NCBI GenBank assembly: GCA_049643885.1
Contig: JBARQV010000027.1
Location: forward strand, 3,294 to 67,293
Length of the DNA: 64,000 nucleotides
Source of the DNA: Candidatus Omnitrophota bacterium
GTDB lineage: Bacteria > Omnitrophota > Gorgyraeia > Tantalellales > Tantalellaceae
Direction: 5' to 3'
Part shown: one piece after another, positions 1-64,000 of the stretch
How the letters are laid out: each line of letters opens with the position of its first letter
How positions within the stretch are numbered: position 1 is the first letter of the stretch
Translations under genes and position numbers: made by a program
The notes under the pieces: model-generated
The model's database searches: none
Seen by the model: only the letters and a program-made list of their open reading frames with translations
Told to the model about the DNA's origin: nothing

Positions 1-1070
1 GTTCCCAGAGGACATTGTTGAAGGACATACTGTCAAAGAGGCTATCTCTTCTTTTCGGCAATTTTGAGATCTTAGAAATAAACGGTTTCGATAACCAGAC
101 CGCCAGGTCGTTCCTTACGGAAAAAACGAAAGATATCATTTCGGCAGAGAACATCAAGAATTACATAATCCAGCTTTCCCAGGGCAGTCCCTTTTATCTT
201 GAAGTGTTGGCAGAGCATTTTTCCGAACAGGTAAAGGCAAGGGACGGGAAAAAGACCGAAAAAGAGTGCCTGTTGGATGCTTTCGCGGAACTTTTATATG
301 ATTCTAACGGTCTTCTTAATCAGTATTTCATGAACAGCATCAATTTCTTTCTGGAGAAAAAATCCAGGAAGAAATTCCTGCCCATTCTCGTTTCCCTGGC
401 CGCGGGGAACTGCACGATTAAAGCTATACAGAAAGACCTGGGCCGGAAAAGCAAAGACCTGGGCGAGCGGCTGGGCATGCTTCAACACATGGACCTCGTT
501 TATAAAAGCGGGGTGTTTTACAAGATATCAGACAAGCTTTTCGAGTTCTGGCTTAAAAACGTTTATACCCTCAAGACCAGGTCGGTAGTCGATGACCTTG
601 ATATTAAATACCTGGAGTTCAAGAGTTCTCTGGAAAAAGATTATGATGAGTACTGCGAGTTCGGTTCTCTCAGCCTGACGGAAGTCATATGTGATCTTTT
701 TGCGAGTTTTAAGAACGAGAAGGTCCAGATACGCCTTAACGAGCGCAGGATGCCCCAGTTCGAGTCCGTCAAGAGCCGCTACTTGTCCGGGAACATTTTT
801 GAAGTCACGGGTCATGCAGGGGGCAAGGCATGGGCCTGCCAGGTCAGGTTCAGCGGCGGGAGGGCTGGCGAGCAGGACATCTACTCGCTTATCGACGTTA
901 AGAGCGCGGATGACGGTAACGCAAGGATCACGAGAAAGATCTTTATTCCCGTGAAGGAGATAGATCACAACGCTTTCCTTTTGGCGAAAGAGAAGAACAT
1001 CTGGGTCTGGGACGTACAGCAGCTTAACGAGATACTTCGTCTATACGGAAAGCATGAGCTGGTATTATGA
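1..1070 (+). CDS. C-terminal part of an Arch_ATPase/DUF234-family ATP-binding protein; 5' end lies outside the window
   Basis: Reading frame is open to position 1. The motif QGSPFYLEVL resembles the conserved G-hPYYL motif of archaeal-type ATPases. The tail looks like a DUF234-like region. Confidence 0.45.
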   Translation, partial: SQRTLLKDILSKRLSLLFGNFEILEINGFDNQTARSFLTEKTKDIISAENIKNYIIQLSQGSPFYLEVLAEHFSEQVKARDGKKTEKECLLDAFAELLYDSNGLLNQYFMNSINFFLEKKSRKKFLPILVSLAAGNCTIKAIQKDLGRKSKDLGERLGMLQHMDLVYKSGVFYKISDKLFEFWLKNVYTLKTRSVVDDLDIKYLEFKSSLEKDYDEYCEFGSLSLTEVICDLFASFKNEKVQIRLNERRMPQFESVKSRYLSGNIFEVTGHAGGKAWACQVRFSGGRAGEQDIYSLIDVKSADDGNARITRKIFIPVKEIDHNAFLLAKEKNIWVWDVQQLNEILRLYGKHELVL

Positions 1071-1558
1071 AAATCGGGATCATAGCCGATACCCATATTC
1101 CTGTCAGTGCCCCAAAAATCCCCCCAAAAGTATTTGAGCATTTTAAAGATTGTGATCTTATCGTTCACGCGGGGGACCTCGTCGAAATGTCGGTCCTCGG
1201 GGACCTTGAGAAAATAGCCGAGACAAAGGCCGTCTGGGGAAATATGGACGGGGCAGACGTCAGGAAGAGCCTACCCGAGAAGATAGAATTTAAAGTCGAC
1301 AAGATAACGGTCGGTGTAGTGCACGGAAAGGGCTCTGCTTCTAAGATCGTCGATATGGTGAAGAAAACCTTCGATAAGAAGCCGGATATAATCATTTTCG
1401 GCCATTCTCACGCTCCATATAATAAGAATATCGACGGTACGCTGTATTTTAATCCCGGTAGTTCCACGGACAGGATATTTTCACCTTACAGGTCCATCGG
1501 TATCATAGAGATCGATGGCAACGACATACGCGCGGAAATAATAAGATTAGATGACTAG
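1067..1558 (+). CDS. metallophosphoesterase, YfcE/MJ0936 family
   Basis: The sequence MKIGIIADTHIP...VHAGDL...GNMDG...GHSHAPY carries the canonical calcineurin-like phosphoesterase motifs. The ATG overlaps the upstream stop codon (ATGA). Confidence 0.85.
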   Translation: MKIGIIADTHIPVSAPKIPPKVFEHFKDCDLIVHAGDLVEMSVLGDLEKIAETKAVWGNMDGADVRKSLPEKIEFKVDKITVGVVHGKGSASKIVDMVKKTFDKKPDIIIFGHSHAPYNKNIDGTLYFNPGSSTDRIFSPYRSIGIIEIDGNDIRAEIIRLDD

Positions 1559-1573
1559 TTTGCTCAAACAAAT

Positions 1574-1594
1574 GTCTGAAGTCTGAGGTCTGAT
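1574..1594. repeat. degenerate heptanucleotide tandem tract (gTCTGAa gTCTGAg gTCTGAt) immediately upstream of a start codon
   Basis: Three 7-nt units read directly. It shares the motif CTGAAGNCTGAGGTCTGA with 15051-15070 and with the reverse complement of 8341-8358. Confidence 0.5.
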
Positions 1595-1597
1595 ATT

Positions 1598-2572
1598 ATG
1601 GTCTGGTTAGAATTTGTCCTATGTTCATTCCTCATGATATTTTTTGCTTACCACCTTTGCAAGGAAGGTATAATACTGTCCCAAAAGGCCCACCTTGAAG
1701 AAGGTCTGATCGGGATGTTCTTTCTTGCCCTTGCTACCTCATTCCCGGAAGTAGCGACAGGTTCTTCCGCGGTATTCTTTTTAGGGAAAATAGGCCTGGG
1801 GTACGGTGATATCATGGGTTCCGTTATAGTGAATACCATGGTCCTTCTTTTTCTGGATTATTTTAAGGGAAAGGGAAGGATCTTGTCCGGGACCTCGCTT
1901 ATAAACCGTTTAACAGGGATCTTTGTCGTAGTTTTACTCCTTGTCGTCTTATCTTCAGCGGCGTTACGGCACATGAAATATCACATCTTCGCATATAGAG
2001 GGATCGGGCTGGAAAGCTTTTTGATCGCGTTATTATACATAGGATCTTTAGAGATCATACGCAGGACGAACAGAGGCGGGGAAGAGGAGATCTACAAGAC
2101 CAGAGAACCTTTTATCCGGATATGGTCCAAGTTCTTACTGCTCCTGCTGATAGTCACGCTGCTTAGTTTCTGGCTTGCGAAGACAGGCGAAAAGATCGCG
2201 GAAACGACGAATTTATCCCAGACTTTTACCGGAGCCCTGTTTCTTGGTCTTGCTACGTCCTTTCCTGAGATGATAGTTTCATTTACGGCCTTGCGTGCCG
2301 GGTCGGTGCAAATGGCGGTTGGGAACATAGTGGGGAGCAATCTTTTCGATGTCTTTATCCTGCCGATATTGGACGGGCTTACGAGAAGTCCCATCCTCGG
2401 CATGTTGACAACAGGGCAGATAGCAGTGACCGGGCTGGTCACGGTTCTTGCCGTTGCCACGGTGTTGAGCCTTTTCTGGAAAAAAAAGACTTCGAGCAGG
2501 ATAAATTGGGATACAGGCATACTTTTCGCTATAGGTTTCCTGGGGTTTGTGCTATTATACTTTATTAGGTAA
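1598..2572 (+). CDS. Ca2+/Na+ antiporter (CaCA/YrbG-like) membrane protein
   Basis: Polytopic hydrophobic protein with two alpha-repeat signatures, GLATSFPE(V/M), in the N- and C-halves. Confidence 0.7.
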   Translation: MVWLEFVLCSFLMIFFAYHLCKEGIILSQKAHLEEGLIGMFFLALATSFPEVATGSSAVFFLGKIGLGYGDIMGSVIVNTMVLLFLDYFKGKGRILSGTSLINRLTGIFVVVLLLVVLSSAALRHMKYHIFAYRGIGLESFLIALLYIGSLEIIRRTNRGGEEEIYKTREPFIRIWSKFLLLLLIVTLLSFWLAKTGEKIAETTNLSQTFTGALFLGLATSFPEMIVSFTALRAGSVQMAVGNIVGSNLFDVFILPILDGLTRSPILGMLTTGQIAVTGLVTVLAVATVLSLFWKKKTSSRINWDTGILFAIGFLGFVLLYFIR

Positions 2573-2583
2573 AACAATAGTGA

Positions 2584-2611
2584 ACTTAGAAGTTAGAAAT
2601 TAGTAGTTAGT
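2584..2611. repeat. heptanucleotide tandem tract (acTTAGa agTTAGa aaTTAGt agTTAGt)
   Basis: Four 7-nt units sit directly upstream of the dgt-like start codon. Confidence 0.45.
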
Positions 2612-2612
2612 G

Positions 2613-3776
2613 ATGATGGGAACGATTCTTACACGAGAAGAGCTCGAAAAACGGGAGAAGGAATGGCTTGCTCCATATGCCATGAAGAGCGCTGAAACAG
2701 GAGGGCGGGAGCATAAGGAGCAAGAACACCCTTACCGTTCGGTTTACCAGAGGGATAAAGATAGGATAATATATTCCACCGCTTTCAGACGGCTTGAATA
2801 TAAGACCCAGGTCTTCGTTAACCACGAAGGCGACTATTACCGCACCAGGCTTACCCACACACTGGAGGTGGCGCAGATCTCTAGGACTATCGCAAGAGCC
2901 CTCCGGATCAACGAAGAGCTTGTAGAGGCGACAGCCCTTGCCCACGACCTAGGACACACTCCTTTCGGGCATTCCGGGGAAGAGACCCTTGCGGAACTTA
3001 TGAAGGATCACGGTGGTTTTGACCATAATTCCCACGGTTTAAGGGTGGTGGATATCCTGGAGCAAAGATACCCTGGGTTCCCCGGACTTAACTTGACCCG
3101 CGAAGTAAGGTGCGGGATCATCCGCCATTCTACGCCTTTTGACTTGAAAAGAGCGGGGAAGGTCAAGATCGACTGCCCCCGCCTGCTTGAGATAGGGGTG
3201 GTTGATATTTCCGATGAAATCGCTTATGATAATCATGATCTGGATGACGGTCTGAAGAGCGGTTTTTTAAGCGAAGCTGACCTGAGGGGGATTCCTATAT
3301 GGGATGAGGCCGTATCAGAAGTCGAAAGGCATTACGGGGATATCGATCCCGAGACAAAAAGGTCCCAGGTCGTCCGCCATTTGATAAATCTTCAGGTTTC
3401 GGATATAATCCGGAACACCCTGGCCAGGATCGAAAAGATGGGCGTTAAAGGCGTGGGTGATCTTGACAGACAAAGAGAAAGAATAGCGGATTTCAGCGAT
3501 GAGATGAATATGAAACGCAAGTCTTTTAAGGAAGTCATGAACGAAAAGCTTTACAGGCATTACCGGGTTGTCTGCATGTCCAATAAGGCGTCGCGTTTTC
3601 TTAGACAGATGTTCAATGTTTACTCGGAAAACCCCGACCAGTTGCCGCCCCATGTCAGGGAAAAGATGGAAGAAAGAGGAAAATTCAGGGTGATCTGCGA
3701 CTATATCGCGGGTATGACCGACCGGTACGCACTGGATCAGTATAAAAGGTTTTTTGAACCCTTCGAGAGGGTATAA
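2613..3776 (+). CDS. dgt: dGTP triphosphohydrolase-like HD-domain phosphohydrolase
   Basis: The HD motif RLTHTLEVAQI...AHDLGHTPFGHSGE matches the deoxyguanosinetriphosphate triphosphohydrolase-like family. The track ORF starts at GTG 2610; the ATG at 2613 is preferred. Confidence 0.85.
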   Translation: MMGTILTREELEKREKEWLAPYAMKSAETGGREHKEQEHPYRSVYQRDKDRIIYSTAFRRLEYKTQVFVNHEGDYYRTRLTHTLEVAQISRTIARALRINEELVEATALAHDLGHTPFGHSGEETLAELMKDHGGFDHNSHGLRVVDILEQRYPGFPGLNLTREVRCGIIRHSTPFDLKRAGKVKIDCPRLLEIGVVDISDEIAYDNHDLDDGLKSGFLSEADLRGIPIWDEAVSEVERHYGDIDPETKRSQVVRHLINLQVSDIIRNTLARIEKMGVKGVGDLDRQRERIADFSDEMNMKRKSFKEVMNEKLYRHYRVVCMSNKASRFLRQMFNVYSENPDQLPPHVREKMEERGKFRVICDYIAGMTDRYALDQYKRFFEPFERV

Positions 3777-3802
3777 AGACGGCGAAGGAATAAAAGGCAT
3801 AT

Positions 3803-5293
3803 ATGGATAAATTGTTGCGGAAACTGAAAGGAAGCGTTGATCTGCGGCGCGAGATCGAGGCCTTCAGGAGATATATAAAGAATTTTGCCTGGATAATCTT
3901 CCCAAAAGTTCCCGGCAGCGTGGATGAATTAAAGAAGACCGAAGTCGGGAAATATGTGGCGAAAGAGCTTACCAGGAAGGAAGAGATCCGGAAGGGATTG
4001 GAGGATATCCTCGCGGCTCTCAAGAAATGCAAAAGGCAGAACAGTTTTGAACAGTTCCGTTACGGGAAAAGGCGGATGGGCGTATGTTACCCGCTTGTTT
4101 CCGAAGGTAAGACCTTCGGGTATATCGTTCTTTGCGGATTGAGAAGGGCGGTTCCCGAGACCCTGCAGGCGCTTTTTACTTCGTATACCGACGTGGTTGT
4201 CAGGGAGACCCAGAAAGAACTTGAGCTGGAGGAGCTTAATAAGACGGTCAGGCCCAGGGCCATTGCACTTTCCACTGTTCACACTGTTCACAGGCTGATG
4301 GGTGCCACCTTGAACATCAACGAGCTTCTTCCCCGCATAGCGCGTCTTTCGCTGCAGGTGATGAGAGCCAATCGCTGTTCGATAAAACTTGTGGACAGGA
4401 GAAGAAAGGTCCTTTTGCCCAAGACTACCATTGATCTGAGGAAGAAAAAAGCGAAACTCAAGAAGGTTACTATAGGCAAGTATGCTCCGGGAAGGGCGGT
4501 AAAACAAGCCAGGTCTATAAGAGGCAAGAACTATCTCGCCTCGCCCCTGATCGAAGAGGAGGTATTAGGGGTCATAACTCTTTACGACAAGATAGAAGGG
4601 TCGGAATTCACGGCCTTTGACGAAGAGATCATGAAGACCCTTTCGGAACAGGCTGTCATCGCCATAAAGAACGCGCAGCTTTTCCAGGAGCAGGAGGATC
4701 TTACCCTGAGCAGTATCAAATGTATAGCCCAGCTTCTCGAGACCCGCCCGAGCGGATTTCACAAGGCTGAGGCTTCTTTCCTGAAACTGCTCAGCATCAT
4801 CGGCAGGAAATTCAACATGAATGAAAGCGAGATCAAGATGCTGCAGTACGCCGCGATGCTTCACGATGCCGGACAGATAAGCATACCGGAACGAGTGCTT
4901 CTCAAGAAAGGAGACCTTACCGGAAAAGAGTACGACATAGTCAAGATGCATCCCCTGAAAGGCGCGGACATATTGTCGAAATTCAGGCCGCTGAAGCCCA
5001 TTGTTCCTATTATCCTGTACCATCACGAAAACTTTGACGGGAGCGGTTATCCCAGGGGTTTGAAAAAAGACAACATACCGTTGGCTGCCCGGATCCTCGC
5101 GGTGGTAGCGTCATTCGAGGCCATGATCACAGAGAAACCATATCGCAAGGCGCTTTCGATAAGTTCGGCGGTGAAAGAAGTCGGGAAAAATTCAGGGACA
5201 CAATTTGACCCTAAGATCGTTGAAGAGTTTTGTGAAGCCGTCGCCAGGAAAGACGTAAAAAGACTTTTGGAGAAAGAGCTTGGTATGTTATGA
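3803..5293 (+). CDS. GAF-domain / HD-GYP-domain protein (putative c-di-GMP phosphodiesterase)
   Basis: The C-terminal region HDAGQISIP...HHENFDGSGYPRGL is the HD-GYP signature. The central part looks GAF-like. Confidence 0.8.
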   Translation: MDKLLRKLKGSVDLRREIEAFRRYIKNFAWIIFPKVPGSVDELKKTEVGKYVAKELTRKEEIRKGLEDILAALKKCKRQNSFEQFRYGKRRMGVCYPLVSEGKTFGYIVLCGLRRAVPETLQALFTSYTDVVVRETQKELELEELNKTVRPRAIALSTVHTVHRLMGATLNINELLPRIARLSLQVMRANRCSIKLVDRRRKVLLPKTTIDLRKKKAKLKKVTIGKYAPGRAVKQARSIRGKNYLASPLIEEEVLGVITLYDKIEGSEFTAFDEEIMKTLSEQAVIAIKNAQLFQEQEDLTLSSIKCIAQLLETRPSGFHKAEASFLKLLSIIGRKFNMNESEIKMLQYAAMLHDAGQISIPERVLLKKGDLTGKEYDIVKMHPLKGADILSKFRPLKPIVPIILYHHENFDGSGYPRGLKKDNIPLAARILAVVASFEAMITEKPYRKALSISSAVKEVGKNSGTQFDPKIVEEFCEAVARKDVKRLLEKELGML

Positions 5294-5553
5294 AAGAGAA
5301 GATCGAAAAAGTCGTTAAAGATAAACTTAGCAGAGAGATACTGACTTTTTTCTATCAGAATCAGTCAAGCATCGATACTGTCAGCGGGATCTCAGCGTGG
5401 GTCCGCAGCGACCGTAAAGAAGTCAAAACGGCGCTTGATAAGCTTGTCCAGCTGGGCATCCTTGAGCAGGACAGCATGGGCTCCACAAGAGGCTACTGCT
5501 ATACCCGGGACCCGAAAACCATGAAGATCGTCCGGGAGCTGATGAAAGAATAA
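5290..5553 (+). CDS. small hypothetical protein (possible winged-helix fold)
   Basis: 87-aa ORF translationally coupled to the upstream gene by ATGA overlap. No recognisable catalytic motif. Confidence 0.4.
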   Translation: MKEKIEKVVKDKLSREILTFFYQNQSSIDTVSGISAWVRSDRKEVKTALDKLVQLGILEQDSMGSTRGYCYTRDPKTMKIVRELMKE

Positions 5554-6224
5554 TGCGTAAACTGGCATTTTTCCTTCCCGTTGCAATAATCCTCGCCTTG
5601 TTATCCTGTTTCTTTTTACTGGATAATATCATAGTTTTTTCAATCGGCGCTTTGTCCGATATTACGATCTCATACGAGGCCGATAAGGGCAATGTCCTTA
5701 CAGGTTCGGAAATAAAAGGGTTACAGATAAAGAACAAAAAAGGGGGCTTTAACCTCTTTGCCGAAAAAGCTTATTTAAAGGTCAAGTTAAGGCAATCCTT
5801 CAAAGAGAAGAGGCTCGTGCTTGAAAGCAGTATGCAGGCAGTGAGGTTCGAGACCAAAATTAAAAGCACGACAGGTTCTCCGTCAGAAGATAATGTCATG
5901 GCCGCTCCATTTTCAGGAGACCGGAAATACGAACAAATGGCATTTACCGCTTACATTGACAAAATGGCCGTCAAGATCAGCGGTTTCAAGGCTATGTCGC
6001 CTGACGTAAGGATGATGGGAAATTGTGTATTTTTCTGGGGAAAGGATGATATATCCCTGGACCTGAATATCTCGTTTTCGCCTGAAGCCGCGTCCGTCTT
6101 CCCGGAAGAGATCAAAAATGAGTTCCTTTCGCCGGATGAAAATGGTTGGTACAGCACTGTGATCAGCTATAAGGGAAATGCGCTTATGCTCATGGCCTTT
6201 TATTCACTTACCATGTCACCGTGA
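5553..6224 (+). CDS. hypothetical membrane-anchored protein
   Basis: N-terminal transmembrane segment FFLPVAIILALLSCFFLL. Good codon structure but no recognisable domain. Confidence 0.4.
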   Translation: MRKLAFFLPVAIILALLSCFFLLDNIIVFSIGALSDITISYEADKGNVLTGSEIKGLQIKNKKGGFNLFAEKAYLKVKLRQSFKEKRLVLESSMQAVRFETKIKSTTGSPSEDNVMAAPFSGDRKYEQMAFTAYIDKMAVKISGFKAMSPDVRMMGNCVFFWGKDDISLDLNISFSPEAASVFPEEIKNEFLSPDENGWYSTVISYKGNALMLMAFYSLTMSP

Positions 6225-6250
6225 CCCCCGGGGTATTTGGCCCCGCCCCC

Positions 6251-6278
6251 TTGATATTTGTAAATAATATGATACAAT
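6251..6278 (+). promoter_or_regulatory. sigma70-like promoter (TTGATA - 16 nt - TACAAT)
   Basis: -35 TTGATA at 6251 and -10 TACAAT at 6273, about 10 nt upstream of the SPOR-protein start. Confidence 0.35.
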
Positions 6279-6287
6279 ATAGCCCCT

Positions 6288-6905
6288 ATGAATAAGAAGT
6301 TTCAGAGTGACTTTTTCGGGGAAAATTATGCCGAAAAAAAGGCTAGAAGGCTGGAGTTCTCTCGCAAGTACTACAAACACAGGTTGTTACCAAATTTAAG
6401 GATACCCACCGAATACGCGTTCATAATCGCTATCGGGGGCCTTATATCGATGATAGTAGTTTATGCCATCGGGGTAGAAAGAGGAAAGCATATCCAGATC
6501 GAAAAGTTCGCGGGAGGCGCAGCCTTAAAAACGCATGTCCTTTTAAATAAAAGAGTTAACGCAACAACTCCGGTGGAGATACAAGAGTCGAAGCGGGAAA
6601 TCCAAAAACCGGAAGAGACCACGAAAGAGGAGACTGCCGGGGGCGAAGAAAAAGCGGAAAAAGAAGCCAGTCCCTCTTATGATATAACGGGGTATATGAT
6701 CCAGCTTGCGTCATTTAGAAATGAAAGCTCGGCGGAAAAGGAAGTAGAAAGGCTCAAAAGAATGGGGTATAACGCGGCATACAACAAGAGCGGGACCTGG
6801 TACCGGGTCTATGTTTCCGGTTACAATAAGATGAGGGAAGCCGCAAAAGCAAAAAGTGAACTTGCCGGGATCTACAAAGATTGTTATATAAGAAAGATCG
6901 ATTAA
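6288..6905 (+). CDS. SPOR-domain protein (peptidoglycan-binding, cell-division associated), N-terminally membrane-anchored
   Basis: The C-terminal ~75 aa (YMIQLASFRNESSAEKEVERLKRMGYNAAY...GTWYRVYVSGY...) is a typical SPOR domain. There is one transmembrane helix near the N-terminus. Confidence 0.75.
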   Translation: MNKKFQSDFFGENYAEKKARRLEFSRKYYKHRLLPNLRIPTEYAFIIAIGGLISMIVVYAIGVERGKHIQIEKFAGGAALKTHVLLNKRVNATTPVEIQESKREIQKPEETTKEETAGGEEKAEKEASPSYDITGYMIQLASFRNESSAEKEVERLKRMGYNAAYNKSGTWYRVYVSGYNKMREAAKAKSELAGIYKDCYIRKID

Positions 6906-6915
6906 GGAGGAGACA

Positions 6916-7254
6916 ATGACACAGCATTCAAGTTTGAAAAAGGGAGGCGAGAGTAAATTTAGATCGGTTCTGAAACGCTTTGAACGTTTGAAAGAACTGG
7001 CCGATAAGGAAAAGTGGTTCGAAGAGAAAGATTCGATCTATAAATTGCCTAAATTAAAGATCATCAAGTTCAAGGTCAAAAAAGTCAAGGCTGCGGAAGA
7101 AGAAGTTGCTCCTGCAGAAGCGGCAGCGGCAGGCGCTGAGGGAGCCGCTTCGGCAAAGAAAGCCGCTCCTGGTAAAGAGGCTCTGGGCAAAGGTGCAGCT
7201 CCCGCTGAAGGCGGCGCTCCGGCCGGCGAGAAGAAGCAAAAAGCGAAGAAATAG
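6916..7254 (+). CDS. hypothetical Lys/Ala/Glu-rich protein
   Basis: AGGAGG ribosome-binding site 7 nt upstream. Low-complexity A/E/K-rich C-terminus. Confidence 0.45.
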   Translation: MTQHSSLKKGGESKFRSVLKRFERLKELADKEKWFEEKDSIYKLPKLKIIKFKVKKVKAAEEEVAPAEAAAAGAEGAASAKKAAPGKEALGKGAAPAEGGAPAGEKKQKAKK

Positions 7255-7287
7255 TTGGTCGTCGGACCTTGGATATTGGAGGTATAG
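7253..7287. repeat. heptanucleotide tandem tract (agTTGGt cgTCGGa ccTTGGa taTTGGa ggtatag)
   Basis: 7-nt periodicity directly upstream of the ATG at 7288. It contains a GGAGG-like Shine-Dalgarno sequence. Confidence 0.4.
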
Positions 7288-7608
7288 ATGGTATCCTTTG
7301 AAGATTTTAAGAAGTTAGACCTCAAGATAGCGGAGATCTTGGATGTAAAAGACCATCCGAATGCCGATAAACTTTATGTTCTGAAGATCCTTGTGGGAGA
7401 GGAAACAAAACAGATCATTGCCGGCGTGCGTGGATCTTATGGCAAGGAAGATCTAAAAGGCAGAAAGATCGTTGTGATAAACAATCTTGAGCCGGTCACC
7501 ATCAGGGGCGAAGAGTCCAATGGCATGCTGCTTGCCGCGGATAATGCCGGCACACCCATCATCCTTGTCCCGGAAAGGGACGTACCGTCCGGTTCAGCGA
7601 TCAAGTAA
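7288..7608 (+). CDS. tRNA-binding protein (CsaA / Trbp111 / EMAP-like OB-fold domain)
   Basis: The sequence DLKIAEILDVKDHPNADKLYVLKILVGEE...IIAGVR...VVINNLEPVTIRGEESNGMLLAA is the Myf/tRNA_bind domain signature. Confidence 0.8.
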   Translation: MVSFEDFKKLDLKIAEILDVKDHPNADKLYVLKILVGEETKQIIAGVRGSYGKEDLKGRKIVVINNLEPVTIRGEESNGMLLAADNAGTPIILVPERDVPSGSAIK

Positions 7609-7664
7609 CCCCACACCACCGTGCGGGGAATAAATACTACAGGCGGAAGCCTGTAGACAAAACC

Positions 7665-8339
7665 ATGCGATATAAGGGCGTAACGGCGGCCCAGATGGCC
7701 GAGATCGACAGAAGGGCGCAGGAAGAGTACAATATACCCCAGATCGTCCTTATGGAAAATGCCGGCCGTTCCGTAGCCGAGATCATCCTTTCCGAGATAA
7801 AATCCATCGAGAATGAGAGAATAGCCGTTCTTTGCGGCAACGGAAACAACGGTGGAGACGGTTTTGTGATCGCCAGTCATCTGGCAGAAAGATCCCCGAG
7901 TCGTTTGACCATCTATGCCCCGCGCCCTGAAAAGATCAAAAAGGGAGCTGCTTTCGAGAACTTCGGGATCATGCAAAAAATGGGACTTGAGATCCTTCCG
8001 GTAGAAGAATTGATCTCATCCCCGGACATATTGGCCGAATACACCGTAAGCATCGACTCTATTTTCGGTACTGGTTTTAAAGGAGACCTACCCGAAGGTT
8101 ACGGCTTTATCGGTAAAGTCTTAAATGGCTCTGGTCTTAAGCGCTATGCAGTCGATATCCCCTCGGGGCTTGATTCAACAACCGGCAGGGCTGCGGAGAA
8201 TTGCCTGAAGGCCGATAAAACCATAACTTTCGGCCTTCCCAAGCGCGGGTTTTTCATCGGCGACGGCCCGGGGGTCTGCGGTAAGATCGTGGTCCGGAAC
8301 GTCGGCTTCCCCGAATCCCTCCTTCGTGAATATATGTAA
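7665..8339 (+). CDS. nnrE: NAD(P)H-hydrate epimerase (YjeF N-terminal domain)
   Basis: Contains MENAGRSVAE...VLCGNGNNGGDGFV...DSIFGTGFKG...VDIPSGLD. Confidence 0.8.
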   Translation: MRYKGVTAAQMAEIDRRAQEEYNIPQIVLMENAGRSVAEIILSEIKSIENERIAVLCGNGNNGGDGFVIASHLAERSPSRLTIYAPRPEKIKKGAAFENFGIMQKMGLEILPVEELISSPDILAEYTVSIDSIFGTGFKGDLPEGYGFIGKVLNGSGLKRYAVDIPSGLDSTTGRAAENCLKADKTITFGLPKRGFFIGDGPGVCGKIVVRNVGFPESLLREYM

Positions 8340-8340
8340 G

Positions 8341-8361
8341 CCTCAGACTTCAGACAACAGA
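8341..8361. repeat. heptanucleotide tandem tract (cctCAGA cttCAGA caaCAGA)
   Basis: Its reverse complement matches the CTGAAGTCTGAGG motif family seen at 1574 and 15051. Confidence 0.4.
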
Positions 8362-8365
8362 CGGT

Positions 8366-8812
8366 TTTTTATTGCCTGTCCATTCCTATCAGGATGTTCC
8401 ACTGCTTATTTAAAATGCTTGTTCTGCTTTTCCCGGGTAGATGATCAACCCTTCTTTAGCGGGGACGGTCAATTTCCCCGGCGAGGAAATTGTCCTCTAA
8501 AATTTTTTCACTCTCCCTCAAGACTTCGCCTTTCGGGATCCCTGCCCGCTCAAAAATTTAAAGCCCCGCTTCCGAAAGGTTAATCATCTACCCAGAACAA
8601 AAAATCCAAACTTTCTTCACTCAGATGTTCGACTTGTCAGGGTTACGGAAAGGTCCGGGGGTGTGTTCAGTGCGAGTTTCCAAAAAAAAAGCGATTTTAG
8701 GTCGCTTTTTTTTGGACTGTCTGAGCACGGAACACACCCCCGGGCCTTTTCAACATTCAGACAAGTCAAACATCTGATGAACGTTTAATAGGAACGGACA
8801 GGCAATAAAGAC
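8366..8812. repeat. large nested-palindrome non-coding element (possible MITE or structured RNA)
   Basis: Outer inverted repeat TTATTGCCTGTCCATTCCTAT (8369-8389) pairs with ATAGGAACGGACAGGCAATAA (8789-8809). Inner arms of ~60 nt (8622-8681 and 8714-8775) are ~75% identical in inverted orientation. The central hairpin is A9-GCGATTTTAGGTCGC-T8 (8682-8713). An additional inverted repeat GGGTAGATGATCAACC (8435-8450) pairs with GGTTAATCATCTACCC (8578-8593). Confidence 0.5.
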
Positions 8813-8886
8813 CACGCCCGTCGCCCGACGATTAGACCCCCCGATTTTTGCCTTTTCATGCTTTATGTGCTATATTTTACAACGAT

Positions 8887-9978
8887 ATGAAGAAGGTACG
8901 CTTAGACCTTGCCGGAAGAAGCTATAATATCCTGATCGGTTCCGGGACAGCCGCTGAGTTGCCCCGCCAGATCCATTCTATGGCTTTTCATGGTCCGGTC
9001 GTGATCATTACTGATAAAATAGTCATGTCTAAGACGAACCGGGTTGTAGCGCCGGTCTTCAAGACCATCGAAAATGAGGTCATACGTGTTGTTGTGCCGG
9101 GCGGTGAAAGATCAAAGTCCATAGAAGTTTTTCAGGATACTATCCATGAAATATGCAAGAAGACAAAAAAACACCACCCTTTAGTGGTCGCGCTTGGCGG
9201 AGGCGTGGTAGGCGATCTTGGGGGATTTGTCGCAGCGACTTATAGGAGGGGAGTGCCGCTCATACATCTGCCCACTACGCTCTTGGCGCAGGTTGATTCC
9301 GCCATAGGTGGGAAAGTAGGCGTAGACCTCCCGGAGGCAAAGAACCTTGTCGGTGCGTTCTATCAGCCGAAGGCAGTATTGATCGATACTGATTTTCTGC
9401 ATTCGCTCCCCCGCAGGCAGATAAAAAACGGCATGGCCGAGATAATCAAATACGCCATCATAAAAAGCCGGCCGCTTTTTGAGTTTCTTGAAGATAATAT
9501 GGAAAAAGTCCTGCAGCTGAAAAAACGGGCCATTGAAAGGGTGATCCATGAATGCGTGGCCATCAAGGCGCGGGTCGTTGAAAAGGACGAGCTGGACAGG
9601 AAAGACGTCAGGATCGCTCTCAACTTCGGCCACACCCTGGGACACGCGATAGAAGCGGCTTCCGGATATTCGGAATCGTACAATCACGGGGAAGCCGTGG
9701 CCTTGGGTATGATCCTGGCCGGAGCGATGGCTTTCCGCCTGGACATGCTGAAGGAGAAAGACCTCGAGAGGATAAAAGATCTGATCAAAAGCGCCGGCCT
9801 TCCGGTGAAGATCCGGGGCGTCACGGTAAGGGACATCATGAACACACACGTTTACGACAAAAAATTCGTCACCGGGTCCAATCGTTTTGTCCTGCCGAAG
9901 AGGATAGGTTCGGTAGAAGTCGTCGAAGGGATCCCGGAGCTTTTGGTAAAGACCGTGCTTAAGAATCATGTCGAGTAA
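8887..9978 (+). CDS. aroB: 3-dehydroquinate synthase
   Basis: Contains GGGVVGDLGGFVAATYRRGVPLIHLPTTLLAQVDSAIGGKVGVDL and the HTLGHAIE metal-binding motifs. An in-frame alternative start lies at 8848. Confidence 0.85.
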   Translation: MKKVRLDLAGRSYNILIGSGTAAELPRQIHSMAFHGPVVIITDKIVMSKTNRVVAPVFKTIENEVIRVVVPGGERSKSIEVFQDTIHEICKKTKKHHPLVVALGGGVVGDLGGFVAATYRRGVPLIHLPTTLLAQVDSAIGGKVGVDLPEAKNLVGAFYQPKAVLIDTDFLHSLPRRQIKNGMAEIIKYAIIKSRPLFEFLEDNMEKVLQLKKRAIERVIHECVAIKARVVEKDELDRKDVRIALNFGHTLGHAIEAASGYSESYNHGEAVALGMILAGAMAFRLDMLKEKDLERIKDLIKSAGLPVKIRGVTVRDIMNTHVYDKKFVTGSNRFVLPKRIGSVEVVEGIPELLVKTVLKNHVE

Positions 9979-10438
9979 GAACGTATCCACGCTGCGGGTT
10001 TCATCTGCCCGAAAAGTCCAGTTCATAGATATCACTTCCGATATTTCTGATTTTGTCCGGAAAAGCGGCGTGGCCGACGGTATTTGTTTCATACACGTGC
10101 CGCACACCACGGCCGGTGTTACTATAAATGAAAATGCCGATCCCGATGTGGTCGCGGACATGATCACGGCGCTTGAACATATCGTGCCGTCACATCGCGG
10201 CTATCTGCACGCAGAAGGAAATTCGCCGGCTCATGTCAAATCATCGCTTATCGGATGTTCCGAAAAGATATTCGTAAGCGCCGGCAAGCTTCTTCTTGGG
10301 ACTTGGCAGGGAATATATTTCTGCGAATTTGATGGACCCAGATCACGAAAGGCCCACCTAAAGATTGTGGAAGGTAGAAATATGTCATCCCGGACCCGCC
10401 GAAGGCGGGATCCGGGAACAAATAAGATTATTATGTGA
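9968..10438 (+). CDS. YjbQ/UPF0047-family protein (secondary thiamine-phosphate synthase-like), with an atypical 18-aa C-terminal tail encoded by a repeat element
   Basis: The core matches UPF0047 (ITSDISDFVRKSG...HTTAGVTINENADPDV...GTWQGIYFCEFDGPR). The paralog at 15462 ends ...QIIGE, whereas this ORF runs on through the 10382-10463 element. Confidence 0.8.
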   Translation: MSSKNVSTLRVSSARKVQFIDITSDISDFVRKSGVADGICFIHVPHTTAGVTINENADPDVVADMITALEHIVPSHRGYLHAEGNSPAHVKSSLIGCSEKIFVSAGKLLLGTWQGIYFCEFDGPRSRKAHLKIVEGRNMSSRTRRRRDPGTNKIIM

Positions 10439-10463
10439 TCCCCGCTTTCGCGGGGATGACATA
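10382..10463. repeat. copy 1 of a hairpin-rich ~85-nt repeat element flanked by inverted repeats ATGTCATCCC...GGGATGACAT
   Basis: Matches 25818-25911 in its 5' ~65 nt: ATGTCATCCCGGA(C/T)CCGCCG(A/T)AGGCGG(G/A)ATCCGGGA(A/T)CAAATAA(G/A)A(T/A)TATTATGTGATCCC. It contains two internal hairpins. Confidence 0.6.
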
Positions 10464-10484
10464 TATTCCCTAACTAATAGTACA

Positions 10485-10886
10485 ATGAATACAGAAAAAA
10501 TCGAAATAAGAGCGAGATATCAGGAAACAGACCAGATGGGCGTAGTTTATTATTCTAATTACCTTGTCTGGTTCGAGATCGCTCGGACCGATTATTTCCG
10601 TAAAAGAGGAGTTGTATACAAAGAGTTAGAAGAAAGAGATAAAATATATCTTCCCGTGGTTGAGGCCTGCTGCAGGTACAGAGCGCCCATTAGATACGAT
10701 GATCTGGTTACGGTTGAAACCAAACTTACCGAAGCGAGCAAATCGCGGTTGACTTTTGAATATGAGGTAAAAAAAGAAGCGAAAGTTACGACTACAGGCT
10801 ACACCAAACACGTCTTTGTGAACGGCAGCGGAAAACCCATCCCCATACCGGAAAACATCAAATCCTCACTCGTCGGTCGTCGGTAG
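10485..10886 (+). CDS. acyl-CoA thioesterase, YbgC/4HBT (hot-dog fold) family
   Basis: The sequence EIRARYQETDQMGVVYYSNYLVWFEIARTDYF matches the 4-hydroxybenzoyl-CoA thioesterase family N-terminus. The true ATG is at 10485; the track ORF starts earlier, inside the repeat element. Confidence 0.8.
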   Translation: MNTEKIEIRARYQETDQMGVVYYSNYLVWFEIARTDYFRKRGVVYKELEERDKIYLPVVEACCRYRAPIRYDDLVTVETKLTEASKSRLTFEYEVKKEAKVTTTGYTKHVFVNGSGKPIPIPENIKSSLVGRR

Positions 10887-10911
10887 TCGTTCGTCGATCG
10901 TGATTCGTGGA
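10870..10911. repeat. heptanucleotide tandem tract (TCGTCGG x2, TAGTCGT, TCGTCGA, TCGTGAT, TCGTGGA)
   Basis: Six 7-nt units span the stop codon of the thioesterase gene. Confidence 0.5.
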
Positions 10912-10924
10912 GCATCTAGCTTTG

Positions 10925-10995
10925 CGAAAACAATAAAATCTTTCCCAACCAAATTTTTTGGAAATGGGACCCTTTGATCTTATTGTTTTCGCAAT
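10925..10995. terminator. long perfect hairpin (16-bp stem TTGCGAAAACAATAAA/TTATTGTTTTCGCAA) with an internal CCAAATTTTTTGG palindrome; candidate bidirectional terminator between convergent genes
   Basis: The inverted repeat can be read directly. It lies in the ~440-nt gap between the + strand thioesterase and the - strand GspB-like gene. Confidence 0.45.
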
Positions 10996-11323
10996 GCCGA
11001 TTCCACAGAACAATTAAGTGTTGTATGCAATGCAACGCGTAGTCAGGAAAGGGTAAATATCTATGACGGCGAATGTACGCCTGACGGACCATTACAAAAA
11101 TTTAGCTTTTCCGGGCATTTTAAGCTGAAGTTGTCAGGGCTATTAAACATGTGTAGGCATGGCAACTGTCCGAGCCCCGAGTATTCCTGTAACGAGGGGC
11201 GAGTTTTGTCATGTCAGCTTAAAATGTCCCGAAAAGCGTTAAGAATTTTTGTCGGGACGGAAGGCATGCATTCGCCGTTTTAGTCCTTTAACATATAAGC
11301 GACGAGGAAATTATGAAGATGAA

Positions 11324-11959
11324 TCAGCGGAGCTTGAGCTCGTGCTCTGCGCCGTTCGAAGTGACTATGATCTTGTTGGCAAGGATCTTCTTTATCGTGT
11401 ATCCCCTGACGGTCTCCCCTTCGCTGACCATGTTCCCGTCCACGATCGCCTGCGGGTAGCTGGGGGAATACATGATACCGCTTAGCGTGGGCATGCCTGA
11501 AGGATGATCTTGGCCGTAGTACGCTTCTTTTACAGCTGGGGGCGATTTTACTTCTTCCAGCGGTAATTCCGTGCTCGCGGCCTTTTTGGTCTTAAGGACG
11601 GGATTGGTTGAAGTGATCTCTTTCACGGTTCTTTCAGGTGCTCTTTTTGGGGATGGGATCGTTTTTCCCTGAGCTGGAGTTTTTAAGGAAGCTGTTTCTT
11701 TGGTGATTTCGGGGCCGGATGTTAAGAAGTAAGATAGGGCAAAACCGGAGGTAGCCAGTAGTATCACTCCCAGGACTATCGAAACAAGCCTGGAAGTTTT
11801 TCGGGTCTTTTGTTTTTTAGATTGTTCGGTCACCAGCATTTGAGCGAGCATTTGATCGGTGTTCATATCGGCAGAAGGTATGCCGGCGGGATTTTCCGTG
11901 GTATTTTTCTTTAAGCGGTAAGCCTGCGCTTTTTTCAATGCGTCGGATATTATACTCAT
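11324..11959 (-). CDS. membrane-anchored GspB/ExeB-like protein (partner of the ExeA-like ATPase)
   Basis: Single transmembrane segment (LVSIVLGVILLATSGFALSYFL), Pro/Lys-rich linker and conserved C-terminal ~60 aa. Its start overlaps the stop of the upstream ExeA-like gene. Confidence 0.4.
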   Translation of the reverse strand: MSIISDALKKAQAYRLKKNTTENPAGIPSADMNTDQMLAQMLVTEQSKKQKTRKTSRLVSIVLGVILLATSGFALSYFLTSGPEITKETASLKTPAQGKTIPSPKRAPERTVKEITSTNPVLKTKKAASTELPLEEVKSPPAVKEAYYGQDHPSGMPTLSGIMYSPSYPQAIVDGNMVSEGETVRGYTIKKILANKIIVTSNGAEHELKLR

Positions 11960-12786
11960 GTTTCTACAAAACTGAATTGACCTTCGAGTTCATCTATGCT
12001 TTTCTGCACTATGTTCTGGCCTATAAAATAGCTTTCCTGGACATATCCCAAAAGAAGGGACTTGTCGCATAAAACGTTGATCAGGCGGGGAATGCCTCTG
12101 GAATACGAATAGATGAGGCTGATCGCGTCGGGCGGAAACACGATCTTGTCGGGAGCACCCGCGATTTTAAGGCGATGCTCGATGTATTCGGGGACTTCGT
12201 TGTTTCCGAGGGCTTTTATATGGAAACGTATACTTATCCTTTGGCGGAGCTGCACGAGGTCCGGCGAATTAAGTTTGTCCTTTAACTGGGGCTGGCCGAC
12301 AAGGACTATTTGAAGAAGTTTTTCTTTCTCGGTTTCCAGATTGGAAAGCATCCTTATGGTTTCCAGGGTAGAAAATCTGAGATTCTGGGCTTCGTCTATG
12401 ATCAGGACGGCATTATTGCCTCTTGCCAGTTGTTCCAGGAGGAACCTGTTCAGTTCGCGCAGGAAAGCCACCTTGCTGCGGCGCTCGGGCGTAAGGCCGA
12501 AGTCTTCAACGATCGCTTCAAGAAGCTGCATTTCCGGGAGATTTGAGTTTAAGATGAGAGAAGTCTTTGTTCTTTCGTCAAACCTGTTGATAAGAGCCCG
12601 GCAAAGGGTGGTTTTACCTGCTCCGATCTCACCTGTTATCTCGAGGAAGCCTCTTCTTTGTTCGATGCCGTACTGGAGGTGATCGAGGGCCTCTTTATGA
12701 GTCCGGCTCAGGTAAAGAAAACTGGGATCGCTGGTGACGTTAAAAGGGTTTTCTTTTAATCCATAAAATTCATGGTACATAGCCAA
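11956..12786 (-). CDS. ExeA/GspA/MshM-like AAA ATPase
   Basis: Walker A motif GEIGAGKTT and Walker B motif LIIDEAQNL. The N-terminus LKENPFNVTSDPSFLYLS is typical of ExeA-family proteins. Confidence 0.7.
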   Translation of the reverse strand: MAMYHEFYGLKENPFNVTSDPSFLYLSRTHKEALDHLQYGIEQRRGFLEITGEIGAGKTTLCRALINRFDERTKTSLILNSNLPEMQLLEAIVEDFGLTPERRSKVAFLRELNRFLLEQLARGNNAVLIIDEAQNLRFSTLETIRMLSNLETEKEKLLQIVLVGQPQLKDKLNSPDLVQLRQRISIRFHIKALGNNEVPEYIEHRLKIAGAPDKIVFPPDAISLIYSYSRGIPRLINVLCDKSLLLGYVQESYFIGQNIVQKSIDELEGQFSFVET

Positions 12787-12837
12787 AACATCCTTTTCTT
12801 TATTATACTAATAAAAAATTAAAAATCAACATTAGAC

Positions 12838-12866
12838 TTGCATTTAAATTTTAGGTAGTGTATATT
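12838..12866 (+). promoter_or_regulatory. sigma70-like promoter (TTGCAT - 17 nt - TATATT)
   Basis: AT-rich divergent region between the exeA-like (-) and pilZ (+) genes. The -10 element lies 11 nt upstream of the ATG at 12878. Confidence 0.3.
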
Positions 12867-12877
12867 ATAGGGCAATT

Positions 12878-13246
12878 ATGATGTGGGAAGGCATAAACAA
12901 GAGAAGATTTCCCAGAGTAAATTACAAATGCCTCATACGGATATCAAAAGACCGCCAGCAAGAAGAGGTAATTGATACATATACCGAGAATATTGGCGCG
13001 GGAGGCATCTGTGTAACCCTTGATAGGGGATATGATCTTTTTGAGAAAGTAAGCCTTGAGATACACCTTGGCGGTGATGAGCCCGTTCATTGCAGCGGGG
13101 CGATAGTATGGGTGGTCAAGGGTCATCCTGTACATAAGTGGGAAAAACCTATGTATGACACCGGGATAGAATTCGTGGATATCAATGAAAATGACAGGGA
13201 AAGGATATCCCGGCTTGTAGATGAATTAATGAAGGCTGAAGCTTGA
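12878..13246 (+). CDS. PilZ-domain protein (c-di-GMP receptor)
   Basis: Contains RRFPRVNY...ENIGAGGICVTL, i.e. the RxxxR and D/NxSxxG PilZ motifs. Confidence 0.75.
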   Translation: MMWEGINKRRFPRVNYKCLIRISKDRQQEEVIDTYTENIGAGGICVTLDRGYDLFEKVSLEIHLGGDEPVHCSGAIVWVVKGHPVHKWEKPMYDTGIEFVDINENDRERISRLVDELMKAEA

Positions 13247-13262
13247 CAACAAAAAAGTCACG

Positions 13263-13298
13263 TGATATACTTCACGTGATATTATATAATGCGTATAA
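13263..13298. promoter_or_regulatory. tandem TCACGTGATAT direct repeat (two CACGTG palindromes) overlapping a TATAAT -10 box
   Basis: The sequence gTCACGTGATATacttCACGTGATATtatATAATg lies directly upstream of the 13323 gene. It looks like an operator. Confidence 0.35.
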
Positions 13299-13322
13299 AA
13301 TAGAAGGAGGTGAAGGAGTATC

Positions 13323-13649
13323 ATGAAAACAGTAAAATTCTTAATGGTATGCTTAGTTATCGTGGCCATGGTGGGTATAACCACTCAGTGTTATGCTCAG
13401 GATCCTGCTAAAAAGTTGGGCAGAGGTCTTGCTAATGTGCTGACAGGTTGGGTGGAACTTCCCAAGAACATCTACGATACAAGCGTGGAAGAAAATATCC
13501 TTTCTGGTCTTACGATGGGGCTGGCAAAAGGTGTAGGGATGACGATCGTCAGAACAGGTGCTGGCATCTATGAAACAGTGACGTTCCCGTTCCCGATACC
13601 CGAAGATTATCAGCCGGTTCTGGAACCTGAGTTTGTCTTCAGCGAATAA
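13323..13649 (+). CDS. small secreted protein with G-(R/F)-x-N-x3-GW-x-E-x-PK motif (possibly the exosortase-associated TIGR04073-like family)
   Basis: Signal peptide MKTVKFLMVCLVIVAMVGITTQCYA. Paralogous to 18898-19281. Strong ribosome-binding site AAGGAGG. Confidence 0.55.
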   Translation: MKTVKFLMVCLVIVAMVGITTQCYAQDPAKKLGRGLANVLTGWVELPKNIYDTSVEENILSGLTMGLAKGVGMTIVRTGAGIYETVTFPFPIPEDYQPVLEPEFVFSE

Positions 13650-13680
13650 TTTCAGCGATGTTTTAAGTGGAACGACAGAA

Positions 13681-13716
13681 AAAGGGAGCGATTGGAAGAT
13701 CGCTCCCTTTTTTGTT
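13681..13716 (+). terminator. intrinsic terminator (AAAGGGAGCGAT-TGGAA-GATCGCTCCCTTTTTTG)
   Basis: Perfect 12-bp GC-rich stem followed by a T-tract. Confidence 0.7.
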
Positions 13717-13738
13717 TTGTAATGAAAACGGAGGAAAG

Positions 13739-14158
13739 ATGACGCCGAGCGAAGAACAGAACAAAAAAGAGGAAGAGGCGAAAGAGGTCGCGAAGCCGGA
13801 AGCGAAAGAAGAGGCTCCGAAAGAAGAGGCCCCGAAAGAAGAGGCCCCGAAAGAAGAGGCCCCGAAAGAGGAGGCTCCGAAAGAAGAGGCCCCGAAGGAG
13901 GAGGCTCCGAAAGAAGAGGCCCCCAAAGGGCGTACTCCTAAAAGCACCAAACCGCATAAACCTACCGAGTGTGCCGGTTGTGACAAGCCGCTAAGAAAGA
14001 AGCTGTGGTATTACAGGAACGATGCTTTCTATTGCACAAAGGCCTGCTTCGTGCGCAAGAAGGAAGAAGAGCGTAAAAAGGCCGAAGAAGACAGGAAGAA
14101 GGCCGAAGAAGAGGCGAAAAAAGCTGCCGAAGAAGCAAAACCAAAAGAAGCAGCGTAA
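13739..14158 (+). CDS. repeat protein: (EEAPK)x8 acidic tract followed by a TRASH/YHS-like 4-Cys zinc ribbon and a K/E-rich tail
   Basis: The motif CAGCDKPLRKKLWYYRNDAFYCTKAC fits the C-x2-C...YYFC-x2-C TRASH/YHS pattern. GGAGGA ribosome-binding site 7 nt upstream of the ATG at 13739. Confidence 0.6.
   Translation: MTPSEEQNKKEEEAKEVAKPEAKEEAPKEEAPKEEAPKEEAPKEEAPKEEAPKEEAPKEEAPKGRTPKSTKPHKPTECAGCDKPLRKKLWYYRNDAFYCTKACFVRKKEEERKKAEEDRKKAEEEAKKAAEEAKPKEAA
13808..13927. repeat. eight near-identical 15-nt tandem repeats (GAAGAGGC(C/T)CCGAAA) encoding EEAPK
   Basis: Read directly. Only third-position C/T variation is seen between units. Confidence 0.9.
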
Positions 14159-14173
14159 GGCTCACCCTTAGCC

Positions 14174-14650
14174 ATGCCTAAAGGAATTCTCGTAAGCAGT
14201 TGTCTCATCGGGAAAAATTGTTCATATGACGGCGGGGCGCGCACCGATATAAAAGTGTTCGGGCTTTGTGAGCGTTTTGATTGTGTGGATACATGCCCGG
14301 AGCTTGAAGGCGGCTTGGGATGCCCCAGGGAGATACACGAGATATCCGGCGGAAATGGTGACGACGTTCTTGAGGGCAGGGCTCGGGTGATGTCCTTCTC
14401 AGGGGCGGACAGGACAGGAAACTTTATCGAAGGAGCTGAATCTGCCCTGAAAAAAGCGCTGGAAAATCAAATATCCGTCGCGATCATGAAGTCCAAGAGT
14501 CCTTCTTGCGGAAAATATAAAATCTATTCCGGCAAATTCGATAAAACCCTGCGCGATGGCTGCGGGGTGACAACTGCCCTCCTGTGTCGGAACGGAATAA
14601 AGGTTTTCACTGAAAAAGAGATCAAAGCGGTCAGAGAAGAACTCCGTTGA
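14174..14650 (+). CDS. DUF523-family protein (TudS-like Fe-S enzyme family)
   Basis: The N-terminal ILVSSCLIGKNCSYDGG motif and later SPSCG cysteine motif are characteristic of DUF523. Confidence 0.7.
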   Translation: MPKGILVSSCLIGKNCSYDGGARTDIKVFGLCERFDCVDTCPELEGGLGCPREIHEISGGNGDDVLEGRARVMSFSGADRTGNFIEGAESALKKALENQISVAIMKSKSPSCGKYKIYSGKFDKTLRDGCGVTTALLCRNGIKVFTEKEIKAVREELR

Positions 14651-14683
14651 AAATACGCACCTATATGTTATAATGACACTATT

Positions 14684-15031
14684 GTGAGTAATAATTGTCT
14701 GTTCTGCAAGATCGCTAACAAGGAAATAGATACCGACGTCGTTTATGAAGACGACGAGATCATGGCCTTCAAGGACATCAATCCCAAGGCGCCCATCCAT
14801 TTTCTTTTCATTCCCAAACGCCACGTATCTACGCTGAACAGCGCAGGAGAGGGAGATATTGATATCCTCGGTAAAATTTTGATAAAAATCAAGGAAGCAG
14901 CTAAAGAACATGGTATAGCCGAAGACGGCTACCGTGTTGTGATCAATTGCAACAAAAACGCGGGGCAGGAAGTATTTCACATCCATGCTCATCTTCTGGG
15001 TGGAAGGCCTTTTGCCTGGCCGCCGGGTTAG
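14684..15031 (+). CDS. HIT-family (histidine triad) nucleotide hydrolase
   Basis: CLFCKI N-terminus and HIHAHLLGG histidine-triad motif. GTG start. Confidence 0.85.
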   Translation: MSNNCLFCKIANKEIDTDVVYEDDEIMAFKDINPKAPIHFLFIPKRHVSTLNSAGEGDIDILGKILIKIKEAAKEHGIAEDGYRVVINCNKNAGQEVFHIHAHLLGGRPFAWPPG

Positions 15032-15032
15032 T

Positions 15033-15074
15033 GACAGACAACAGACATCAGCCTGAAGACTGAGGTCTGAAATA
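15033..15074. repeat. heptanucleotide tandem tract (GACAGAC AACAGAC ATCAGCC TGAAGAC TGAGGTC TGAAATA) ending at a start codon
   Basis: Six 7-nt units. It includes the CTGAAGACTGAGGTCTGA motif shared with 1574-1594. Confidence 0.5.
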
Positions 15075-15448
15075 TGGAGGAGAAGATGGCTGAAAAAAAG
15101 GAACGCAGAAAGTATCCCCGGGTAAAAGATGATAACATAGCTATTAAACTTTCCGGGGACGGTTTTGATACGATTACCCAAAGCCTTGACGTAAGCGCTT
15201 CCGGGATCTATTGCAAAGTAAGCAAGCATATACCCTTGATGACAAGAGTCCGGCTGGTCCTTACCTTGCCGGGCAAGAATTCGGATTCCGATCCTGATAC
15301 GATGGATGTGGAGGGTATTGTGGTAAGAGGACATCCTGTAATACAGAATGGGAGGGTTCATCACTACGACCTTGCGATATTTTTCGACTCCCTTTTGCCG
15401 CGGCACAGAAAAAAATTGATCCATTATATCGGCCAGAAGTCAAAATAG
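15074..15448 (+). CDS. PilZ-domain protein
   Basis: Contains RRKYPRV...DVSASGIYCKV. Confidence 0.7.
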   Translation: MEEKMAEKKERRKYPRVKDDNIAIKLSGDGFDTITQSLDVSASGIYCKVSKHIPLMTRVRLVLTLPGKNSDSDPDTMDVEGIVVRGHPVIQNGRVHHYDLAIFFDSLLPRHRKKLIHYIGQKSK

Positions 15449-15461
15449 TGCTGCCTTGAAA

Positions 15462-15878
15462 ATGGTAATCACAAAATACCTCTCGATAGATACCAAGGGA
15501 TTCACCGATGTCATCGATATCACTTCTGAATGCCAGGACTTCATAGATTCATCGGGCTTAAAAAACGGCACCATTACTGTGTTTAACCCCGGATCTACAG
15601 GCGGCCTGACCACCATCGAATACGAACCGAATCTGGTGAAAGATCTGAAAGATGCCCTTGAGATCATTGCGCCGTCAGACAAAGCCTATGCGCATGGCCG
15701 GACATGGCACGATGACAACGGGTCAAGTCATATTCGCTCGTCACTGATGGGGCCATCCATATCTGTACCGTTCGTAAAAGGTGAACTGACCCTGGGGACC
15801 TGGCAGCAGATCGTATTGTGTGACTTTGATACCAGGGGGCGAAGGCGCAAACTTGTGGTGCAGATCATCGGAGAATGA
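15462..15878 (+). CDS. YjbQ/UPF0047-family protein (second paralog)
   Basis: Same motifs as 9968-10438 (ITSE...GSTGGLTTIEYEP...GTWQQIVLCDFD). The ATG at 15462 is preferred over the TTG at 15456. Confidence 0.8.
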   Translation: MVITKYLSIDTKGFTDVIDITSECQDFIDSSGLKNGTITVFNPGSTGGLTTIEYEPNLVKDLKDALEIIAPSDKAYAHGRTWHDDNGSSHIRSSLMGPSISVPFVKGELTLGTWQQIVLCDFDTRGRRRKLVVQIIGE

Positions 15879-15880
15879 TA

Positions 15881-16422
15881 GAATGGGTGTTCCAGTAGAA
15901 CAAAAACCGGTCAAGTTGATAGCCAGCATAATATTCAAGGATGAAGGCGATCTGTATCAGGCGGAAAGAAGGCTAAGGACGCTGTTCGGCCCTTTTGAAT
16001 CTTTGGAAAAGTCGGCGCCGTTCGGTTATACGGATTATTACCGTGAAGAGATGGGGCACCCGCTGAAGCGTAAGCTTATATGTTTCAAGAACCTTATCGA
16101 TCCCGAGAAAATGTACAAGGTCAAACTAAGGACAAACCGGATCGAATACAAGATAAGTGCGGACAGGAAGAGAAAAGTAAATATAGATCCCGGGTATGTC
16201 ACTGAAGCAAAGCTTGTCCTTTTGACCACAAAAGATTATACTCACAGGATCTATATCAGGGGCCGGATATTCGCGGAAACAACGTTATCTTACCAAGACG
16301 GCGGATTCAAACCCTGGCCGTGGACTTATCCGGATTACGCTTCAAAAGAGCTCAGGGATTACTTTGAAAAAGTACGCGAGATCTACATAAATGATATAAA
16401 AGGGATAAGCGACAATGCATAA
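15881..16422 (+). CDS. DUF4416-family protein
   Basis: Contains VKLIASIIF...FGPFES...FGYTDYYREEMG...NIDPGYV...KLVLLTTKDYTHRIY. The ATG at 15881 is preferred. Confidence 0.6.
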
Positions 16423-16431
16423 GAGGCCAGC

Positions 16432-16998
16432 ATGTTATTAAGAGGCAAACATTTTCTTGTTATTTTTTTCTCTTCGCTGATAATCCTGATAGTCCTGATC
16501 TCGACGATCATAGGCTACATTCTTTATGTCGAGTGGAAAAACAGCAATTTTATCGCCAGGTATAATCGTTCTATATCGAAGCTTACCGCGGAGATGTTCA
16601 GGGATGAAATACTCATCTCCAATGTGAATATCGGGATCGAAAAAAACGGGCCCTTTTCCGGGATGCCTTTTATTGAAGGGGGATTGAAGAATAATTCTCC
16701 AAAAGCCATAACCGCCATTCTGCTGGAATTATCGTTTCTTGATCCGGCCGGGGCTGTTACATATAAAGTCTGGCTGCATCCGGTTGGGGATGAGAGGTTC
16801 CATACGTCCACCCTTGCGGGGGTGGAACATACCAGGAACGTCCTCTTACCGGGCGACAGCATTGCTTTCAGGCACATGCTTCGGAACTGTCCCCCGGAGA
16901 TCGTTGAGCAGTTTTCCTCAAAATCAAAGTTCGCGAAAAGCAGTTCAAAAGATAAGGTAAAACTTGAATATAAAATAACAGGCATGACGGTGTTATGA
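16432..16998 (+). CDS. hypothetical membrane-anchored protein
   Basis: N-terminal transmembrane helix. No recognisable domain. Confidence 0.4.
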   Translation: MLLRGKHFLVIFFSSLIILIVLISTIIGYILYVEWKNSNFIARYNRSISKLTAEMFRDEILISNVNIGIEKNGPFSGMPFIEGGLKNNSPKAITAILLELSFLDPAGAVTYKVWLHPVGDERFHTSTLAGVEHTRNVLLPGDSIAFRHMLRNCPPEIVEQFSSKSKFAKSSSKDKVKLEYKITGMTVL

Positions 16999-18815
16999 AA
17001 AAATTAACGATAACGGTAGTGATCTCGATCATCTTCGTCATCATTCTTATTTCCCTCGCATTTTTGTATATCGATCTGACGGGGCATAAAAGCTTTTATT
17101 ATGACGTATTCGTCGGCGGACAGTTTTATGGCACGGTCGAGGTAGACAGGTACGTTACTGAAGATAGGGTCATCTACAAGACGAAGTCAGAGTATCCGCA
17201 TTCCCTGGAGTGCCCGGTGATTACGGGCAAACTGGTCTTAAAGAAAGGGAATATGCTGCCTCTTAAGTACACAAAAGAATCAACAGGGGTAAGGGGCGCC
17301 ACGAAGATAATACAGCTCGAGCAGAAGGTGGACAAGACAGATTTTCTTTTCCGCGGCTCGCCGGGGTACTTTACCATGAAGGATTTTGAAACCGGGCATA
17401 AGACCATGGTATTCTCGCCGTATGATGTTATGTTGTATATGCCTGTTATGGAAAAGTATAATTTTTGGAGAAAAGGGGCTCAATTCGTTGAAGTCGTGAT
17501 ACCGTTGGAAGAACCGGTGCCTGTTTTTCGGGATAAGCTCGAGGTCAAATACATGGCTGAAGAGTATATTCCCATAATGGGCCGGAAGGTCGAAGCGGGC
17601 CTTTATTCGGTAAAAGCGAAAGGACTTCCTGAGGCCAGGGTATACCTGTCAAAGTATACGCACAACATCTTGTCGCTGGAGATCCCGCTGAGGAAGATGA
17701 GGTTTGTCCTGACGGATATCGGGGGAACACGATCTATCATTCCGCAAAAGAAAAACCCGGCGAGATCGGTTAACGTGGTCCAGGCAGAGGGGCAGAGACA
17801 AAAGGAAGTGTTCTTTGAAAGTGAAGGCCGGATCATCTCTGCTTATCTCTGGGAGCCCGGCGGGAATGGGCCTTTTCCCTCGGTTATACTCGTTAATAAT
17901 GACGGTCCCATGACGACCGCGGAACGGATACTTTTCGAATCTTATGCCAAATCCCTGAGCGGATCAGGTTTTGCCGTTTTGACCTTCGATAAGCCCGAGC
18001 AGGGAAAGAGCCAGGGAGATCTAGCGGATCTGGACGATGCAAGAAGGGTCCGCAACATAGTCGACGCTTGTATATATTTGAAAAGCCTTCCTAAGATACG
18101 GAAAGACAGAGTAGTCCTGATCGGATACAAGGCAGGCGGTTATCTTTGCCTGAAGGCCTCCCAGGAGATCCCCGATTTGTTAGGGTGTGTTGTTATTGCC
18201 ATGCCTCTCGAGTCGTTCAAGGAGGTCGCCTTGGACGATTCGGCCGTAAAGGAGATCAAGGCGGCATTGATCAGGAATAAGATCGGGCCTTTTGATGATG
18301 TGTACATGGCAACTATAACTGGGATATTGCGCGAGCACATGGAAAAGGTGCTGAATTCCAAAGAGGAGGCCTCATTTTTCATGGGAGTGAAGGTCCCGCG
18401 CAAGGGATACCGGGATTATATCGTCCGCGCGCCTTATAAGGCAGTATTGTCATCGAACAAGCCGCTCTTGATGATCATCGGAAGAAAAGATGAAGAGTTT
18501 GATCCGCAGATAACCGAGAACCTGAGAAAGAGTTTGGCCGAGATCAAAAAAGAGAACGTGAAAATGGCGACCATCATGAACCTGGATGGCTATATGGGCA
18601 TGGGGATCGAGCCGGGTTGCACATGGAATTATAAGATCAACAGTGACGCGTTTAAGCTTATCCTGAACTGGTTGATAGGAGTCAACCAGACGGCCGAAGC
18701 CGCGCAGAAAAAAGCAGATACTAAAGCGGAAGCAGCAGTAGCGGCAGAAAAGCCCGGTACACTAACGGCAGGCACGGAAACGGCTGCGTCCGGGACTGGG
18801 ACAGGTAACTTATAG
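16995..18815 (+). CDS. membrane-anchored protein with a C-terminal alpha/beta-hydrolase-like (dienelactone hydrolase / S9-like) domain; nucleophile position apparently Lys (G-Y-K-A-G-G)
   Basis: N-terminal transmembrane helix. The sequence SVILVNNDGP...GFAVLTFDKPEQGKSQG...VVLIGYKAGGYL looks like an alpha/beta-hydrolase core, but the GxSxG serine is missing. Confidence 0.5.
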   Translation: MKKLTITVVISIIFVIILISLAFLYIDLTGHKSFYYDVFVGGQFYGTVEVDRYVTEDRVIYKTKSEYPHSLECPVITGKLVLKKGNMLPLKYTKESTGVRGATKIIQLEQKVDKTDFLFRGSPGYFTMKDFETGHKTMVFSPYDVMLYMPVMEKYNFWRKGAQFVEVVIPLEEPVPVFRDKLEVKYMAEEYIPIMGRKVEAGLYSVKAKGLPEARVYLSKYTHNILSLEIPLRKMRFVLTDIGGTRSIIPQKKNPARSVNVVQAEGQRQKEVFFESEGRIISAYLWEPGGNGPFPSVILVNNDGPMTTAERILFESYAKSLSGSGFAVLTFDKPEQGKSQGDLADLDDARRVRNIVDACIYLKSLPKIRKDRVVLIGYKAGGYLCLKASQEIPDLLGCVVIAMPLESFKEVALDDSAVKEIKAALIRNKIGPFDDVYMATITGILREHMEKVLNSKEEASFFMGVKVPRKGYRDYIVRAPYKAVLSSNKPLLMIIGRKDEEFDPQITENLRKSLAEIKKENVKMATIMNLDGYMGMGIEPGCTWNYKINSDAFKLILNWLIGVNQTAEAAQKKADTKAEAAVAAEKPGTLTAGTETAASGTGTGNL

Positions 18816-18897
18816 TTATATACTATATGCCGGAGGGTTGACTTTTACATTATATTATGCTATATTTCAAGCAATTATAACTTGGGGGGGGTAAAGT

Positions 18898-19281
18898 ATG
18901 AAAAAGCTTTTATTGGTTTTCTTTATTGTGGTTCTGGCGGTATCTTTCGCAACAGTTGCTATTGCAGCGGATATGCCCTCAATAAGAGGCGGAAGAGGAA
19001 GCCAGATGACCAAGACGCCTTCTGCTCATCCGGCAGGTCCTATTCAGAAAGCTGAAAGAGGGTTCATGAACACCGCTTTTGGCTGGACTGAAATCCCTAA
19101 AAGGGTCGTCGACAAGACAAAAGAGTACAACAACCCTTTTAAGGGTGTATTGTTAGGTGTCTGGCAGGGGACCTGTAAAGCCATAGCCCGGACAGCTTCC
19201 GGGGCGTTTGATCTGGCGACTTTCCCGATCGGAAGATATGATAAGCCCCGCATTCTGCCGGATATGCCTGCTGCTAAATAA
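18898..19281 (+). CDS. small secreted protein, paralog of 13323-13649 (GW-x-E-x-PK motif family)
   Basis: Signal peptide MKKLLLVFFIVVLAVSFATVAIAA. The motif ERGFMNTAFGWTEIPKRV...GVLLGVWQG is shared with the paralog. Confidence 0.55.
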   Translation: MKKLLLVFFIVVLAVSFATVAIAADMPSIRGGRGSQMTKTPSAHPAGPIQKAERGFMNTAFGWTEIPKRVVDKTKEYNNPFKGVLLGVWQGTCKAIARTASGAFDLATFPIGRYDKPRILPDMPAAK

Positions 19282-19301
19282 CTTATTTTAGATAAGATAC
19301 G

Positions 19302-19350
19302 AAAAAAGAGCGGTTTATTTCATCTTATCAGATGCGAACCGCTCTTTTTT
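19302..19350 (+). terminator. intrinsic terminator (AAAAAAGAGCGGTT ... AACCGCTCTTTTTT, bidirectional-looking)
   Basis: 9-bp GC-rich stem flanked by an A-tract and a T-tract. An inner GATAAGAT/ATCTTATC inverted repeat sits in the loop. Confidence 0.6.
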
Positions 19351-19384
19351 CTAATAGATTTAATAGATGGAGTAAGGCGGTAAA

Positions 19385-19756
19385 ATGAAACTAAAACTGC
19401 CGGAAAGAAGGCGGTACGTAAGGATCGAAGCGCCGCTGAAAGTTAAGTTGGCCAGCGGAGGAAAAAGCTACGAAGTCACCTCAAAAGATATTTCTCCTGT
19501 CGGTGTTCGCCTTGAGATAGGGGAAAAACTTAAAGAGGCGGAGGGGCTGAGCTTATCAGTGTCTCTGCCGGATGTGGCTAAGCCGGTAAGGATCAAGGGA
19601 AAACTTGTCTGGCAGGCCAAGACCAGTCTTGAAGATAAAGCCCCCTATGACGTCGGTGTCGAGATCGTCGAAGTCGATGATAAGGACAAGAGCAGTTTTT
19701 TAAAATACGTTTGTGACGTTTTGTATATTTCTGCAGAATACAGGCCGAGAGAGTGA
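19385..19756 (+). CDS. PilZ-domain protein
   Basis: Contains RRRYVRIEAP...DISPVGVRLEI. Confidence 0.7.
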   Translation: MKLKLPERRRYVRIEAPLKVKLASGGKSYEVTSKDISPVGVRLEIGEKLKEAEGLSLSVSLPDVAKPVRIKGKLVWQAKTSLEDKAPYDVGVEIVEVDDKDKSSFLKYVCDVLYISAEYRPRE

Positions 19757-19771
19757 CAGGCCCGGAGGTGA

Positions 19772-20149
19772 GTGTTGAAGAAAGATTTTTTCCTTTTTCT
19801 GTTGATCGTTTCCTTCCTTATTTCCGCGGGATGCGCGGATGTCGATCTGCCGAATACGGGACAGATCATAAAGAACCCCTTAGGCCCCGGGTCTGTTAAG
19901 ATCGGCATGTTAAAAGATAAGGTTGTCGACATATACGGTGAACCGGATATAAAGGGCACCGTAACCTCTGACAAGTGGATCGGCACGAGAGAAGAATGGA
20001 TATACTGGGCCGATCTTTCGACTCTTCCGGTAGGAGCGGGTTATCTGGGGCAAGATCTTTACATCTATTTCGACGGGGATAATGTTACGAACCTGAGCAA
20101 TGAACCTCTGGGAAAAGAGAGCAAAAATGCCGAAAAAACCTCTAGATGA
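19772..20149 (+). CDS. lipoprotein, BamE/SmpA-OmlA-like
   Basis: Lipobox LISAGC. Contains [17 protein letters not shown]...WIYW...[10 protein letters not shown]. Confidence 0.45.
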
Positions 20150-20912
20150 CGTCATCATCTCCAAGGCGATAATCGAAAGCTTTTCTGAGAAATTCATCAA
20201 AAACCTGAAAACCGATGTGGCCATAGTCGGTGCAGGCCCCGCGGGTTTGACTGCAGCCTATTACCTTTGTAAGAAAAAAATAAAGGTCGTCATATTCGAG
20301 AGAAAGCTCAGCATCGGCGGCGGCATGTGGGGCGGCGGGATAATGTTCAACGAGATAGTGGTCCAGGACGAGGGGAAAAAGATCCTCGGAGAAGTAGGCG
20401 TCCCCGTAAAGAAGTATAAGGATAATTATTATACGGCGGATTCCGTTCTGGCTGTGACAACTCTTTGCTCCAAGGCGGCATTGGCCGGAGCGAAGATATT
20501 CAATCTAATGGAGGTTGAAGATCTTGTGGTAAAGAACGGCGCCGTTAAGGGGCTTGTTATTAACTGGTCAGCGGTGAGCTTGTCAAATCTGCACGTAGAT
20601 CCGATAAGCACGGAATGCAGGTTCCTGATCGACGCCACGGGCCACCGCTGTGAAGTGGCGCATCTTTTGGAGAGGAAGGCTAAGATCAAGCTTTCCACTG
20701 AGACGGGGGGCGTCATGGGGGAAAAGCCCATGTGGGCCGAAATAGGAGAGAATGCCATGAAGGGCAATACCCGCGAGGTTTTTCCCAATGTTTATGTGGC
20801 CGGAATGGCAGGTAATGCTGTTTTCGGCAGCCCCAGGATGGGTCCGATCTTCGGCGGCATGCTTATATCAGGCAAAAAGGCGGCCGAGCTCATAATAAAA
20901 CGGATGAGGTAA
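20127..20912 (+). CDS. thiazole synthase (Thi4 family, sulfide-dependent ADP-thiazole synthase)
   Basis: Contains [18 protein letters not shown]...[18 protein letters not shown]. The ATG at 20127 is preferred over the track start at 20100. Confidence 0.8.
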
Positions 20913-20914
20913 TC

Positions 20915-21265
20915 ATGCTTCGAATAATGTGCAAATCTAAGATAAAGAACGGTTTTGTCACAGCCAAGGTTATGCGTTACGAAGGGAGCATAGGTATCGA
21001 TAAGAAGATCATGTACGCGGCGGATATCCTGCCCGGGGAACAGGTACATGTTCTTAACCTGAATAACGGGAAAAGGTTCACGACTTATGCCATCGAAGAA
21101 GAAGATTCGGGCAAGATCGTCCTTTATGGACCTGCCACGAGAAAAGGTGAAGTAGGCGACGAGCTTGTGATACTTTCCTACTGCATGGCCGAAACGACGG
21201 AAAGCCGAAGCCTTAAAATGAGCGCCATCGCGTTGGGCGAGGACAATAAATACCAGGGCAAGTAA
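20915..21265 (+). CDS. panD: aspartate 1-decarboxylase
   Basis: MLRIMCKSKIKNGFVTAKVMRYEGSIGID and the rest of the protein match PanD. Confidence 0.85.
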   Translation: MLRIMCKSKIKNGFVTAKVMRYEGSIGIDKKIMYAADILPGEQVHVLNLNNGKRFTTYAIEEEDSGKIVLYGPATRKGEVGDELVILSYCMAETTESRSLKMSAIALGEDNKYQGK

Positions 21266-21269
21266 AGAA

Positions 21270-21773
21270 ATGGATAAACTTGAGCTTAAAACTTATCCGG
21301 AATCCTGCCTCCGAACGAAGACCAATCCGGCCGAAAATTTTAAAAATAACTTACAAAAAACGCTGAAGGCTATGGCGGACGTCATGTACGTCAATAACGG
21401 GATAGGCCTGGCTGCTACACAGGTCGGCATAGACGCGAGTTTTATAGTTGTCGATGCAGGGGAAGGCCTGGAACCGTTCGTGAACCCGAAAGTGGTCGGC
21501 CGCTCAAAAAGAAAGATCCGCATGGAGGAGGGGTGTCTAAGCCTGCCCGGTATCGCCGTCGATGTTTCGCGCTCGGAGCAGATAACCGTAAAAGCCCAGG
21601 ATGAGAACGGGAACACTTTTATAAAGGATTATGCCGGGCTGATGGCCAGGGTAATTCTTCATGAGGTAGACCACCTTAACGGCAAACTTATAATAGATTA
21701 TCTTAACCCCTTTAGGCGTTTCATGGCGGTCAGGAGGCTTTCCGCGGAAAAGCGAAAGGTGAAAAAATGCTAG
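21270..21773 (+). CDS. def: peptide deformylase
   Basis: Motifs GIGLAATQVG, EGCLSLPG and HEVDHLNG. Confidence 0.9.
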   Translation: MDKLELKTYPESCLRTKTNPAENFKNNLQKTLKAMADVMYVNNGIGLAATQVGIDASFIVVDAGEGLEPFVNPKVVGRSKRKIRMEEGCLSLPGIAVDVSRSEQITVKAQDENGNTFIKDYAGLMARVILHEVDHLNGKLIIDYLNPFRRFMAVRRLSAEKRKVKKC

Positions 21774-22219
21774 AGAAAGATATAAGCCTATCATTGCAGC
21801 AGGCCTTGAAGGCCGGAGAAAAGATCAAGATATCGACCCTCCGGCTTCTTGTGAACGATATCAAGAACAGGAAAATAGCTGAAAGGACGGCTGAGCTTGA
21901 AGACCCGGCGGTGATAGGCATTATCCACAAGATGGTCAAGCAGCGCAGGGAATCGATCGAGCAGTTCAAGCAAGGCGGACGTGATGATCTTGTCGAGATA
22001 GAAGAGAACGAACTGGCGGTACTTGAATCGTATCTGCCGGAGCAGATCTCGGAGGGAGAACTGGAAGGGATCGTGGCTGAGGTCATATCCCAGACAGGCG
22101 CGACATCAATGAAGGAAATGGGCAAAGTGATGAAAGAAGTCATGAATAAAGTCCAGGGGCAGGCTGACGGGGTTGTTGTCAGCAATATGGTAAAGAAGAA
22201 ATTAAGCCAGAATCGGTAA
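21767..22219 (+). CDS. yqeY: GatB/YqeY-domain protein
   Basis: Typical YqeY sequence, LQQALKAGEK...ISEGELEGIV...MGKVMKEVMNKVQGQADG. Confidence 0.8.
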   Translation: MLEKDISLSLQQALKAGEKIKISTLRLLVNDIKNRKIAERTAELEDPAVIGIIHKMVKQRRESIEQFKQGGRDDLVEIEENELAVLESYLPEQISEGELEGIVAEVISQTGATSMKEMGKVMKEVMNKVQGQADGVVVSNMVKKKLSQNR

Positions 22220-22239
22220 GAAAAGAGAAAGGAAAAAAG

Positions 22240-22587
22240 ATGGGAACAAGGATGAGAACGATCATGGTTTTGGTGACGGTTTTGCTTTTTGCTTTTTCTT
22301 TGGTGGACCCCGCGTTTGCCGTGGAAAAGAAAAGGTCAGCGGTAGGGTATCCGGCATATCTTGTTGAAGAGTCGGTGAAGGTCGTAGGCGACGCCGGTAA
22401 GGGGTTTGTAGAGGCTATTGGCGGAACAGTCGAGTATGCAGGGCAAACCCTTGGCGGAGACACGAGCAAGGCCGGGAAAATAGTGACGCACCCGATAGAA
22501 AAAAGCGTTAAAACCACCACTAAAACGATAGAAGCGACTGCAGCGGCCCCGGTGAAAGCCGGTAAAGATGTTCGCTGGCAGTGGTAG
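22240..22587 (+). CDS. hypothetical secreted protein
   Basis: Signal peptide. No recognisable domain. Confidence 0.4.
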   Translation: MGTRMRTIMVLVTVLLFAFSLVDPAFAVEKKRSAVGYPAYLVEESVKVVGDAGKGFVEAIGGTVEYAGQTLGGDTSKAGKIVTHPIEKSVKTTTKTIEATAAAPVKAGKDVRWQW

Positions 22588-22627
22588 TACTTCATGCAAG
22601 CTGTTAAGTTTGTGGGTGTCTGAATAA

Positions 22628-23845
22628 GTGGATATTACCGTATTTATTATATTGCTGTTCGTGTCCGCTTTTTTCTCCGGATCAGAAACAGCTTTTCTCT
22701 CGCTTGGCAAGATAAAGCTCAGGCAGATAGAGACACTGCGGCATCCTGCGGCAAACAGAATAGTAAAACTTGTATCGGATACCCACAAACTCCTCATAAC
22801 TATACTTGTCGGAAACACCCTTGTGAATATAGCGGCCAGCTCCATATTCGCGGGGATCTTTTACAAGGCATTCGGCGAAAAAGGGGTCGGTCTTTCGATC
22901 GTCGCCATGATCCTGATCATACTTATCTTCGGGGAAGTCACTCCGAAGATGTATGCCTTGACTCACGCTGAAACGGTTTCTTTTCTCGCCTCACTGCCTC
23001 TCTTGTTCTTCAGGAAATTATTCGCCCCACTCAGGTGGATCCTGGGCGCCATCTCGCAGGCTATAGTAAGGAGTCTCGGGCTGAAGATCCCATCCAAGCG
23101 GGCTAAAATAACCGAGCAGGAAATAAAATCTCTTTTTTCGATCGGCAAGGAGAAGGGCATCGTCAAGGAAAAGGAAAGGGACATGATCTACAGCATCCTG
23201 GAGTTCAAAGACCTGAACGCCGCCGACATAATGACCCCGAGGATCGATATGGCGGCGCTGGATATGAACCTGAGCGGCGATGAGCTTGTCAAAAACACAA
23301 AGGAAGGGCAGTATTCCCGCCTGCCGGTCTATGTGCATACGTTTGATAACATTGTGGGGATCATCCATGCCAAGGATTTCCTTTTGAACCCGGATACCCC
23401 CATAAAGGATATTGTAAAGGAACCTTTCTTTGTTCCTGAAAGCATGAGGATCGATGACCTTTTGAACCAATTGCAGAAAAGACATATTCATATGGCGATC
23501 GTCACGGATGAATACGGCGTTACTTCCGGGCTGGTCACGATCGAAGACATACTTGAAGAGATCGTGGGAGAGATCAGGGATGAGCTTGATTTTGAGGCAC
23601 CCAAAATAAAGAAGATCGACCAAAAGACTTATGAAGTAAGCGGGCAGGCGCATATAAACGACGTGAACGAAAAACTCGGCCTGGCCATTGATACGGAGGA
23701 AGTGGATACCATCGGGGGATACGTGACATTGCTCATGGGGAAGATGCCCGTTTCAGGCGACCAGGTAAAGATAAACGGTCATGTTGCGGTCGTGGAAGAC
23801 GTTAGCAAGAACCGCATAACTCTGCTGACCATAAAAAAGGTTTAA
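22628..23845 (+). CDS. CNNM/DUF21-CBS-CorC_HlyC hemolysin-family (TlyC-like) membrane protein
   Basis: DUF21 transmembrane region, a CBS pair, and a C-terminal CorC/HlyC transporter-associated domain. Confidence 0.8.
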   Translation: MDITVFIILLFVSAFFSGSETAFLSLGKIKLRQIETLRHPAANRIVKLVSDTHKLLITILVGNTLVNIAASSIFAGIFYKAFGEKGVGLSIVAMILIILIFGEVTPKMYALTHAETVSFLASLPLLFFRKLFAPLRWILGAISQAIVRSLGLKIPSKRAKITEQEIKSLFSIGKEKGIVKEKERDMIYSILEFKDLNAADIMTPRIDMAALDMNLSGDELVKNTKEGQYSRLPVYVHTFDNIVGIIHAKDFLLNPDTPIKDIVKEPFFVPESMRIDDLLNQLQKRHIHMAIVTDEYGVTSGLVTIEDILEEIVGEIRDELDFEAPKIKKIDQKTYEVSGQAHINDVNEKLGLAIDTEEVDTIGGYVTLLMGKMPVSGDQVKINGHVAVVEDVSKNRITLLTIKKV

Positions 23846-23846
23846 C

Positions 23847-24833
23847 ATGATACCCATTTACACTATAGCGGTCATTTTGGCGTTGTTTTTTCAGGCCTTT
23901 TTCACGGCCTCCGAGATGGCGTTCACATCCGTAAGCAGGATCAAGCTGAAAGACCTGGTGAAAAAACGCGATCCACACGCGTTGAAACTTCATGATTTTT
24001 TGCACAAAAGGGGGTTCCTGGGGACCACCCTTGTAGGGACAAATATAGCCGTTGTTATAGCTTCGACGTTGACGACAAGGATATTTGCCGAGCATTTCGG
24101 CAAAGATATTTCAGCTCTTCTTACTACGGTCGTCCTTGTCCCTGTCACCCTGGTCTTTGCCGAGATAGTGCCCAAGATGATAGGCAGGCAATTCGCCACG
24201 CCGGTGGCCTTAAGGACGGTTTCTCCGCTTGAAAACTTCAGAAAAGTGTTTTCGCCCTTGATCGTGGCAGTGACTTCTGTAGCCAAACTGCTGCTTTTAC
24301 CTTTTGGCAAGCCGGCTACCCCCTGGGATATAACCTTTACCAAGAGCGACCTGAAAAGAATAGTCCTTTCCGGGCGCGAAGAGGGGGAAATGGAGCATGA
24401 CGAAGTGGAACTGATCCACAAGGTGCTGGATTTCGGGGCCAAGACAGCCCAGAGTATAATGGTGCCGCTTTATCGTGTATCTTCGATAAGTTTTGACGAT
24501 TCTGTGGAGAACCTGAAAAAGCTGGTGGCCGTTACGGGTTTTTCAAGGATACCCATTTACAAGAACAACAAAAACAATATAATCGGGATCGTCAACATTT
24601 ACGACATTCTTTTCGCGCCTGAAGAAGGCGAGAAGATGAGAGGACTGGAAGATTTCATAAGGGAACCCGTCAACATCAAAAGCACTGACGGCCTCGACAT
24701 AGCCCTTGCTCGCTTGCGTTATAAAAAGCAGCCTATGGGCATAGTAACCGATGAGACGCAACAGCCCGTGGGGATCGTGATAATAGAAGACATTCTTGAA
24801 GAGATCGTTGGTGAGATTGAAGACAGGGGGTAA
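23847..24833 (+). CDS. CNNM/DUF21 + CBS-pair membrane protein (paralog, lacks the CorC_HlyC tail)
   Basis: Same architecture as the upstream gene, truncated after the CBS pair. Confidence 0.75.
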   Translation: MIPIYTIAVILALFFQAFFTASEMAFTSVSRIKLKDLVKKRDPHALKLHDFLHKRGFLGTTLVGTNIAVVIASTLTTRIFAEHFGKDISALLTTVVLVPVTLVFAEIVPKMIGRQFATPVALRTVSPLENFRKVFSPLIVAVTSVAKLLLLPFGKPATPWDITFTKSDLKRIVLSGREEGEMEHDEVELIHKVLDFGAKTAQSIMVPLYRVSSISFDDSVENLKKLVAVTGFSRIPIYKNNKNNIIGIVNIYDILFAPEEGEKMRGLEDFIREPVNIKSTDGLDIALARLRYKKQPMGIVTDETQQPVGIVIIEDILEEIVGEIEDRG

Positions 24834-24838
24834 CGACC

Positions 24839-25531
24839 ATGTATCTTATTTACGCAATACCTGCCATATTTATAATCGTATTATCCGTTCTGATCGTGAA
24901 GATCGCAACGGTAGCCTTGAATTTGACCGGACTTGACCAGAAAAGGGCCTTTTTTCAGGCTTTATCCGCTTTTACAGGGACGGGCTTTACAACCGTGGAT
25001 TCAGAGCTTGTCGTCGCGAATGATATAAGGCGCAAGATAATCATGACCCTGATGATACTTGGGAATGCAGGGTTTATTTCCGTTATAACTACTCTTGTCC
25101 TGTCTTTCAAGGGAGTCGGGCTGACCTCGACGCTGATCAATATAACCATGATCCTTACGGCGATAGTCGTTCTTACAATGATACTTTCAAACAGGTACGT
25201 TGCCAAGAAGCTGACAAGGAAGATCCAGGAAAACCTGTCAAGAAGGCCGACTTTCACAAAGCGCCCCGTAACGGAAATATTGAGGCTTGCTGCCGGTTTT
25301 GGGATAGCCGAGATAACCCTGAACGAAGAATGTGATGATGTGGGAAAGACTTTAAGCAAGTCCTCCTTCAGGGAAAAGGACATACTCGTCCTGGCCATTG
25401 AAAGGGGCAGGAGCGTCATACCCACACCCCAGGCTTCCGAGGAGATACGCCGCAATGATACGATAATCTGTTACGGAAAGCTCGACAATATCGCTAAGCT
25501 CGGGAAGAAAGTGATGGAGTCAAAAACCTGA
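24839..25531 (+). CDS. membrane protein with a C-terminal TrkA-C (RCK_C) domain
   Basis: Three or four transmembrane helices, then ...LSKSSFREKDILVLAIERGRSVIPTPQASEEIRRNDTIICYGKLDNI, which is TrkA-C-like. Confidence 0.55.
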   Translation: MYLIYAIPAIFIIVLSVLIVKIATVALNLTGLDQKRAFFQALSAFTGTGFTTVDSELVVANDIRRKIIMTLMILGNAGFISVITTLVLSFKGVGLTSTLINITMILTAIVVLTMILSNRYVAKKLTRKIQENLSRRPTFTKRPVTEILRLAAGFGIAEITLNEECDDVGKTLSKSSFREKDILVLAIERGRSVIPTPQASEEIRRNDTIICYGKLDNIAKLGKKVMESKT

Positions 25532-25597
25532 ACGCACGATTGATTATTTGATCGATATATGGTAAATTGTGATTAGTTTAAGAGATGGGAGAGATAG

Positions 25598-25744
25598 ATG
25601 AATAAGGCACTGATATTTGTTTCTTTATTGCTTCTGATAGCTTTTATCGCGGGATGCGGAGAGACGATAAGGGGTGCGGCCAAGGACACGAATCGTATAG
25701 GCCAGGGCATCAGGAAGGTATTTGTATCCGATAGCACGAAATAG
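25598..25744 (+). CDS. entericidin EcnA/B-like small lipoprotein (48 aa; absent from the ORF track because shorter than 60 aa)
   Basis: MNKALIFVSLLLLIAFIAGCGETIRGAAKDTNRIGQGIRKVF has a lipobox plus the G-x-D-x4-G-x-I pattern of entericidins. Confidence 0.5.
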   Translation: MNKALIFVSLLLLIAFIAGCGETIRGAAKDTNRIGQGIRKVFVSDSTK

Positions 25745-25765
25745 GCAACGTTTATCCCATATACG

Positions 25766-25815
25766 GGCCGGAATTCAATGCCGAACAACCGGTAGTTCCG
25801 GCTCGTGTTGTTTTT
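25766..25815 (+). terminator. candidate intrinsic terminator (GGCCGGAA...TTCCGGC followed by a T-run)
   Basis: Hairpin plus T-tract after the entericidin-like ORF. Confidence 0.35.
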
Positions 25816-25817
25816 AA

Positions 25818-25911
25818 ATGTCATCCCGGATCCGCCGTAGGCGGAATCCGGGATCAAATAAAAATATTATGTGATCCCGGGTCTCGGCCTGCGGCCTCGC
25901 CCGGGATGACA
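25818..25911. repeat. copy 2 of the hairpin-rich repeat element (ATGTCATCCC...GGGATGACA)
   Basis: See 10382-10463. It ends 8 nt before the radical-SAM gene ATG. Confidence 0.6.
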
Positions 25912-25918
25912 AATTATC

Positions 25919-26857
25919 ATGACCAAGATAGACGCAATAGAGAAAGCCCTTCCGGAGCTCAAGAAGGCATATGAGCATTGTGAGCTTTGTGTGCGGAAGT
26001 GCGGAGTTAACCGGCTGGAAGGGGAAAAAGGTTATTGTTCGGCTTACGCGTGCCCGAAGATATACAATTTTATGCCTCACAAGGGGGAAGAGCCTCCGAT
26101 ATCCGGCGCCCGCGGTTCGGGTGTCATATTGTTCACCCATTGCAGCATGAACTGTGTTTACTGCCAGAATTACAGGTTCAGCCAGGAAGGCGAGGGAACG
26201 GAGATATCATGCAGGGAACTGGGCGGGCTTATGCTGAAACTGCGGGACGAAGGATGCCATAATATTAACCTCGTGAGCCCCACGCATTTTGTTCCCTCGA
26301 TAGTCGAAGCGCTGGATTATGCCTATAAAAAAGGCCTGGACATACCGGTAGTTTACAATACCGGTGGCTATGATTCTTTGTGGGCAATAAAGGCGCTGGA
26401 AGGAATTGTGGATATTTACCTCTTAGATATGAGATATTCCCTGGGAGAAATGGCGGAGCAGTATTCTAACGCTCCGGGGTATGTGGAGAATAACAGGGCG
26501 CTTGCGCTGGAGATGCACCGCCAGGCGGGCAGACTGGAGGTCTCCGGCGGTTTAGCGGTCAAAGGGCTTATTGTGCGCCTTTTGGCGCTTCCCGAGAACA
26601 TATCCGGGACGGTAGAGACGCTTAATTTCCTGGCGTCGAACATGGGGAAAGACGTGAGCTTAAGCGTCATGAGCCAGTATTACCCCGCGTATAAGGCCGG
26701 GCAATACAAGAAGTTATCCCAGAGGGTCAGGGAAGATGAATATTCGCTGATCCTCAAACAAATGGACGAACTAGGTATGAATGAGGGGTGGGTCCAGCCC
26801 TCCGGAGTGGATTTCGATGAAGAACTGGCCGGCGAGAATTTCCCGCGGTGTTTTTAA
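25919..26857 (+). CDS. radical SAM protein (PflA-like activase family)
   Basis: CxxxCxxC motif in HCSMNCVYCQNY. There is also an upstream Cys cluster, CELCVRKCGV...GYC. Confidence 0.7.
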   Translation: MTKIDAIEKALPELKKAYEHCELCVRKCGVNRLEGEKGYCSAYACPKIYNFMPHKGEEPPISGARGSGVILFTHCSMNCVYCQNYRFSQEGEGTEISCRELGGLMLKLRDEGCHNINLVSPTHFVPSIVEALDYAYKKGLDIPVVYNTGGYDSLWAIKALEGIVDIYLLDMRYSLGEMAEQYSNAPGYVENNRALALEMHRQAGRLEVSGGLAVKGLIVRLLALPENISGTVETLNFLASNMGKDVSLSVMSQYYPAYKAGQYKKLSQRVREDEYSLILKQMDELGMNEGWVQPSGVDFDEELAGENFPRCF

Positions 26858-26888
26858 TGAAAAAATATGATAAAATGTTTCAGAAGGA

Positions 26889-27743
26889 ATGAAGATGCAC
26901 AAGGTCGTGAGAGCTGAACAACTTAACCCGGAGATATGCCTGGTCGAATTTGAGGCTAAAGATATAGCCGCATCCGCCAAGGCCGGCCAATTTGTGATCC
27001 TCCGCGTCGATGAAAAGGGGGAACGTTTCCCCTTGACCATATATGATTCTGATAAGGAAAGAGGGACACTCATCGTGGTCTGCCAGGCCGTGGGCGTAAG
27101 CACGAAAAAGCTATGCGCCTTGGAAAAGGGAGGCTCTATCCTGGATGTTGTAGGGCCCCTGGGTCACGCGACAGAGACGAAAAATATCGGAAAAGTTATC
27201 TGTATAGGAGGGGGCGTAGGGACGGCCGAAGCCTATCCGATAGCGAAAGCCATGAAAAATGACGGGAATGACATCACGGTTATCATCGGCGCGAGGACCA
27301 AAGATCTTGTGATCTGCGAAGACGAAGTCAGGGAATTTTGCGACAAAATCCACGTGACGACGGACGATGGTTCTTACGGGCGCAAGGGGTTCGTGACGGA
27401 TGTCCTGAGCGAGCTTATCGAAAAAGAAAAGTATGATCTCGTATTTGCCATCGGCCCTATCCCCATGATGAAAAAAGTCGCGGAAGTAACCAAGCCAAAA
27501 GGACTTAAGACGCTTGTGTCTTTGAACTCGATCATGGTCGACGCGACAGGAATGTGCGGCTGCTGCCGGATAAATTACGGCGGAGAATCAAAATTTACCT
27601 GCGTGGATGGCCCTGAATTTGACGCGCATTTAGTTGATTTTGACGAACTTGTGCACAGGCAGGGAAGGTACAAAGACAAGGAAAAGCGATCACTTGACCA
27701 CTATGAACATAAGTGTAAAATAGGATTGAAGAAGAAGGGCTGA
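26889..27743 (+). CDS. nfnA: NfnA / SudB: PyrK-like FAD/[2Fe-2S] subunit of NADH-dependent reduced ferredoxin:NADP oxidoreductase
   Basis: PyrK-like fold with the C-terminal CGCCRINYGGESKFTCVDGPEFDAHLVDFDEL motif. Immediately followed by the GltD-like subunit. Confidence 0.8.
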   Translation: MKMHKVVRAEQLNPEICLVEFEAKDIAASAKAGQFVILRVDEKGERFPLTIYDSDKERGTLIVVCQAVGVSTKKLCALEKGGSILDVVGPLGHATETKNIGKVICIGGGVGTAEAYPIAKAMKNDGNDITVIIGARTKDLVICEDEVREFCDKIHVTTDDGSYGRKGFVTDVLSELIEKEKYDLVFAIGPIPMMKKVAEVTKPKGLKTLVSLNSIMVDATGMCGCCRINYGGESKFTCVDGPEFDAHLVDFDELVHRQGRYKDKEKRSLDHYEHKCKIGLKKKG

Positions 27744-27745
27744 CG

Positions 27746-29113
27746 GTGAGAGAACAGGATCCAAAAGAAAGAATAAAGAATTTCAAAGAAGTTCCGTACG
27801 GATATAGCGAAGAAGAAGCGGTCGCCGAGGCTGCAAGATGTCTTCAATGCCCGAACGCTCCATGCGTTCAAGGGTGCCCCGCGGAGATAGATATATCCGG
27901 TTTTATAAAAGCGATAAAAGAGCGGCGCTTTCCGGATGCACTTGCTATTATCAGGAAAACGAACAGCTTGCCTGCGGTCTGCGGCCGGGTATGTCCGCAG
28001 GAAGACCAGTGCGAACTTAAATGCGTCCTGATGAAAACCGGCAAGCCGATCAATATCGGATCATTAGAAAGATTTGCAGCGGATTTCGAAAAAACCCTGG
28101 ACCAGAAGGCAAAAACAACGCCTGCGGCCCGGAAGGGCAAAGAAAAGGTCGCGGTCACAGGTGCCGGCCCGGCCGGGCTTACGTGCGCCGCTGACCTGGT
28201 CAAAATGGGGTATCAAGTTACGATTTTCGAAGCCCTTCATAAGCCCGGCGGGGTTCTTGTCTACGGGATACCCGAGTTCCGTCTCCCGAAAGACATTGTA
28301 GGGGAAGAAGTTCGGGAAATAAAGGAACTAGGGGTGGAAGTCAAGCTTAACTACCTGATAGGGCGCACTAAGACGATCGACGACCTGCGCAAGGAAGGAT
28401 TTGAGGCTTTCTTTATCGCGTCCGGCGCCGGCCTGCCTTATTTTATGGGCATAGAGGGCGAGAACCTGAACGGCGTTTATTCAGCCAACGAGTTCCTCAC
28501 GAGGGTCAATCTCATGAAAGCCTACAGGTTTCCGGAATACGACACGCCCGTCAACGTTGGAAAGAAGGTGGCCGTGATCGGCGCCGGGAACGTGGCAATG
28601 GACTCCGCGCGAAGCGCCCTTCGCCTTGGAGCGCAAAAGGTCATGATAGTTTACAGGCGGACGAACAAGGAAATGCCGGCCAGGATCGATGAGATACATC
28701 ACGCTGAAGAAGAAGGTATCGAATTCCATCTACTTACAACTCCTGCGAAGATCATAGGCAACGAACAGGGAGACGTGGAAAAGATGGTATGCATAAAGAA
28801 CGAGCTGGGCGAGCCGGATGCAAGCGGGCGGAGACGGCCTGTGCCCATAGAAGGCTCTGAGTTCGAGATGGATGTCGATACGGTGATCGTGGCTATCGGC
28901 AACGGCCCTAACCCCTTACTATTAAACACGATAGAGGGTCTAAAGCTTAACAGAAAAGGTAATATCGAAGCCGGCGAAAACGGAAAGACGAGCGTCGGGG
29001 ATATTTTCGCAGGCGGGGATATTGTAACAGGTTCTGCGACGGTGATAGCCGCTATGGGGGCGGGGAAACAGGCCGCAAGATCCATAGATGAGTACCTGAG
29101 ATCCAAAAAGTAG
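27746..29113 (+). CDS. nfnB: NfnB / SudA: GltD-like (NADPH-dependent glutamate synthase beta-chain-like) subunit
   Basis: Two Cys clusters in CLQCPNAPCVQGCP...CGRVCPQEDQCELKC. FAD/NAD Rossmann motifs VAVTGAGPAGL and VAVIGAGNVAMD. Confidence 0.85.
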   Translation: MREQDPKERIKNFKEVPYGYSEEEAVAEAARCLQCPNAPCVQGCPAEIDISGFIKAIKERRFPDALAIIRKTNSLPAVCGRVCPQEDQCELKCVLMKTGKPINIGSLERFAADFEKTLDQKAKTTPAARKGKEKVAVTGAGPAGLTCAADLVKMGYQVTIFEALHKPGGVLVYGIPEFRLPKDIVGEEVREIKELGVEVKLNYLIGRTKTIDDLRKEGFEAFFIASGAGLPYFMGIEGENLNGVYSANEFLTRVNLMKAYRFPEYDTPVNVGKKVAVIGAGNVAMDSARSALRLGAQKVMIVYRRTNKEMPARIDEIHHAEEEGIEFHLLTTPAKIIGNEQGDVEKMVCIKNELGEPDASGRRRPVPIEGSEFEMDVDTVIVAIGNGPNPLLLNTIEGLKLNRKGNIEAGENGKTSVGDIFAGGDIVTGSATVIAAMGAGKQAARSIDEYLRSKK

Positions 29114-29167
29114 TTGCCCGATTTATCGGGCAAAGTTTATTGATGTAGTTGCCCAATTCATTGGGCA
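29114..29167. promoter_or_regulatory. two 20-bp perfect palindromes TTGCCCGATTTATCGGGCAA and TTGCCCAATTCATTGGGCAA, 34 bp centre-to-centre
   Basis: Read directly. They lie between the nfnB stop and the response-regulator start. They could be terminator hairpins, an operator pair, or both. Confidence 0.4.
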
Positions 29168-29187
29168 AAAACCGAAGGCGGGTAAAA

Positions 29188-29868
29188 ATGCCTAAACGGA
29201 TAACTGTGGTTGATGATGACCCCGATGTGTTGAGGGTCCTGTCGTTCCATCTTGACAGGGAAGGTTTTGCTGTCGAAGAATGCAGGAACGCCAAAAGCCT
29301 TTTTGAATCCATAAAAGACTTTAAGCCGAACCTGATCGTCCTGGATATCGGACTTCCGGACATGGACGGTTTCGAGGTATGCAAGAAGCTCAAGAAAGAC
29401 GAGAAATACGCTTCGATACCCGTTATAATGCTTACGGCAAAGGCGGAGGAAATGCACAAGGTCATGGGCCTCGAACTGGGCGCGGATGATTATGTCGTTA
29501 AGCCTTTTTCGACTAACGAATTCGTGGCGCGGGTAAAAGCTGTTTTAAGAAGGTTTGGCGAAGAGGGAAAGCCCAGGAAAGTGAAAGTGAACAACAAGAT
29601 CATTATTGACCAGGAAAAGCACGAGGTTTACGTGACGGGCAAAAAGGTAGAGCTTACGCCGGTCGAATTTAAGATCCTCGAAGTCCTGTCGTTGAACAAG
29701 GGTAACGTATTGACCAGGGAAAGGATCCTCGAATATCTCTGGGGCGATGAGAAGATAGTCGTTGAAAGGACGATCGACGTCCATATACGCCATTTGAGGG
29801 AAAAACTCGGAAAAACAGCAAATTTAATCAAAAATGTACGTGGAGTTGGGTATAAATTAGAAGTTTAA
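29188..29868 (+). CDS. OmpR/PhoB-family two-component response regulator (orphan; no kinase adjacent)
   Basis: Receiver domain (VVDDDPDV...LIVLDIGLPDMDGF...MLTAK) plus winged-helix DNA-binding domain (LTPVEFKILE...VRGVGYKL). Confidence 0.85.
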   Translation: MPKRITVVDDDPDVLRVLSFHLDREGFAVEECRNAKSLFESIKDFKPNLIVLDIGLPDMDGFEVCKKLKKDEKYASIPVIMLTAKAEEMHKVMGLELGADDYVVKPFSTNEFVARVKAVLRRFGEEGKPRKVKVNNKIIIDQEKHEVYVTGKKVELTPVEFKILEVLSLNKGNVLTRERILEYLWGDEKIVVERTIDVHIRHLREKLGKTANLIKNVRGVGYKLEV

Positions 29869-30107
29869 ATATCCAGATATCCCCAAAAAAAGCACAATTA
29901 AAAGTTTAATTAGCTAGATAGCGCCAAAAATCCCTCCATTTTTAATTAACCCAAATTTAATCAAATTCAAATAATTACTTAACGTGCATGCTATATACTT
30001 GAAGTGTATGGCGAATACATATATATATGTGTATTCGCTTGAAATACGTTGAAATGTTAGGTAAACTAAAAGAGTGTAGCAAAAGACGCTCTTTCTTCTT
30101 TGAAAAT

Positions 30108-30235
30108 TCGCGAAAGGCAAACCCCGTGAAAGCGGGGGGCGCAAAGCTTGAGAGCCTAAAGCCGTTGGCTATGGCAGTCAGTTGCCGAATGGGAAAAATT
30201 AAAAACCCATAGCTTCTCAGGCTATGGGTTTTTTG
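30108..30235 (+). promoter_or_regulatory. c-di-GMP-I (GEMM) riboswitch-like leader, copy 1, with terminator expression platform
   Basis: AAAGGCAAACC; P2 hairpin CCCCGUG-AAA-GCGGGG carrying a GAAA tetraloop; GGCGCAAAGC; tetraloop receptor CCUAAAG...CUAUGG. The arrangement is close to the Vibrio Vc2 class-I aptamer. A terminator follows at 30205-30235 (ACCCAUAGC-UUCUCAG-GCUAUGGGU-U6). Confidence 0.8.
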
Positions 30236-30248
30236 CTATATACGATGC

Positions 30249-33200
30249 ATGGTGAGGTTGGCAGAAATGAACAATAACAATTCTTTAAGAGTATGTATTA
30301 TTATCCTGGCAATGTTATTTGCCTGGACGAATTGTGTCTACTCTCTGCCGAAAGTCGACGAGGTCGTATCCGGCGAAGCAGAAGTAAAGATGGTCGATCC
30401 CAACACCATGCAGATCAATGCCACCGACAACACCATCATAAATTACCAATCATTTAACATCATGGAACACGAATCGGTTATCATCTCTCTCCCGAATTCA
30501 AGCAGCGAGATCCTTAACCGGGTGATAGGGCCTGACCGCAGCGACCTCTTTGGTAACCTGTCATGTAACGGGATATTTATCCTCGTGAACCAGAACGGGA
30601 TCTATGTGGGGCCGAACGCTAATATAGAAGCGGCAAGCGCGATCCTTTCGACAAGGGACATAACCGACTCCGATTTTATCGATGGGCAATATCTATTCCA
30701 GAAACTCTCCGATGAAGAGATGGACATGCTCCTCCTCAACGAGGGCACCATAAGGATCCAGGACGGCGGCTTCGGCGTCCTGATAGCCGGGGCGATAGAG
30801 AACAATGGTAAGATCATAGCCCCGTGCGGTAAGATAGTCCTGGCAGGGGGAGACGCCATAAAGCTTAACATGTCGGCGAATGGCCTGATCTCCGTCGCCA
30901 TCCTGGAGAAAACGGCTTCCAAAATATATGACCATGAAGGGAACCCCATACTTGACCAGATCAAGAATACCGGCGAACTTCGGGCGAACGGGGGCGCCGT
31001 TATTCTCAAGGCGGAAAGCGTAACCGATGTCTTTAGAAGCGCTATAAACCTGGAAGGGGTGGTCGAGGCCAACAGGGTAGAGGACAAAGACGGTGTTATA
31101 AGCATAGTGGCCGATAATGATGTAACGATAAACGCGGAAATGGCAGCAACTAGCATTGATATTAAGACTGAATATGATATTGACCTGGACGCTAATATCG
31201 TTGCTTCCGAAGGCGACATACTTCTTTTTGCCGATTATGACGGAGACGGGATCGGCAGCTTCAGGCAACACGGCGGCCTGATCGAGGCGACAGGTGAAGG
31301 GGATATTTATATCGAAGGCTCCGGGGAAATGGTCCTTGGGGCCGTCAAGACAGAGCTGGGTGCGATCAAGATAGGCACCCAAAGGGAGCCTTTTTCCATA
31401 ACGGGCGAACCTCATTATATCCATTCAAAGGGAGATTTTGAGATCACCGCGATGGATGAGGGCGAGGAGGTGACCACCCTCCATACCAGCCGGGGAGATG
31501 TCCTGAAATACAACACCACCGGCAAGGTGATCCTTGAGGCGGCGGACGGCAGGATCGAACAGCTGATCCAGGAGCCGTTGCCGGCGGGATATCTGGAACT
31601 GAAGGCCAGGACATTTGACGTTAATTCAGAAGCAGATGTTACAGTTATCAATGATATTGATAGTAATATTTATATTGAAAAGCTGATAGAGATCTCGGAA
31701 GATGTAGTTTCCCTGGAAGGCGAAACGACCGGCAGGGTCACGTATCTTATCTCGAATGATATTGTCCTCCAGACCCCTCATGACGTGGACACTGCCCCCG
31801 GGGTTATTATCCCGGGAGATAATGTCAAGATAACCGCCAGAAGAATAGGGTCAAACGACTCACCTGTGGGTATTTCTGCCAACCTCACCTATATCCATAG
31901 GATCCAGGGAGACATCGTCATCTCCGAGATCTGGGGTCTCGGGACAACAATATGCATCAGGGGTCCTGACCCGGATACGAACCCGGATAGCTGGGGAGCG
32001 ATTAATTTAAATAAAAATACAGACCTTATATTGGAGGCCTCTCAAGGAGGTCTTTTTATATCTGAAAATTGTGCTCTTCAAGCACAAAATCTCACATTAA
32101 TCGCAAGCCAGGGCATAGAAAATTACGGCTCTTTATTGGTCGAGAACGGAACCCTCACCCTTACGGCGGAAGGCGCCGTAATAAGCCTTGGCTCCTTAAG
32201 GGCCGAGACCCTTATAGAGGAGGGCGCCTCTTTTGTGGTCGGAGGAGAATATATAGTAGGCTACGCAACCGCCCGGAACGCAGATAACGCTGTAACACTT
32301 TATACGGGAAACTATTCAGGAGAAACCAGCGATACAGGCGACATTGCTGTCAAAAATAACAACATTATAACCCTGGTGGGAGACACTATATTCCGCGCTG
32401 ACAGCGACCAGAATGGGGTCGGGGGTTTTAAGCCTCAAGTTGGCTCCAGCATTGTAGGAGGGGGATATAATCTTTGGATATATGGTTCCGAGAGCTCAAC
32501 CCTTCGGCAGATAACAGGCGTCGGGACTCTTTCGCTATATAGATCCTACGCAAGCTCAAATCCCTATTATATTGATTATAGTGCCTGGAGCGTGGGGAAT
32601 TTGATCATTGGCGCAGGTATTTCGTTAGATATCCAAGGTGTGGGTTTAACATTAAGTGGAAATTTTACAAATAACGGCACATTTGTGTCAAATAACGCCG
32701 TCATATTCAGCGGCGCCGGTACGTCAAATATTACAGGAAATATCACATTTAACAATCTTACCTGTACTACCGCCGGCAAGATCCTGAAATTCAAAGAAGG
32801 CCAGACTTTTACCATAAACGGGACCCTTGCCCTGACAGGAACATCCGGCAATGAGATCGTTCTCGACAGCCAGAACGGTTCAACGCAATTTACGTTTAAA
32901 GTGGCCAGCGCCCAGAGCGTCAGCTACATAGTTGTCGCAAACTCTAATGTCGACGATACTTCAGGCGGCAATATAACCGCCTCTAACTCTTATAATGACG
33001 GCAATAACGATACCGGACCCACGGGACGTTACTGGGCAGGGCTTCCCGCGGCAACATATTCTGTTTACGGGGCAGTATATTCCGACCAGGGTTCTACGCT
33101 GATGGGCGCGGGTGTGAATATAGTTCTGGCGAGAAACGGAGTGGTCACGGCCAACACAAATACGCTTGCGAGCGGCCAGTACGCTTTTCACGGACGAGCT

Positions 33201-36200
33201 TTCTCAGCCAATGATGTGGTTTTGATCTACATAAACAATAGTACCACAAACGGTAATGTGGTAGTAATTGTAGATGCTGCCAGGATAACCGGGGCGGATA
33301 TATACGGGAACACTGCTATCGCCAGGCACCAGACGGCGGGACCCGTCACGAACGCGACATTTTCTACAGCTAAAGGCTCCATGACGGATACGGATATAAT
33401 CTATTCGGTGTCCGGTTCCAACTTGGAACTGAATGAGGGAGTGAGCTTTGTGGTATGGACAGGCGATACATATACTCCGGGTGGAAATCTTTATTGCAAC
33501 GATGTTGTCGTGCAGTCAAGCGCTATATTCAATGCCGCCGCGGGCTCTACAATAAGCGCCTCAGGCGATTGGGCGAACAGCGGCACGTTCAATCCCAGCA
33601 CATCGACCGTTATCCTTACCGGCGGAAGCGTGCAAACGCTGACTTCAGGGGGGTCTTCGTTCAACAACCTTACGATTGCGGGCGTAGGCACGTACAGGCT
33701 TCAGGATGCCCTGAATGTTACCGGCACCCTTGCTATATCAGGGTATTCCTACAAAAAAGCGATCGTTATAGATAATACAAAAGTAAACGCTGATCTGACG
33801 AATTTTCCGGTCCTTTTCAGCGTTACCGACAGCGATCTGGCGGTGACAGGCAGCGGCGGATATGTAACGAGTTCCAACGGTTGTGACATTATCTTTACCG
33901 ATCACGCCGGGGTCCAGCTGGACCATGAGGTCGAGTCATACAACCCGGCGACCGGACAGATCATCGCATGGGTGAAGGTGCCGAGCCTGTCAAATTCCAC
34001 AGACACGACGATCTACGTCCATTACGGTAACAGCGATATCATAACCTCGCAGGAGAACCCGACAGGCGTATGGAGCAACGGTTTTGCCGCGGTCTGGCAT
34101 CTTGGTTCATCCATAAATGATTCGACAAGCAACGGCATCACAGGCACAAATAACGGGACAACGGAAGAGACGACTATCGTAAAGGTGGGCACAAGCACTT
34201 ATTTTAACGGTTCAGAATCCGATTATATCAATTATGGCGAGCCGAGCGCGCTCGATATAAGTGGGAACAACCCGATCACCATCGAAACCTGGGTATACTT
34301 TAACTCGGTCGCTGCAAACTATCAGGATTTCTTCTCAAAAGGTGACACGCAATACCACTTACAGAAAAATAACGCAGATCCCGGGGTAATACAATTTGTT
34401 ATTTATGACGGAGACTGGCAGCTTGTCCAGGCGGACAGCAATGTTTCAACAGGAACCTGGTATCATGTTGTAGGGACATATAATGGAGTAAGCGGCGGGG
34501 CACTGGAGCTTTATATAAATGGCTCCAAGCAGACAGGCAGCGACACAGCTGCATCGATCAACAATACGGCTTATAGTGTCTATATGGGCGAGAACAGCCA
34601 GTCAACCGGCCGCTACCTGGACGGATATATGGACGAAGCCCGCATATGCAACGCCTACAGGACTGGTGGCTGGATACAGACCGAGCACAATAACCAATCC
34701 TCTCCTTCGACGTTTTATCCTAATTACACTTCGGAAGCACGGACCACCGGTGACAGTGCGACGCTTTGTCTGAATGGCAAGAACCTCTCTACCGCAACAC
34801 TCAATAATACCGGGACCCTGAGGCTCCTGGGGGCAGAAACGGTAAGCATAACCACGATGGATACAGATTCAGGACTGGTTGATTATTATGGAGACGGTTC
34901 ATATACGGGACTGGCGGCGGGGGACAGCTACTTCGACCTTACGTTTTCGGGGACCGGGGTCTATACCCTTGATGCCGATCTGGACATAAACGGTGATCTT
35001 TCCTTTACGCCTACATTCCAGTACAGGAAGGAAATAACCATTTACGCCTCACAGGTGGATGCGGACGTGACCGATTTTCCGGTCCTTTTCAGCGTTACCG
35101 ATGCTGACCTGATCGATAACCTGATGCACGACGCGAATTACACTATCAAGTTCACCAACGCGACCGGGACCGAGCTGCCATATGAAGTAGAGTATTACAA
35201 TAACGCAACAGGCCAGCTGATAGCATGGGTCAAGGCCGATTCATTATCCTCGAGCACCAATACAACGCTGTGGCTGTATTACGGCTCGCTGGAAGCCGAC
35301 TCCACGGAAGCAGCGACCAGCGTGTGGAGCAACAATTATTCGGCCGTGTGGCACATGAGTGAAGCGTCGGGGACTATCTATAATTCAACATCTTATCCCA
35401 ACAACGGGACCGCCGCCGGGGGCATTACTTACGGCGCAGCCGGAAAAATAGACGGATCTGTCAGCCTTGACGGCGTTGATGATCGGATAAACTGCGGGTG
35501 GGATCCAAGCCTGTCGCCCTCGAATGCGATCACCGTTTCCCTTTGGACGCAGAATGCCGTATCTCCGGCGCAATATGACGGCATCCTCGGCAAGACAAGC
35601 AGCTTTAAATGGGACGACGGGTACGGCATGTTTTACAACAGCTCAACCGAGGTCCGTTTTTATGTATCAAATTACAGCGCGAATGTCGCTTACGCGTCCT
35701 TGACGCCCACGAACATGAATTATATTGTCGGCACGTTTGACGGTTCGAATGTGCGGATATATGTAAATGGCGTAGAGGGCACGGCAGATCCGTATGCAGG
35801 CACCATATCATCAACGGCAGCCATGTTAGTGCTGGGCCAGTTATCGGGAACTGCATACAATATCAACGGCAAGCTGGATGAAGTCCGCGTTGCCGGCACA
35901 TGGCGTCCGTCCGGCTGGATCTCAACAGAATTCAAAAACCAGAATTCTCCCGGCACGTTTTTCGGCACCGGAAGCGAGATCAGCGGCGGCGCTACCATAA
36001 ACGCAGGAAGCTATGACATCAACAGTGCAGGCGATTTTGATCTTACAAGCGGCATATTTGATGCCGGTACGGGCACGGTTATATTTGACGGGGTATCCAC
36101 CCAGACCCTGACCACGGCCTCATATGATTTTTACGGTTTGACCGTCTCCAACGCCTCCTCAAACGGTGTTCAGCTTGCAGATGCCCTTACCGTTACGAAC

Positions 36201-39200
36201 GCTCTCACCATATCGACGAATGGCGTTTTTGATCTCCAGGATAATAATATGACGGCAACAGGAGCTGTCTTTTCGAACGACGGCACGCTCAGGCTCGTCG
36301 GATCGCAGGCGATAACGGGCCTTGTTATGGACACCGATTCGGGCACGGTGGAATATACCGGCGACGGTGATGCGACTCAGGAGACCTTTACGATCAAGGA
36401 TTTCGGCGCTATCGACTATTATCACCTTTTGATAAATGACACTAATGCCACGACCGCCAACCGGGACATTATTTCCGTAGGCGTGGGAACAAACCTGAAC
36501 GTCGACGGGGATCTTACAGTTTCCGGGGGAACGTTGAATATTAACGGGCAAAGCGTCAACATCGCCGGGAATTTCAGCGTGAGCGCGAGCCCGGACGCGA
36601 GATATCAGCAGGGCGGCGGCAGCGATAATACCTTCGATGGCAGCGGTAATGCCACCATTGATACCGGGGGAACAGATGACGACCACGATCTTACCCGCTT
36701 CATCGTGGACAAGTCCGGCGGAGCCGTTCTTACCGTGATAAACAATGGCGTGGATATAAATGAGAGCCTTACGATCACCAACGGTGTTCTTAGCTTGAAT
36801 GGCCAGAATATCACAACGACCACCACATTTTCAAATTCCGGAACCCTGCGTCTTCAGGGGAATGAGAGCGTGTCTTGGACCACGAACGACACTGATTCAG
36901 GCAAATGGGAGTATGTTGGTGATGGCGATTCCCTGGCGGACACATACACGATCAAGGATTTCGGGACCCCGGATTATTATAATCTGACCATCAATTCTAC
37001 TGACGGCGTGACCGACACATTCCAGCTCGGCGCCGCATTGGATGTTGACAGAAACCTCACCATTACTTCCGGCCGGCTGGATGCCAATAGCCAGAACATC
37101 AATCTTGCCGGCAACTGGATCAAAACCGGCGGGACCTTTGACAGCGGAACTAATACCGTTACATTTGACGGGGGGAGCGCGCAGACCATGAATTCCGGCG
37201 GCACGGATACAGGAAGCGATTTTAACAACATCACCGTATCCGGCTCAACGGTCCAGTTAATAGATAACGCGGTCGATATCGACGGCACTTTGACCATAAA
37301 TTCAGGCAAGGTCTTTGACCTTAACGGCCAGGACTTCACCCTCGCGACACTTGATAACAGCGGTACCTTGCAGCTCGAGGGGACGGAGACGGTCGCGATA
37401 ACCACGATGGATACCGACTCAGGAGAGGTTCTCTATACCGGATCGGGTTCTTATACAGGCCTTGCGGCGGGGGATAACTATTACGATCTTACATTTGCCG
37501 GGATCGGGAGTTATGCTCTGGATGCCGCTTTAGACGTAAACGGCTCTCTTGCAATATCAGGTTATTCCTATAAAAAAGCGATCGTATTGGAAAGCGACCA
37601 GGTAAGCGGCACTGCCGACCTGACGGATTTTCCCGTGCTATTTAGCGTTACGGATACCGATTTGAGGACAACGGGCAACGGTGGGCAGGTAACGGATCCC
37701 AACGGTTACGATATTATCTTTGTGGATTCCAACGGGGACCAGCTCGACCACGAGGTCGAAGCGTACAACGCCGCAACCGGGCAATTGATCGCGTGGGTAA
37801 AGGTTTCCGCGCTGGATTATAATGATGACACGACAATCTATATTTATTACGGCAACAGCAACATTACAAGTTCCCGGGAGAATGCTTCCGGCGTGTGGAG
37901 TAATTCTTACGCGGCTGTATATCACCTTGGCGAAGCCGGCACCGGAACGGCAGGCGATTACCAGGATTCCACTTCAAACAGTAATGATAGCGTGAGCACG
38001 AGCAACCAGCCTTCACAGACAACCGGCAAAATCGACGACTACGGCCAGTATTTTGACGGGTCTGAGGCGATACGCATTGCCGATGCTTCTTCGCTTGAGC
38101 CGACATCCATGACCATTTCATGCTGGTTCAAAAGAGACGGAGCCCAAAAGGACTGGACCAAGATCGTGCATAAGGGGCAGGGGAATAGCCCGTTCGGTTC
38201 TTATATACTGCAATTGAGCGCGGATGAGACGGAAGCAGAGTTCCAGGTAGCCAAGACGACCCCGGACTATGCAAAGGCAAGCAGCGGGACCGGGGCTGTC
38301 GCGGATGATACCTGGTACTATCTGGTAGGGACCTACGACGGGACCACCTACGACGGGATTTTATATATTAACTCCGCAAATATCGATAGTTTTAACGATA
38401 CCGCCCCTCTTTATTATGAAACCACCGGGCTTGGGATCGGAGGGCCCGGTTATAACGCTTATAATGATGCGGCAATCGGAGTTGTAGACGAAGTCAGGAT
38501 ATCGAGTGCCGTCCGCACCCAGGGCTGGATCACCACTGAATACAACAACCAGAATACTCCCTCAGCGCTTTATCCGACTTATACGTCAGGGAGCGGCCAG
38601 ACTGCCGGCAGTGCCGGAACGCTGGACGCAGCCGGATATAACATGAACATCGGCGGCAGCTGGACGAACTCAGGGACGTTCACGCACAACAATAATACGG
38701 TCATATTTGACGCGAACGATGCCGATAATACCATTACTTCCGGCGGCTCTTCCTTTAATAATGTCACGATCTCGAGCGGCACCTATGCCATGCAGGATGC
38801 CATGGTCATAGACGGCAATCTTACCACATGTCCCTGGGCGGATGAGTATTCTTACAGGAAGACGATAACAATAGAATCGGATTACGTCGACGCGGATGTG
38901 AGCGACTTCCCGATGCTCTTCAGTGTCACCGACACGGATTTGATAGACAACGTGATGAGCGGTTCGAACTACACGATCAAGTTCACCAATTCAACCGGGA
39001 CAGAGCTTCCTTATGAAGTTGAATACTACAATAACGGGACAGGCCAGCTTATCGCCTGGGTGAAGGCGGATTCCCTGTCAGGCAGCACCGATACGACCCT
39101 TTATCTTCACTACGGCTCGAGCGGCACTGCTTCTACGGAAAACCCGAGTGGAGTATGGAGCAATGGATATGAGGCGGTTTGGCATTTAACGGATGCGGCC

Positions 39201-42200
39201 GACTCGACCGGCGCGGGAAACGATCTCACCAACACCAACGTTACATTTGCCGGGGCCGATCCTAAGATAGGTGATTACGCGTTGTTTGATGGAGACGGTG
39301 ATCAATTAGAAGACGGAGACGGCGAGTCCTATATCAACGGATTGTCGGCAATAACCGTTTCCATGTGGGTCAATTCGGATATCACCGGAACCGACAGGGG
39401 ATTTTTTGATACCGAAGCGCCTGACGGGAATGATGACGTTACAAACCTAAGATATGATGACGCGGGCGCAAGCGGAGGAGCGGATGATTGCCTCAAAGTA
39501 AGCATTAACGCCACTACCGGTGAACAGCAGGCGTTGGAGAGTTCTGCGCTTAGCCAGACAACCAGCTGGCAGTATATCGTCCTTACATGGTCATCCGGGG
39601 TTGATGTTGCGCTATATCTGGACGGTTCGCCGGATACGCCTTCTTACTTGGAGGCTGGCGCTAGCAGCGGCACCTTGCAGAACGCCACTACCGTTTTAGT
39701 GGGTAAAGGCCCTAAAGACGGCGCGGCGCAGAGTTGGGACGGGCTGATCGATGAGGTGCGTGTTTCCAGCATAGCCCGGCCCTCCGGATGGATATCTACG
39801 GAACACAACAACCAGGACAACCCTTCGGCGTTTCACTCGACCGGGAGTGAGGGTTCGTCAGCTCCTGTTCTTGACTTGAGCGGGCAGAACCTCACCGTGA
39901 CCGGCACATTAGATAATTGCGGAACTATTAAGCTCGAGGGCGGCGAGACAGTGAACCTTACCATGGACACCGATTCAGGGCTGGTGGAATATTACGGAGC
40001 CGGCTCTTACGCAGGCCTTGTCGCCGGCGATGAGTATTATGATGTTAAGTTTTCCGGCAGCGGCAATTTTGACCTGGACGCGAACCTGCAAATAAACGGC
40101 GATCTTAATATCACGGGCTCCGTGACAGGGGACGCCGCGGGATATTCTTATTATAAAACAGTGACTATAAATTATAACTATGTAGACGATGATCTGACCA
40201 ACTTCCCGATGCTTTTTATTGTCGCCGACAGCGATCTGGCGACCGTAGTGAATGGCGGAAACGTGAACAGCTCGAGCGGCTACGATATAATCTTCACCGA
40301 CACAAGCGGAAATCAGCTTGACCACGAGATCGAGAAATATGATCCGGAGACAGGCGAAGTAGTGGCATGGGTCAGGATCCCCTCACTGTCCGGTTCAGTT
40401 AACACGGCCATTAATGTACATTATGGTAACGGTTCAGTGACCGCTTCCCAGGAAAATGTCAGCGGTGTTTGGGGAACTATCTATGACGGAGTTTGGCACC
40501 TGAATGACGACTTGCAGGATTCCTCGTCCACCGCCAATAACGGCACAAACAACGGATCAGCTGACGCGACCGGCAAGATAGCCGATGGGCAGTCTTTTAA
40601 CGACGCGGAGAGCGACTATATCGCGGTAGGGTCCGACCTTAGCCAGTGGCTGGGCAGCGACGGGTATGTATCCTTATGGATCAATACGACACAGACAGGC
40701 AATGATACGATGTGGCAGGCGCCCGGTGTGACCGGCGTGGAGCAATCAGGAGGCGCTAATGACATTTTCTACGGGTGGATAGATGCTTCCGGCCAGATAG
40801 GCGTCCAGGCAGGGAACACCGCCGGAGCGAAGAGCGCTGCAGACATAAATGACGGCGCGTGGCATTACATAGCCATGACGCGGAACGCGACTACAGGCGA
40901 AGTAAATATGTATGTAGATGACAACACGGTTGTTACGGCCACTTCGGAGACGGGGGCAAAAACAAATGCATTTTACAGTTTCGGGAGGATAGAGGACACA
41001 GGGGGCACCCCGGTCTATTTTAACGGCACGCTTGATGAGATCCGCGTTACGGATTCCATAAGACCGGCCGAGTGGATATCGACCGAATACAATAACCAGT
41101 TTTCCCCGGGAACGTTTTTCGGGACCGGAGGAGAGACAAGGAACGCCCCGGTCCTCAATGCCGGTAGCTATAACATCAATATAGCCGGCAATTACTCGCA
41201 GGACGAAGGGACTTTTGTCGCCCCGTCAAGCGTTCTCGGTCTTACAGGCAATTTCGACCTCACGGGAGGCACGTTCAACCACAACAGCGGCACTATCGCT
41301 TTCAACGCGACCGATACGGACAACACGCTCAACTTGAACGGCACCGCTTTCAATAACGTGAGGTTTGTTAACACTGCCACATATGCGCTGAACAGCGACC
41401 TCGATGTCGACGGCACGCTTACTTTCGCGCAGGAATCAGGATACGGAAAAGAAAAGACCATAACGATAGACCATGATCTGGTCGCGGAGGACCTGACCGA
41501 TTTTCCGATCCTTTTCAGCGTAACAGACGGCGACCTGGCCACGGTCGCCAACGGCGGTGACGTCGCTAACGCCAACGGCTACGACATCATATTCACCGAC
41601 GCGAACGGCACGCGGCTTGACCATGAGATAGAGAGCTACGATCCCGTTTCCGGCCAGATAGTCGCCTGGATAAAGGTTCCCGCGGTCTCTGCTGGCGCGG
41701 ACACGGTCATATACATGAAATACGGCAATGATGACATAACTACCTCCCAGGAGAACATCTCAGGTGTTTGGGACTCAAGTTTTGTAGGTGTGTGGCACAT
41801 GGATGAGACTTCCGGACTTGTATATGATTCTACATCCTACAATAATGACGGCACTGTATTTGCTTTTGCGCTCGGGGAAGTGAACAGGAGCGAGACCGGA
41901 AAGATAGACGGGGCCAATGATCTTGATCTTGCAAGCTATCCGAACGATCCCGCATATATTTTAATGACTGATTCCGGCAGCTTGGACATCACGGGAGAAC
42001 TCACGATATCGGCCTGGATAAATGCCGATGACCTTACGAACAGCAGGACGATCGTAGCGAAAGGTGCTTCGCTGACAAGCGTGAACTACGCTTTAAGCAC
42101 GAACGGCACGGAAGCTCAGTTCGGTTTCTATAACGGCGGAAATCGAACGTATGTTACCTCGAGTGCGGGGATTTCGACAGGCACCTGGTATTATGTTGCT

Positions 42201-44420
42201 GCCACGTACGATGACGCAGCGAACAGTGTGAAAGTTTATGTCAATGATACCAACAAGCTCGATACTTCTTCGACGTATTCACTGATAGCCGATAACGGCA
42301 ATTTGAATGTAAGCACTTATACATATGCTCCGGCTGGTGTATACGGTTTTAAGGGTTCGATAGATGAAGTTCGCATATCTAATACGGACAGGAGCGCCGG
42401 GTGGCTGGAGACAGAATTCAATAACCAGACAAGCCCCGCGATATTCCACAGCCAGGGAGGCGAAACGGTACCATTGACGACAATAGTTCTCAACAATAAC
42501 GATATCATTGCCGCGAGAGATTTTCACGGCAAAGGCGTTACGCTTTCCGGGGCAGGCGGCGTGGTATTGGATGGATCGAGCACTCAGAGTTTTGACCCGG
42601 GTTCGGTGAGTCTTTATAATCTGACGATCTCCAACAGCTCAACCAACGGCGTTCAGGTCAGCGACAGCCTGACGGTTACAAATGCATTGACAATATCTTC
42701 GAACGGCGTTCTCGACCTTCAGGACCAGGACCTTACTGCTACCGGCGCTTCTTTCTCCAATGACGGGACCCTTAGGCTTGTCGGAGGGCAGACGATAACC
42801 GGTCTTACAATGGATACCAATTCCGGGACAGTGGAATATTACGGGAATGGCTCCTACACCGGTCTTGCGGCGGGGAACAACTATTATAATCTTTATTTTT
42901 CCGGCGACGGTTCTTATGCGCTTACCGGAGACCTGGACGTGAATAACGATCTGACGTTCGCAAGCTACACATGGTACGATGCCAACTGGTTGAGCAGGAT
43001 AAAGATCACCGTTTCAAGCTCTCAGGTCGGTGAAAACCTGGCCGACTTCCCGGTTTACGTGGACCTTTCGGACCTGGGCTCGTCTTTCTTCAGCACCGTA
43101 AAAACAGATGGGTCTGACATACTTGTAACGGAAATTGATGGCACGACGGTTCTCAAGAGAGAAGTCGTTGACATAGACACGACCGGGGAGACAGGCGAGC
43201 TCTGGTTCAAAGCATCAAGCCTGAGCTCGTCAACAGACACGTCTTTCTATATCTATTACGGGAACTCAAACGCTTCCCTGGGCAATGATACGGATGTCTG
43301 GAGTAACAGCTATCTCAGCGCGTGGCATCTTGAAGACGCTAACTCCGACTCGACGCCGAACAACCATGATCTTACTGACAACAGTACTTCAAGTGTGGCA
43401 GGCAAGATCGGCGGCGGGCAGGACTTCACGGCCGGCGCGTATTTGGAAGATTCGAACGCTGAAATTTATATCAACGGCCTGAACGCGTTCACTTTGAGTT
43501 TGTGGGCCAATGCCGACGCGATAGGAAACGACCACGGCCTTGTAGTTTCAAAGACTCCGGATAATGCGGATGATGACGGGATCAACCTCAGGTATGACAG
43601 CGCGGGAAGCGACGGAAGCGGTACTAATCTTATCAAGGGGTCAGCAGGAACTTTCGGATGGCCCAGCAGTAATCCATTCAGGTACGAAAGTTCATCTGAC
43701 ACGCAGTCTGCCGACTGGCAATATCTTACTCTTGCATGGTCCAGTGGAAGTCAGATGGCGCTTTATGTGGATGGCGCGGCTGACACTCCAGATTATAACA
43801 GCACAGCCAGGACTACGACCATTACCGGTGCGACTACATTTATCATAGGAAAGGGCACCCAGGATACGACAGGCGGATGGGAAGGGCTTATTGACGAAGT
43901 GTGTTTATCCAACGTCGCCCGCTCCGCGGGATGGATATCCACCGAATACAATAACCAGAATTCCCCGTCTTCGTTCTACGCGACCGGCGGGAGTTCGAAT
44001 ATAAACATAAACACCCAGGGTTACAATATCACTGTTGGCGGAAGTTTCGAGAACCCGGAAAATGTCGGCTCTTTGAGCGGCTCGGGGACGGTGATATTTG
44101 ACGACGCGACTAAAGCATCGAACATCCTTGGCGACACGATCTTCTATAATTTTAGCTGCGCTACTGCCGGGAAACAACTCTTCTTTGAAGCAAGCTCGAC
44201 TACGACTATACAAGGCACGCTGACCCTTATCGGCGGGTCGGGAAACCCGATCATTTTAAGAAGCACCTCGCCGAACACGGCATGGAACATCGATCCGCAG
44301 GGGGCAAGAAGCGTTTCTTACGTTGACGTCCAGGATTCCACGAACCTTGACGTTACAGACATCATCGCCACAAGCTCCGCCGATTCCGGCCGCAACACCG
44401 GCTGGGCCATCACCCCGTAA
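30249..44420 (+). CDS. giant TpsA-family exoprotein (4723 aa): N-terminal TPS domain followed by seven [DUF2341 + LamG/concanavalin-like] modules and beta-helix-like spacers
   Basis: TPS-domain N-terminus (LPKVDEVVSGEAEV...NATDNTIINYQSFNI...LVNQNGIYVGPNANI). Recurring Y-S-Y-K-K-x-I-x-I...L-T-(N/D)-F-P-(V/M)-L-F-S-V...Y-(Y/H)-G-N module heads lie at nt ~33741, 35020, 37561, 38846, 40141, 41441 and 42970. Each is followed by a LamG-like domain ending ...L-D-E-V-R-(I/V)-S....G-W-I-x-T-E-(Y/H)-N-N-Q-x-S-P. Confidence 0.85.
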   Translation: MVRLAEMNNNNSLRVCIIILAMLFAWTNCVYSLPKVDEVVSGEAEVKMVDPNTMQINATDNTIINYQSFNIMEHESVIISLPNSSSEILNRVIGPDRSDLFGNLSCNGIFILVNQNGIYVGPNANIEAASAILSTRDITDSDFIDGQYLFQKLSDEEMDMLLLNEGTIRIQDGGFGVLIAGAIENNGKIIAPCGKIVLAGGDAIKLNMSANGLISVAILEKTASKIYDHEGNPILDQIKNTGELRANGGAVILKAESVTDVFRSAINLEGVVEANRVEDKDGVISIVADNDVTINAEMAATSIDIKTEYDIDLDANIVASEGDILLFADYDGDGIGSFRQHGGLIEATGEGDIYIEGSGEMVLGAVKTELGAIKIGTQREPFSITGEPHYIHSKGDFEITAMDEGEEVTTLHTSRGDVLKYNTTGKVILEAADGRIEQLIQEPLPAGYLELKARTFDVNSEADVTVINDIDSNIYIEKLIEISEDVVSLEGETTGRVTYLISNDIVLQTPHDVDTAPGVIIPGDNVKITARRIGSNDSPVGISANLTYIHRIQGDIVISEIWGLGTTICIRGPDPDTNPDSWGAINLNKNTDLILEASQGGLFISENCALQAQNLTLIASQGIENYGSLLVENGTLTLTAEGAVISLGSLRAETLIEEGASFVVGGEYIVGYATARNADNAVTLYTGNYSGETSDTGDIAVKNNNIITLVGDTIFRADSDQNGVGGFKPQVGSSIVGGGYNLWIYGSESSTLRQITGVGTLSLYRSYASSNPYYIDYSAWSVGNLIIGAGISLDIQGVGLTLSGNFTNNGTFVSNNAVIFSGAGTSNITGNITFNNLTCTTAGKILKFKEGQTFTINGTLALTGTSGNEIVLDSQNGSTQFTFKVASAQSVSYIVVANSNVDDTSGGNITASNSYNDGNNDTGPTGRYWAGLPAATYSVYGAVYSDQGSTLMGAGVNIVLARNGVVTANTNTLASGQYAFHGRAFSANDVVLIYINNSTTNGNVVVIVDAARITGADIYGNTAIARHQTAGPVTNATFSTAKGSMTDTDIIYSVSGSNLELNEGVSFVVWTGDTYTPGGNLYCNDVVVQSSAIFNAAAGSTISASGDWANSGTFNPSTSTVILTGGSVQTLTSGGSSFNNLTIAGVGTYRLQDALNVTGTLAISGYSYKKAIVIDNTKVNADLTNFPVLFSVTDSDLAVTGSGGYVTSSNGCDIIFTDHAGVQLDHEVESYNPATGQIIAWVKVPSLSNSTDTTIYVHYGNSDIITSQENPTGVWSNGFAAVWHLGSSINDSTSNGITGTNNGTTEETTIVKVGTSTYFNGSESDYINYGEPSALDISGNNPITIETWVYFNSVAANYQDFFSKGDTQYHLQKNNADPGVIQFVIYDGDWQLVQADSNVSTGTWYHVVGTYNGVSGGALELYINGSKQTGSDTAASINNTAYSVYMGENSQSTGRYLDGYMDEARICNAYRTGGWIQTEHNNQSSPSTFYPNYTSEARTTGDSATLCLNGKNLSTATLNNTGTLRLLGAETVSITTMDTDSGLVDYYGDGSYTGLAAGDSYFDLTFSGTGVYTLDADLDINGDLSFTPTFQYRKEITIYASQVDADVTDFPVLFSVTDADLIDNLMHDANYTIKFTNATGTELPYEVEYYNNATGQLIAWVKADSLSSSTNTTLWLYYGSLEADSTEAATSVWSNNYSAVWHMSEASGTIYNSTSYPNNGTAAGGITYGAAGKIDGSVSLDGVDDRINCGWDPSLSPSNAITVSLWTQNAVSPAQYDGILGKTSSFKWDDGYGMFYNSSTEVRFYVSNYSANVAYASLTPTNMNYIVGTFDGSNVRIYVNGVEGTADPYAGTISSTAAMLVLGQLSGTAYNINGKLDEVRVAGTWRPSGWISTEFKNQNSPGTFFGTGSEISGGATINAGSYDINSAGDFDLTSGIFDAGTGTVIFDGVSTQTLTTASYDFYGLTVSNASSNGVQLADALTVTNALTISTNGVFDLQDNNMTATGAVFSNDGTLRLVGSQAITGLVMDTDSGTVEYTGDGDATQETFTIKDFGAIDYYHLLINDTNATTANRDIISVGVGTNLNVDGDLTVSGGTLNINGQSVNIAGNFSVSASPDARYQQGGGSDNTFDGSGNATIDTGGTDDDHDLTRFIVDKSGGAVLTVINNGVDINESLTITNGVLSLNGQNITTTTTFSNSGTLRLQGNESVSWTTNDTDSGKWEYVGDGDSLADTYTIKDFGTPDYYNLTINSTDGVTDTFQLGAALDVDRNLTITSGRLDANSQNINLAGNWIKTGGTFDSGTNTVTFDGGSAQTMNSGGTDTGSDFNNITVSGSTVQLIDNAVDIDGTLTINSGKVFDLNGQDFTLATLDNSGTLQLEGTETVAITTMDTDSGEVLYTGSGSYTGLAAGDNYYDLTFAGIGSYALDAALDVNGSLAISGYSYKKAIVLESDQVSGTADLTDFPVLFSVTDTDLRTTGNGGQVTDPNGYDIIFVDSNGDQLDHEVEAYNAATGQLIAWVKVSALDYNDDTTIYIYYGNSNITSSRENASGVWSNSYAAVYHLGEAGTGTAGDYQDSTSNSNDSVSTSNQPSQTTGKIDDYGQYFDGSEAIRIADASSLEPTSMTISCWFKRDGAQKDWTKIVHKGQGNSPFGSYILQLSADETEAEFQVAKTTPDYAKASSGTGAVADDTWYYLVGTYDGTTYDGILYINSANIDSFNDTAPLYYETTGLGIGGPGYNAYNDAAIGVVDEVRISSAVRTQGWITTEYNNQNTPSALYPTYTSGSGQTAGSAGTLDAAGYNMNIGGSWTNSGTFTHNNNTVIFDANDADNTITSGGSSFNNVTISSGTYAMQDAMVIDGNLTTCPWADEYSYRKTITIESDYVDADVSDFPMLFSVTDTDLIDNVMSGSNYTIKFTNSTGTELPYEVEYYNNGTGQLIAWVKADSLSGSTDTTLYLHYGSSGTASTENPSGVWSNGYEAVWHLTDAADSTGAGNDLTNTNVTFAGADPKIGDYALFDGDGDQLEDGDGESYINGLSAITVSMWVNSDITGTDRGFFDTEAPDGNDDVTNLRYDDAGASGGADDCLKVSINATTGEQQALESSALSQTTSWQYIVLTWSSGVDVALYLDGSPDTPSYLEAGASSGTLQNATTVLVGKGPKDGAAQSWDGLIDEVRVSSIARPSGWISTEHNNQDNPSAFHSTGSEGSSAPVLDLSGQNLTVTGTLDNCGTIKLEGGETVNLTMDTDSGLVEYYGAGSYAGLVAGDEYYDVKFSGSGNFDLDANLQINGDLNITGSVTGDAAGYSYYKTVTINYNYVDDDLTNFPMLFIVADSDLATVVNGGNVNSSSGYDIIFTDTSGNQLDHEIEKYDPETGEVVAWVRIPSLSGSVNTAINVHYGNGSVTASQENVSGVWGTIYDGVWHLNDDLQDSSSTANNGTNNGSADATGKIADGQSFNDAESDYIAVGSDLSQWLGSDGYVSLWINTTQTGNDTMWQAPGVTGVEQSGGANDIFYGWIDASGQIGVQAGNTAGAKSAADINDGAWHYIAMTRNATTGEVNMYVDDNTVVTATSETGAKTNAFYSFGRIEDTGGTPVYFNGTLDEIRVTDSIRPAEWISTEYNNQFSPGTFFGTGGETRNAPVLNAGSYNINIAGNYSQDEGTFVAPSSVLGLTGNFDLTGGTFNHNSGTIAFNATDTDNTLNLNGTAFNNVRFVNTATYALNSDLDVDGTLTFAQESGYGKEKTITIDHDLVAEDLTDFPILFSVTDGDLATVANGGDVANANGYDIIFTDANGTRLDHEIESYDPVSGQIVAWIKVPAVSAGADTVIYMKYGNDDITTSQENISGVWDSSFVGVWHMDETSGLVYDSTSYNNDGTVFAFALGEVNRSETGKIDGANDLDLASYPNDPAYILMTDSGSLDITGELTISAWINADDLTNSRTIVAKGASLTSVNYALSTNGTEAQFGFYNGGNRTYVTSSAGISTGTWYYVAATYDDAANSVKVYVNDTNKLDTSSTYSLIADNGNLNVSTYTYAPAGVYGFKGSIDEVRISNTDRSAGWLETEFNNQTSPAIFHSQGGETVPLTTIVLNNNDIIAARDFHGKGVTLSGAGGVVLDGSSTQSFDPGSVSLYNLTISNSSTNGVQVSDSLTVTNALTISSNGVLDLQDQDLTATGASFSNDGTLRLVGGQTITGLTMDTNSGTVEYYGNGSYTGLAAGNNYYNLYFSGDGSYALTGDLDVNNDLTFASYTWYDANWLSRIKITVSSSQVGENLADFPVYVDLSDLGSSFFSTVKTDGSDILVTEIDGTTVLKREVVDIDTTGETGELWFKASSLSSSTDTSFYIYYGNSNASLGNDTDVWSNSYLSAWHLEDANSDSTPNNHDLTDNSTSSVAGKIGGGQDFTAGAYLEDSNAEIYINGLNAFTLSLWANADAIGNDHGLVVSKTPDNADDDGINLRYDSAGSDGSGTNLIKGSAGTFGWPSSNPFRYESSSDTQSADWQYLTLAWSSGSQMALYVDGAADTPDYNSTARTTTITGATTFIIGKGTQDTTGGWEGLIDEVCLSNVARSAGWISTEYNNQNSPSSFYATGGSSNININTQGYNITVGGSFENPENVGSLSGSGTVIFDDATKASNILGDTIFYNFSCATAGKQLFFEASSTTTIQGTLTLIGGSGNPIILRSTSPNTAWNIDPQGARSVSYVDVQDSTNLDVTDIIATSSADSGRNTGWAITP

Positions 44421-44434
44421 TCGGGTCATCGGGT

Positions 44435-47400
44435 TTATATAAGGCCCCTTGCTACCAATACCTCCAGAGCGCCATTCCGGATATGATCATCTTTCATCAA
44501 TTTTTTAAGTCCCGCGCCTGTCAATCCCTGCTCAAGTTCGTCCATGTTCTCAAAGGGTATCCGCAGGACGTCGCTGCCTTTTTGCATATCGATATGGATA
44601 TGGGGCCTATCCACGACACTAAGACTTTCTCTGGCTTTTATAATGACGTTTGTTTCCTGCCCGGCAACTTTTGTCTTGATGGTCGGGATGTTCGTTCTTG
44701 CTTTTCCGCTATCTTTTATTGAATCCACAACGGCCTTGTCGGATTCGGAGAGGGCATCATAGGCCTTGCTGGTTTTTTTAATATTCTCTGATTTTGAACC
44801 GGCCTTGGAAGCATCTGATGCATCGTCCGCTTTATCCGCGGCTTTTGCCGTGTCAGCCGCGTCTTCCGCCTTATCCGCGGCTTTCGCGGCGTCAGCTGCA
44901 TCTTCTGCTTTCGCTGCCGCTTTCGCGGCGTCAGCTGCATCTTCTGCTTTCGCCGCAGCTTTAGCAGCATCCGCCGCCTCGTCTGCTTTAGACAGAGCTT
45001 TGACCGCATCTACTACCTCGTCGGCCTTCGAAGCGCCCCTTACGATCCCTCCATTGATAAAGATCCCGACAACAGGTAAGGCCGCGACGAAAGATATTGC
45101 TCTTTGCCAAAGCGGCAGGTCCTTTTCTCCGGTAATGGGATCTTCCCCGAAAAGGGCAGCCTGCATGTCTTGGCCATCGCCCACGCCCGGAACAAAACCC
45201 GTTCCGGCGCTTCCAAGTATTTTTTGTTCGTCGGGGACAAGCCATCTTGCTAATGCATTATATGCAGGGTAGGCGATGGCCCCGAAAATTGCGGACCCGC
45301 CGAAGCATATTGCGCCTGGCCAGCCCCCGGCGGCAAGAAAGCCGGTACATACAGGGGTCATTGTGGCTGTCATGCCGACTGAGCCGCTGATCGCTTCTTT
45401 TGCCAAAGGCGAGAGTTCGCTGTCGCTTCTAAGATGATCACAGGCTTCCGGGACATAAGTGCTATGGGTATCGCAGTTCAGTGTATTCATATCGGGTATT
45501 ATGCCCTCAGCCTGAAGATCTCCAGGGTCGATCTCGATATCTATGTTATCAGCCTGGGATTCTACATAAAAATCATCTAAATTAAGATCTGATAGAGGGA
45601 ATGATCCATCAAGCGTGCATACAGCCAGGTCCGGTTCGATCGTATCCGGCGCTGCGCTTACGCCCGGCAAAAGGCCCAAGCCCGGGGAAGAGACCAGCTC
45701 TACATATCTATTAAATACGTTTCCGATGCCGCTGAAAGTCTCCGAGGCGGAATTTTTCATTTCGTCCAGCTTGTTCGAAGCGTAGTCTTTAAATTCTTCA
45801 AATTTATTTAAAACAGTTTCTTTGGCGGATTCAGCCTTGTCCGAAATAAATTCTCTTGCGGCTTCGGCCTTGTCGGAGATGAATATATTGGCGGCCTCGA
45901 CCTTGTTGGCGACATAAGCATTGGCTTGATCGATCTTGTTGAAGATGAAGGTTTTGGCCTGCTCGGCCTTTTCCGAAACTACGGTTTTGGCCTGCTCAAC
46001 TTTCTCCGAAACGTAATTAACTACGGCATCTTTGACAGTAGTGACTTTATCCTTTGCTTTTTCAGCGGCGTTTGCGAGGGCATCTTTCGCCTTGGAAGCT
46101 GCTTCGCTGACAGCATTTACTACTTTTGCGGCAGTGTTCTTGACGGAATTACTTACGCTCGAGACCGCTCTACTGACAGTATTCTTAGCGCTCGAAACGG
46201 CCTTGCTCACGGTTTTTGAGACGGTTTTAACCGCGCTTGATACGGCTTTGCTTACTGTTTTAGCCGCGCTTGATACGGTCTTGCTCACGGTCTTTGCAGC
46301 CGTGCTTACGGCCTTGGAGACGCTTTTGGCAACGCTTTTAGCGGCGCTGCTTACTTTGCTGACAGCTCTGCTGACAGCGCTTCTTATGCTACTGAAAAGG
46401 CCGGCGCCGAAAATATTTTTCATTTCACTTTCGCTTAAGGCGGCGCCGCCTTCCACGGCGCTGAGCAGAAGGGCATTGCCGGTAAAAAATTGACCGAAGT
46501 CTTGCAGGCTTGCCACCTGGTCGCTTCCGGGAGCGGGGTCAAAATATGTAACTTGTCCGTCCTCTATCTTTTTGACGAGGACGTAATGGTTGCCGTTGAC
46601 GTGGGCGATAAAGGGGGAGTTTGTGTTTTCAAGAGCGCCTTCGGATATGTTTTGCCCGTGCAAGGTCACGCCGTTCGCTTCCGCTGCCTGTTTAAGGGCG
46701 AACAGGGAAAGTTTAAGCTCGCCTGTCGTGTCTTTATTGATAGCGCCGCTGAAGATATCGCTGAGGATCGCCTCTTCGGCGAGCGTGCTTCCGGATACGC
46801 TTTTTCCGATCTGTTCGAATAATCCGCCCAGGGCTATTATGCCGCACGAGACCAGCGGGAGAGGGAGGGTCGTAAGATAACTCATGGCTCCCTTTATAGA
46901 CTCGCTGACGAAGCTTTTATCCTGGAGGCGCATTACGATGTTCAGGAGAAGGTTGCCTTGCGATCCCTGTTCGACGTCGCCGGGATCTATCGCTGAATCT
47001 TCCGCGTCCAGTTTCTGGTCTTCCGTGGCCTTAAGATTTTTATCACTTATTCGTTTAAGTATCTCAAAGAGTCTTATCGCGGGCATCTTGGCTCTTGAGA
47101 TGATATCGACAAAAGCATTGAGCATCTTTTCGGTCGGTTCTTTCCCGAAGACCTTGCTGTAGCTTTCTCTCAGTGAGCGCCTGACGGTCTCCGTCCTGTT
47201 TATTTCGTCTAAAACTGTTCTGCCGTCAGCCAGAATGGCGCCGTCGCTTATCGCGAGAAGAATATCATTGATCTGGTCTTCGGTCAGGACGACGGTTTGC
47301 CCGCCGGTTTCGTGAAAAATCCCGACTTGGTCCTCCTGTTGTATGGTGAGGGATGGTTCCAGTATGATCGCTAACAGGGCGGATTGGAGCTTTTTATCCT

Positions 47401-48688
47401 GATCTTTAAGGGAGCTGATGAGACCGCTCATGGATTCAAGAGCTTCTTCGTAGAGACTTTTAGTCACTCTTTCGTTCTCAACGGCCGCTTTGAAATCCTG
47501 AAGCTTCTCGTTCGTTCCCGATTCCTCCAGTGCCTGTTCGACGCTGGTAAACGCAAGGCCTAACAATGTTTCAATGTCGGCTTTTTTAAAATTGAGCCTG
47601 TCCAGCGATTCCTCCAGCGAGCTCATCATGCTGTCGAGATAATCGTAACGCGAAGTTTCCGCGGCGATCTCTTCGTCAAGCGTGTCTATTTCAAGTTCCA
47701 AAAGTTTTATTGTTTCATAGTCGGACAAGAGATCGGTCTCACATTGGGTTATCTCGGCTTCCGCGGCGTCTATGGCGCTCAGTTTGTTTTCATACGCGGA
47801 TAACGCGATCTGGTACGCTGTCTGGGCAGCGGTGTATTCCGGCATGAAGGAGTCGTAAGCGGCAAGCTTATCGTTATAAAGTATCTGCAGCGCGGCATAT
47901 TCGGATTCTTTTTGCGCTTTTTCTACCGGATCCTCCGTCGCTTCGATCTCTTCCAGTTTTGTGTCGAGGCCGCTTTGAATAACATCAAGCTCGGCCTCCA
48001 TGGCTTCTTTCTGAAAAGTTTTTTCATCGAGCAGGGCTTCGGCGGCGTCCAGGTCGTTTTTGCGGACGGCCTTTTCATCATTCAGCTGGGACAAAACGGT
48101 TTCAAGGTCGTTTATATCCGATTCAAGGGCCGTTGCTTCCGACAGTTTGCTTTGGACGGAAGAACTTTTTGAAGCCACCCTGTTTTCCAGTTCCTGGATG
48201 GATGTCTGTGTTTCTTCCTTGTCCTGTTCGACGTCGTTAAGCTTCTGTTCGACGCTTCCGATCTGAAGGTTTATGCTGTTGAGCGAAGAGGTCAGGTAGT
48301 CCAGCTGGTTGAAATAGTCCTCGAGAAGCGCTCTCTGATTGACAAAATCCTGCCAGGCGGCTTCTTTTTCGGCGACGCTTGAGATGTATTCGTTTTCCAG
48401 CTGCTTAAGGACAGTGAAATCCAGAGGGTTGATAAGACCATAAAGGAAAGCGATTATCTCTTCTTCCGTCTGCAGGGGAGTGCCGGTTGAGACGTTATGT
48501 TGTTCGATAAGCGTGTTTTTTATGTCGGAAAATCTTTGCAGCTGTTCCGGGGCGAGATACTGGCTCTGGTCCTGATTTTCGTTGAAGGGTATGTATTGCT
48601 GGTCCTGGGGCCACCCAGTCTGGGTGATAAAAAAGATCAAGGCTACCGCTACCGAAATTACTTGAAAAAGAGGTTTTTTGGTTCTCAT
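44435..48688 (-). CDS. large secreted coiled-coil protein with a papain-like C39-family peptidase-like domain, two 11-residue amphipathic repeat arrays, a Cys/Gly-rich hydrophobic region and a (DAAKAAAKAEDAA)n tract
   Basis: Signal peptide MRTKKPLFQVISVAVALIFFITQTGWPQ (start at 48688 preferred over 48715). About 550 aa of heptad-rich coiled coil. C39-like catalytic Cys motif PLVSCGIIALGGL...IG and His motif NGNHYVLVKKIEDGQVTYFDP. 11-mer repeats (VSKAVSTAAKT / VSKTVSSAAKT ... and SEKVEQAKTVV / SEKAEQAKTFI / ANKVEAANIFI / SDKAEAAREFI ...). Confidence 0.6.
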   Translation of the reverse strand: MRTKKPLFQVISVAVALIFFITQTGWPQDQQYIPFNENQDQSQYLAPEQLQRFSDIKNTLIEQHNVSTGTPLQTEEEIIAFLYGLINPLDFTVLKQLENEYISSVAEKEAAWQDFVNQRALLEDYFNQLDYLTSSLNSINLQIGSVEQKLNDVEQDKEETQTSIQELENRVASKSSSVQSKLSEATALESDINDLETVLSQLNDEKAVRKNDLDAAEALLDEKTFQKEAMEAELDVIQSGLDTKLEEIEATEDPVEKAQKESEYAALQILYNDKLAAYDSFMPEYTAAQTAYQIALSAYENKLSAIDAAEAEITQCETDLLSDYETIKLLELEIDTLDEEIAAETSRYDYLDSMMSSLEESLDRLNFKKADIETLLGLAFTSVEQALEESGTNEKLQDFKAAVENERVTKSLYEEALESMSGLISSLKDQDKKLQSALLAIILEPSLTIQQEDQVGIFHETGGQTVVLTEDQINDILLAISDGAILADGRTVLDEINRTETVRRSLRESYSKVFGKEPTEKMLNAFVDIISRAKMPAIRLFEILKRISDKNLKATEDQKLDAEDSAIDPGDVEQGSQGNLLLNIVMRLQDKSFVSESIKGAMSYLTTLPLPLVSCGIIALGGLFEQIGKSVSGSTLAEEAILSDIFSGAINKDTTGELKLSLFALKQAAEANGVTLHGQNISEGALENTNSPFIAHVNGNHYVLVKKIEDGQVTYFDPAPGSDQVASLQDFGQFFTGNALLLSAVEGGAALSESEMKNIFGAGLFSSIRSAVSRAVSKVSSAAKSVAKSVSKAVSTAAKTVSKTVSSAAKTVSKAVSSAVKTVSKTVSKAVSSAKNTVSRAVSSVSNSVKNTAAKVVNAVSEAASKAKDALANAAEKAKDKVTTVKDAVVNYVSEKVEQAKTVVSEKAEQAKTFIFNKIDQANAYVANKVEAANIFISDKAEAAREFISDKAESAKETVLNKFEEFKDYASNKLDEMKNSASETFSGIGNVFNRYVELVSSPGLGLLPGVSAAPDTIEPDLAVCTLDGSFPLSDLNLDDFYVESQADNIDIEIDPGDLQAEGIIPDMNTLNCDTHSTYVPEACDHLRSDSELSPLAKEAISGSVGMTATMTPVCTGFLAAGGWPGAICFGGSAIFGAIAYPAYNALARWLVPDEQKILGSAGTGFVPGVGDGQDMQAALFGEDPITGEKDLPLWQRAISFVAALPVVGIFINGGIVRGASKADEVVDAVKALSKADEAADAAKAAAKAEDAADAAKAAAKAEDAADAAKAADKAEDAADTAKAADKADDASDASKAGSKSENIKKTSKAYDALSESDKAVVDSIKDSGKARTNIPTIKTKVAGQETNVIIKARESLSVVDRPHIHIDMQKGSDVLRIPFENMDELEQGLTGAGLKKLMKDDHIRNGALEVLVARGLI

Positions 48689-48967
48689 CGGAACCTCCTT
48701 TATTTGGCATGCCAAGCGAGACAGGGTTAAAGAAAATAAAGAGCAATTTTATATTGTTAATATATCACTTCTAAGCGGTTTTTGCAATGAGATTTACAAG
48801 AATGCCTTCGGGGCGAGAGACCCAGAAAGGTGTTCTGTGGGGGGGGCGAAGAAGAAAATGTTAAAAAAACAAAAGGCAGTAGAGGTTTTCTTATAATATT
48901 ACTTACCATGTGCTATACTTTAACTGGAGCTACATATACGCGTTCTTTGGGATATTTGTATAAGTAA

Positions 48968-49095
48968 CGATAAAGGCAAACCTTGCGAAAGCAGGGGACG
49001 CAAAGCTCAAGAGCCTAAAGCCGGGAGGCTATGGTAGTCAGTTGCCGAAACCGAGAATCCGTGACCCATAGTCTGTCCAGGCTATGGGTTTTTTA
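48968..49095 (+). promoter_or_regulatory. c-di-GMP-I (GEMM) riboswitch-like leader, copy 2, with terminator expression platform
   Basis: AAAGGCAAACC; P2 CCUUGCG-AAA-GCAGGG, which differs from copy 1 by compensatory changes (C-G to U-A, and U.G to C-G); GGACGCAAAGC; CCUAAAG...CUAUGG. Terminator ACCCAUAG-UCUGUCCAG-GCUAUGGGU-U6 at 49064-49095. Confidence 0.8.
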
Positions 49096-49120
49096 TTTTA
49101 GAGGTAGATAGGTGCCTGAA

Positions 49121-52100
49121 ATGAAAAGCAAAGCCGTAACGACAATCATATTCTCGGTATGTGCAATATTTTTTGCAGGGGTGGCGTGTGTCCATCCTCT
49201 TCCTGAGGTGGACGAAGTCGTTTCCGGCGAAGCCGAAATAAAAATAACCGACTCCCAGACAATGAACATCGATGCGGCAAATCATACGATCATCAATTAC
49301 ACATCGTTTAATATAAATGAAAATGAAAAAGTATACATCAACCTTCCTTCCAGGGACAGCGACATACTCAACAGGGTGACCGGGAAAACCCCAAGTTATA
49401 TTTTAGGCGATCTGTATTGCAACGGTGTCTGCATCCTCGTGAATGCGTCAGGGATCTATGTAGGACAGAACGCGAACATCGACGCGGCGGGTCTTGTTCT
49501 TTCAACTCGGGACATAACCGATTCAGATTTTATTTCCGGGAACTATGTGTTCAAAAAACTTTCCGATGAACAACTTGACATGCTTTTGTTGAACGAGGGA
49601 ACGATAAAGATCCATGACGGCGGTTTTGGTGTCTTGATCGCGGGCGCTGTTGAAAACAGGGGAACAATAATTTGTCCCGCGGGAAAGATCGTCCTGGCGG
49701 GAGGCGACGCGATAAAACTTGATATCGCGGGCAACGGATTAATTTCTGTCGCGATACTTGAAGAGACCGCGTCAAAAATCCTGGATTACGAAGGAAATCC
49801 GATAACGGACCAGATAAAAAATTCCGGGCGCCTGGAAGCGAATGGCGGAACAGTTATTTTAAAAGCGGAAAGTGTCACGGATATTTTTCAGTGCGCGATA
49901 AATCTTGAAGGCTTTGTCATGGCAAACAAAGTGGAAGAGAAAGACGGAAAGATCTGTTTGGTTGCTGATAGCGAAGTAAAACTTAACGCGGAAATGCAAG
50001 CGACACAAATCGAGATATCCGCGGGAAAAATTTCAGGCGCACCTGATCGTGTCCACGCAAAAGGTGATTATCTGAAAGTCGAAGCACCCGAAATAAACAT
50101 TCATTCAGAAGCTATAACAACTCATATTATTGACACCGACAGTGGCATAAATATTAAAGAACTTATTGAAATACCCGAAAGTAATTTAATTAAACTTATA
50201 GGCGAAGATACCGGAGAAGTAACATACATAAAAACACATAACATCACTTTAGAAACTCCCAGGGGCGATGTAAATACCGCGCCTGGCGTGGTCATACCCG
50301 GTAATGAGGTCAAAGTGTCCGCGCGGCGGATAGGCTCGCGCGACAATCCTGTTAATATTGATGCCAACCTCACCTATATTAACAGGATACAAGGCGACAT
50401 CATTGTCTCCGATATGTGGGGACTTGGGTCGACCATCTCTATCAGGGGTCCTGACCCGCACCCGGATAGTTGGGGCGCTGTTGTTTATAACGGCGGTTCT
50501 GACCTCGTTCTTGAAGCGGAAAATGTCGTTCTCTCGGGTAATGAACCTGTCCATTTATATGGAAATATTACCTTCCATAATCTCAGCTGTACCGTTCCGG
50601 GGAAAGAAATATATTTTGAAGCCGGGAAAACCTGCACCATATTGGGCGATCTGAAGATGCAGGGTGCCGATGCTCAGCACATTAAACTGCTCTCGTCCGA
50701 GGAAGGGAGTTACTGGTTTATAGACGCGCGCGGGGGCAGGGACCTTACCTATACCTGGGTCGAAGATTCCTATAATCTTGCCCCCGATGAGGTCATGATG
50801 ACGGAATCCACCAATAGGGGCGGGTGCTTCGGGTGGGATCCAACAGCCACCTGGACGGGGGCTGTGGATAACCTCTGGTCCGAGCCGGGCAACTGGATCG
50901 GTCTTGGCGGAGGGGTTATACCGGGAGCCGGGGATGATGTGGTGTTCGATGTTACCAGCAGCGCTGATTCTACCATAGACCAGGCCTTCACGATCGCTTC
51001 TTTAACGATAGATGCCGCGTATGGGGGGACCATAACACAGAGCGGTAATTTGGCCGTCTCGGGCGATTACGCGCAGTCCGGCGGGACGTTAAGCTGCACG
51101 GATCCGGCGGCACATTCTTTTACGGTCGGCGGGAGCTTCAATCTAACAGGCGGCGCGTTCAACCGCTTCACCGGGACAGGAACAAGCGGCGATCCGTTCT
51201 TAGTTAGGGATATATATGACCTTCAGGCGATAGACCTCCGTTTATACAGCTACTATAGCCTTAATAATAATGTTGATGCCGCCGTTACACAGAGTTGGAA
51301 TTCAGATGGCGCGGGTGGCTATTACGGGTTCAACCCGATAGGGAGCAGTTCCACCTGGTTCAGCGCCGTCTTCGACGGCCGGAACAACACGATATCGAAT
51401 CTTTACATTAACAGGCCTGCCGAGACCCATATCGGCCTGTTTGCCCGCACCCGCGGGGGCGGACAGGGGATACGTAACGTCGGGCTGGTCGGAGGCAGTG
51501 TCACCGGAGGCGACAGGACAGGAAGTCTTGTCGGTTACGTTGAGTATTCCGTAATAGAGAACTGTTATGCTACAACCGATGTGACAGGCACATACCGTAT
51601 GGTTGGAGGACTGGTCGGATCAGCCAGCGGTAATGGCAGGATCACCGGTTCATACGCGGAAGGAACTGTGGCGGGTGCCGGCAGCAATGTCGGGGGGCTG
51701 GTAGGGCAGGCCGGTAATAATTTTACCATCGAGAATTCTTACGCCACGGGTGCTGTAACGAATAGTTCATACAATACCGGTGGTCTGGTAGGTAATGTAA
51801 ATAACTGTACTATTACCGGCTCATATGCCACAGGTGATGTATCGAGCACAGGCAGCGGTGAAGCTACCGGCGGCTTGGTAGGTTATTTTATTTCAGGAAC
51901 CATCACTGATTGCTATGCCACTGGAAATATAATAAGTAATGCTAATCTGAGTGGTGGTCTGGTCGGTTACAGCCAGGGCACGATCAGCGGTTGTTATGCT
52001 ACCGGAGAAGTTACCGGTGCTATGAATGGCGGAGGCCTTGTCGGCGGTGTTTATCCGGGTGGTATTGTTGAGAACTCCTATGCTATGGGCGATATAATAT

Positions 52101-55100
52101 CGACTTCCGTGAATGTAGGGGGGCTTATCGGTTATTCATGGAGCGCGACGGTCAGCAATTGTTATTCCGCGGGGGTGCCGAGCGGAACGTTTAACGTGGG
52201 AGGGTTGATCGGCAGTGACAGCGGCGGTACTTACACGGCCAATTACTGGGACACGCAGACATCGGGGACGACGGATGGAGTGGGAAGTGTAGATCCCGAC
52301 CCGGCGGGCGTAACGGGCAAGACCACGGCCGAGATGAAACAGCAGGCGACGTTCAGCGGATGGGATTTTAGTAATACCTGGATAATAGATGAAGGAAGCT
52401 CATATCCGCTTCTCCAGTGGCAGCTGTATATATGGGACGCGGGCGGCGACGGCACTTCGTGGACGGATCCATTGAACTGGAACAGGGATTCAGGTTATCC
52501 GGATGACGCGGATGACAGGGTATTAATAAATACAGGTAGTGCTACTATAGTGACGCCGTTCGGCGCGTCCTTGACGATAGGATATTTGAACCTTGGAAGC
52601 GGCTTCGCGGGGACGCTGCAGATCGCTAACGCGCTGACGCTGGACAATACCGGCCAGTGGCAGGGAGGCATGGGAATAGCCGCGGGGACTCTTCAGCAGA
52701 ACGCGGACATCGCTATCTCAGGCGATTACGCCCAGTCGGGAGGAACGTTTACCTGCACCACAGGAGATGTCACCATAGGGGGCACTTTTACTCAATCAGC
52801 AGGCGAATTCAACGCTCCGGCAGGGAACCTGTATGTAAAAGGTGATTTCAGCCGCACGGGCGGAACGTTCAACCACAACTCGGGTACAATCATCTTTGAC
52901 GGAACCACCGGCATCTCGGGTTCAAGCACCAATTCCTTTAATAATGTAACGATAACAGGAGCCCTTACCGCGCCTAATGCCAATATGAATGTGGCAGGCG
53001 ACTGGACGAACAGTGGTACTTTTAACGCAGGCACAGGCACGGTGACGTTTAACGGCACCGCATCGGGCAAAGAGATCACAAACGGCACAGGTAATTCGTT
53101 CAATAATGTGCAATTCACCGGGGCCGGCGGGGAGTGGACCCTTCAGGACGACATGGGGGTGACCGGCCAATTCAAAGTAACGGACGGCGTATTTATATCA
53201 GGCACAAATGCAGTGACGCTCCAGGGGGCATCTGCGACATATTTGGCTGCGGATGTAAACAGTGCGAATACAGACTGGACCGGCGGCACATTGATCATAC
53301 TTTCAGATATGGATCAGACACTTCCTTCCAGTGAGACATATAATAATTTGCAGCTCGGCAGGGATGCCGGGACGGGTACTACTGTCTATGACATCTTGGA
53401 TACAGGCAGTACAATAAACGGCACCTGGACGATAGATGCTGACGCCAGGGTTCTTCTTGCCGCAAACGCGACCGGAGTGAACAAGGTATACGACGATACC
53501 ACGGATGCTGCTGTGACGCTTTCTGATAATCGTATGGCCGGTTGGTACGATAATTTTACTACCAGTTATTTCAGCGCTGATTTTAGCGATCAGAACGTGG
53601 GTGTCGGCAAGGCTGTCAGCGTGAATGGTATATCACTTAGCGGGTCAGACGCCGGCAAATATCAGCTCAGTTCGACAACGGCTTCAACAACAGCTGATAT
53701 TACAGCTAAACCCTTGACCATAACCGCGCAGCCCAACACAAAGGTCTACGATGACGGTGTGACCGCGGCGGCAGTGCCTTTGGTCAGCGGCCTTGAAGGA
53801 AACGATACGGTAACCGGACTTAGTGAAGTCTATGACACGCAACACGCGGGGACGGGCAAGACCCTGTCGGTTGACACATACACAGTGAATGACGGTAACA
53901 GCGGCAATAACTACTCGGTAAGTCTGGTAAGCGACACGACCGGCGAGGTTACCACAAGGCCGATAACTGTGACCGCCTTGACGGATACAAAGGTGTGCGA
54001 CGGGACAACAAGTTCGGCCGAAGTGCCTGTGATAACAGTAGGAAGTCTTGCCGGGGATGATACAGCGGACTGGACCCAGACGTTTGATACTATGAAAGCC
54101 GGCACAGACAAAGTGTTAACCCCGTCCGGCACAGTGAACGATGGGAATGGAGGCCTGAATTACGCTGTTACATTTATCACGGATGATACCGGTGTGATCC
54201 TGCCGGCAGCGGTGAGTTATTTGTTATTCATCGATCAACCTCCTGCACATGAGGCGGCTGGGGCAGTTATAACGCCGGCTATAACAGTAAACGCTTATGA
54301 CGGATATGACAACCTCTGCACGAATGACAGTTCCACGGTAATAGACATGGCGATAGACAATAATCCCGGAGGAGGAATACTATCAGGCGATACGGATAAA
54401 GTTCTTGTTAACGGTGTGGCGACATTTAATGATCTAAGCATAGATCAAAAAGGTGTAGGATATACACTGGTAACTTCCTCCGGTGCCGCGCAGCAGGATA
54501 CGTCCAATAGCTTCAATATCGGTATAGCGGTATGGGATGGCAGCGAATCGACAGCTTGGAACACTCCGGGCAACTGGGACATAGGCGACACACCTCCGGC
54601 CAGCTACGATGTGCAGATACCCGTTACCCCGAACGATCCGGTTCTTTCCGGGCCGACTACAGTAGACAACCTGACGATCAATTCCGGGGCTCAGCTTTCA
54701 GCTGGAAGTAACACCCTTACTGTTAACGGTAACTGGACAAATAACGGCACTTTCGATGCCGGCGCTTCCACCGTGATCTTCAGCGGCGGCGGGGACGCTG
54801 TTATTTCAGGATCCAATACCTTCAATAATTTACGATCCCCGGCAGGCGCGAAGCAAAGTCTTACGTTTGAAAACGGAGAGACCCAGATTATAGAGGGCAC
54901 CTTGTTCTTAAGGGGAATTGGAGAAAGCGACCTGCTGATCCTGCAAAGCGGAACGCCGGGGCAGGAGTGGTTCATAGAAAATCCAAGCGATAATAATGAT
55001 ATGGAATTCCTGGATGTGAGAGATTCCCATAACCTGGGCAGTCTCTTGATCGCTCCGGGCAGTACTCTTACTGATTGTATCGGCTGGGCGACAGCTCCGC

Positions 55101-55366
55101 CGTCACCTCCAGCGCCGCAGCCGGGGATAGCAGCGAATGAGGATGAGATTAACAATGCCGTTTACGCGAGCGACAGGATTTTCGGTGATGTAAGGAATTC
55201 GATCCAACGGGAAGAAGTAGCACGCGCTGTCCAGATAACTGGGCGGGAATTGACGGTCATGAGCTGGGAGGCAGTGGATATGATCAATATCCCTCCGGGA
55301 GATATAGGAACCGGAATAGAACGCGCGTTCGCGATAGGGGAAGAAGTTTTCAGAGTGGTGCCATGA
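49121..55366 (+). CDS. TpsA-family exoprotein (2084 aa): TPS domain + GLUG-motif repeats + MBG/YDG-type repeats
   Basis: The N-terminal ~330 aa are paralogous to TpsA-1 (LPEVDEVVSGEAEI...). The middle has GGLVG-containing GLUG repeats (SYATGxV...GGLVG). After that come repeats of the form KPLTITA..KVYDG(T/V)T.A. The ATG at 49121 is preferred over the GTG at 49112. Confidence 0.85.
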   Translation: MKSKAVTTIIFSVCAIFFAGVACVHPLPEVDEVVSGEAEIKITDSQTMNIDAANHTIINYTSFNINENEKVYINLPSRDSDILNRVTGKTPSYILGDLYCNGVCILVNASGIYVGQNANIDAAGLVLSTRDITDSDFISGNYVFKKLSDEQLDMLLLNEGTIKIHDGGFGVLIAGAVENRGTIICPAGKIVLAGGDAIKLDIAGNGLISVAILEETASKILDYEGNPITDQIKNSGRLEANGGTVILKAESVTDIFQCAINLEGFVMANKVEEKDGKICLVADSEVKLNAEMQATQIEISAGKISGAPDRVHAKGDYLKVEAPEINIHSEAITTHIIDTDSGINIKELIEIPESNLIKLIGEDTGEVTYIKTHNITLETPRGDVNTAPGVVIPGNEVKVSARRIGSRDNPVNIDANLTYINRIQGDIIVSDMWGLGSTISIRGPDPHPDSWGAVVYNGGSDLVLEAENVVLSGNEPVHLYGNITFHNLSCTVPGKEIYFEAGKTCTILGDLKMQGADAQHIKLLSSEEGSYWFIDARGGRDLTYTWVEDSYNLAPDEVMMTESTNRGGCFGWDPTATWTGAVDNLWSEPGNWIGLGGGVIPGAGDDVVFDVTSSADSTIDQAFTIASLTIDAAYGGTITQSGNLAVSGDYAQSGGTLSCTDPAAHSFTVGGSFNLTGGAFNRFTGTGTSGDPFLVRDIYDLQAIDLRLYSYYSLNNNVDAAVTQSWNSDGAGGYYGFNPIGSSSTWFSAVFDGRNNTISNLYINRPAETHIGLFARTRGGGQGIRNVGLVGGSVTGGDRTGSLVGYVEYSVIENCYATTDVTGTYRMVGGLVGSASGNGRITGSYAEGTVAGAGSNVGGLVGQAGNNFTIENSYATGAVTNSSYNTGGLVGNVNNCTITGSYATGDVSSTGSGEATGGLVGYFISGTITDCYATGNIISNANLSGGLVGYSQGTISGCYATGEVTGAMNGGGLVGGVYPGGIVENSYAMGDIISTSVNVGGLIGYSWSATVSNCYSAGVPSGTFNVGGLIGSDSGGTYTANYWDTQTSGTTDGVGSVDPDPAGVTGKTTAEMKQQATFSGWDFSNTWIIDEGSSYPLLQWQLYIWDAGGDGTSWTDPLNWNRDSGYPDDADDRVLINTGSATIVTPFGASLTIGYLNLGSGFAGTLQIANALTLDNTGQWQGGMGIAAGTLQQNADIAISGDYAQSGGTFTCTTGDVTIGGTFTQSAGEFNAPAGNLYVKGDFSRTGGTFNHNSGTIIFDGTTGISGSSTNSFNNVTITGALTAPNANMNVAGDWTNSGTFNAGTGTVTFNGTASGKEITNGTGNSFNNVQFTGAGGEWTLQDDMGVTGQFKVTDGVFISGTNAVTLQGASATYLAADVNSANTDWTGGTLIILSDMDQTLPSSETYNNLQLGRDAGTGTTVYDILDTGSTINGTWTIDADARVLLAANATGVNKVYDDTTDAAVTLSDNRMAGWYDNFTTSYFSADFSDQNVGVGKAVSVNGISLSGSDAGKYQLSSTTASTTADITAKPLTITAQPNTKVYDDGVTAAAVPLVSGLEGNDTVTGLSEVYDTQHAGTGKTLSVDTYTVNDGNSGNNYSVSLVSDTTGEVTTRPITVTALTDTKVCDGTTSSAEVPVITVGSLAGDDTADWTQTFDTMKAGTDKVLTPSGTVNDGNGGLNYAVTFITDDTGVILPAAVSYLLFIDQPPAHEAAGAVITPAITVNAYDGYDNLCTNDSSTVIDMAIDNNPGGGILSGDTDKVLVNGVATFNDLSIDQKGVGYTLVTSSGAAQQDTSNSFNIGIAVWDGSESTAWNTPGNWDIGDTPPASYDVQIPVTPNDPVLSGPTTVDNLTINSGAQLSAGSNTLTVNGNWTNNGTFDAGASTVIFSGGGDAVISGSNTFNNLRSPAGAKQSLTFENGETQIIEGTLFLRGIGESDLLILQSGTPGQEWFIENPSDNNDMEFLDVRDSHNLGSLLIAPGSTLTDCIGWATAPPSPPAPQPGIAANEDEINNAVYASDRIFGDVRNSIQREEVARAVQITGRELTVMSWEAVDMINIPPGDIGTGIERAFAIGEEVFRVVP

Positions 55367-57067
55367 TCAATATTTAAGATCGATCGAGACATGCAGCCGG
55401 CCGGGAGCCGTTTGCGTGATAGGCCTGTTGCCGACGGGAAAACCCCATTCTAATCTTACTATGCCGAATTTCATTGCCCTTATCCTTAAGCCCACACCTA
55501 CGCCTGCCAGGCTGTCGTCCGGTCTTTCGGTTTGGCTTTTCCCGCGTTTTTGACCGTAGCCGTAGTCAAAAAACACTACACCGGTTATGTCGTCCTTGAA
55601 CGGCCTGTCATCGAAAGGAAGTTTTATCTCCTCGGGGATGAAGTAGGCAGGGATCAGGATCTCAAAATTCACCTGGAAAGCGTTGTCCGCCAGGAAATCG
55701 CCTGAGGGATAACCCCGCACGGAATTTATGCCTCCAAGGCTGAATTCTTCCTGGGGAGGCAATATCTCTGAGGCGATCTGACCTTTAAATTTTGCAACGG
55801 CTCTCAAATCAAAAACCGGGAGAGATCTGGTATGGTTGATGTTCAGGTTGAAAATGGAAAACGTATTTGACGCCTGCCTTGAGGACAGGGGAGACCTGCT
55901 GCGAGCGCCGAAACCGTTTATCCCCTGTGTAAATTCCGGGTTCATGTACGTGACCGCTCCGGGATATTCATGGATCATGTTACTGCCGAAGGTCAGTATC
56001 CTCAACCTGTCCCTGTTGATCGCCCCCTGGTATATGTCGGTATTCTTGTCCTTGGCTTCGAATCCCGTGTAGATCTCTCCCCTGTAAGAGCCGTTCTGAA
56101 AAACATCCTGGTGGACGAAGAAACTGGTGGTCCGGGCTTCGGATTCAAGACCAAAGGAACCGAACTCCTTCTTGGGAGAAGACTGGCTATAACTGTACCC
56201 GTACATTATTGAAGTCCCGAAGTTCGTTATCGGGACCGAATGATAGCCGTAGATGCCCAGGAAATGTTTTCCGAAAGAGTAACCAAGGAGCAGGATATCG
56301 TCCACGAACAAAAAGTTATTATGTCTTAACCCGACACCCCATCTCGCTATTCCTGACGAAACCGTTCCTTCGTTGTCAAAAGAGCCCGTCGGGTGGATAG
56401 GGAAGCGGGTGTCCACATCGAGAGTGACGTCGGTAGTTCTGGGTTTATCCCCGGCATGAAGAGTCGCCTTTACGGTGCGGTCGGCGTTCTTATTCATAAG
56501 ATACAGGCTTTTGGACATCTTGTCATAACGAAGGATCTGGTTTTGTTTGATCGTCCAGTAGAACTTGACCATATCTTTATCAAAATACTTGTGGTCGTTG
56601 ACGTGCAAAGAGCCCATTTTTGCTTCTACCACTTGCAGTTTGACGACACCGTCCCTGATCTCCTGTGGAGGGACAAAACAGGCAGTGATTATTCCTCTCC
56701 GCAAGTATTCTCGTTCTATTTCATCTGAAAGGATGCTCAAGTCGTTTATGCTGATCTTTTTATTTTCATACTTTTCAATAAGAGACCTGAACTCTTCAGG
56801 AGGGAAGCTCTCGGTGCCTTCCAGGAGTATTTTTTTAGCGAAAAAAGTGACAGCAGGGGCTTCCGGCTTTTTCTCTTCTTCTTCGACTATCTTGGGTTTC
56901 TCAGGAGGGGCTTGCATTTCCTTTTGCGCTTCCTCGCGGAAAGGACGGTCGACTTCTTTGGTGATCTGGCCTATATCCGGCGGTTGAGCAAACGCGGCAG
57001 GCATAAGCCCGGCAAGGAAAGCGACGCAAGGCAATATAACGAAATATGTTACCTTCTTAATATTCAT
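55367..57067 (-). CDS. TpsB transporter (ShlB/FhaC/HecB family Omp85-type outer-membrane protein)
   Basis: Signal peptide. POTRA domain (ILLEGTESFPPEEFRSLIEKYENKKISINDL...LRRGIITACFVP). Conserved L6-loop VRGY motif (GGINSVRGYPSGDF). The C-terminus ends in aromatic residues (SIDLKY). Confidence 0.85.
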   Translation of the reverse strand: MNIKKVTYFVILPCVAFLAGLMPAAFAQPPDIGQITKEVDRPFREEAQKEMQAPPEKPKIVEEEEKKPEAPAVTFFAKKILLEGTESFPPEEFRSLIEKYENKKISINDLSILSDEIEREYLRRGIITACFVPPQEIRDGVVKLQVVEAKMGSLHVNDHKYFDKDMVKFYWTIKQNQILRYDKMSKSLYLMNKNADRTVKATLHAGDKPRTTDVTLDVDTRFPIHPTGSFDNEGTVSSGIARWGVGLRHNNFLFVDDILLLGYSFGKHFLGIYGYHSVPITNFGTSIMYGYSYSQSSPKKEFGSFGLESEARTTSFFVHQDVFQNGSYRGEIYTGFEAKDKNTDIYQGAINRDRLRILTFGSNMIHEYPGAVTYMNPEFTQGINGFGARSRSPLSSRQASNTFSIFNLNINHTRSLPVFDLRAVAKFKGQIASEILPPQEEFSLGGINSVRGYPSGDFLADNAFQVNFEILIPAYFIPEEIKLPFDDRPFKDDITGVVFFDYGYGQKRGKSQTERPDDSLAGVGVGLRIRAMKFGIVRLEWGFPVGNRPITQTAPGRLHVSIDLKY

Positions 57068-57197
57068 GAATGCCCTAAGTTATCTTTACTAAGTTTACAT
57101 TATACAAAACCGTTTTTCAAATAGAAGTTGAATTTTTATTGATAATGAATATAATAAGGGTGGTAAAAAGCATAAACCCACCAACAAAGGAGATGTT

Positions 57198-60443
<3,246 letters not shown>

Positions 60444-60453
60444 AAGGTGTTTG

Positions 60454-61848
60454 ATGTTTGCTGACAAGAAAGAATACTGCGGCGTGTTCGGTATTTTCGG
60501 ACACGAGCAAGCCATAGACTTGACGTATCTCGGTCTTTACTCCCTCCAGCACAGGGGCGAGGAATCCTGCGGCATAGCCGTTTTTGACGGCCGGCGCGTT
60601 CGCCAGATAACGGGCATGGGCCTTGTTTCCGAAGTCCTTAGCAGGGACAAGCTCAAAGGCTTAAAGGGAAAAACGGTCATAGGGCATGTCCGTTATTCCA
60701 CCACAGGTTCGAGTATTTTAAGGAACGCCCAGCCGTTCATGATCCGCCATCACAAATTCTCCGTTTCCATAGCGCATAACGGGAACCTTATCAACGCCAT
60801 TAAGCTCCGCAGAAAATTGGAAGAAAAAGGCGCTATTTTCCAGACTACGATGGATTCGGAGATAGTCCTTCATCTTCTTGTGCGTTCCGACAGGGGATCG
60901 ATCGAAGACAGGCTGGTCGATGCCTTGGGGCAGTGCGAAGGAGCTTATACCATGCTGTTTCTCTCCGAGGATAAGATGATCGGCGTCCGTGATCCTTACG
61001 GTTTTCGGCCATTGTGTCTTGGAAAGAAAGACGGGTCATATGTTCTCGCGAGCGAGACCTGTTCACTCGACCTTTTAGACGCTGAATTCATAAGAGAGGT
61101 CGAGCCAGGGGAGATGGTAATAATCACGGAAAAAGGCATAGAATCGAAAAAGCCGTTTCAAGAGGTGAAAAGGGCCAGTTGTATTTTCGAATTTATATAT
61201 TTCGCCCGGCCTGATAGTCGCATATTCGGACAAAGTGTCTACGAAGTAAGGAAAAGACTGGGAATGCAGCTTGCCAGGGAGTACCCGGCGGAAGCTGATA
61301 TAGTCATGTCTATACCGGATTCCGGCAATTACGCCGCCCTTGGATATTCAGAAGAAAGCGGCATCCCTTTCGAATTCGGCATGATAAGGAACCACTACAT
61401 AGGGAGGACTTTCATCCAGCCTTCCCAGAAAAGGCGCAGGCACGGCGTTAAGATCAAACTGAATCCCATAAAAGACGTCCTGAAGGGCAAAAAAATAGTA
61501 GTAGTGGAAGACTCGATCGTAAGGGGAACTACGACAAGCAGCAGGATAAAAGCCATAAGAGAGACGGGAGTAAAGGAAATACACATGCGGATCAGCTGCC
61601 CGCCGATCGTGTTCCCGTGTTTTTACGGTATCGATTTTCCCAGCCGAAAAGAGCTTATCGCCAACGAGCTTTCAGTGGAAGAGATCGGTAAGTTTATAGG
61701 TGTTGACAGTTTGAAATATTTGAGCCATGATGGTATGCTTAAAGCCGCCGGCTCAGGCGGCAACGGTTTCTGTACCGCTTGTTTCAGCGGCGGTTACCCG
61801 ACAAAGGTCCACAAAACCGCGATCAAAACGCCTTTTGAAAAGAGTTAA
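60454..61848 (+). CDS. purF: amidophosphoribosyltransferase
   Basis: Contains CGVFGIFGH, the Ntn glutaminase domain, a PRTase motif (VVVVEDSIVRGTT) and a C-terminal Cys cluster. The ATG at 60454 is preferred. Confidence 0.9.
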   Translation: MFADKKEYCGVFGIFGHEQAIDLTYLGLYSLQHRGEESCGIAVFDGRRVRQITGMGLVSEVLSRDKLKGLKGKTVIGHVRYSTTGSSILRNAQPFMIRHHKFSVSIAHNGNLINAIKLRRKLEEKGAIFQTTMDSEIVLHLLVRSDRGSIEDRLVDALGQCEGAYTMLFLSEDKMIGVRDPYGFRPLCLGKKDGSYVLASETCSLDLLDAEFIREVEPGEMVIITEKGIESKKPFQEVKRASCIFEFIYFARPDSRIFGQSVYEVRKRLGMQLAREYPAEADIVMSIPDSGNYAALGYSEESGIPFEFGMIRNHYIGRTFIQPSQKRRRHGVKIKLNPIKDVLKGKKIVVVEDSIVRGTTTSSRIKAIRETGVKEIHMRISCPPIVFPCFYGIDFPSRKELIANELSVEEIGKFIGVDSLKYLSHDGMLKAAGSGGNGFCTACFSGGYPTKVHKTAIKTPFEKS

Positions 61849-61859
61849 AGGAGATATAA

Positions 61860-62033
61860 ATGTCTCTTGAATGGTGGGAATATTACGAGATAAACCATAG
61901 AGTGAGGAACTTGAAAGAAGATATCGAGCGGCTGGAAAAAGAGATCAAAAGTCTGCATGCGGAGGTCGAAACACTCAAAGGAACTAAAGCAAAGAGATCC
62001 ATTTGGGGACGTTTAGCAGGCCCTGGGGAATAG
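61860..62033 (+). CDS. small coiled-coil ORF (57 aa), overlapping the annotated 5' end of the downstream gene
   Basis: ATG at 61860 is 11 nt after the purF stop. Contains LKEDIERLEKEIKSLHAEVETLKG. It may instead mean the downstream gene starts later than the track start. Confidence 0.25.
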   Translation: MSLEWWEYYEINHRVRNLKEDIERLEKEIKSLHAEVETLKGTKAKRSIWGRLAGPGE

Positions 62034-63259
62034 GAGAAGGTCAAGTGGATACGAATAAAGCGATAGAAAAGGCGAAAGATCATTTTGCTGAAGTGATCCG
62101 TGAGCAGCTTGAACGTGTCGAACGCATGAAGAAGGGCGAGGAGTGGACCGACTACAGATCACTTAAACCCATAATAATAGGGGTCTGCTGGGGAGACGGG
62201 ATAGGGAAGATAATATCAAAACACGCCTCGCATGTTCTTGAACAGTTCCTTAAGGACGAGGTGTCTGCCGGAAACGTTGAATTCAGGCAGATATCGGGTC
62301 TTACGATAGAGAACCGCGCTAAACACATGAAAGCCATCCCGGATGACGTCCTTAAAGAGATAAAAGGCTGCCATGTCATATTGAAAGGGCCTACGACCAC
62401 TCCCCAGGTAGGTGATGAATGGCCGAATATTGAAAGCGCGAACGTAGCCATGAGAAGAGAGCTGGATCTCTTCGCGAACGTCCGCCCCGTAAAAGTCCCT
62501 TCCGAGGGGATCGACTGGACGTTCTTCAGGGAAAATACCGAAGGTGCCTACATTCTCGGCTCAAAAGGGCTGGACGTGACGGAAGACTTGAGTATAGACT
62601 TTAAAGTGATAACCGAACAGGGCGCGGAAAGAATAATACGCATGGCCTTTGAGTACGCTAAGGACAACGGGCTCAAAAGGGTCACCGCCGTCACAAAAGC
62701 TAACGTGATGAAGGCCACCGACGGGAGGTTTTCCAGAATAGCGAAAAGGATGGCGGAAGAATATAAAAAGTTCGGGATAGAGCAGGATGAATGGTATATA
62801 GATATCATGACCGCTAAACTCATAGATCCCGCAAGGCGCAGGGATTTTCAGGTCATGGTCCTGCCGAATCTTTACGGGGACATACTTACGGATGAGGCCG
62901 CCCAGCTGCAGGGCGGTGTCGGCACGGCAGGGAGCGCTAATATCGGCAAACGCTGGGCTATGTTCGAGGCCATACACGGCAGTGCCCCTCGTATGGTAAA
63001 GGAAGGCCGCGATATATACGCCGATCCGTCGTCCATGATACGCGCCGCCGCGATGCTTTTGAGGCATATAGGCTACCCTGACAGGGCGAAGCGCCTGGAT
63101 ATGGCGCTGGAAGTCTGCGTCCAGTTCGAGAAAAAGCTGGTTATAACAGGCCGCGACACGGGCGCGACAGGCGAAGAATTCACGAATTACCTTCTTAAAT
63201 GGTGTGACAACCCGGATCTCGAAAAGACTTGGAAAAAATATGCAACCAGCGGTGAATGA
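62003..63259 (+). CDS. isocitrate/isopropylmalate dehydrogenase-family protein (start codon uncertain)
   Basis: Contains IIIGVCWGDGIGK and NLYGDILTDEAAQLQGGVGTAGSANIG. The long N-terminal extension in the track ORF suggests the real start may be an internal start codon (e.g. the ATG at 62126) rather than 62003. Confidence 0.75.
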   Translation: MGTFSRPWGIGEGQVDTNKAIEKAKDHFAEVIREQLERVERMKKGEEWTDYRSLKPIIIGVCWGDGIGKIISKHASHVLEQFLKDEVSAGNVEFRQISGLTIENRAKHMKAIPDDVLKEIKGCHVILKGPTTTPQVGDEWPNIESANVAMRRELDLFANVRPVKVPSEGIDWTFFRENTEGAYILGSKGLDVTEDLSIDFKVITEQGAERIIRMAFEYAKDNGLKRVTAVTKANVMKATDGRFSRIAKRMAEEYKKFGIEQDEWYIDIMTAKLIDPARRRDFQVMVLPNLYGDILTDEAAQLQGGVGTAGSANIGKRWAMFEAIHGSAPRMVKEGRDIYADPSSMIRAAAMLLRHIGYPDRAKRLDMALEVCVQFEKKLVITGRDTGATGEEFTNYLLKWCDNPDLEKTWKKYATSGE

Positions 63260-63262
63260 GGG

Positions 63263-63297
63263 ATGACTGTTGGATGTTGGATACTCGGTGTTCGATC
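63263..63297. repeat. heptanucleotide tandem tract (GATGACT GTTGGAT GTTGGAT ACTCGGT GTTCGAT)
   Basis: Five 7-nt units immediately after the stop codon at 63257-63259. Confidence 0.45.
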
Positions 63298-63437
63298 GAA
63301 GAAGGGCAGTAAGTTCCCGTACAGGGAGGATCTACCCTACCGGGCACAGGCACACCGGCCGGAGGGGCCCTGGTAGCGAATATACTGCACTTCTCAATCC
63401 GCAAGAGCATAGCGCAAAATGCAAAGAGCGATAAATC

Positions 63438-64000
63438 ATGGAGAAAAAAGCGCCGGAAGGCATACTGATAATCGATTTTGGCTCCCAATACGTCCAGCTT
63501 ATCGCCAGGCGTATAAGGGAGAATCGCGTCCGGTCACTGGTAGGATCGCCAAAAATAACTCCCGCTAAAGTAAAGAAGATAAATCCCTGCGGTATGATCC
63601 TTTCCGGCGGACCGTCAAGCGTCTACGATAAGCTCTCCCCGGGACTTGACCCGAAGATACTGGAGCTCGGTGTCCCGGTTCTCGGTATATGCTACGGCAT
63701 GCAGCTTCTCGGAAAGATGATGGGAGGGAAGATCGCGAAAAGCGGCAAAAGGGAATACGGGCACACGGTAGTCTATTTCGACAGGAAGAACGGACTTTTC
63801 AAAGGCCTGCCCCAAAAAGGCGTTACCTGGATGAGCCATCGCGACAAGGTGGCTAAGCTTCCGAAAGGTTTTAGATCCATCGCTTCAAGCGGCAATACGA
63901 GGAACGCTTCGTTCGCGGACCCGGCAAGGAAGATATACGGCGTCCAGTTCCATCCGGAAGTCGTCCATACTGAAAACGGCGGAAAGATCCTGAAGAACTT
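63438..64000 (+). CDS. guaA: GMP synthase (glutamine-hydrolysing), N-terminal GATase domain; 3' end lies outside the window
   Basis: Contains ILIIDFGSQYVQLIARRIRE...GICYGMQLL...VQFHPEV. Confidence 0.9.
   Translation, partial: MEKKAPEGILIIDFGSQYVQLIARRIRENRVRSLVGSPKITPAKVKKINPCGMILSGGPSSVYDKLSPGLDPKILELGVPVLGICYGMQLLGKMMGGKIAKSGKREYGHTVVYFDRKNGLFKGLPQKGVTWMSHRDKVAKLPKGFRSIASSGNTRNASFADPARKIYGVQFHPEVVHTENGGKILKN

Follow-up and report, generated by a model that had tools for sequence, protein, structure and literature searches.

Does a pair of riboswitch-preceded adhesin genes, together with the protease-like gene between them, form a single c-di-GMP-responsive adhesion module, or does the locus combine parts that work separately? 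The question is raised by a 64,000-nt stretch of DNA (hereafter the window) from Candidatus Omnitrophota bacterium (GCA_049643885.1, contig JBARQV010000027.1, positions 3,294-67,293, forward strand), whose ORF list holds two tpsA genes, one tpsB gene, and one opposite-strand gene between the tpsA pair. A sequence-only reading of this DNA had described the layout in detail, and ORF, Pfam, and Rfam checks recovered all of its features where it had placed them. As a whole, we consider it fairly likely that the region is best explained as two functionally separate things, a type Vb (two-partner secretion, TPS) system and an independent effector.

The locus is a genuine type Vb locus, as had been proposed, with two riboswitch-preceded TpsA proteins and one TpsB. 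TpsA-1 (30249..44420, + strand, 4723 aa, probable start ATG 30267) consists of a signal peptide, a TPS domain (residues 52-290, Pfam E 2e-23), ~900 unannotated residues, seven DUF2341 + Laminin_G_3 modules (seven Pfam matches to each, ConA-like lectin), and a C-terminal module. TpsA-2 (49112..55366, + strand, 2084 aa, probable start ATG 49121) is ordered as signal peptide, TPS domain (38-288, E 1e-25), six GLUG repeats (~800-960), three YDG repeats (~1440-1700), C-terminal module, Pro-rich linker, and an 80-aa tail. Domain searches proposed beforehand for TPS, DUF2341, and Laminin_G_3 in TpsA-1, TPS and GLUG in TpsA-2, and ShlB and POTRA_2 in TpsB all returned matches. The C-terminal module is common to both exoproteins (35% identity over 95 aa), and their TPS domains are 66% identical over 302 aa; at the nucleotide level, where paralogy had first been suspected, identity is 66% over ~915 nt, against 47.5% in a control stretch taken farther along the genes. 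TpsA-1 is a multi-lectin protein, TpsA-2 a GLUG/YDG beta-helical one, and the pair most likely serve as adhesins that bind cells or glycans.

The transporter gene tpsB (55367..57067, - strand) encodes a 566-aa Omp85-family TpsB protein with a signal peptide, a POTRA domain, a ShlB barrel, and an SVRGY motif (Pfam ShlB E 9e-32, POTRA_2 E 2e-17, also Omp85), which is 49% identical to the TpsB adjoining a riboswitch-tpsA pair in the related locus L006. It is convergent with tpsA-2 and the two stop codons abut (TGA 55364-55366, TCA 55367-55369), with no convincing terminator found at the junction in a terminator scan. This order had been called atypical; the arrangement is as described, but the argument drawn from it is weak because tpsB placement is variable among related loci of the clade, and other gene arrangements and shared TpsBs are on record (PMC5422565). 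A promoter-like site (57120-57092) lies in a divergent promoter region that tpsB has in common with carB. We propose that TpsB would be expressed from this promoter of its own, without a riboswitch, and that one TpsB would export both large Sec-dependent TpsA exoproteins through their paralogous TPS recognition domains. All four genes of the locus encode envelope or secreted proteins, and housekeeping genes flank them.

Both tpsA genes are headed by a riboswitch, in agreement with the earlier description. Against an Rfam gathering score of 35 for c-di-GMP-I (RF01051), aptamer 1 (RS1; 30106..30189, + strand) scores 75.2 bits (E 5.9e-13) over the full length of the model and aptamer 2 (RS2; 48965..49049, + strand) 79.8 bits (E 4.5e-14). 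An intrinsic terminator follows each as the expression platform. That of RS1 (30201..30237, + strand; AAAAACCCAUAGCUU-CUC-AGGCUAUGGGUUUUUU) has a stem of 13-15 bp in the minimum free energy (MFE) fold, the terminator scan placing its match on the opposite strand, and that of RS2 (49063..49096, + strand) was found by the scan with 12 pairs and a U-tract. Each tpsA would thereby be transcribed through its own c-di-GMP-I riboswitch. Across ~219 kb comprising the window and related Omnitrophota loci, eight of eight distinct aptamers lie directly 5' of TPS-domain ORFs and none occurs elsewhere; the six beyond the window are in L006, L010 (two), L012, L013, and L016. The link between riboswitch and tpsA is conserved in relatives, and a riboswitch is missing from half of the related tpsA loci, the L015 locus with the tpsA-1 orthologue among them.

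The architecture of the leaders predicts, with moderate confidence, that these are OFF switches in which c-di-GMP terminates transcription. The evidence on direction is thermodynamic folding: the folded aptamer is compatible with the terminator, and the terminator 5' arm can pair with the aptamer, from which we infer an OFF design. For RS1, aptamer and terminator stand side by side in the MFE fold. For RS2, the MFE structure is the antiterminator (GGGAGGCUAUGG : CCAUAGUCUGUCC), formed by pairing of the terminator 5' arm with the complementary 3' strand of aptamer P2; its duplex energy of -18.7 kcal/mol was reached by five of 300 shuffles. When nascent transcripts were folded, 12 of 13 terminator 5'-arm nucleotides paired with the aptamer in RS2 (-7.0 kcal/mol), 11 of 14 in L006 (-7.4 kcal/mol), and 10 of 11 in L013 (-10.2 kcal/mol), where the sequence is different yet matching. 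All seven functional class I switches of C. difficile are OFF (PMC6366702). At high c-di-GMP, transcription would halt ~30 nt ahead of the start codon; at low c-di-GMP, the antiterminator would form and TpsA be made, so that control would fall on the TpsA substrates and not on the TpsB transporter. The effect of c-di-GMP is thus probably opposite to the promotion of adhesion at high c-di-GMP that the sequence-only reading had implied.

The same parts could also operate as ON switches, with c-di-GMP preventing termination and the TpsA adhesins being made at high c-di-GMP as a sessile or adhesive response, a possibility we take seriously while thinking it rather unlikely. Such a response would fit the general c-di-GMP paradigm, and class I ON examples exist in other bacteria (PMC6366702). 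Two leaders also lack a strong aptamer-dependent antiterminator. In RS1, this structure falls 8.7 kcal/mol short of the combined aptamer and terminator and gives just -0.7 kcal/mol in the nascent transcript, and CCCA of the terminator arm has a possible partner in a short UGGG of the spacer (30190-30193). In L016, nascent-transcript folding gave the terminator arm no partner in the aptamer; ACCCAUAG...CUAUGGGU of the terminator is retained there all the same, and shared descent, not the proposed pairing, may therefore account for its conservation. However, a simple ON design needs nucleotides shared between the terminator and the P1 3' strand, and none of seven leaders has them, the folded aptamer and the terminator being structurally compatible. 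The strong antiterminators of RS2, L006, and L013 disrupt the aptamer, and the second L010 aptamer, which ends 4 nt before the AUG and carries AGGUG within its 3' strand, would when folded occlude this Shine-Dalgarno-like sequence. We therefore retain the OFF design as the preferred reading.

A second layer of control may act on tpsA-1. Upstream lies an OmpR-type response regulator (29149..29868, + strand; REC + winged-helix; Pfam Response_reg E 7e-30, Trans_reg_C E 1e-25), rightly described as an orphan: no kinase adjoins it, and the genes upstream of it are oxidoreductases. In a second genome (L015), a 64%-identical OmpR-type regulator sits directly upstream of the tpsA-1 orthologue (64% identity). 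Because this synteny is conserved, the regulator is a possible transcriptional regulator of tpsA-1 and probably adds promoter-level control.

The gene between the tpsA pair (44435..48715 as an ORF, 44435..48688 from the likely ATG, - strand) has AAGGAGG 5 nt ahead of ATG 48688, its probable start. From there it encodes a 1417-aa protein with an N-terminal hydrophobic segment, read as a signal peptide. As had been reported, no TPS domain was found in it by Pfam, which matched Peptidase_C39 (E 1e-12) and PT-TG (E 4e-9). Its divergent control region, common to the RS2/tpsA-2 unit as noted earlier, spans 276 bp (48689..48964) and holds the RS2/tpsA-2 promoter together with two promoter-like sites of the - strand (48787-48759 and 48760-48733). 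No RNA family was found on the - strand of this region, no riboswitch in the leader of the intercalated gene, and no similarity to the region upstream of RS1.

The protein contains an antiparallel coiled-coil stalk of ~300 residues (about aa 90-430; 47399..48421, - strand) that has SMC-like coiled-coil matches and is modelled by AF2 as helices 90-250 and 254-389 (pLDDT 85-94). The C39 (double-glycine type) cysteine peptidase domain (about aa 600-745; 46454..46891, - strand) has the LahT double-glycine protease 6mpz as its best PDB match (E 1e-3, over the His/Asp motifs), and its AF2 model is of low confidence. Cys615 (SCG), His701 (NHY), and Asp717 (DP) are invariant between the window protein and homologue P0002 (alignment A1, two sequences); the putative catalytic Cys, which neither the Pfam nor the PDB alignment reaches, is assigned from the SCG motif and this invariance. 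The sequence LSESEMKNIFGA (aa 751-762; 46403..46438, - strand) follows ~10 residues past the peptidase domain and is read as a double-glycine-type cleavage motif. Three homologues (36-38% identity) share its pattern, LSxxEMKxIxGA, at the consensus positions, and the pattern resembles the LSXXELXXIXGG consensus tied to C39 proteases (PMC1538908). The motif occurs once among six-frame ORFs of at least 100 aa in the whole window and, even relaxed, was not found in TpsA-1, TpsA-2, or TpsB. We hypothesize that the C39 peptidase would cut its own chain after Gly-Ala762.

Such a cut would free the C-terminal part of the protein, which comprises amphipathic helical repeats, the PT-TG domain, and a lineage-specific 119-aa terminal domain. 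The repeats (SKAVSxAxKTV..., apolipoprotein-like; about aa 766-1000; 45689..46393, - strand) match Pfam Apolipoprotein at 42 bits, short of the curated cutoff of 90, and are common to the window protein, P0002, and the L003 homologue. A glycine-rich hydrophobic segment precedes the PT-TG pre-toxin domain (aa about 1160-1229; 45002..45211, - strand; PF14449, E 4e-9 for the whole protein, 1.9e-10 for a fragment). After an Ala/Asp/Lys-rich linker comes the orphan 119-aa domain (44438..44794, - strand), a candidate effector or toxin with no match in Pfam, PDB, or 1.8 billion representative proteins and an AF2 pLDDT of 42; none of these searches gave a recognisable toxin fold. No immunity-like ORF follows the gene, with just 14 nt to the tpsA-1 stop. 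Homologues show 36-38% conservation over the N-terminal 770 aa and differ in their C-termini, that of P0002 being a ParB-like DGHHR module.

From these features, the protein looks like a separate, self-cleaving toxin-like protein and not an adhesin helper. The placeable homologues occupy two other, independent genomic contexts (L001/L004 and L003), on which its independence from the TPS genes is judged; neither has a TPS gene or riboswitch, and no C39 gene was found beside a tpsA homologue in the related tpsA loci examined. Conservation of the gene next to tpsA, raised earlier as a check, is thus not seen, and a lineage-specific functional link with the TPS genes is conceivable. The protein would act as an independent effector, Sec-targeted or membrane-anchored, with a long coiled-coil stalk. 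The combination of a signal peptide with C39 is known to recur among large proteins of Omnitrophota (bioRxiv 10.1101/2023.11.21.568195; 10.64898/2026.06.07.730766).

An unlikely alternative is that co-location means co-use: the small Omnitrophota cell would hold on to a host or prey cell by means of the TpsA lectins, and the self-cleaved, membrane-active C39/PT-TG effector would then be delivered, coupled to the adhesins without processing them. A host-dependent or predatory lifestyle has been proposed for Omnitrophota, with the use of giant adhesin-like proteins, some carrying Laminin_G_3 (PMC10066038) and some C39 domains (bioRxiv 10.1101/2023.11.21.568195); the insertion of four envelope or secreted genes between housekeeping genes and the missing immunity gene, which fits a non-kin target, agree with this. 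However, the few available homologous loci do not keep this neighbourhood, regulation differs in that riboswitches precede the tpsA genes but not the effector gene, and the C-terminal domain, with its low pLDDT and lack of database matches, lends no support to toxicity.

We consider it improbable that the intercalated protease instead processes or releases the adhesins within a single module turned on by high c-di-GMP, as LapG does with LapA or CdrA. The genes are adjacent, with the shared divergent region, and precedents exist in the c-di-GMP-regulated TPS adhesin CdrA, cut by LapG (PMC5422565), and in a C. difficile adhesin whose releasing protease ZmpI is, like the adhesin, riboswitch controlled (PMC6366702). 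Against this, the peptidase belongs to a family other than that of LapG, the motif cognate to it sits within its own chain and is absent from the TPS proteins, its gene has no riboswitch, its homologues and those of tpsA occur apart, and the protein includes PT-TG and ends in a variable C-terminus. In addition, the neighbours examined include no LapD-like gene, and the tetrapeptide TAAG occurs once in TpsA-1 (residue 1721, mid-protein) and not in TpsA-2. What stands of the dedicated c-di-GMP adhesion module is the riboswitch-tpsA pairing kept in relatives; the LapG-like helper does not, and the direction is probably reversed. That the TpsA proteins are CdiA-like contact-dependent inhibition toxins, as their giant size and TPS secretion and the 80-aa TpsA-2 tail of no assigned function after a Pro-rich linker might suggest, is very improbable: no VENN or other pre-toxin motif was found near either C-terminus (the pattern [VIL][DE]NN matches just twice, once within the TPS domain of TpsA-1 at residue 183 and once in TpsA-2 at residue 1748, where the IDNN is at chance level), Pfam found no toxin domain in either, no immunity ORF can follow because convergent genes meet both head-on, and their bulk is lectin or GLUG/YDG modules.

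The preferred reading is that of a type Vb system beside an independent effector. Whereas LapG is a C93 peptidase, the intercalated protease is of the C39 double-glycine type, and the protein that carries it is organised like a polymorphic toxin equipped with a peptidase for its release.

The open reading frame map agrees with the gene layout described in the sequence-only reading: tpsA-1 (30249–44420, forward strand, 4723 aa), an intercalated open reading frame on the opposite strand (44435–48715), tpsA-2 (49112–55366, forward strand, 2084 aa) and tpsB (55367–57067, reverse strand, 566 aa). The tpsA-2 and tpsB genes are convergent, and their stop codons do abut, as had been claimed (TGA/TCA, 55364–55369). 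Domain searches place housekeeping genes on both sides of the locus, with a gltD-like oxidoreductase upstream and carB, purF, and icd downstream. The closest database match to the window is a Candidatus Omnitrophota MAG, and the TPS-domain relatives returned by a homologue search are nearly all from Omnitrophota or the PVC group. That search missed a 213-aa TpsA-2 fragment of one related locus (L002), for which an identical database entry was expected, and its negatives are to be read cautiously.

Pfam and NCBIfam searches recovered the TPS domains proposed for both exoproteins and the ShlB and POTRA_2 domains proposed for TpsB. The PF05860 TPS domain scores 84 and 91.5 bits in the two TpsA proteins against a cutoff of 33.5, TIGR01901 matches as well, and inspection of the sequences reveals hydrophobic N-termini together with ILNRV and N(Q/A)(N/S)GIYVG motifs. 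TpsB matches the Pfam ShlB (111 bits), POTRA_2 (63 bits), and Omp85 (48 bits) families and carries SVRGYPSGD, which corresponds to the conserved L6 (V)RG(Y/F) motif. The two TPS domains are indeed paralogous, being 66% identical at the protein level over 302 residues with divergence beyond, and their DNA is 66% identical compared with 47.5% in a downstream control stretch. A segment-scan domain map with Pfam assigns seven DUF2341 and Laminin_G_3 pairs to TpsA-1, and six GLUG and three YDG units to TpsA-2. A C-terminal module of ~95 aa is common to both proteins (35% identity). In TpsA-2, this module and a PPSPPAPQP linker are followed by an 80-aa tail (aa 2005–2084, window 55124–55363) that has no Pfam match and is absent from TpsA-1.

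An adhesin role has been discussed before for giant Laminin_G_3 proteins of Omnitrophota (PMC10066038). Motif and Pfam scans of TpsA-1 and TpsA-2 found neither a CdiA-type pre-toxin boundary near the C-terminus nor a toxin domain, and convergent genes adjoin both tpsA stops, leaving no space for an immunity gene. These absences speak against CdiA-like toxins and make lectin-like adhesion the best functional guess for the TpsA proteins. The single TpsB is proposed to serve both substrates, given that their TPS domains are 66% identical, and this would fit known cases (PMC5422565). Since tpsB lies behind a promoter region of its own, which also faces the divergent carB and contains no riboswitch, c-di-GMP control acts on the TPS substrates.

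Each tpsA gene is preceded by a c-di-GMP-I aptamer, RS1 at 30106–30189 (75.2 bits) and RS2 at 48965–49049 (79.8 bits), and both cover positions 1–87 of the Rfam model, which has a gathering score of 35. An expression-platform terminator hairpin with a U-tract lies 13 nt after each aptamer (30201–30237 and 49063–49096), and the terminators end 11–30 nt before the start codons, which are likely ATG 30267 and ATG 49121. Similarity between the two leaders is confined to the aptamer and the outer terminator, and their promoter regions are dissimilar. This outer terminator, ACCCAUAG...CUAUGGGU(U)n, is kept between leaders with unrelated spacers and promoters (window 30203–30231 and 49063–49090; L006 9939–9968; L016 333–363; L010 ~3390–3410). 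Both aptamers carry AAAGGCAAAC, matching the family consensus, and by Vc2 numbering we tentatively take the G in this sequence to be the equivalent of Vc2 G20. Binding of c-di-GMP and not cGAMP calls for G, not A, at that position (the G20-to-A rule; PMC6140456).

An Rfam scan of every available context of TPS-domain homologues together with the window (~219 kb in total) identified a c-di-GMP-I aptamer directly 5′ of a tpsA homologue in five of ten other distinct loci (L006, L010, L012, L013, and L016), and none away from tpsA homologues. Because the pairing is recurrent and aptamers were found nowhere else in the scanned DNA, it is no coincidence of this window but a trait conserved in the Omnitrophota TpsA clade. 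The association is not universal, since in L015 the leader of a tpsA-1 orthologue is plain, AT-rich sequence without a riboswitch. In L010 the aptamers form a tandem pair (3188–3283 and 3419–3512) upstream of the tpsA homologue, with two terminator-like hairpins after the first. Our literature searches returned no paper linking riboswitch control to two-partner secretion substrates. From the recurrent pairing, sequence data can offer a clue to when these nanobacteria, which are uncultured and possibly host-dependent, show large surface proteins.

The direction of the switch was approached through minimum-energy folds and through nascent-transcript folds, the latter computed before the 3′ arm of the terminator exists and with explicit definitions of the terminator arms. 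In no leader does the terminator share sequence with the P1 3′ strand, and because the two do not overlap, a ligand-locked aptamer leaves termination possible. In RS2, L006, and L013 the terminator 5′ arm pairs with the aptamer, with a gain of 7–10 kcal/mol in the nascent-transcript folds. In RS2, GGGAGGCUAUGG pairs with CCAUAGUCUGUCC, and the resulting antiterminator is the minimum-energy structure (duplex −18.7 kcal/mol; 5 of 300 shuffles reach the same energy), while the antiterminator of L013 is built from a different matching pair, UUACGACU : AGUCGUAA. The competing helix of L012 consists of the spacer and the P1 3′ strand, and the gene-proximal aptamer of L010 ends 4 nt before the AUG, with AGGUG within the aptamer 3′ strand. 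For RS1, the aptamer and terminator are both present in the minimum-energy fold, and the alternative structure is weak, being 8.7 kcal/mol less stable than aptamer plus terminator. No antiterminator is visible in L016, though its terminator (ACCCAUAG/CUAUGGGU) is kept. Conservation of the terminator was accordingly rejected as proof of antiterminator pairing, as the L016 aptamer lacks CUAUGG and keeps the same terminator.

Leader layout and folding together suggest that these c-di-GMP-I switches are probably of the OFF type, and the precedent from Clostridioides difficile, where seven of seven functional class I switches are OFF, points the same way (PMC6366702). The opposite polarity, in which c-di-GMP would turn the genes ON, is less likely. 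If the switches are OFF, the TpsA “adhesins” belong to the low-c-di-GMP state, which would be informative about the lifestyle of the organism.

Upstream of tpsA-1 lies an OmpR-type response regulator (29149–29868) with no neighbouring kinase, which had been counted as part of the locus. In L015, from a second MAG, a 64%-identical regulator stands directly upstream of the 64%-identical tpsA-1 orthologue, whose similarity to TpsA-1 reaches beyond the TPS domain, and this conserved synteny therefore lends modest support to the idea that the regulator belongs with tpsA-1. The window also encodes, at 3803–5293 on the forward strand, a candidate c-di-GMP phosphodiesterase of 496 aa in which a GAF domain is combined with HD_5 (HD-GYP type), so the genome plausibly has a c-di-GMP-degrading enzyme. 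In L007, a locus without a riboswitch, a POTRA_2 fragment adjoins CHASE2 and CHASE2-GGDEF genes (18569–20990), ~8 kb from a truncated TPS-domain gene, and these neighbours are a possible c-di-GMP link at the protein level.

The gene order had been put forward as atypical. The arrangement itself is present, but it is a weak argument for novelty because tpsB placement varies in related loci. The L006 tpsB (49% identical) is divergent and lies 1.7 kb upstream of the riboswitch–tpsA unit with toxin-antitoxin genes between, and the L008 tpsB is upstream of its tpsA homologue on the same strand. A metagenome scan with TpsB returned only one relative, L005 (23% identity), which carries no synteny information. 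In the related loci, toxin-antitoxin genes (ParE, PIN/MazE, and an MqsA-like antitoxin) repeatedly flank or separate homologues of tpsB and tpsA (L006 8428–9521 and 5831–6465; L008 4573–5013; L011 1628–2047; L012 1128–1616). The contigs with tpsB and tpsA homologues also include a group I intron in L006 (675–920; Rfam, 67.9 bits) and a group II intron domain in L008 (375–450; Rfam) adjoining a reverse-transcriptase open reading frame. Passengers in the TpsA clade range from tiny to giant: several members (P0006, P0007, P0016, P0020, and P0021, from L014, L016, L013, L012, and L008) are complete yet short (437–532 aa), and in one of these the TPS domain is joined to TPR repeats.

The intercalated gene almost certainly starts at ATG 48688, given AAGGAGG 5 nt upstream, and encodes 1417 aa. 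Riboswitch control of this gene was rejected, as none was found in its leader. The protein begins with a predicted signal peptide or signal anchor, followed by a coiled coil of two helices of ~160 and ~135 residues (AF2 pLDDT 85–94), a C39 peptidase domain (Pfam E 1e-12), Ser/Ala/Lys-rich amphipathic repeats, a Gly-rich hydrophobic stretch, a PT-TG pre-toxin domain (E 4e-9), an Ala/Asp/Lys-rich linker, and a terminal 119-aa domain without relatives in the searches run. The C39 domain matches positions 39–129 of the PF03412 profile (48 bits vs 22), and among solved structures it comes closest to the LahT double-glycine protease (6mpz, LahT150), with which the NHY His and DP Asp align. Together with the SCG Cys, these residues do not vary between the window protein and its L001 homologue P0002 (alignment A1, two sequences). 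The Cys lies upstream of the aligned part, so that, though invariant, it is only a putative catalytic residue. An AF2 model of the N-terminal 770 aa is confident for the coiled coil only, with pLDDT <50 in the C39 region. For the terminal 119 aa, Pfam (E up to 10) and the PDB gave no match, and exhaustive comparison by HMMER with 1.8 billion representative proteins gave zero; that search missed the identical database entry too, and its negative is to be read with caution. The AF2 model of this domain (pLDDT 42) is unusable.

C39 peptidases cut after a double-glycine leader motif, LSxxELxxIxGG/GA (PMC1538908). The intercalated protein carries LSESEMKNIFGA in cis at aa 751–762, ~10 residues after the C39 domain, and homologues have LSDEEMKGIHGA (P0002) and LSENEMKSILGA (the L003 homologue) in the same place. 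The three sequences agree exactly at the consensus positions and differ at the x positions. The motif has no second occurrence in the six-frame open reading frames of the window, and even a relaxed version is absent from TpsA-1, TpsA-2, and TpsB. The simplest reading of these sequences is a predicted cleavage in cis after Gly-Ala762, which would free the C-terminal effector part. The motif thus offers a concrete predicted cleavage site for a common theme among Omnitrophota giant proteins, and its pairing with C39 suggests a type of releasing peptidase for PT-TG toxins.

Adhesin processing by this protease, by analogy to LapG, had been suggested in the sequence-only reading. LapG is a calcium-dependent, transglutaminase-like periplasmic protease, LapD is its receptor, and the adhesins of such systems have a retention module at one end with a TAAG-type LapG site. 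The analogy fails, as the only protease domain is C39, its motif lies in its own chain, no matching site exists in the TpsA proteins, and there is no terminal TAAG-type site, the single TAAG being at residue 1721 of TpsA-1 (mid-protein) with none in TpsA-2. Among the genes examined between 22628 and 63259, none matched the GGDEF, EAL, or HAMP families expected for LapD.

A genome scan with the C39 family returned two loci only. The first ~770 residues of the homologues are 36–38% identical to the intercalated protein, while their C-termini are unrelated. P0002 (L001 10001–16543) ends in a ParB-like DGHHR module (Pfam ParB_N, E 0.039), and its C-terminal half contains three ~100-aa repeats, GGH(I/V)IE...ITGG...(E/S)PLER(L/I), and a region with LILDIGGG; the protein looks like a multi-effector polymorphic toxin. 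As judged from these alignments, a constant N-terminal part with variable C-termini is the pattern of polymorphic toxins (PMC3482391). An immunity gene, which polymorphic toxins would be expected to have, is absent downstream of the intercalated gene, and there is no room for one because only 14 nt separate its stop (44435) from that of the convergent tpsA-1 (44420).

The neighbourhoods of the homologues (L001/L004 and L003) contain no TPS gene and no riboswitch, and no C39 neighbour occurs at any tpsA locus with usable flanks. Neighbours in L001/L004 encode HEAT-repeat proteins, a receiver domain, and a protein of 4426 aa in which Pfam recognises no domain. The L001 copy of the 4426-aa protein (1–7081, forward strand) lies upstream of the C39 homologue, its N-terminus is outside the available DNA, and its C-terminal 2359 aa lack any Pfam match. 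In L003, housekeeping genes are accompanied by a small secretin-like gene (8939–9814, reverse strand; 291 aa, Secretin_N and Secretin) that adjoins the C39-family homologue divergently, and its product is a possible outer-membrane exit route for the C39 family. In this small sample, the intercalated gene is a neighbour and not a conserved partner of tpsA, which in spirit goes against the single module first proposed. The intercalated and TPS genes may still have a lineage-specific functional link as an “attack island,” but the homologues and the tpsA loci lie in separate neighbourhoods among the few loci compared.

All components of the locus come from known families: type Vb secretion, the c-di-GMP-I riboswitch, the C39 peptidase, and the PT-TG polymorphic-toxin architecture. 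Each is well described as a family, and the locus overturns no known principle. What is new lies elsewhere. First, a class I c-di-GMP riboswitch is combined with a TpsA gene, and the combination recurs within a clade of an uncultured phylum. Second, the c-di-GMP-I switches on tpsA genes have a probable OFF polarity. Finally, a putative double-glycine site adjoins C39 in cis in a Sec-targeted PT-TG protein.

We can only speculate, and consider it improbable, that the whole locus is a c-di-GMP-gated module for host attachment and attack in a host-dependent Omnitrophota cell, with a C39 self-cleavage rule that extends across the phylum. Low c-di-GMP would allow read-through of both riboswitches, and two lectin-type TpsA proteins, exported by one TpsB, would let the cell hold on to its prey or partner. 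The intercalated protein, with a 24-nm coiled-coil stalk and a cis-acting C39, would then free a membrane-active PT-TG effector onto the partner, and the released effector would bear a previously unseen terminal domain. A rule of C39 followed by LSxxEMKxIxGA would explain how the giant C39 proteins of the phylum are cut into working pieces.

The proposed use of a single TpsB for several related TpsA proteins is similar to FhaC with FhaB and FhaS in Bordetella and to Neisseria TpsB, and as in these cases the tpsB gene lies outside the operon of its substrates (PMC5422565). Unlike these cases, the window tpsB is convergent with tpsA-2, and sharing is suggested by the 66% TPS-domain identity only. 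Transcription-terminating c-di-GMP riboswitches on surface proteins are also a feature of the C. difficile regulon, where class I OFF switches control flgB and zmpI and class II ON switches control the adhesins CD2831 and CD3246 (PMC6366702). There, adhesins are thus under class II ON control and the releasing protease under class I OFF control, whereas in the window class I precedes adhesin-like genes, the neighbouring protease has no riboswitch, and the organism is a diderm with type Vb secretion.

The intercalated C39 domain resembles those of PCAT and AMS proteins (ComA, LahT) in being a papain-like Cys/His/Asp peptidase with an LSxxELxxIxGG/GA motif present. Unlike them, it is not fused to an ABC transporter but embedded in a 1417-aa Sec-targeted protein, and its motif follows the peptidase in the same chain instead of standing in a separate leader peptide. 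As in PT-TG polymorphic toxins, a conserved N-terminal part for trafficking and processing and an internal peptidase are combined with variable C-termini (PMC3482391; PMC13483458), but no immunity gene follows the intercalated gene, and the terminal domain of its product is not among the recognised toxins. In the text of the PT-TG survey, C39 is never mentioned and its combination with a Sec signal and a coiled coil is not found (PMC13483458), while Zhang et al. (2012) list C39-like domains as toxins (Tox-PL-C39) and not among their example releasing peptidases (PMC3482391). Among the giant proteins of Omnitrophota, a signal peptide with C39 has been recognised as a theme, and the preprint authors speculated that C39 cuts these proteins into pieces; neither preprint mentions a double-glycine site (West-Roberts et al., 2023 preprint; 2026 complete-genome preprint). 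The intercalated protein is likened to these giants by phylum and N-terminal theme, and is smaller (1.4 kaa).

For a c-di-GMP-controlled TPS adhesin, the closest functional comparison remains CdrA/CdrB of Pseudomonas aeruginosa, in which production of a TPS adhesin is likewise tied to c-di-GMP (PMC5422565). The likeness had been extended to protease involvement by analogy, CdrA being released by LapG, but LapG belongs to another protease family and is under LapD control, whereas the intercalated C39 protease has its own site and the TpsA proteins have none. The regulators and the sign also differ: cdrAB is c-di-GMP-induced through promoter control by the protein FleQ, while the window locus relies on RNA aptamers and terminators that are probably repressive.

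Follow-up and report, generated by a model that had tools for sequence, protein, structure and literature searches.

A giant two-partner secretion exoprotein with seven DUF2341 and LamG cassettes downstream of a c-di-GMP-I riboswitch in an Omnitrophota bacterium: a candidate multivalent adhesin

The window analysed here is a 64,000-nucleotide stretch of a Candidatus Omnitrophota genome (contig JBARQV010000027.1), and all coordinates are counted from its first letter. It encodes two large exoproteins of the two-partner secretion (TPS) type, here called TpsA-1 and TpsA-2, each behind a c-di-GMP-I riboswitch, together with an outer-membrane transporter, TpsB. The features of the locus outside the cassette array are as follows.

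30106..30189, plus strand: aptamer of the c-di-GMP-I riboswitch (RF01051) of the TpsA-1 leader, found by cmscan
30201..30238, plus strand: intrinsic terminator of the TpsA-1 leader, a 13-bp stem and U-run forming the expression platform, found by terminator scan
30249..44420, plus strand: TpsA-1 coding sequence, one intact ORF of 4,723 aa when counted from its first ATG
30267..30344, plus strand: predicted Sec signal peptide, MNNNNSLRVCIIILAMLFAWTNCVYS followed by LPKV, read from the sequence
30402..31118, plus strand: TPS secretion domain, aa 52-290 (PF05860 and TIGR01901)
31119..33743, plus strand: stem, aa 291-1165, without a recognised family
32499-33008, plus strand: N-terminal "bracket" module inside the stem, aa 751-920
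43959..44417, plus strand: C-terminal 153 aa, the second "bracket" copy
48965..49049, plus strand: second c-di-GMP-I riboswitch aptamer, in the TpsA-2 leader (RF01051 covariance model)
49063-49090: terminator and U-run after the second riboswitch, TpsA-2 leader
49112..55366, plus strand: TpsA-2, 2,084 aa, the other passenger of the locus, with TPS, GLUG and YDG domains
55367..57067, minus strand: TpsB outer-membrane transporter with POTRA_2, ShlB/FhaC and Omp85 domains (Pfam)

An earlier note on this DNA had classed TpsA-1 as a TpsA-type exoprotein, and the assignment is borne out by its TPS domain and by the ShlB/POTRA_2 transporter at 55367-57067. Residues 52-290 match PF05860 (E 2e-23, 84.1 bits, cut-off 33.5), and TIGR01901 is matched as well (E 6e-15, 54.9 bits, cut-off 29.1); both curated thresholds are thus passed even though a motif search of the domain found neither NPNL nor NPNG, and NQNGI stands at aa 114 where the canonical motif is NPNGI. 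Translation probably begins at 30267, where GGTGAGG precedes the ATG by 9 nt, and the start context GGTG..GAAATGA is common to TpsA-1 and TpsA-2. The hydrophobic N-terminus, MNNNNSLRVCIIILAMLFAWTNCVYS and then LP, can be aligned to the N-terminal ends of TpsA-2 and of P0153, a 4,457-aa orthologue of TpsA-1 with a TPS domain and five cassettes. From its computed composition TpsA-1 is a protein of 499 kDa with a pI of 4.05 and 18 Cys; it is acidic, with abundant G, T, S, D and N and with scattered Cys residues (0.4%), as expected for a polypeptide that would pass through an outer-membrane barrel. The "bracket" module at aa 751-920 is 41-45% identical to aa 4545-4720 of the same protein, and the C-terminal copy in addition shares 37% identity with TpsA-2 aa 481-575 and is conserved in P0153. 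At E<=1, Pfam gave no credible family for the stem, the linkers, the insert or the C-terminus of TpsA-1, and an exact-sequence database look-up of the protein gave no match.

TpsB matches PF03865 (ShlB, E 9e-32), PF08479 (POTRA_2, E 2e-17) and Omp85 (E 2e-12); the Pfam scan, which covered the 19 larger ORFs of the window, found no other protein of the TpsB type. Its gene adjoins TpsA-2 and lies 11 kb downstream of TpsA-1, on the strand opposite to both. TpsA-1 and TpsA-2 share 69.8% identity in their TPS domains, and TpsB is presumed to be the partner of both.

Upstream of TpsA-1 there is a c-di-GMP riboswitch that the earlier note had missed. The aptamer of the TpsA-1 leader scores 75.2 bits by cmscan against a gathering threshold of 35 (E 3e-15, model positions 1-87 of 87), and that of the TpsA-2 leader 79.8 bits against the same threshold (E 4.5e-14), also as a full-length model match. 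The terminator hairpin is present in the minimum free energy fold of the TpsA-1 leader (z = -3.6), and a hairpin homologous to this one comes after the second riboswitch. Leader and TPS-coding region of the two genes share 69% nucleotide identity over about 1.05 kb and, to judge from this similarity, were duplicated together. The same riboswitch subtype lies directly 5' of TPS-domain genes in four distinct metagenome contigs; in the two relatives with readable leaders, those of L083 and L084, no such element was found ahead of the gene. As to the direction of control, constrained folding places the terminator of the TpsA-1 leader wholly outside the aptamer. One conserved alternative pairing, between GGCUAUGG of the aptamer and the terminator arm CCAUAG, reaches -13 kcal/mol against -36 kcal/mol for the aptamer fold and is not kept in all related leaders; it hints at an OFF switch, an unusual arrangement for an adhesin, and lacks energetic support. 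Pili, flagella and adhesins are typical targets of c-di-GMP riboswitches. The riboswitch is the best independent clue to a role of TpsA-1 at the cell surface or in attachment.

The passenger itself is dominated by an array of cassettes, each composed of a DUF2341 head and a LamG half. The earlier note had counted seven, and the HMM check that it proposed gives exactly that number: whole-protein Pfam finds seven DUF2341 stretches (E 6e-64) and seven Laminin_G_3 stretches (E 5e-90). When the cassettes are scanned singly, all seven pass DUF2341 (PF10102) at 28.1-44.5 bits, above the gathering cut-off of 23.4, and six of the seven pass Laminin_G_3 (PF13385) at 51-84 bits, above the cut-off of 27.6; the remaining one, C5, passes Laminin_G_2 instead (26.1 bits, cut-off 22.9). 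A BLAST of tiles of TpsA-1 against the whole protein produces the offset ladder expected of periodic repeats, with E down to 1e-57. The motifs quoted in the note are all found in TpsA-1, and the head positions that it gave agree with ours within 3 nt for C1 to C6 and within 17 nt for C7. The array is laid out as follows.

33744-34697, plus strand: cassette C1, aa 1166-1483, type I head (G.DIIFTD..LDHEVE)
34698..35018, plus strand: linker of 107 aa, type B, with MDTDSG..YTGLAAGD, without a Pfam family
35019-35942, plus strand: cassette C2, aa 1591-1898, type II head (NYTIKFTN..LPYEVEYY)
35943..37562, plus strand: insert of 540 aa between C2 and C3, three repeat units of about 180 aa, without a Pfam family
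37563-38552, plus strand: cassette C3, aa 2439-2768, type I head
38553..38846, plus strand: linker of 98 aa, type A (..SGGSSFNNVTI..)
38847-39815, plus strand: cassette C4, aa 2867-3189, mosaic
39816..40142, plus strand: linker of 109 aa, type B (MDTDSG)
40143-41099, plus strand: cassette C5, aa 3299-3617, type I head
41100..41441, plus strand: linker of 114 aa, type A
41442-42428, plus strand: cassette C6, aa 3732-4060, positional orthologue of P0153 cassette 4
42429..42986, plus strand: linker of 186 aa, type B (MDTNSG at aa 4188)
42987-43958, plus strand: cassette C7, aa 4247-4570, divergent head (W..NWLSRIKITV), positional orthologue of P0153 cassette 5

The cassettes are about 320 aa each and are separated by linkers of 98-186 aa and the one 540-aa insert. 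The regular spacing of about 430 aa reported earlier describes only part of the array: from C1 to C7 the head-to-head distances are 425, 848, 428, 432, 433 and 515 aa, four of them falling at 425-433 aa and two, 848 and 515 aa, departing from it. The MDTDSG spacer needs a similar amendment. In the form (M/N)DT(D/N)SG it occurs six times, four times directly before a cassette (C2, C3, C5 and C7) and twice in the insert, while C1, C4 and C6 are preceded by the other linker type, ..SGGSSFNN[LV]T... Each of the three insert units contains (M/N)DTDSG (at aa 2027, 2213 and 2387), and the units recur at offsets of 175-197 aa with 40-48% identity.

Structure prediction of one cassette, also proposed in the note, yielded an AF2 model of C1 with a pLDDT of 95.2 and a pTM of 0.92. 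In this model the cassette is predicted to form a single rigid two-domain body, a beta-sandwich of about 100 aa packed on the LamG jelly-roll; the sandwich (cassette residues 1 to about 100) exceeds the Pfam DUF2341 footprint (about 41-110). Foldseek matches the LamG half to the receptor-binding domains of BoNT and to the arabinan-binding domain 4 of AbnA (E about 1e-9 to 1e-10), with TM on target up to 0.76, a resemblance of fold only at 11-21% sequence identity; the top matches are all non-catalytic binding jelly-rolls. The DUF2341 head has no significant relative among solved structures (best E 0.18), and a PDB sequence search gave just marginal pentraxin matches (E 0.05). Across 107 cassettes the conserved motifs are WHL, DST, DE.R and W..TE.NNQ, which are core motifs of LamG_3. 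Given fold resemblance at such low identity, carbohydrate binding, and with it the lectin role suggested earlier, is putative; LamG domains with protein and lipid ligands are also known.

The cassettes differ considerably from one another, and their two halves have diverged to different extents. Protein identity of roughly 50-60%, as first estimated, is attained by the DUF2341 heads alone, some pairs of which reach 50-76%, whereas whole cassettes are 28-47% identical. Pairwise among the seven cassettes, heads are 31-76% identical (median 49%) and LamG halves 25-44% (median 30%). C1 and C3, for example, have heads that are 67% identical and LamG halves that are only 33% identical, and the head of C4 is 76% identical to that of C2 although its LamG half is closest to that of C7 (46%). 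The low nucleotide identity noted before is upheld: codon-aligned cassettes are 42-52% identical, and at about 45-50% nucleotide identity synonymous sites between cassettes are saturated. The best nucleotide repeats in TpsA-1 are 71-80% identical and at most 300 nt long; because of this, we ruled out both an assembly artefact and a recent duplication as the origin of the array.

Comparison with P0153 dates part of the array. C6 is 53% identical overall to P0153 cassette 4 (LamG half 52%) and C7 is 55% identical to P0153 cassette 5 (LamG half 53%), against 28-42% between C6 or C7 and their own paralogues in TpsA-1; orthologue identity thus exceeds paralogue identity, and C6 and C7 predate the split from P0153. 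The heads are 49-59% identical in both kinds of comparison. C1 to C4, by their sequences, look like lineage-specific duplicates. The description of an "old, maintained array" accordingly stands in that the nucleotide sequences point to an old array and C6 and C7 have positional orthologues in P0153, and falls short for C1 to C4. That LamG halves have a median identity of 30% across positions and 52-53% between orthologous positions fits position-specific ligand binding.

The DUF2341 and LamG cassette is very common as a stand-alone, secreted protein of 350-550 aa. Homologues of this length with 100% cassette coverage contain both Pfam domains, some being named MshQ or ExbB at source, and a cassette profile search recovered 487,854 proteins at E<=1e-3, with about 67,000 strong hits and arrays of up to 21 copies; the cassette is, by this distribution, a conserved evolutionary unit. 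Arrays attached to a TPS domain appear to be rare. Among the 150 best-scoring array proteins, one (P0153) has a TPS domain by a local profile, and of 87 short TPS relatives 2 contain the cassette. Besides TpsA-1, three TPS-attached cassette proteins were found, and both of those with a named source are from Omnitrophota. Relatives include P0153, P0303, a TpsA protein with a single cassette behind a type B linker as in TpsA-1, and P0271, which shows the same synteny in another MAG. Cassette number among the relatives is 1, 5 or 7. The closest CarB sequences and TPS homologues also come from Omnitrophota. Genome-contig searches returned no relative with the N-terminal 1,165 aa of TpsA-1, and no syntenic TPS island in 80 loci with CarB.

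On balance, we think it probable that TpsA-1 is a multivalent adhesin exported by two-partner secretion (type Vb) and gated by c-di-GMP. The protein would cross the inner membrane via Sec and be threaded unfolded through the single TpsB; outside the cell it would fold into a long fibre displaying the seven cassettes, the geometry of the fibre being an assumption, with the cassettes serving as ligand-binding heads. Such a fibre would be both multivalent and multi-specific, because its LamG halves have diverged across positions and been kept between orthologous positions. The cellular level of c-di-GMP would set transcription read-through into TpsA-1. A host-dependent, episymbiotic life is described for Omnitrophota, as are numerous giant surface proteins, among them some in which PF13385 is arrayed in up to 36 copies (bioRxiv 10.64898/2026.06.07.730766). 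In view of this lifestyle TpsA-1 probably targets a polysaccharide matrix or the envelope of a cell that serves as host or prey. A more far-reaching version, which we regard as doubtful, holds that the cassette is a portable "tip-adhesin" unit mounted on differing export machines, and that TpsA-1 is a host-recognition fibre with position-specific ligands, its synthesis gated by a riboswitch that was duplicated along with the TPS export head as a reusable module of riboswitch and export signal, set ahead of differing passengers. The machines in question would be type IV pilus tips (MshQ/PilY-like), the membrane-anchored giants of Patescibacteria and archaea, and the TPS fibre of Omnitrophota. 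If this version is true, the cell recognises several envelope structures.

Three other readings have to be weighed against the adhesin. TpsA-1 could be a structural coat or spacer, exported by the same route, that forms a non-specific layer for protection or spacing (capsule-like fibrils or a sheath), its cassettes being rigid, protease-resistant beads; the conserved cassette residues are indeed those of the fold core, and giant tandem-repeat "scaffold" proteins are frequent in Omnitrophota. A pure spacer would not, however, be expected to keep orthologous LamG positions at 52-53% while paralogues drift to about 30%; moreover, stand-alone single-cassette proteins and the single-cassette P0303 would make poor spacers, and control by c-di-GMP suggests a regulated lifestyle function, so that we consider this reading unlikely. 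We give still less credence to an enzyme, or an enzyme-targeting scaffold, acting on the cell walls or polysaccharides of prey or host, in which the jelly-rolls would hydrolyse or process envelope polymers or place another activity that does, along lines already proposed for giant proteins of Omnitrophota. Glycoside-hydrolase, lyase and peptidase families went undetected by Pfam and TIGR across the 4,723 aa, the GH16-type ExDxxE motif is not conserved among the 107 cassettes (the invariant D-E in DE.R belongs to the LamG_3 core motif), and the top structural matches of the LamG half are the binding domains described above, even though glucanases belong to the PF13385 clan and the top match, AbnA, is a GH43 arabinanase, matched at its accessory domain 4. 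The title of a 2023 preprint does tie giant genes to cell-wall degradation by predatory bacteria, and that preprint names Omnitrophota 60 times.

Finally, giant size and TPS secretion are also what a CdiA-type system of contact-dependent toxin delivery would show, with the cassettes binding a receptor and the C-terminus acting as toxin, and the next gene after TpsA-1, convergent on the opposite strand and 14 nt away, is polymorphic-toxin-like (C39 peptidase and PT-TG pretoxin). Motif search and Pfam found neither VENN or a related motif nor a toxin or pretoxin domain in the TpsA-1 C-terminus, whose last 153 aa are instead the "bracket" duplicate that is conserved in P0153, and no small immunity-like ORF directly follows the gene, its neighbour being the convergent one; we therefore rejected this reading as highly improbable.

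The Omnitrophota, abundant nanobacteria of which most are uncultured, are believed to spend their lives attached to other microbes, and a secreted fibre with seven distinct cassettes, kept by position and binding ligands, would be a concrete candidate for how they recognise and hold a host. The DUF2341 and LamG combination is among the commonest uncharacterised extracytoplasmic units, and a ligand found for any one of the cassettes would shed light on a very large family, because about 490,000 proteins are recovered at E<=1e-3. The link to the riboswitch would extend the targets of c-di-GMP riboswitches to two-partner secretion. Should the cassettes have no binding activity, TpsA-1 would be an ordinary large surface protein of known domains.

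The closest known systems include TPS adhesins such as Bordetella FHA/FhaB and Haemophilus HMW1, with their transporters FhaC and HMW1B. Like these, TpsA-1 combines a predicted signal peptide and a TPS domain with an Omp85-type TpsB at the locus, and is a very large, acidic, Cys-poor passenger with a presumed role in attachment. It differs in that FHA-type repeats went undetected in the passenger, which carries seven globular DUF2341 and LamG cassettes instead, in its NQNGI in place of NPNGI, in a TpsB that is not adjacent and is apparently common to a second TpsA, and in the c-di-GMP riboswitch of its leader. c-di-GMP-I (GEMM-I) riboswitches on surface structures include Vc1/gbpA of Vibrio cholerae and the flagellar and pilus leaders of Clostridioides difficile. 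The TpsA leaders share with such cases a full-length RF01051 aptamer, a terminator platform and a downstream gene for a surface protein, and depart from them in that the downstream genes encode TpsA exoproteins and that leader and TPS region were apparently duplicated together; a literature search found no paper pairing "c-di-GMP riboswitch" with "filamentous hemagglutinin".

The cassettes have their own parallels. Stand-alone or arrayed proteins with DUF2341 and Laminin_G_3 (MshQ, ExbB, MJ1470-like) are 35-44% identical to a TpsA-1 cassette over 100% of its length, and arrays of 3-21 cassettes, as in TpsA-1, are common in giant surface proteins of Patescibacteria, archaea and others. These other proteins begin with ordinary signal peptides or membrane anchors, and two LamG-only arrays have pilin-like N-termini. 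DUF2341 proteins have been proposed as pilus-tip adhesins of archaeal type IV pili (PMC4858521), and an adhesin or pilus-tip role has been proposed for DUF2341/LamG-type proteins more generally (PMC4858521; PMC11809585). Within the same phylum, the giant "tandem-repeat scaffold" proteins of Omnitrophota resemble TpsA-1 in their multiple copies of LamG_3 and predicted surface location; at 4.7 kaa, TpsA-1 is smaller than the giants of at least 10 kaa in the study that describes them, which makes no mention of "two-partner", "hemagglutinin", "adhesin", "LamG" or "laminin" (bioRxiv 10.64898/2026.06.07.730766). TpsA-1 is a rarely seen variant of known protein families and not a new kind of system.

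TpsA-1 is most plausibly an exoprotein of a two-partner-secretion system, with a passenger made up of arrayed copies of a widespread two-domain unit, a DUF2341 head joined to a LamG half (here, a cassette), which probably binds ligands; on this reading it belongs to an Omnitrophota bacterium and is controlled by a c-di-GMP riboswitch. The ORF is intact (30249-44420, + strand, 4,723 codons; the ATG at 30267, behind GGTGAGG, is the preferable start), and the product (499 kDa, pI 4.05, rich in G, T, S, D and N, with 18 scattered cysteines) runs from a probable signal peptide through the TPS domain, stem and cassette array to a C-terminus of 153 aa. Its designation as a TpsA protein in the earlier note holds, as Pfam places a single TPS secretion domain at aa 52-290, in which a motif search found NQNGI replacing NPNGI, and NCBIfam recognizes the filamentous-haemagglutinin N-terminal domain TIGR01901. 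The 875-aa stem matched no Pfam family.

Cassettes of TpsA-1, N to C
C1, aa 1166-1483, nt 33744-34697, + strand
C2, aa 1591-1898, nt 35019-35942, + strand
C3, aa 2439-2768, nt 37563-38552, + strand
C4, aa 2867-3189, nt 38847-39815, + strand
C5, aa 3299-3617, nt 40143-41099, + strand
C6, aa 3732-4060, nt 41442-42428, + strand
C7, aa 4247-4570, nt 42987-43958, + strand

Seven such cassettes had been proposed at these places, and Pfam, single-cassette scans and a repeat profile bear this out. Across the whole protein, Pfam returned seven DUF2341 stretches (summed E 6e-64) and seven Laminin_G_3 stretches (E 5e-90); scanned singly, all seven cassettes passed the DUF2341 cut-off and six passed Laminin_G_3, with C5 passing Laminin_G_2 instead. 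A profile made from the repeats found exactly seven full-length copies, tile-versus-protein BLAST gave a clean offset ladder (E to 1e-57), and every repeat motif quoted earlier lies where it had been put. The suggested spacing of ~430 aa describes four intervals (425-433 aa) and fails for C2-C3 (848 aa) and C6-C7 (515 aa). Between C2 and C3 lies a 540-aa insert of three ~180-aa units combining the motifs of two linker types, which otherwise alternate irregularly along the array: type A (..SGGSSFNN[LV]T..) before C1, C4 and C6, and type B ((M/N)DT(D/N)SG...YTGLAAGD) before C2, C3, C5 and C7. A further module of ~150-170 aa (..FNNLTC.TAGK.L.F..G.T..I.GTL.L.G..GN.I.L.S....W.I......V.YV.V.DS.N..), which matched no Pfam family, occurs at aa 751-920 (32499-33008) and again as the C-terminus (aa 4571-4723, 43959-44417; 41-45% identical), and the array is therefore bracketed by the same element. 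A third copy lies in TpsA-2, the second TPS passenger of the window (aa 481-575), and another at the C-terminus of P0153, a TpsA-1 orthologue.

Nucleotide identity between the units is low, as had been noted (42-52%, codon-aligned), and the longest nucleotide repeats reach 71-80% over <=300 nt; the array can therefore be neither an artefact of assembly nor the product of recent amplification. The protein identity of 50-60% proposed earlier is too high for whole cassettes (28-47%) and for LamG halves (25-44%, median 30%), and is reached only among the DUF2341 heads (31-76%, median 49%). P0153 (4,457 aa, five full cassettes) shares 60% identity with TpsA-1 across the TPS domain and stem and is collinear at 50% over the last 1,500 aa. 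P0271, a 67% identical relative broken off by a contig end, retains the gene order of the window (CNNM, CNNM, ..., Fer4_20/Pyr_redox_2, response regulators, TpsA), with two response regulators in its MAG and one here; the 990-aa P0303 is pared down to TPS domain, short stem, single type-B linker and single cassette.

Identity of cassette pairs by domain
C6 / P0153 cassette 4, orthologous: DUF2341 head 57%, LamG half 52%
C7 / P0153 cassette 5, orthologous: DUF2341 head 59%, LamG half 53%
C1 / C3, paralogous: DUF2341 head 67%, LamG half 33%
C2 / C4, paralogous: DUF2341 head 76%, LamG half 32%
C4 / C7, paralogous: DUF2341 head 33%, LamG half 46%

A cassette tree groups C6 with P0153 cassette 4 (53%) and C7 with P0153 cassette 5 (55%), against 28-42% identity to their own paralogues, and it groups C1 with C3 and C2 with C4 inside TpsA-1. 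The C-terminal cassettes predate the split from P0153, with positions maintained, and the N-proximal cassettes look like later duplicates, their LamG halves having since diverged or been swapped; the earlier picture of an old, maintained array is supported in part, for C6 and C7. C4 (38847-39815) is a mosaic, with a C2-like head and a LamG half nearest to that of C7, including a shared insertion (NLRYD.AG..G), which points to shuffling or gene conversion where the two domains meet. Together, the older, position-kept C-terminal cassettes and the diverged N-proximal LamG halves lend indirect support to a position-specific function of the LamG half.

An AlphaFold2 model of C1 (107-sequence alignment) is a confident two-domain structure (pLDDT 95.2, pTM 0.92), and the high pTM implies that head and LamG half would form one rigid body. 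In the model, a six-stranded beta-sandwich takes up the cassette from residue 1 to about residue 100 (pLDDT 97 for the head modelled by itself). The Pfam DUF2341 model covers only about residues 41-110 and therefore misses the first two strands (Y-S-Y-K-K..ITI...L.NFPVL); the fuller region is cassette residues 1-110, e.g. 33744-34073. A Foldseek search of the PDB with the head gave no significant match, the best (E 0.18, TM 0.46) being the accessory beta-sandwich of GH38 mannosidases. The LamG half matched clostridial neurotoxin receptor-binding domains and, in the arabinanase AbnA, domain 4, which binds arabinan (E about 1e-9 to 1e-10; 11-21% identity among the matches listed), and a PDB sequence search gave no more than marginal pentraxin matches.

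The structural matches of the LamG half are all non-catalytic binding modules taking ligands of several kinds, so that "lectin" is a plausible guess for the LamG halves, and a carbohydrate specificity is putative. An adhesin is the most likely reading of TpsA-1, with moderate confidence. An enzyme scaffold or a structural coat is less likely. So is a CdiA-like toxin: the VENN motif, a pretoxin motif and a toxin domain were all absent from TpsA-1 by motif search and Pfam.

The cassette itself is widespread. The best matches to C1 are proteins of 350-550 aa that align with the full cassette (100%) at 35-42% identity and have both Pfam domains (a few source-named MshQ or ExbB); identity of C1 to stand-alone cassette proteins (41-44%) is on par with that to its own paralogues, and the cassette is a conserved evolutionary unit. 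Among 1.84 billion representatives, the cassette profile matched 487,854 proteins at E<=1e-3, of which 67,178 reach E<=1e-30; the best 150 of the 487,854 are multi-cassette giants, and the largest array, in a protein of 7,264 aa, counts 21 full cassettes. Only P0153 among these 150 gave a TPS domain, by phmmer and a local three-sequence profile of limited sensitivity, and PF05860, PF10102 and PF13385 were combined in 2 of 87 TPS relatives (<=1,730 aa), P0303 and P0339 (source name Omnitrophica). By these counts cassette arrays are ordinary and the TPS export head is the unusual part. In short-read MAGs on public record (e.g. L084, a related locus in GCA_046759285.1), nearly all orthologues of the TpsA gene break off at contig ends, and such arrays are therefore under-counted in current databases.

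Regulatory elements and other genes of the locus
29149-29868, response regulator, before TpsA-1
30106-30189, c-di-GMP-I aptamer 1, full-length, 75.2 bits, upstream of TpsA-1
30201-30233 plus U-run, strong intrinsic terminator 1, just before the TpsA-1 start codon
44435-48715, - strand, 1,426-aa C39 peptidase and PT-TG pretoxin protein, convergent to TpsA-1 across a 14-nt gap
48965-49049, c-di-GMP-I aptamer 2, full-length, 79.8 bits, upstream of TpsA-2
49063-49090 plus U-run, strong intrinsic terminator 2, just before the TpsA-2 start codon
49112-55366, + strand, TpsA-2, 2,084 aa, TPS, GLUG and YDG
55367-57067, - strand, TpsB, POTRA_2 and ShlB

The two aptamers, the only Rfam matches in the 64-kb window, score well above the gathering score of 35. 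With 69% nucleotide identity between 30113-31150 and 48972-50004 (leaders alone 77-83%), the segment running from the riboswitch leader through the signal peptide to the TPS-coding region is one duplicated module before two different passengers. In both leaders aptamer and terminator do not overlap; a single alternative pairing recurs, between GGCUAUGG of the aptamer and CCAUAG of the terminator arm, and it is weak and not conserved everywhere, and would tentatively predict an OFF switch. When metagenomes were scanned for a 22-base pattern typical of this aptamer subtype, ten contigs matched; in five of them (four distinct sequences) a TPS-domain gene begins directly after the terminator, with a response regulator upstream in one, TpsB downstream in one, and no cassette within their available sequence. 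The leaders of P0303 and P0271 are without a riboswitch. Pili, flagella and adhesins are established targets of c-di-GMP riboswitches, and by analogy this favours a role of both TpsA proteins at the surface or in attachment.

Also observed were a near-perfect inverted repeat, GCGAATACA TATATATA TGTATTCGC (30008-30038), between the response-regulator gene and the riboswitch, a candidate operator or promoter element, and a GAF and HD_5 (HD-GYP-type) protein (3803-5293, +), a possible c-di-GMP phosphodiesterase. At the related locus L086 (~1800-1870), a riboswitch before a TpsA/TpsB pair has AAGCAAAC in place of the AGGCAAAC of the window aptamers; G-to-A at this position (G20 of Vc2) presumably shifts GEMM-I specificity towards cGAMP.

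The sole TpsB found adjoins TpsA-2 and is followed by carB, and the 69.8% identity of the two TPS domains fits one TpsB exporting both passengers. TpsA-2 recurs as the same protein (2,081 aa) in MAG GCA_049642145.1. The 1,426-aa protein resembles a polymorphic toxin (C39 peptidase aa 663-752, PT-TG aa 1169-1238, coiled-coil-like N-terminal matches, and a C-terminal ~190 aa with low-complexity models as its sole matches). The island is flanked by housekeeping genes, and 0 of 80 other carB loci carry it. Identical copies of CarB occur in two NCBI MAGs, and its nearest relatives (73-85%) are nearly all Candidatus Omnitrophota MAGs; TPS homologues, most marked "partial", also carry Omnitrophota labels.

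Omnitrophota have been described as host-dependent episymbionts with many very long surface proteins, including PF13385 arrays of up to 36 copies (bioRxiv 10.64898/2026.06.07.730766). In the literature searched, no paper mentioned both "c-di-GMP riboswitch" and "filamentous hemagglutinin", and "LamG" appeared alongside "two-partner secretion" in a single work, an unrelated one (preprint and journal version). The combination is rare and undescribed in that literature, although its domains, secretion system and riboswitch are each known already.

What the first reader, a model, noticed from the sequence alone, without database searches (positions are those of the whole stretch)
44435..48688. 1.4-kaa secreted coiled-coil protein combining a C39-like cysteine-peptidase domain with apolipoprotein-like 11-mer repeats
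The architecture is signal peptide, ~550 aa of heptad coiled coil, a papain-fold C39-family-like domain, two amphipathic repeat arrays, a hydrophobic C-terminal region, an acidic repeat tract and a conserved-looking tail.

The peptidase-like domain has a Cys motif (VSCGIIALGGL) and a His motif (NGNHYVLVKKIEDGQVTYFDP), as in bacteriocin-processing double-glycine peptidases and Peptidase_C39_2.

The repeat arrays have strict 11-residue periodicity: about 7 units of KxVSxAxKTVS and about 8 units of SxKxExAxxFI. This is the periodicity of apolipoprotein, alpha-synuclein, LEA and perilipin lipid-surface-binding helices.

The C-terminal region is Gly/Cys-rich and hydrophobic (GFLAAGGWPGAICFGGSAIFGAIAYPAYNAL..., LPVVGIFINGGIV). 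The acidic tract is (DAAKAAAKAEDAA)x4. The tail reads RPHIHIDMQKGSDVLRIPFENMDELEQG.

This is not a recognisable named protein family. It could be a membrane-targeting processing protease or a toxin-like effector associated with the TPS system.
Basis: partly seen in the sequence, partly recalled or inferred. Interest (0 to 1): 0.8.

Follow-up and report, generated by a model that had tools for sequence, protein, structure and literature searches.

The report
Self-cleaving secreted toxin-like protein
This gene from an uncultured Omnitrophota bacterium encodes a rare secreted protein laid out like a bacterial "polymorphic toxin", and it appears to carry both a bacteriocin-type cutting enzyme and that enzyme's own recognition site, so it probably cuts itself to release a membrane-binding arm tipped with an unknown toxin-like domain.

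Summary
The ORF is real. It lies on the minus strand at 44435-48688, encodes 1417 aa, has a strong Shine-Dalgarno site, and is identical in three NCBI Omnitrophota MAG assemblies. Pfam confirms Peptidase_C39 (48 bits, cutoff 22). The 11-residue periodicity is extreme: 20 contiguous units in one register, z=45.

First, the "hydrophobic Gly/Cys-rich region" is a Pre-toxin TG domain (PF14449, E 8e-10), a hallmark of polymorphic toxins. Second, directly after the C39 domain sits L751-S-x-x-E-M-x-x-I-x-G-A762. This matches the double-glycine leader consensus LSxxELxxIxGG that C39 peptidases cleave. It is conserved in all homologues and occurs only once in six-frame translation of the 64-kb window.

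The three known lineages share residues 1-~850 and have unrelated C-terminal halves.

Best reading: a Sec-exported polymorphic-toxin-like effector whose internal C39 domain acts as a releasing peptidase, cutting after A762. Cleavage, toxicity and target are inferred. Both structure models failed, the 119-aa tail is an orphan, and no immunity gene follows. Linkage to the TPS genes is not conserved. This is a new variant of a known kind.

The parts
44435..48688 (-). Whole ORF, 1417 aa plus stop. A polymorphic-toxin-like effector with C39 and PT-TG domains.
   Evidence: The product is identical to NCBI MGB2629887.1, MGB2879300.1 and MGB2960915.1.
48694..48700 (-). Shine-Dalgarno AAGGAGG, 5 nt before the ATG at 48688. 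This favours the ATG over the upstream TTG at 48715.
   Evidence: Read directly from the sequence.
48608..48688 (-). Residues 1-27: Sec-type signal peptide or signal anchor (RTKK followed by a hydrophobic core at residues 7-25). The cleavage site is weak in this copy (GWP|Q). Homologues have GWA|I and CGA|D.
   Evidence: hydropathy. The cleavage site was assessed by inspection only.
48407..48598 (-). Residues 31-94: strongly conserved N-terminal region (YxPF[ND]E[NS]Q[DQ]QSxYL..EQL..F). Role unknown.
   Evidence: Alignment.
47369..48406 (-). Residues 95-440: acidic helical stalk with local heptad patterns (coiled-coil segments with register shifts).
   Evidence: 65% of windows exceed the 95th percentile of shuffles; sub-threshold matches to SMC coiled-coil models.
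46889..47368 (-). Residues 441-600: conserved non-repetitive helical region preceding the peptidase. No family match.
46445..46888 (-). Residues 601-748: C39-family cysteine peptidase domain. Candidate triad: C615 (46844-46846), H701 (46586-46588) and D717 (46538-46540), all invariant in homologues.
   Evidence: Pfam. A profile of homologues matches PDB C39 domains (6mpz E 5e-6; PCAT1, ComA), with H701 and D717 aligned to an HF/DP pair; that these are the catalytic His and Asp is from recall of the ComA/PCAT1 residue numbers. Invariance. The Cys is not aligned by any profile.
46403..46438 (-). Residues 751-762, LSESEMKNIFGA: a double-glycine-type leader motif. The predicted scissile bond is A762|G763.
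   Evidence: The only match in six-frame translation of the window, and found in 25 of 20000 shuffles. L, S, E, M, K, I, G and A are invariant in all homologues while the flanks vary. Consensus LSXXELXXIXGG from PMC1538908.
45740..46402 (-). Residues 763-983: 20 contiguous 11-residue repeats in one register. This is an amphipathic 11/3 helix with an apolar Ala/Val(/Phe/Ile) stripe flanked by Lys, net charge +14, and no Pro.
   Evidence: Sub-threshold matches to Apolipoprotein, alpha-synuclein and a tape-measure protein, and PHROG tape-measure families.
45359..45739 (-). Residues 984-1110: acidic, Pro- and Cys-containing linker (net charge -19, 3 Cys). No family match.
45002..45358 (-). Residues 1111-1229: Gly-rich hydrophobic region containing the Pre-toxin TG domain (Pfam match at 1160-1229). 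It includes the loop G1181-E-D-P-I-T-G-E...R1196 and the hydrophobic segment 1197-1216.
   Evidence: PF14449: 36.8 bits in the whole protein, and 39 bits, E 8e-10, in the isolated segment. Hydropathy. The Gly/Asp/Arg plus TG loop is described in PMC13483458.
44795..45001 (-). Residues 1230-1298: Ala/Asp/Lys tract with a 13-aa period. Probably a rigid helical spacer.
   Evidence: The 39-nt tandem repeat has 4.4 copies at 44819-44991. The helical-spacer reading is inference.
44438..44794 (-). Residues 1299-1417: orphan C-terminal domain in the position occupied by the toxin in polymorphic toxins.
   Evidence: No hit in Pfam, PHROGs, the word-indexed 5.8-billion-protein search, the 1.84-billion representative library, or plasmid and phage tblastn. 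The AF2 model had pLDDT 43.

Best explanation
The gene encodes a Sec-exported effector built like a polymorphic toxin, and it probably processes itself. The proposed steps follow, each marked as shown or inferred.

(1) An N-terminal signal peptide or anchor takes the chain across the inner membrane. The sequence feature is shown; export is inferred.

(2) Residues 31-600 form a conserved head, a roughly 340-aa coiled-coil stalk and a conserved helical region. Together these present or oligomerise the protein. This is inferred.

(3) The internal C39 cysteine peptidase domain (C615/H701/D717) recognises the double-glycine-type leader motif that lies 3-8 residues after its own C-terminal end (L751-S-x-x-E-M-x-x-I-x-G-A762). 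It cuts after A762, either in cis or between chains held together by the stalk. The domain and motif are shown; cleavage is inferred.

(4) Cleavage frees a fragment of about 655 aa. Its N-terminal 220 residues are one long amphipathic 11/3 helix that adsorbs to a target membrane. The periodicity is shown; membrane binding is inferred.

(5) The hydrophobic Pre-toxin TG module, a rigid Ala/Asp/Lys helical spacer and a 119-aa orphan C-terminal domain follow. These act as the delivery element and the toxic or effector payload. The PT-TG domain is shown; a payload function is inferred from position only.

The constant region (about residues 1-850) is combined with unrelated C-terminal halves in the other two known lineages, as expected for cassette-swapping toxins.

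No immunity gene follows this copy, and Omnitrophota are proposed predators or parasites. The target may therefore be a foreign host or prey cell rather than kin. This is speculative.
For: Domains:
- Peptidase_C39 scores 48.4 bits against a cutoff of 22.
- PT-TG scores 36.8-39 bits against a cutoff of 23.5.
- A profile of the family matches solved PCAT/AMS C39 domains (6mpz E 5e-6; PCAT1 and ComA about 0.02). H701 and D717 align to an HF/DP pair in these domains, which I take (from recall of the ComA/PCAT1 triad numbering) to be the catalytic His and Asp.
- The toxin-type C39-related chain 9l5u matches more weakly, E 0.095.
- C615, H701 and D717 are invariant at 36-38% overall identity.

Cleavage motif:
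- LSESEMKNIFGA fits the LSXXELXXIXGG consensus. G-A is an accepted variant, since C39 domains cleave after Gly-Gly/Ala/Ser.
- It is the only such motif in all six frames of the 64-kb window.
- It arises in 0.125% of shuffles of the protein.
- It is conserved in every homologue while the adjacent residues 744-750 vary.

Precedent: a C39 domain cutting its own chain in cis after a Gly-Gly is described for StbD-CT.

Polymorphic architecture: residues 1-~850 are shared with P0002 (and the same gene at L001, L003 and L004) and with L002, whereas residues 984-1417 have no similarity to their C-terminal halves. The P0002 tail is weakly ParB-like.

Repeats: 11/3 periodicity with z=45 and an apolar stripe flanked by Lys.

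Gene reality: identical in three assemblies. GC content is the same as the neighbouring genes.
Against: - No structure-based support. Both AlphaFold models were unusable (pLDDT 38 and 43).
- The Cys-bearing N-terminal third of the C39 domain is not aligned by Pfam or PDB profiles.
- There is no Gln about 6 residues before the Cys, where ComA-type C39 domains have their oxyanion-hole Gln. The Gln position is from my recall; its absence here is by inspection.
- No known toxin domain is present, and the tail is an orphan.
- No co-directional gene follows. The convergent TpsA stops 14 bp away, and the only antisense ORF there looks like noise. The immunity-gene hallmark is therefore missing.
- Only this lineage has a significant PT-TG match. 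The PT-TG-like repeats seen by eye in P0002 are not significant.
- The family has only three lineages, so 'polymorphic' rests on few cases.
- No route across the outer membrane is identified.
- C39 domains normally work in the reducing cytoplasm, and StbD-CT auto-processing needs reducing conditions.
Confidence: 0.55

Rival explanations
1. The C39 domain is a processing protease for other proteins. Candidates are the flanking TpsA adhesins or unseen double-glycine peptides. The rest of the protein would tether it to the envelope.
For: The gene sits between two TpsA genes and near a TpsB gene. C39 domains classically act on separate substrates.
Against: No double-glycine leader motif occurs anywhere else in six-frame translation of the window, including in both TpsA proteins. 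The only motif is the protein's own. Homologues in other genomes have no TPS neighbours. The TpsA genes are separate units, each with its own c-di-GMP riboswitch. No ABC exporter or small peptide genes were found among the neighbouring ORFs scanned (20.1-29.9 kb and 49.1-63.3 kb of the window).
Confidence: 0.1
2. The protein is a structural or adhesive envelope protein, with a coiled-coil stalk and a lipid-binding amphipathic helix. The C39-like domain would be a non-catalytic binding module, like the C39-like domain of HlyB-type exporters. No toxin would be involved.
For: The Cys region is not aligned to C39 profiles and no oxyanion Gln is evident. No toxin domain or immunity gene was found. 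The long helical repeats resemble structural proteins such as tape measures.
Against: Cys, His and Asp are all invariant at the expected spacing. A conserved cleavage-type motif directly follows the domain. The PT-TG match is significant. The C-terminal halves are swapped between lineages.
Confidence: 0.15
3. The C39 domain is itself the toxic activity, as in the Tox-PLC39, StbD-CT and Cpe1 peptidase toxins that cut GyrB/ParE. The C-terminal half would serve in delivery.
For: C39 domains are documented toxin modules in polymorphic toxins, and they auto-process at Gly-Gly.
Against: In those toxins the C39 domain is the C-terminal, variable module. Here it lies in the constant region, upstream of the pre-toxin domain, and the variable part is C-terminal. 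The family profile matches exporter-type C39 domains better than the C39-related chain 9l5u, E 5e-6 against 0.095. After cleavage at A762 the peptidase would stay with the N-terminal stalk.
Confidence: 0.1
4. The ORF is an assembly, fusion or frameshift artefact joining several genes.
For: It is a long mosaic of dissimilar segments. One related locus (L003) does carry a frameshift, and L002 has an N-run.
Against: The identical 1417-aa product occurs in three NCBI assemblies, with fragments in others. The same N-terminal architecture is found in independent metagenomes. The frame is continuous, with a strong SD. Composition is uniform.
Confidence: 0.02

Closest known systems
C39 peptidase domains of PCAT/AMS ABC exporters (ComA, PCAT1, LahT-type) and their double-glycine leader peptides
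   Same: Same Pfam family (PF03412). The His and Asp align to those of solved exporter domains. There is an invariant Cys at the expected spacing. A recognition motif matching LSxxELxxIxG(G/A/S) is present.
   Different: The domain is not fused to, or encoded near, an ABC transporter among the neighbouring ORFs scanned. It lies behind a Sec signal and so is extracytoplasmic. The 'leader' motif is in the same chain, downstream of the peptidase rather than at a substrate's N-terminus. The 'cargo' is a 655-aa multidomain fragment. The N-terminal third of the domain is divergent, with no evident oxyanion Gln.
Polymorphic toxins with built-in releasing peptidases and pre-toxin domains (Zhang et al. 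2012, PMC3482391); PT-TG-containing toxins (PMC13483458)
   Same: The domain order matches: trafficking signal, long repeat or stalk region, internal peptidase, pre-toxin (PT-TG) domain, then a variable C-terminal module. Relatives share a constant N-terminal part and have unrelated C-termini.
   Different: C39 is listed in that work as a toxin module (Tox-PLC39). It is not among the releasing peptidases of Sec-dependent toxins (caspase, HINT, MCF1-SHE, subtilisin, ZU5). There is no downstream immunity gene in this copy. The C-terminal domain belongs to no known toxin family. The repeats are 11-mers rather than RHS, FilH or ALF. The host phylum is Omnitrophota.
StbD-CT / Cpe1 C39 peptidase toxins (bioRxiv 10.64898/2026.05.07.723447)
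   Same: A C39 domain inside a delivered toxin cuts its own polypeptide at a Gly-Gly-type site in a linker, and this processing is needed for function.
   Different: In those toxins the C39 domain is the C-terminal toxin, the site is upstream of it, and delivery is by CDI or T6SS. Here the domain is internal and conserved, the site is downstream, and the released part is everything C-terminal to the peptidase.
11-residue amphipathic repeat proteins (apolipoproteins A1/A4/E, alpha-synuclein) and phage tape-measure proteins
   Same: A strict 11/3 hydrophobic periodicity over about 220 residues, with a narrow apolar stripe flanked by Lys. Weak profile matches to all of these.
   Different: All matches are below family thresholds (Apolipoprotein scores 42 bits against a cutoff of 90) and reflect periodicity and composition. 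There is no evidence of common ancestry.
Autoprocessing large toxins with an internal cysteine protease domain (MARTX, TcdA/TcdB). This comparison is from general knowledge and was not tested here.
   Same: The logic is the same: an internal Cys protease releases effector modules from a large secreted precursor.
   Different: Those toxins use a different protease fold (a clan CD CPD activated by InsP6), different delivery machinery and different hosts.

Membership tests
Peptidase C39 (PF03412 / MEROPS C39) | Profile match above the curated threshold | tested here: met
   48.4 bits against a cutoff of 22, E 1e-12, residues 654-743 on profile positions 39-129 of 133. Homologues score 45-51 bits.
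Peptidase C39 (PF03412 / MEROPS C39) | Catalytic His and Asp at the positions seen in solved C39 domains | tested here: met
   The family profile aligns H701 ('NGdHYV') and D717 ('FDP') with an 'NHF'/'AHF' His and a 'DP' Asp in 6mpz and PCAT1. That these are the catalytic residues rests on my recall of the ComA (H96/D112) and PCAT1 (H99/D115) numbering. Both residues are invariant in the family.
Peptidase C39 (PF03412 / MEROPS C39) | Catalytic Cys at the start of the N-terminal helix, with an oxyanion-hole Gln about 6 residues upstream | tested here: inconclusive
   There is an invariant C615-G-x-x-A-L, 86 residues before the His. The corresponding distance in ComA and PCAT1 is 78-79, from my recall. 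No profile aligns this part, and no conserved Gln precedes the Cys.
Peptidase C39 (PF03412 / MEROPS C39) | Papain-like fold with Cys-His geometry | not testable with these tools
   The single-sequence AlphaFold model had pLDDT 38. Too few homologues were admissible to build an alignment.
PCAT/AMS bacteriocin exporter | C39 domain fused to ABC transporter transmembrane and ATPase domains | tested here: not met
   No ABC domains were found in the protein or in the neighbouring ORFs scanned.
Double-glycine leader substrates | LSxxELxxIxG(G/A/S) motif ending at the scissile bond | tested here: met
   L751-S-E-S-E-M-K-N-I-F-G-A762. It is unique in the window, occurs in 25 of 20000 shuffles, and is conserved in all homologues. 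Consensus.
Double-glycine leader substrates | Motif within a short N-terminal leader of a separately encoded peptide | tested here: not met
   The motif lies at residues 751-762 of the same chain that carries the peptidase.
Polymorphic toxin systems (Zhang et al. 2012) | Pre-toxin domain preceding the C-terminal module | tested here: met
   PT-TG (PF14449) at residues 1160-1229, 36.8-39 bits against a cutoff of 23.5, with the G-x-D-P-x-T-G-E...R loop (logo described).
Polymorphic toxin systems (Zhang et al. 2012) | Constant N-terminal region combined with different C-terminal modules among relatives | tested here: met
   Residues 1-~850 are shared at 36-38% identity. Residues 984-1417 have no similarity to the C-terminal halves at L001 and L002. 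Only three lineages are known.
Polymorphic toxin systems (Zhang et al. 2012) | Recognisable C-terminal toxin domain | tested here: not met
   The tail (residues 1299-1417) matches nothing. This does not exclude a new toxin domain.
Polymorphic toxin systems (Zhang et al. 2012) | Immunity gene immediately downstream | tested here: not met
   The convergent TpsA ends 14 bp from the stop codon. The antisense ORF at 43905-44213 looks non-coding. Co-directional small ORFs do follow the homologues at L001 and L002, but their role is unknown.
Polymorphic toxin systems (Zhang et al. 2012) | Toxicity neutralised by a cognate immunity protein | not testable with these tools
   This needs experiments.
Apolipoprotein A1/A4/E (PF01442) | Profile match above the curated threshold | tested here: not met
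   42.4 bits against a cutoff of 90. The same stretch matches tape-measure PHROGs and alpha-synuclein at a similar weak level.
Two-partner secretion cargo (TpsA) | N-terminal TPS secretion domain | tested here: not met
   There is no TPS match in this protein, whereas both neighbours have one.

The most novel reading that the evidence does not exclude
A bacteriocin-type peptidase and its cognate double-glycine leader have been fused into one chain and moved outside the cytoplasm, where they act as a self-contained, transporter-independent release switch. In Omnitrophota (and two related MAG lineages labelled Planctomycetia) this switch frees a membrane-seeking 11/3 helix that carries a pre-toxin module and a toxin domain of an entirely new family. 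The toxin would be used against prey or host cells rather than kin, which would explain the missing immunity gene.
Probability: 0.3. Interest if true: 0.75.

Novelty: new variant of a known kind. Interest (0 to 1): 0.6.

Why it matters
If the predicted cut after A762 is real, C39 domains would join the set of 'releasing peptidases' of polymorphic toxins. It would also be a clear case of a leader-peptidase/leader pair from bacteriocin export being reused in cis. The result would be a compact self-cleaving module (about 170 aa plus a 12-aa tag) with a defined recognition sequence, which could be useful as a tool.

The protein also supplies a candidate effector, with an orphan C-terminal domain, for Omnitrophota. 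That phylum has been proposed to live as predators or parasites, but its attack molecules are essentially unknown.

The prediction can be tested directly with one recombinant construct and two point mutants.

Tried and rejected
1. AlphaFold2 on the C39 region (residues 575-785) and on the tail (residues 1280-1417) as single sequences gave pLDDT 38 and 43. Both models are unusable, so no fold search was run. The weak beta-beta-alpha pattern around RPHIHID...DVLRIPF...MDELEQG suggested a His-Me-finger nuclease to me, but this is speculation only.

2. A word-indexed search with residues 430-763 returned nothing, not even the protein itself. This was probably a candidate-cap effect.

3. The exhaustive search with the tail against the representative library also returned no self-hit. 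That null is therefore weaker than its size suggests. tblastn against plasmids and phages also found nothing.

4. A profile of the N-terminal, Cys-bearing part of the C39 region did not retrieve C39 structures from the PDB.

5. A profile of the three 'G-x-D-S-x-T-F...L-x-P-x-E-R' repeats of P0002 picks out the query's PT-TG loop as its best match, but the score is not significant. PT-TG in P0002 is therefore not claimed.

6. The ParB-like reading of the P0002 tail (DGHHR) is sub-threshold: Pfam E 0.07, Spo0J and SbnI E 0.08-0.15.

7. The antisense ORF at 43905-44213 was considered as an immunity gene and rejected. It lies inside the TpsA coding sequence and its translation is Arg-rich noise.

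8. Horizontal-transfer composition signal: none.

9. Promoter and terminator scans found no more sites than chance.

10. A viral-contig scan for the family found nothing.

11. Homology to apolipoprotein or tape-measure proteins was rejected as shared periodicity and composition.

Full report
**1. What is there**

The finding's coordinates hold one long ORF, but on the minus strand. The stop is at 44435-44437. An ATG at 48688 is preceded by AAGGAGG five bases upstream, and there is an alternative TTG at 48715. The product is 1417 aa.

The identical sequence is on record from three NCBI MAG assemblies of Candidatus Omnitrophota, under the name 'cysteine peptidase family C39 domain-containing protein'. 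A 308-aa fragment is named 'pre-toxin TG domain-containing protein'. GC content matches the neighbouring genes. The gene is real and is not an assembly fusion.

**2. Checking the described anatomy**

- *N-terminus.* Residues 1-27 are RTKK followed by a hydrophobic core. This is a Sec signal peptide or signal anchor. The cleavage site is poor in this copy and better in the homologues (by inspection).
- *Stalk.* Residues ~100-440 are acidic and helical with local heptad patterns. In this span 65% of 28-residue windows beat the 95th percentile of shuffles, but there is no single global phase. The coiled coil is therefore about 340 aa, not 550.
- *Middle region.* Residues 441-600 are conserved and non-repetitive, and match no family.
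- *Peptidase.* Pfam gives Peptidase_C39 at residues 654-743 (E 1e-12, 48 bits, cutoff 22).
  - A profile of four family members matches solved exporter C39 domains: 6mpz at E 5e-6, and PCAT1 and ComA at about 0.02.
  - H701 and D717 align with an HF/DP pair in these domains, which I take (from recall of the ComA/PCAT1 triad numbering) to be the catalytic His and Asp.
  - C615 sits in an invariant C-G-x-x-A-L, 86 residues before the His. No profile reaches this part and I see no conserved oxyanion Gln. The Cys assignment is therefore by inspection.
- *11-mer repeats.* These are stronger than described. Residues 763-983 form 20 uninterrupted hendecads in one register. Identity autocorrelation is 0.44 at lag 11, and hydrophobic power at 3.667 residues has z=45. 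An apolar Ala/Val (later Phe/Ile) stripe is flanked by Lys, there is no Pro, and the net charge is +14.
- *What the repeat matches mean.* The stretch matches Apolipoprotein (42 bits against a cutoff of 90), alpha-synuclein, a tape-measure structure and many tape-measure PHROGs. All are sub-threshold or compositional. This is a shared periodicity, not a shared family.
- *Ala/Asp/Lys tract.* It is a 39-nt repeat with 4.4 copies.

**3.

*(a) A pre-toxin domain.* The Gly-rich hydrophobic region is a Pre-toxin TG domain (PF14449). It scores 36.8 bits in the whole protein and 39 bits (E 8e-10) on its own, against a cutoff of 23.5. It contains the loop G-E-D-P-I-T-G-E...R, which fits the Gly/Asp/Arg plus TG signature described for this domain. 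PT-TG is a marker of polymorphic toxins, where it lies between the trafficking part and the C-terminal toxin.

*(b) A cleavage motif next to the peptidase.* Within eight residues of the end of the C39 domain lies L751-S-E-S-E-M-K-N-I-F-G-A762.
- It matches the double-glycine leader consensus LSXXELXXIXGG. C39 domains cleave after Gly-Gly/Ala/Ser.
- It is the only occurrence of this pattern in all six reading frames of the 64-kb window. It arises in 25 of 20000 shuffles of the protein.
- Its key residues are invariant in every homologue, although the residues just before it differ.
- The hendecad array begins at the very next residue, G763.

**4. Relatives**

The family is rare. Searches found only the following:
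- the protein itself;
- P0002, 2180 aa, from ENA and JGI metagenomes. The same gene is seen at L001, at L003 (frameshifted) and at L004 (truncated);
- a 1491-aa protein at L002, in a MAG labelled Planctomycetia.

All share the signal, the conserved head, the stalk, the middle region, the C39 domain, the cleavage motif and a Ser/Val/Lys hendecad array, at 36-38% identity. Beyond that the query's residues 984-1417 have no similarity to the others. Those two share a different module with each other. P0002 ends in a weakly ParB-like domain.

The query's last 119 residues match nothing in Pfam, PHROGs, two very large protein searches, plasmids or phages. One caveat applies: the representative-library search did not return even the query's own cluster.

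**5. Surroundings**

The gene lies tail-to-tail with a 4723-aa TpsA (TPS domain, seven Laminin_G_3 and seven DUF2341 stretches), with 14 bp between the stop codons. It is divergent from a 2084-aa TpsA (TPS, GLUG, YDG), which is followed by a TpsB gene and then housekeeping genes.

Each TpsA start is preceded by a c-di-GMP-I riboswitch. The finding's gene is not.

The relatives sit in different neighbourhoods: HEAT-repeat and response-regulator genes at L001, and a short secretin, a porin and UvrB at L002. The protein has no TPS domain. I therefore see no evidence of a functional link to the TPS system.

No co-directional gene follows this copy, so the usual immunity gene is absent.

**6. Mechanism proposed**

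Shown:
- the domain order;
- the significant C39 and PT-TG matches;
- the invariant Cys, His and Asp;
- the conserved, unique double-glycine-type motif adjacent to the peptidase;
- the extreme 11/3 periodicity;
- the swapped C-terminal halves.

Inferred:
- Sec export;
- oligomerisation through the stalk;
- C39-catalysed cleavage after A762, in cis or within an oligomer;
- release of a ~655-aa fragment that binds a target membrane through its amphipathic helix;
- delivery of the C-terminal domain with help from the hydrophobic PT-TG module.

A C39 domain cutting its own chain at a Gly-Gly linker has a precedent in StbD-CT. In the standard catalogue of polymorphic toxins, C39 appears as a toxin module rather than among the releasing peptidases of Sec-dependent toxins. 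Text searches of the recent PT-TG survey found no mention of C39. A 2026 preprint notes a cluster of very long Omnitrophota proteins carrying PF03412 but does not interpret it. Omnitrophota have been proposed to be predators or parasites. That would fit an effector aimed at foreign cells and the missing immunity gene, but this last step is speculation.

**7. Verdict**

The most likely identity is a self-processing, Sec-exported, polymorphic-toxin-like effector in which a C39 domain and its own double-glycine site form the release device (confidence about 0.55). The main rivals are:
- a non-catalytic structural or lipid-binding protein (0.15);
- a protease acting on other substrates (0.1);
- the C39 domain itself as the toxin (0.1);
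- an artefact (0.02).

It is a new variant of a known kind. It is moderately to clearly interesting, because the key prediction is sharp and cheap to test. Cleavage, toxicity, target and outer-membrane passage all remain unproven.

Noticed in passing
window 30106-30189 (+) and 48965-49049 (+): Two c-di-GMP-I riboswitch aptamers (RF01051, 75 and 80 bits) lie just upstream of the two giant TpsA genes, which start at 30249 and 49112. The second aptamer is followed by a 12-bp hairpin and a T-run at 49063-49100, which looks like its terminator-type expression platform. Both adhesin-like TpsA genes therefore appear to be controlled by c-di-GMP.
   Followed up: partly
window 30249-44420 (+) and 49112-55366 (+); 55367-57067 (-): One TpsB gene (ShlB/POTRA_2) sits with two very different TpsA cargos. 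One is 4723 aa, with a TPS domain plus 7 Laminin_G_3 and 7 DUF2341 stretches. The other is 2084 aa, with TPS, GLUG and YDG domains. Neither is followed by a small co-directional gene, so they look like adhesins rather than CDI toxins.
   Followed up: partly
L001 14162-15172 and L002 13184-14755: The C-terminal halves of the two other family members share a ~400-540-aa module at 27% identity. By eye it carries SAM-methyltransferase-like motifs (LDIGGGK..., LLQPGGVEHLV) and is followed by a glycine-zipper segment. There was no Pfam match.
   Followed up: partly
L001 16100-16540: The P0002 homologue ends in a domain with a DGHHR motif and weak ParB/Spo0J/SbnI similarity (E 0.07-0.15). It may be a ParB-like toxin module. 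The next gene (16712-17308) encodes a 198-aa multi-pass membrane protein of unknown role.
   Followed up: partly
L002 8939-9814 (-): A short (291-aa) secretin-family gene (Secretin_N plus Secretin) lies divergently, immediately upstream of the L002 family member. It could hint at an outer-membrane exit route, but it is not seen next to the other copies.
   Followed up: no
L003 2229-8910; L002 14477-14782: The L003 copy is split by a frameshift (ORFs 2229-5126 and 4744-8910). The L002 copy appears to continue past its stop into an ORF that contains a masked N-run. These are likely assembly problems or pseudogenes.
   Followed up: no
window 44438-44794 (-): The exhaustive representative-library search with the 119-aa tail returned zero hits, not even the query's own cluster, even though P0001 and P0003 are in the parent collection. 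Null results from that library should be read with this in mind.
   Followed up: partly
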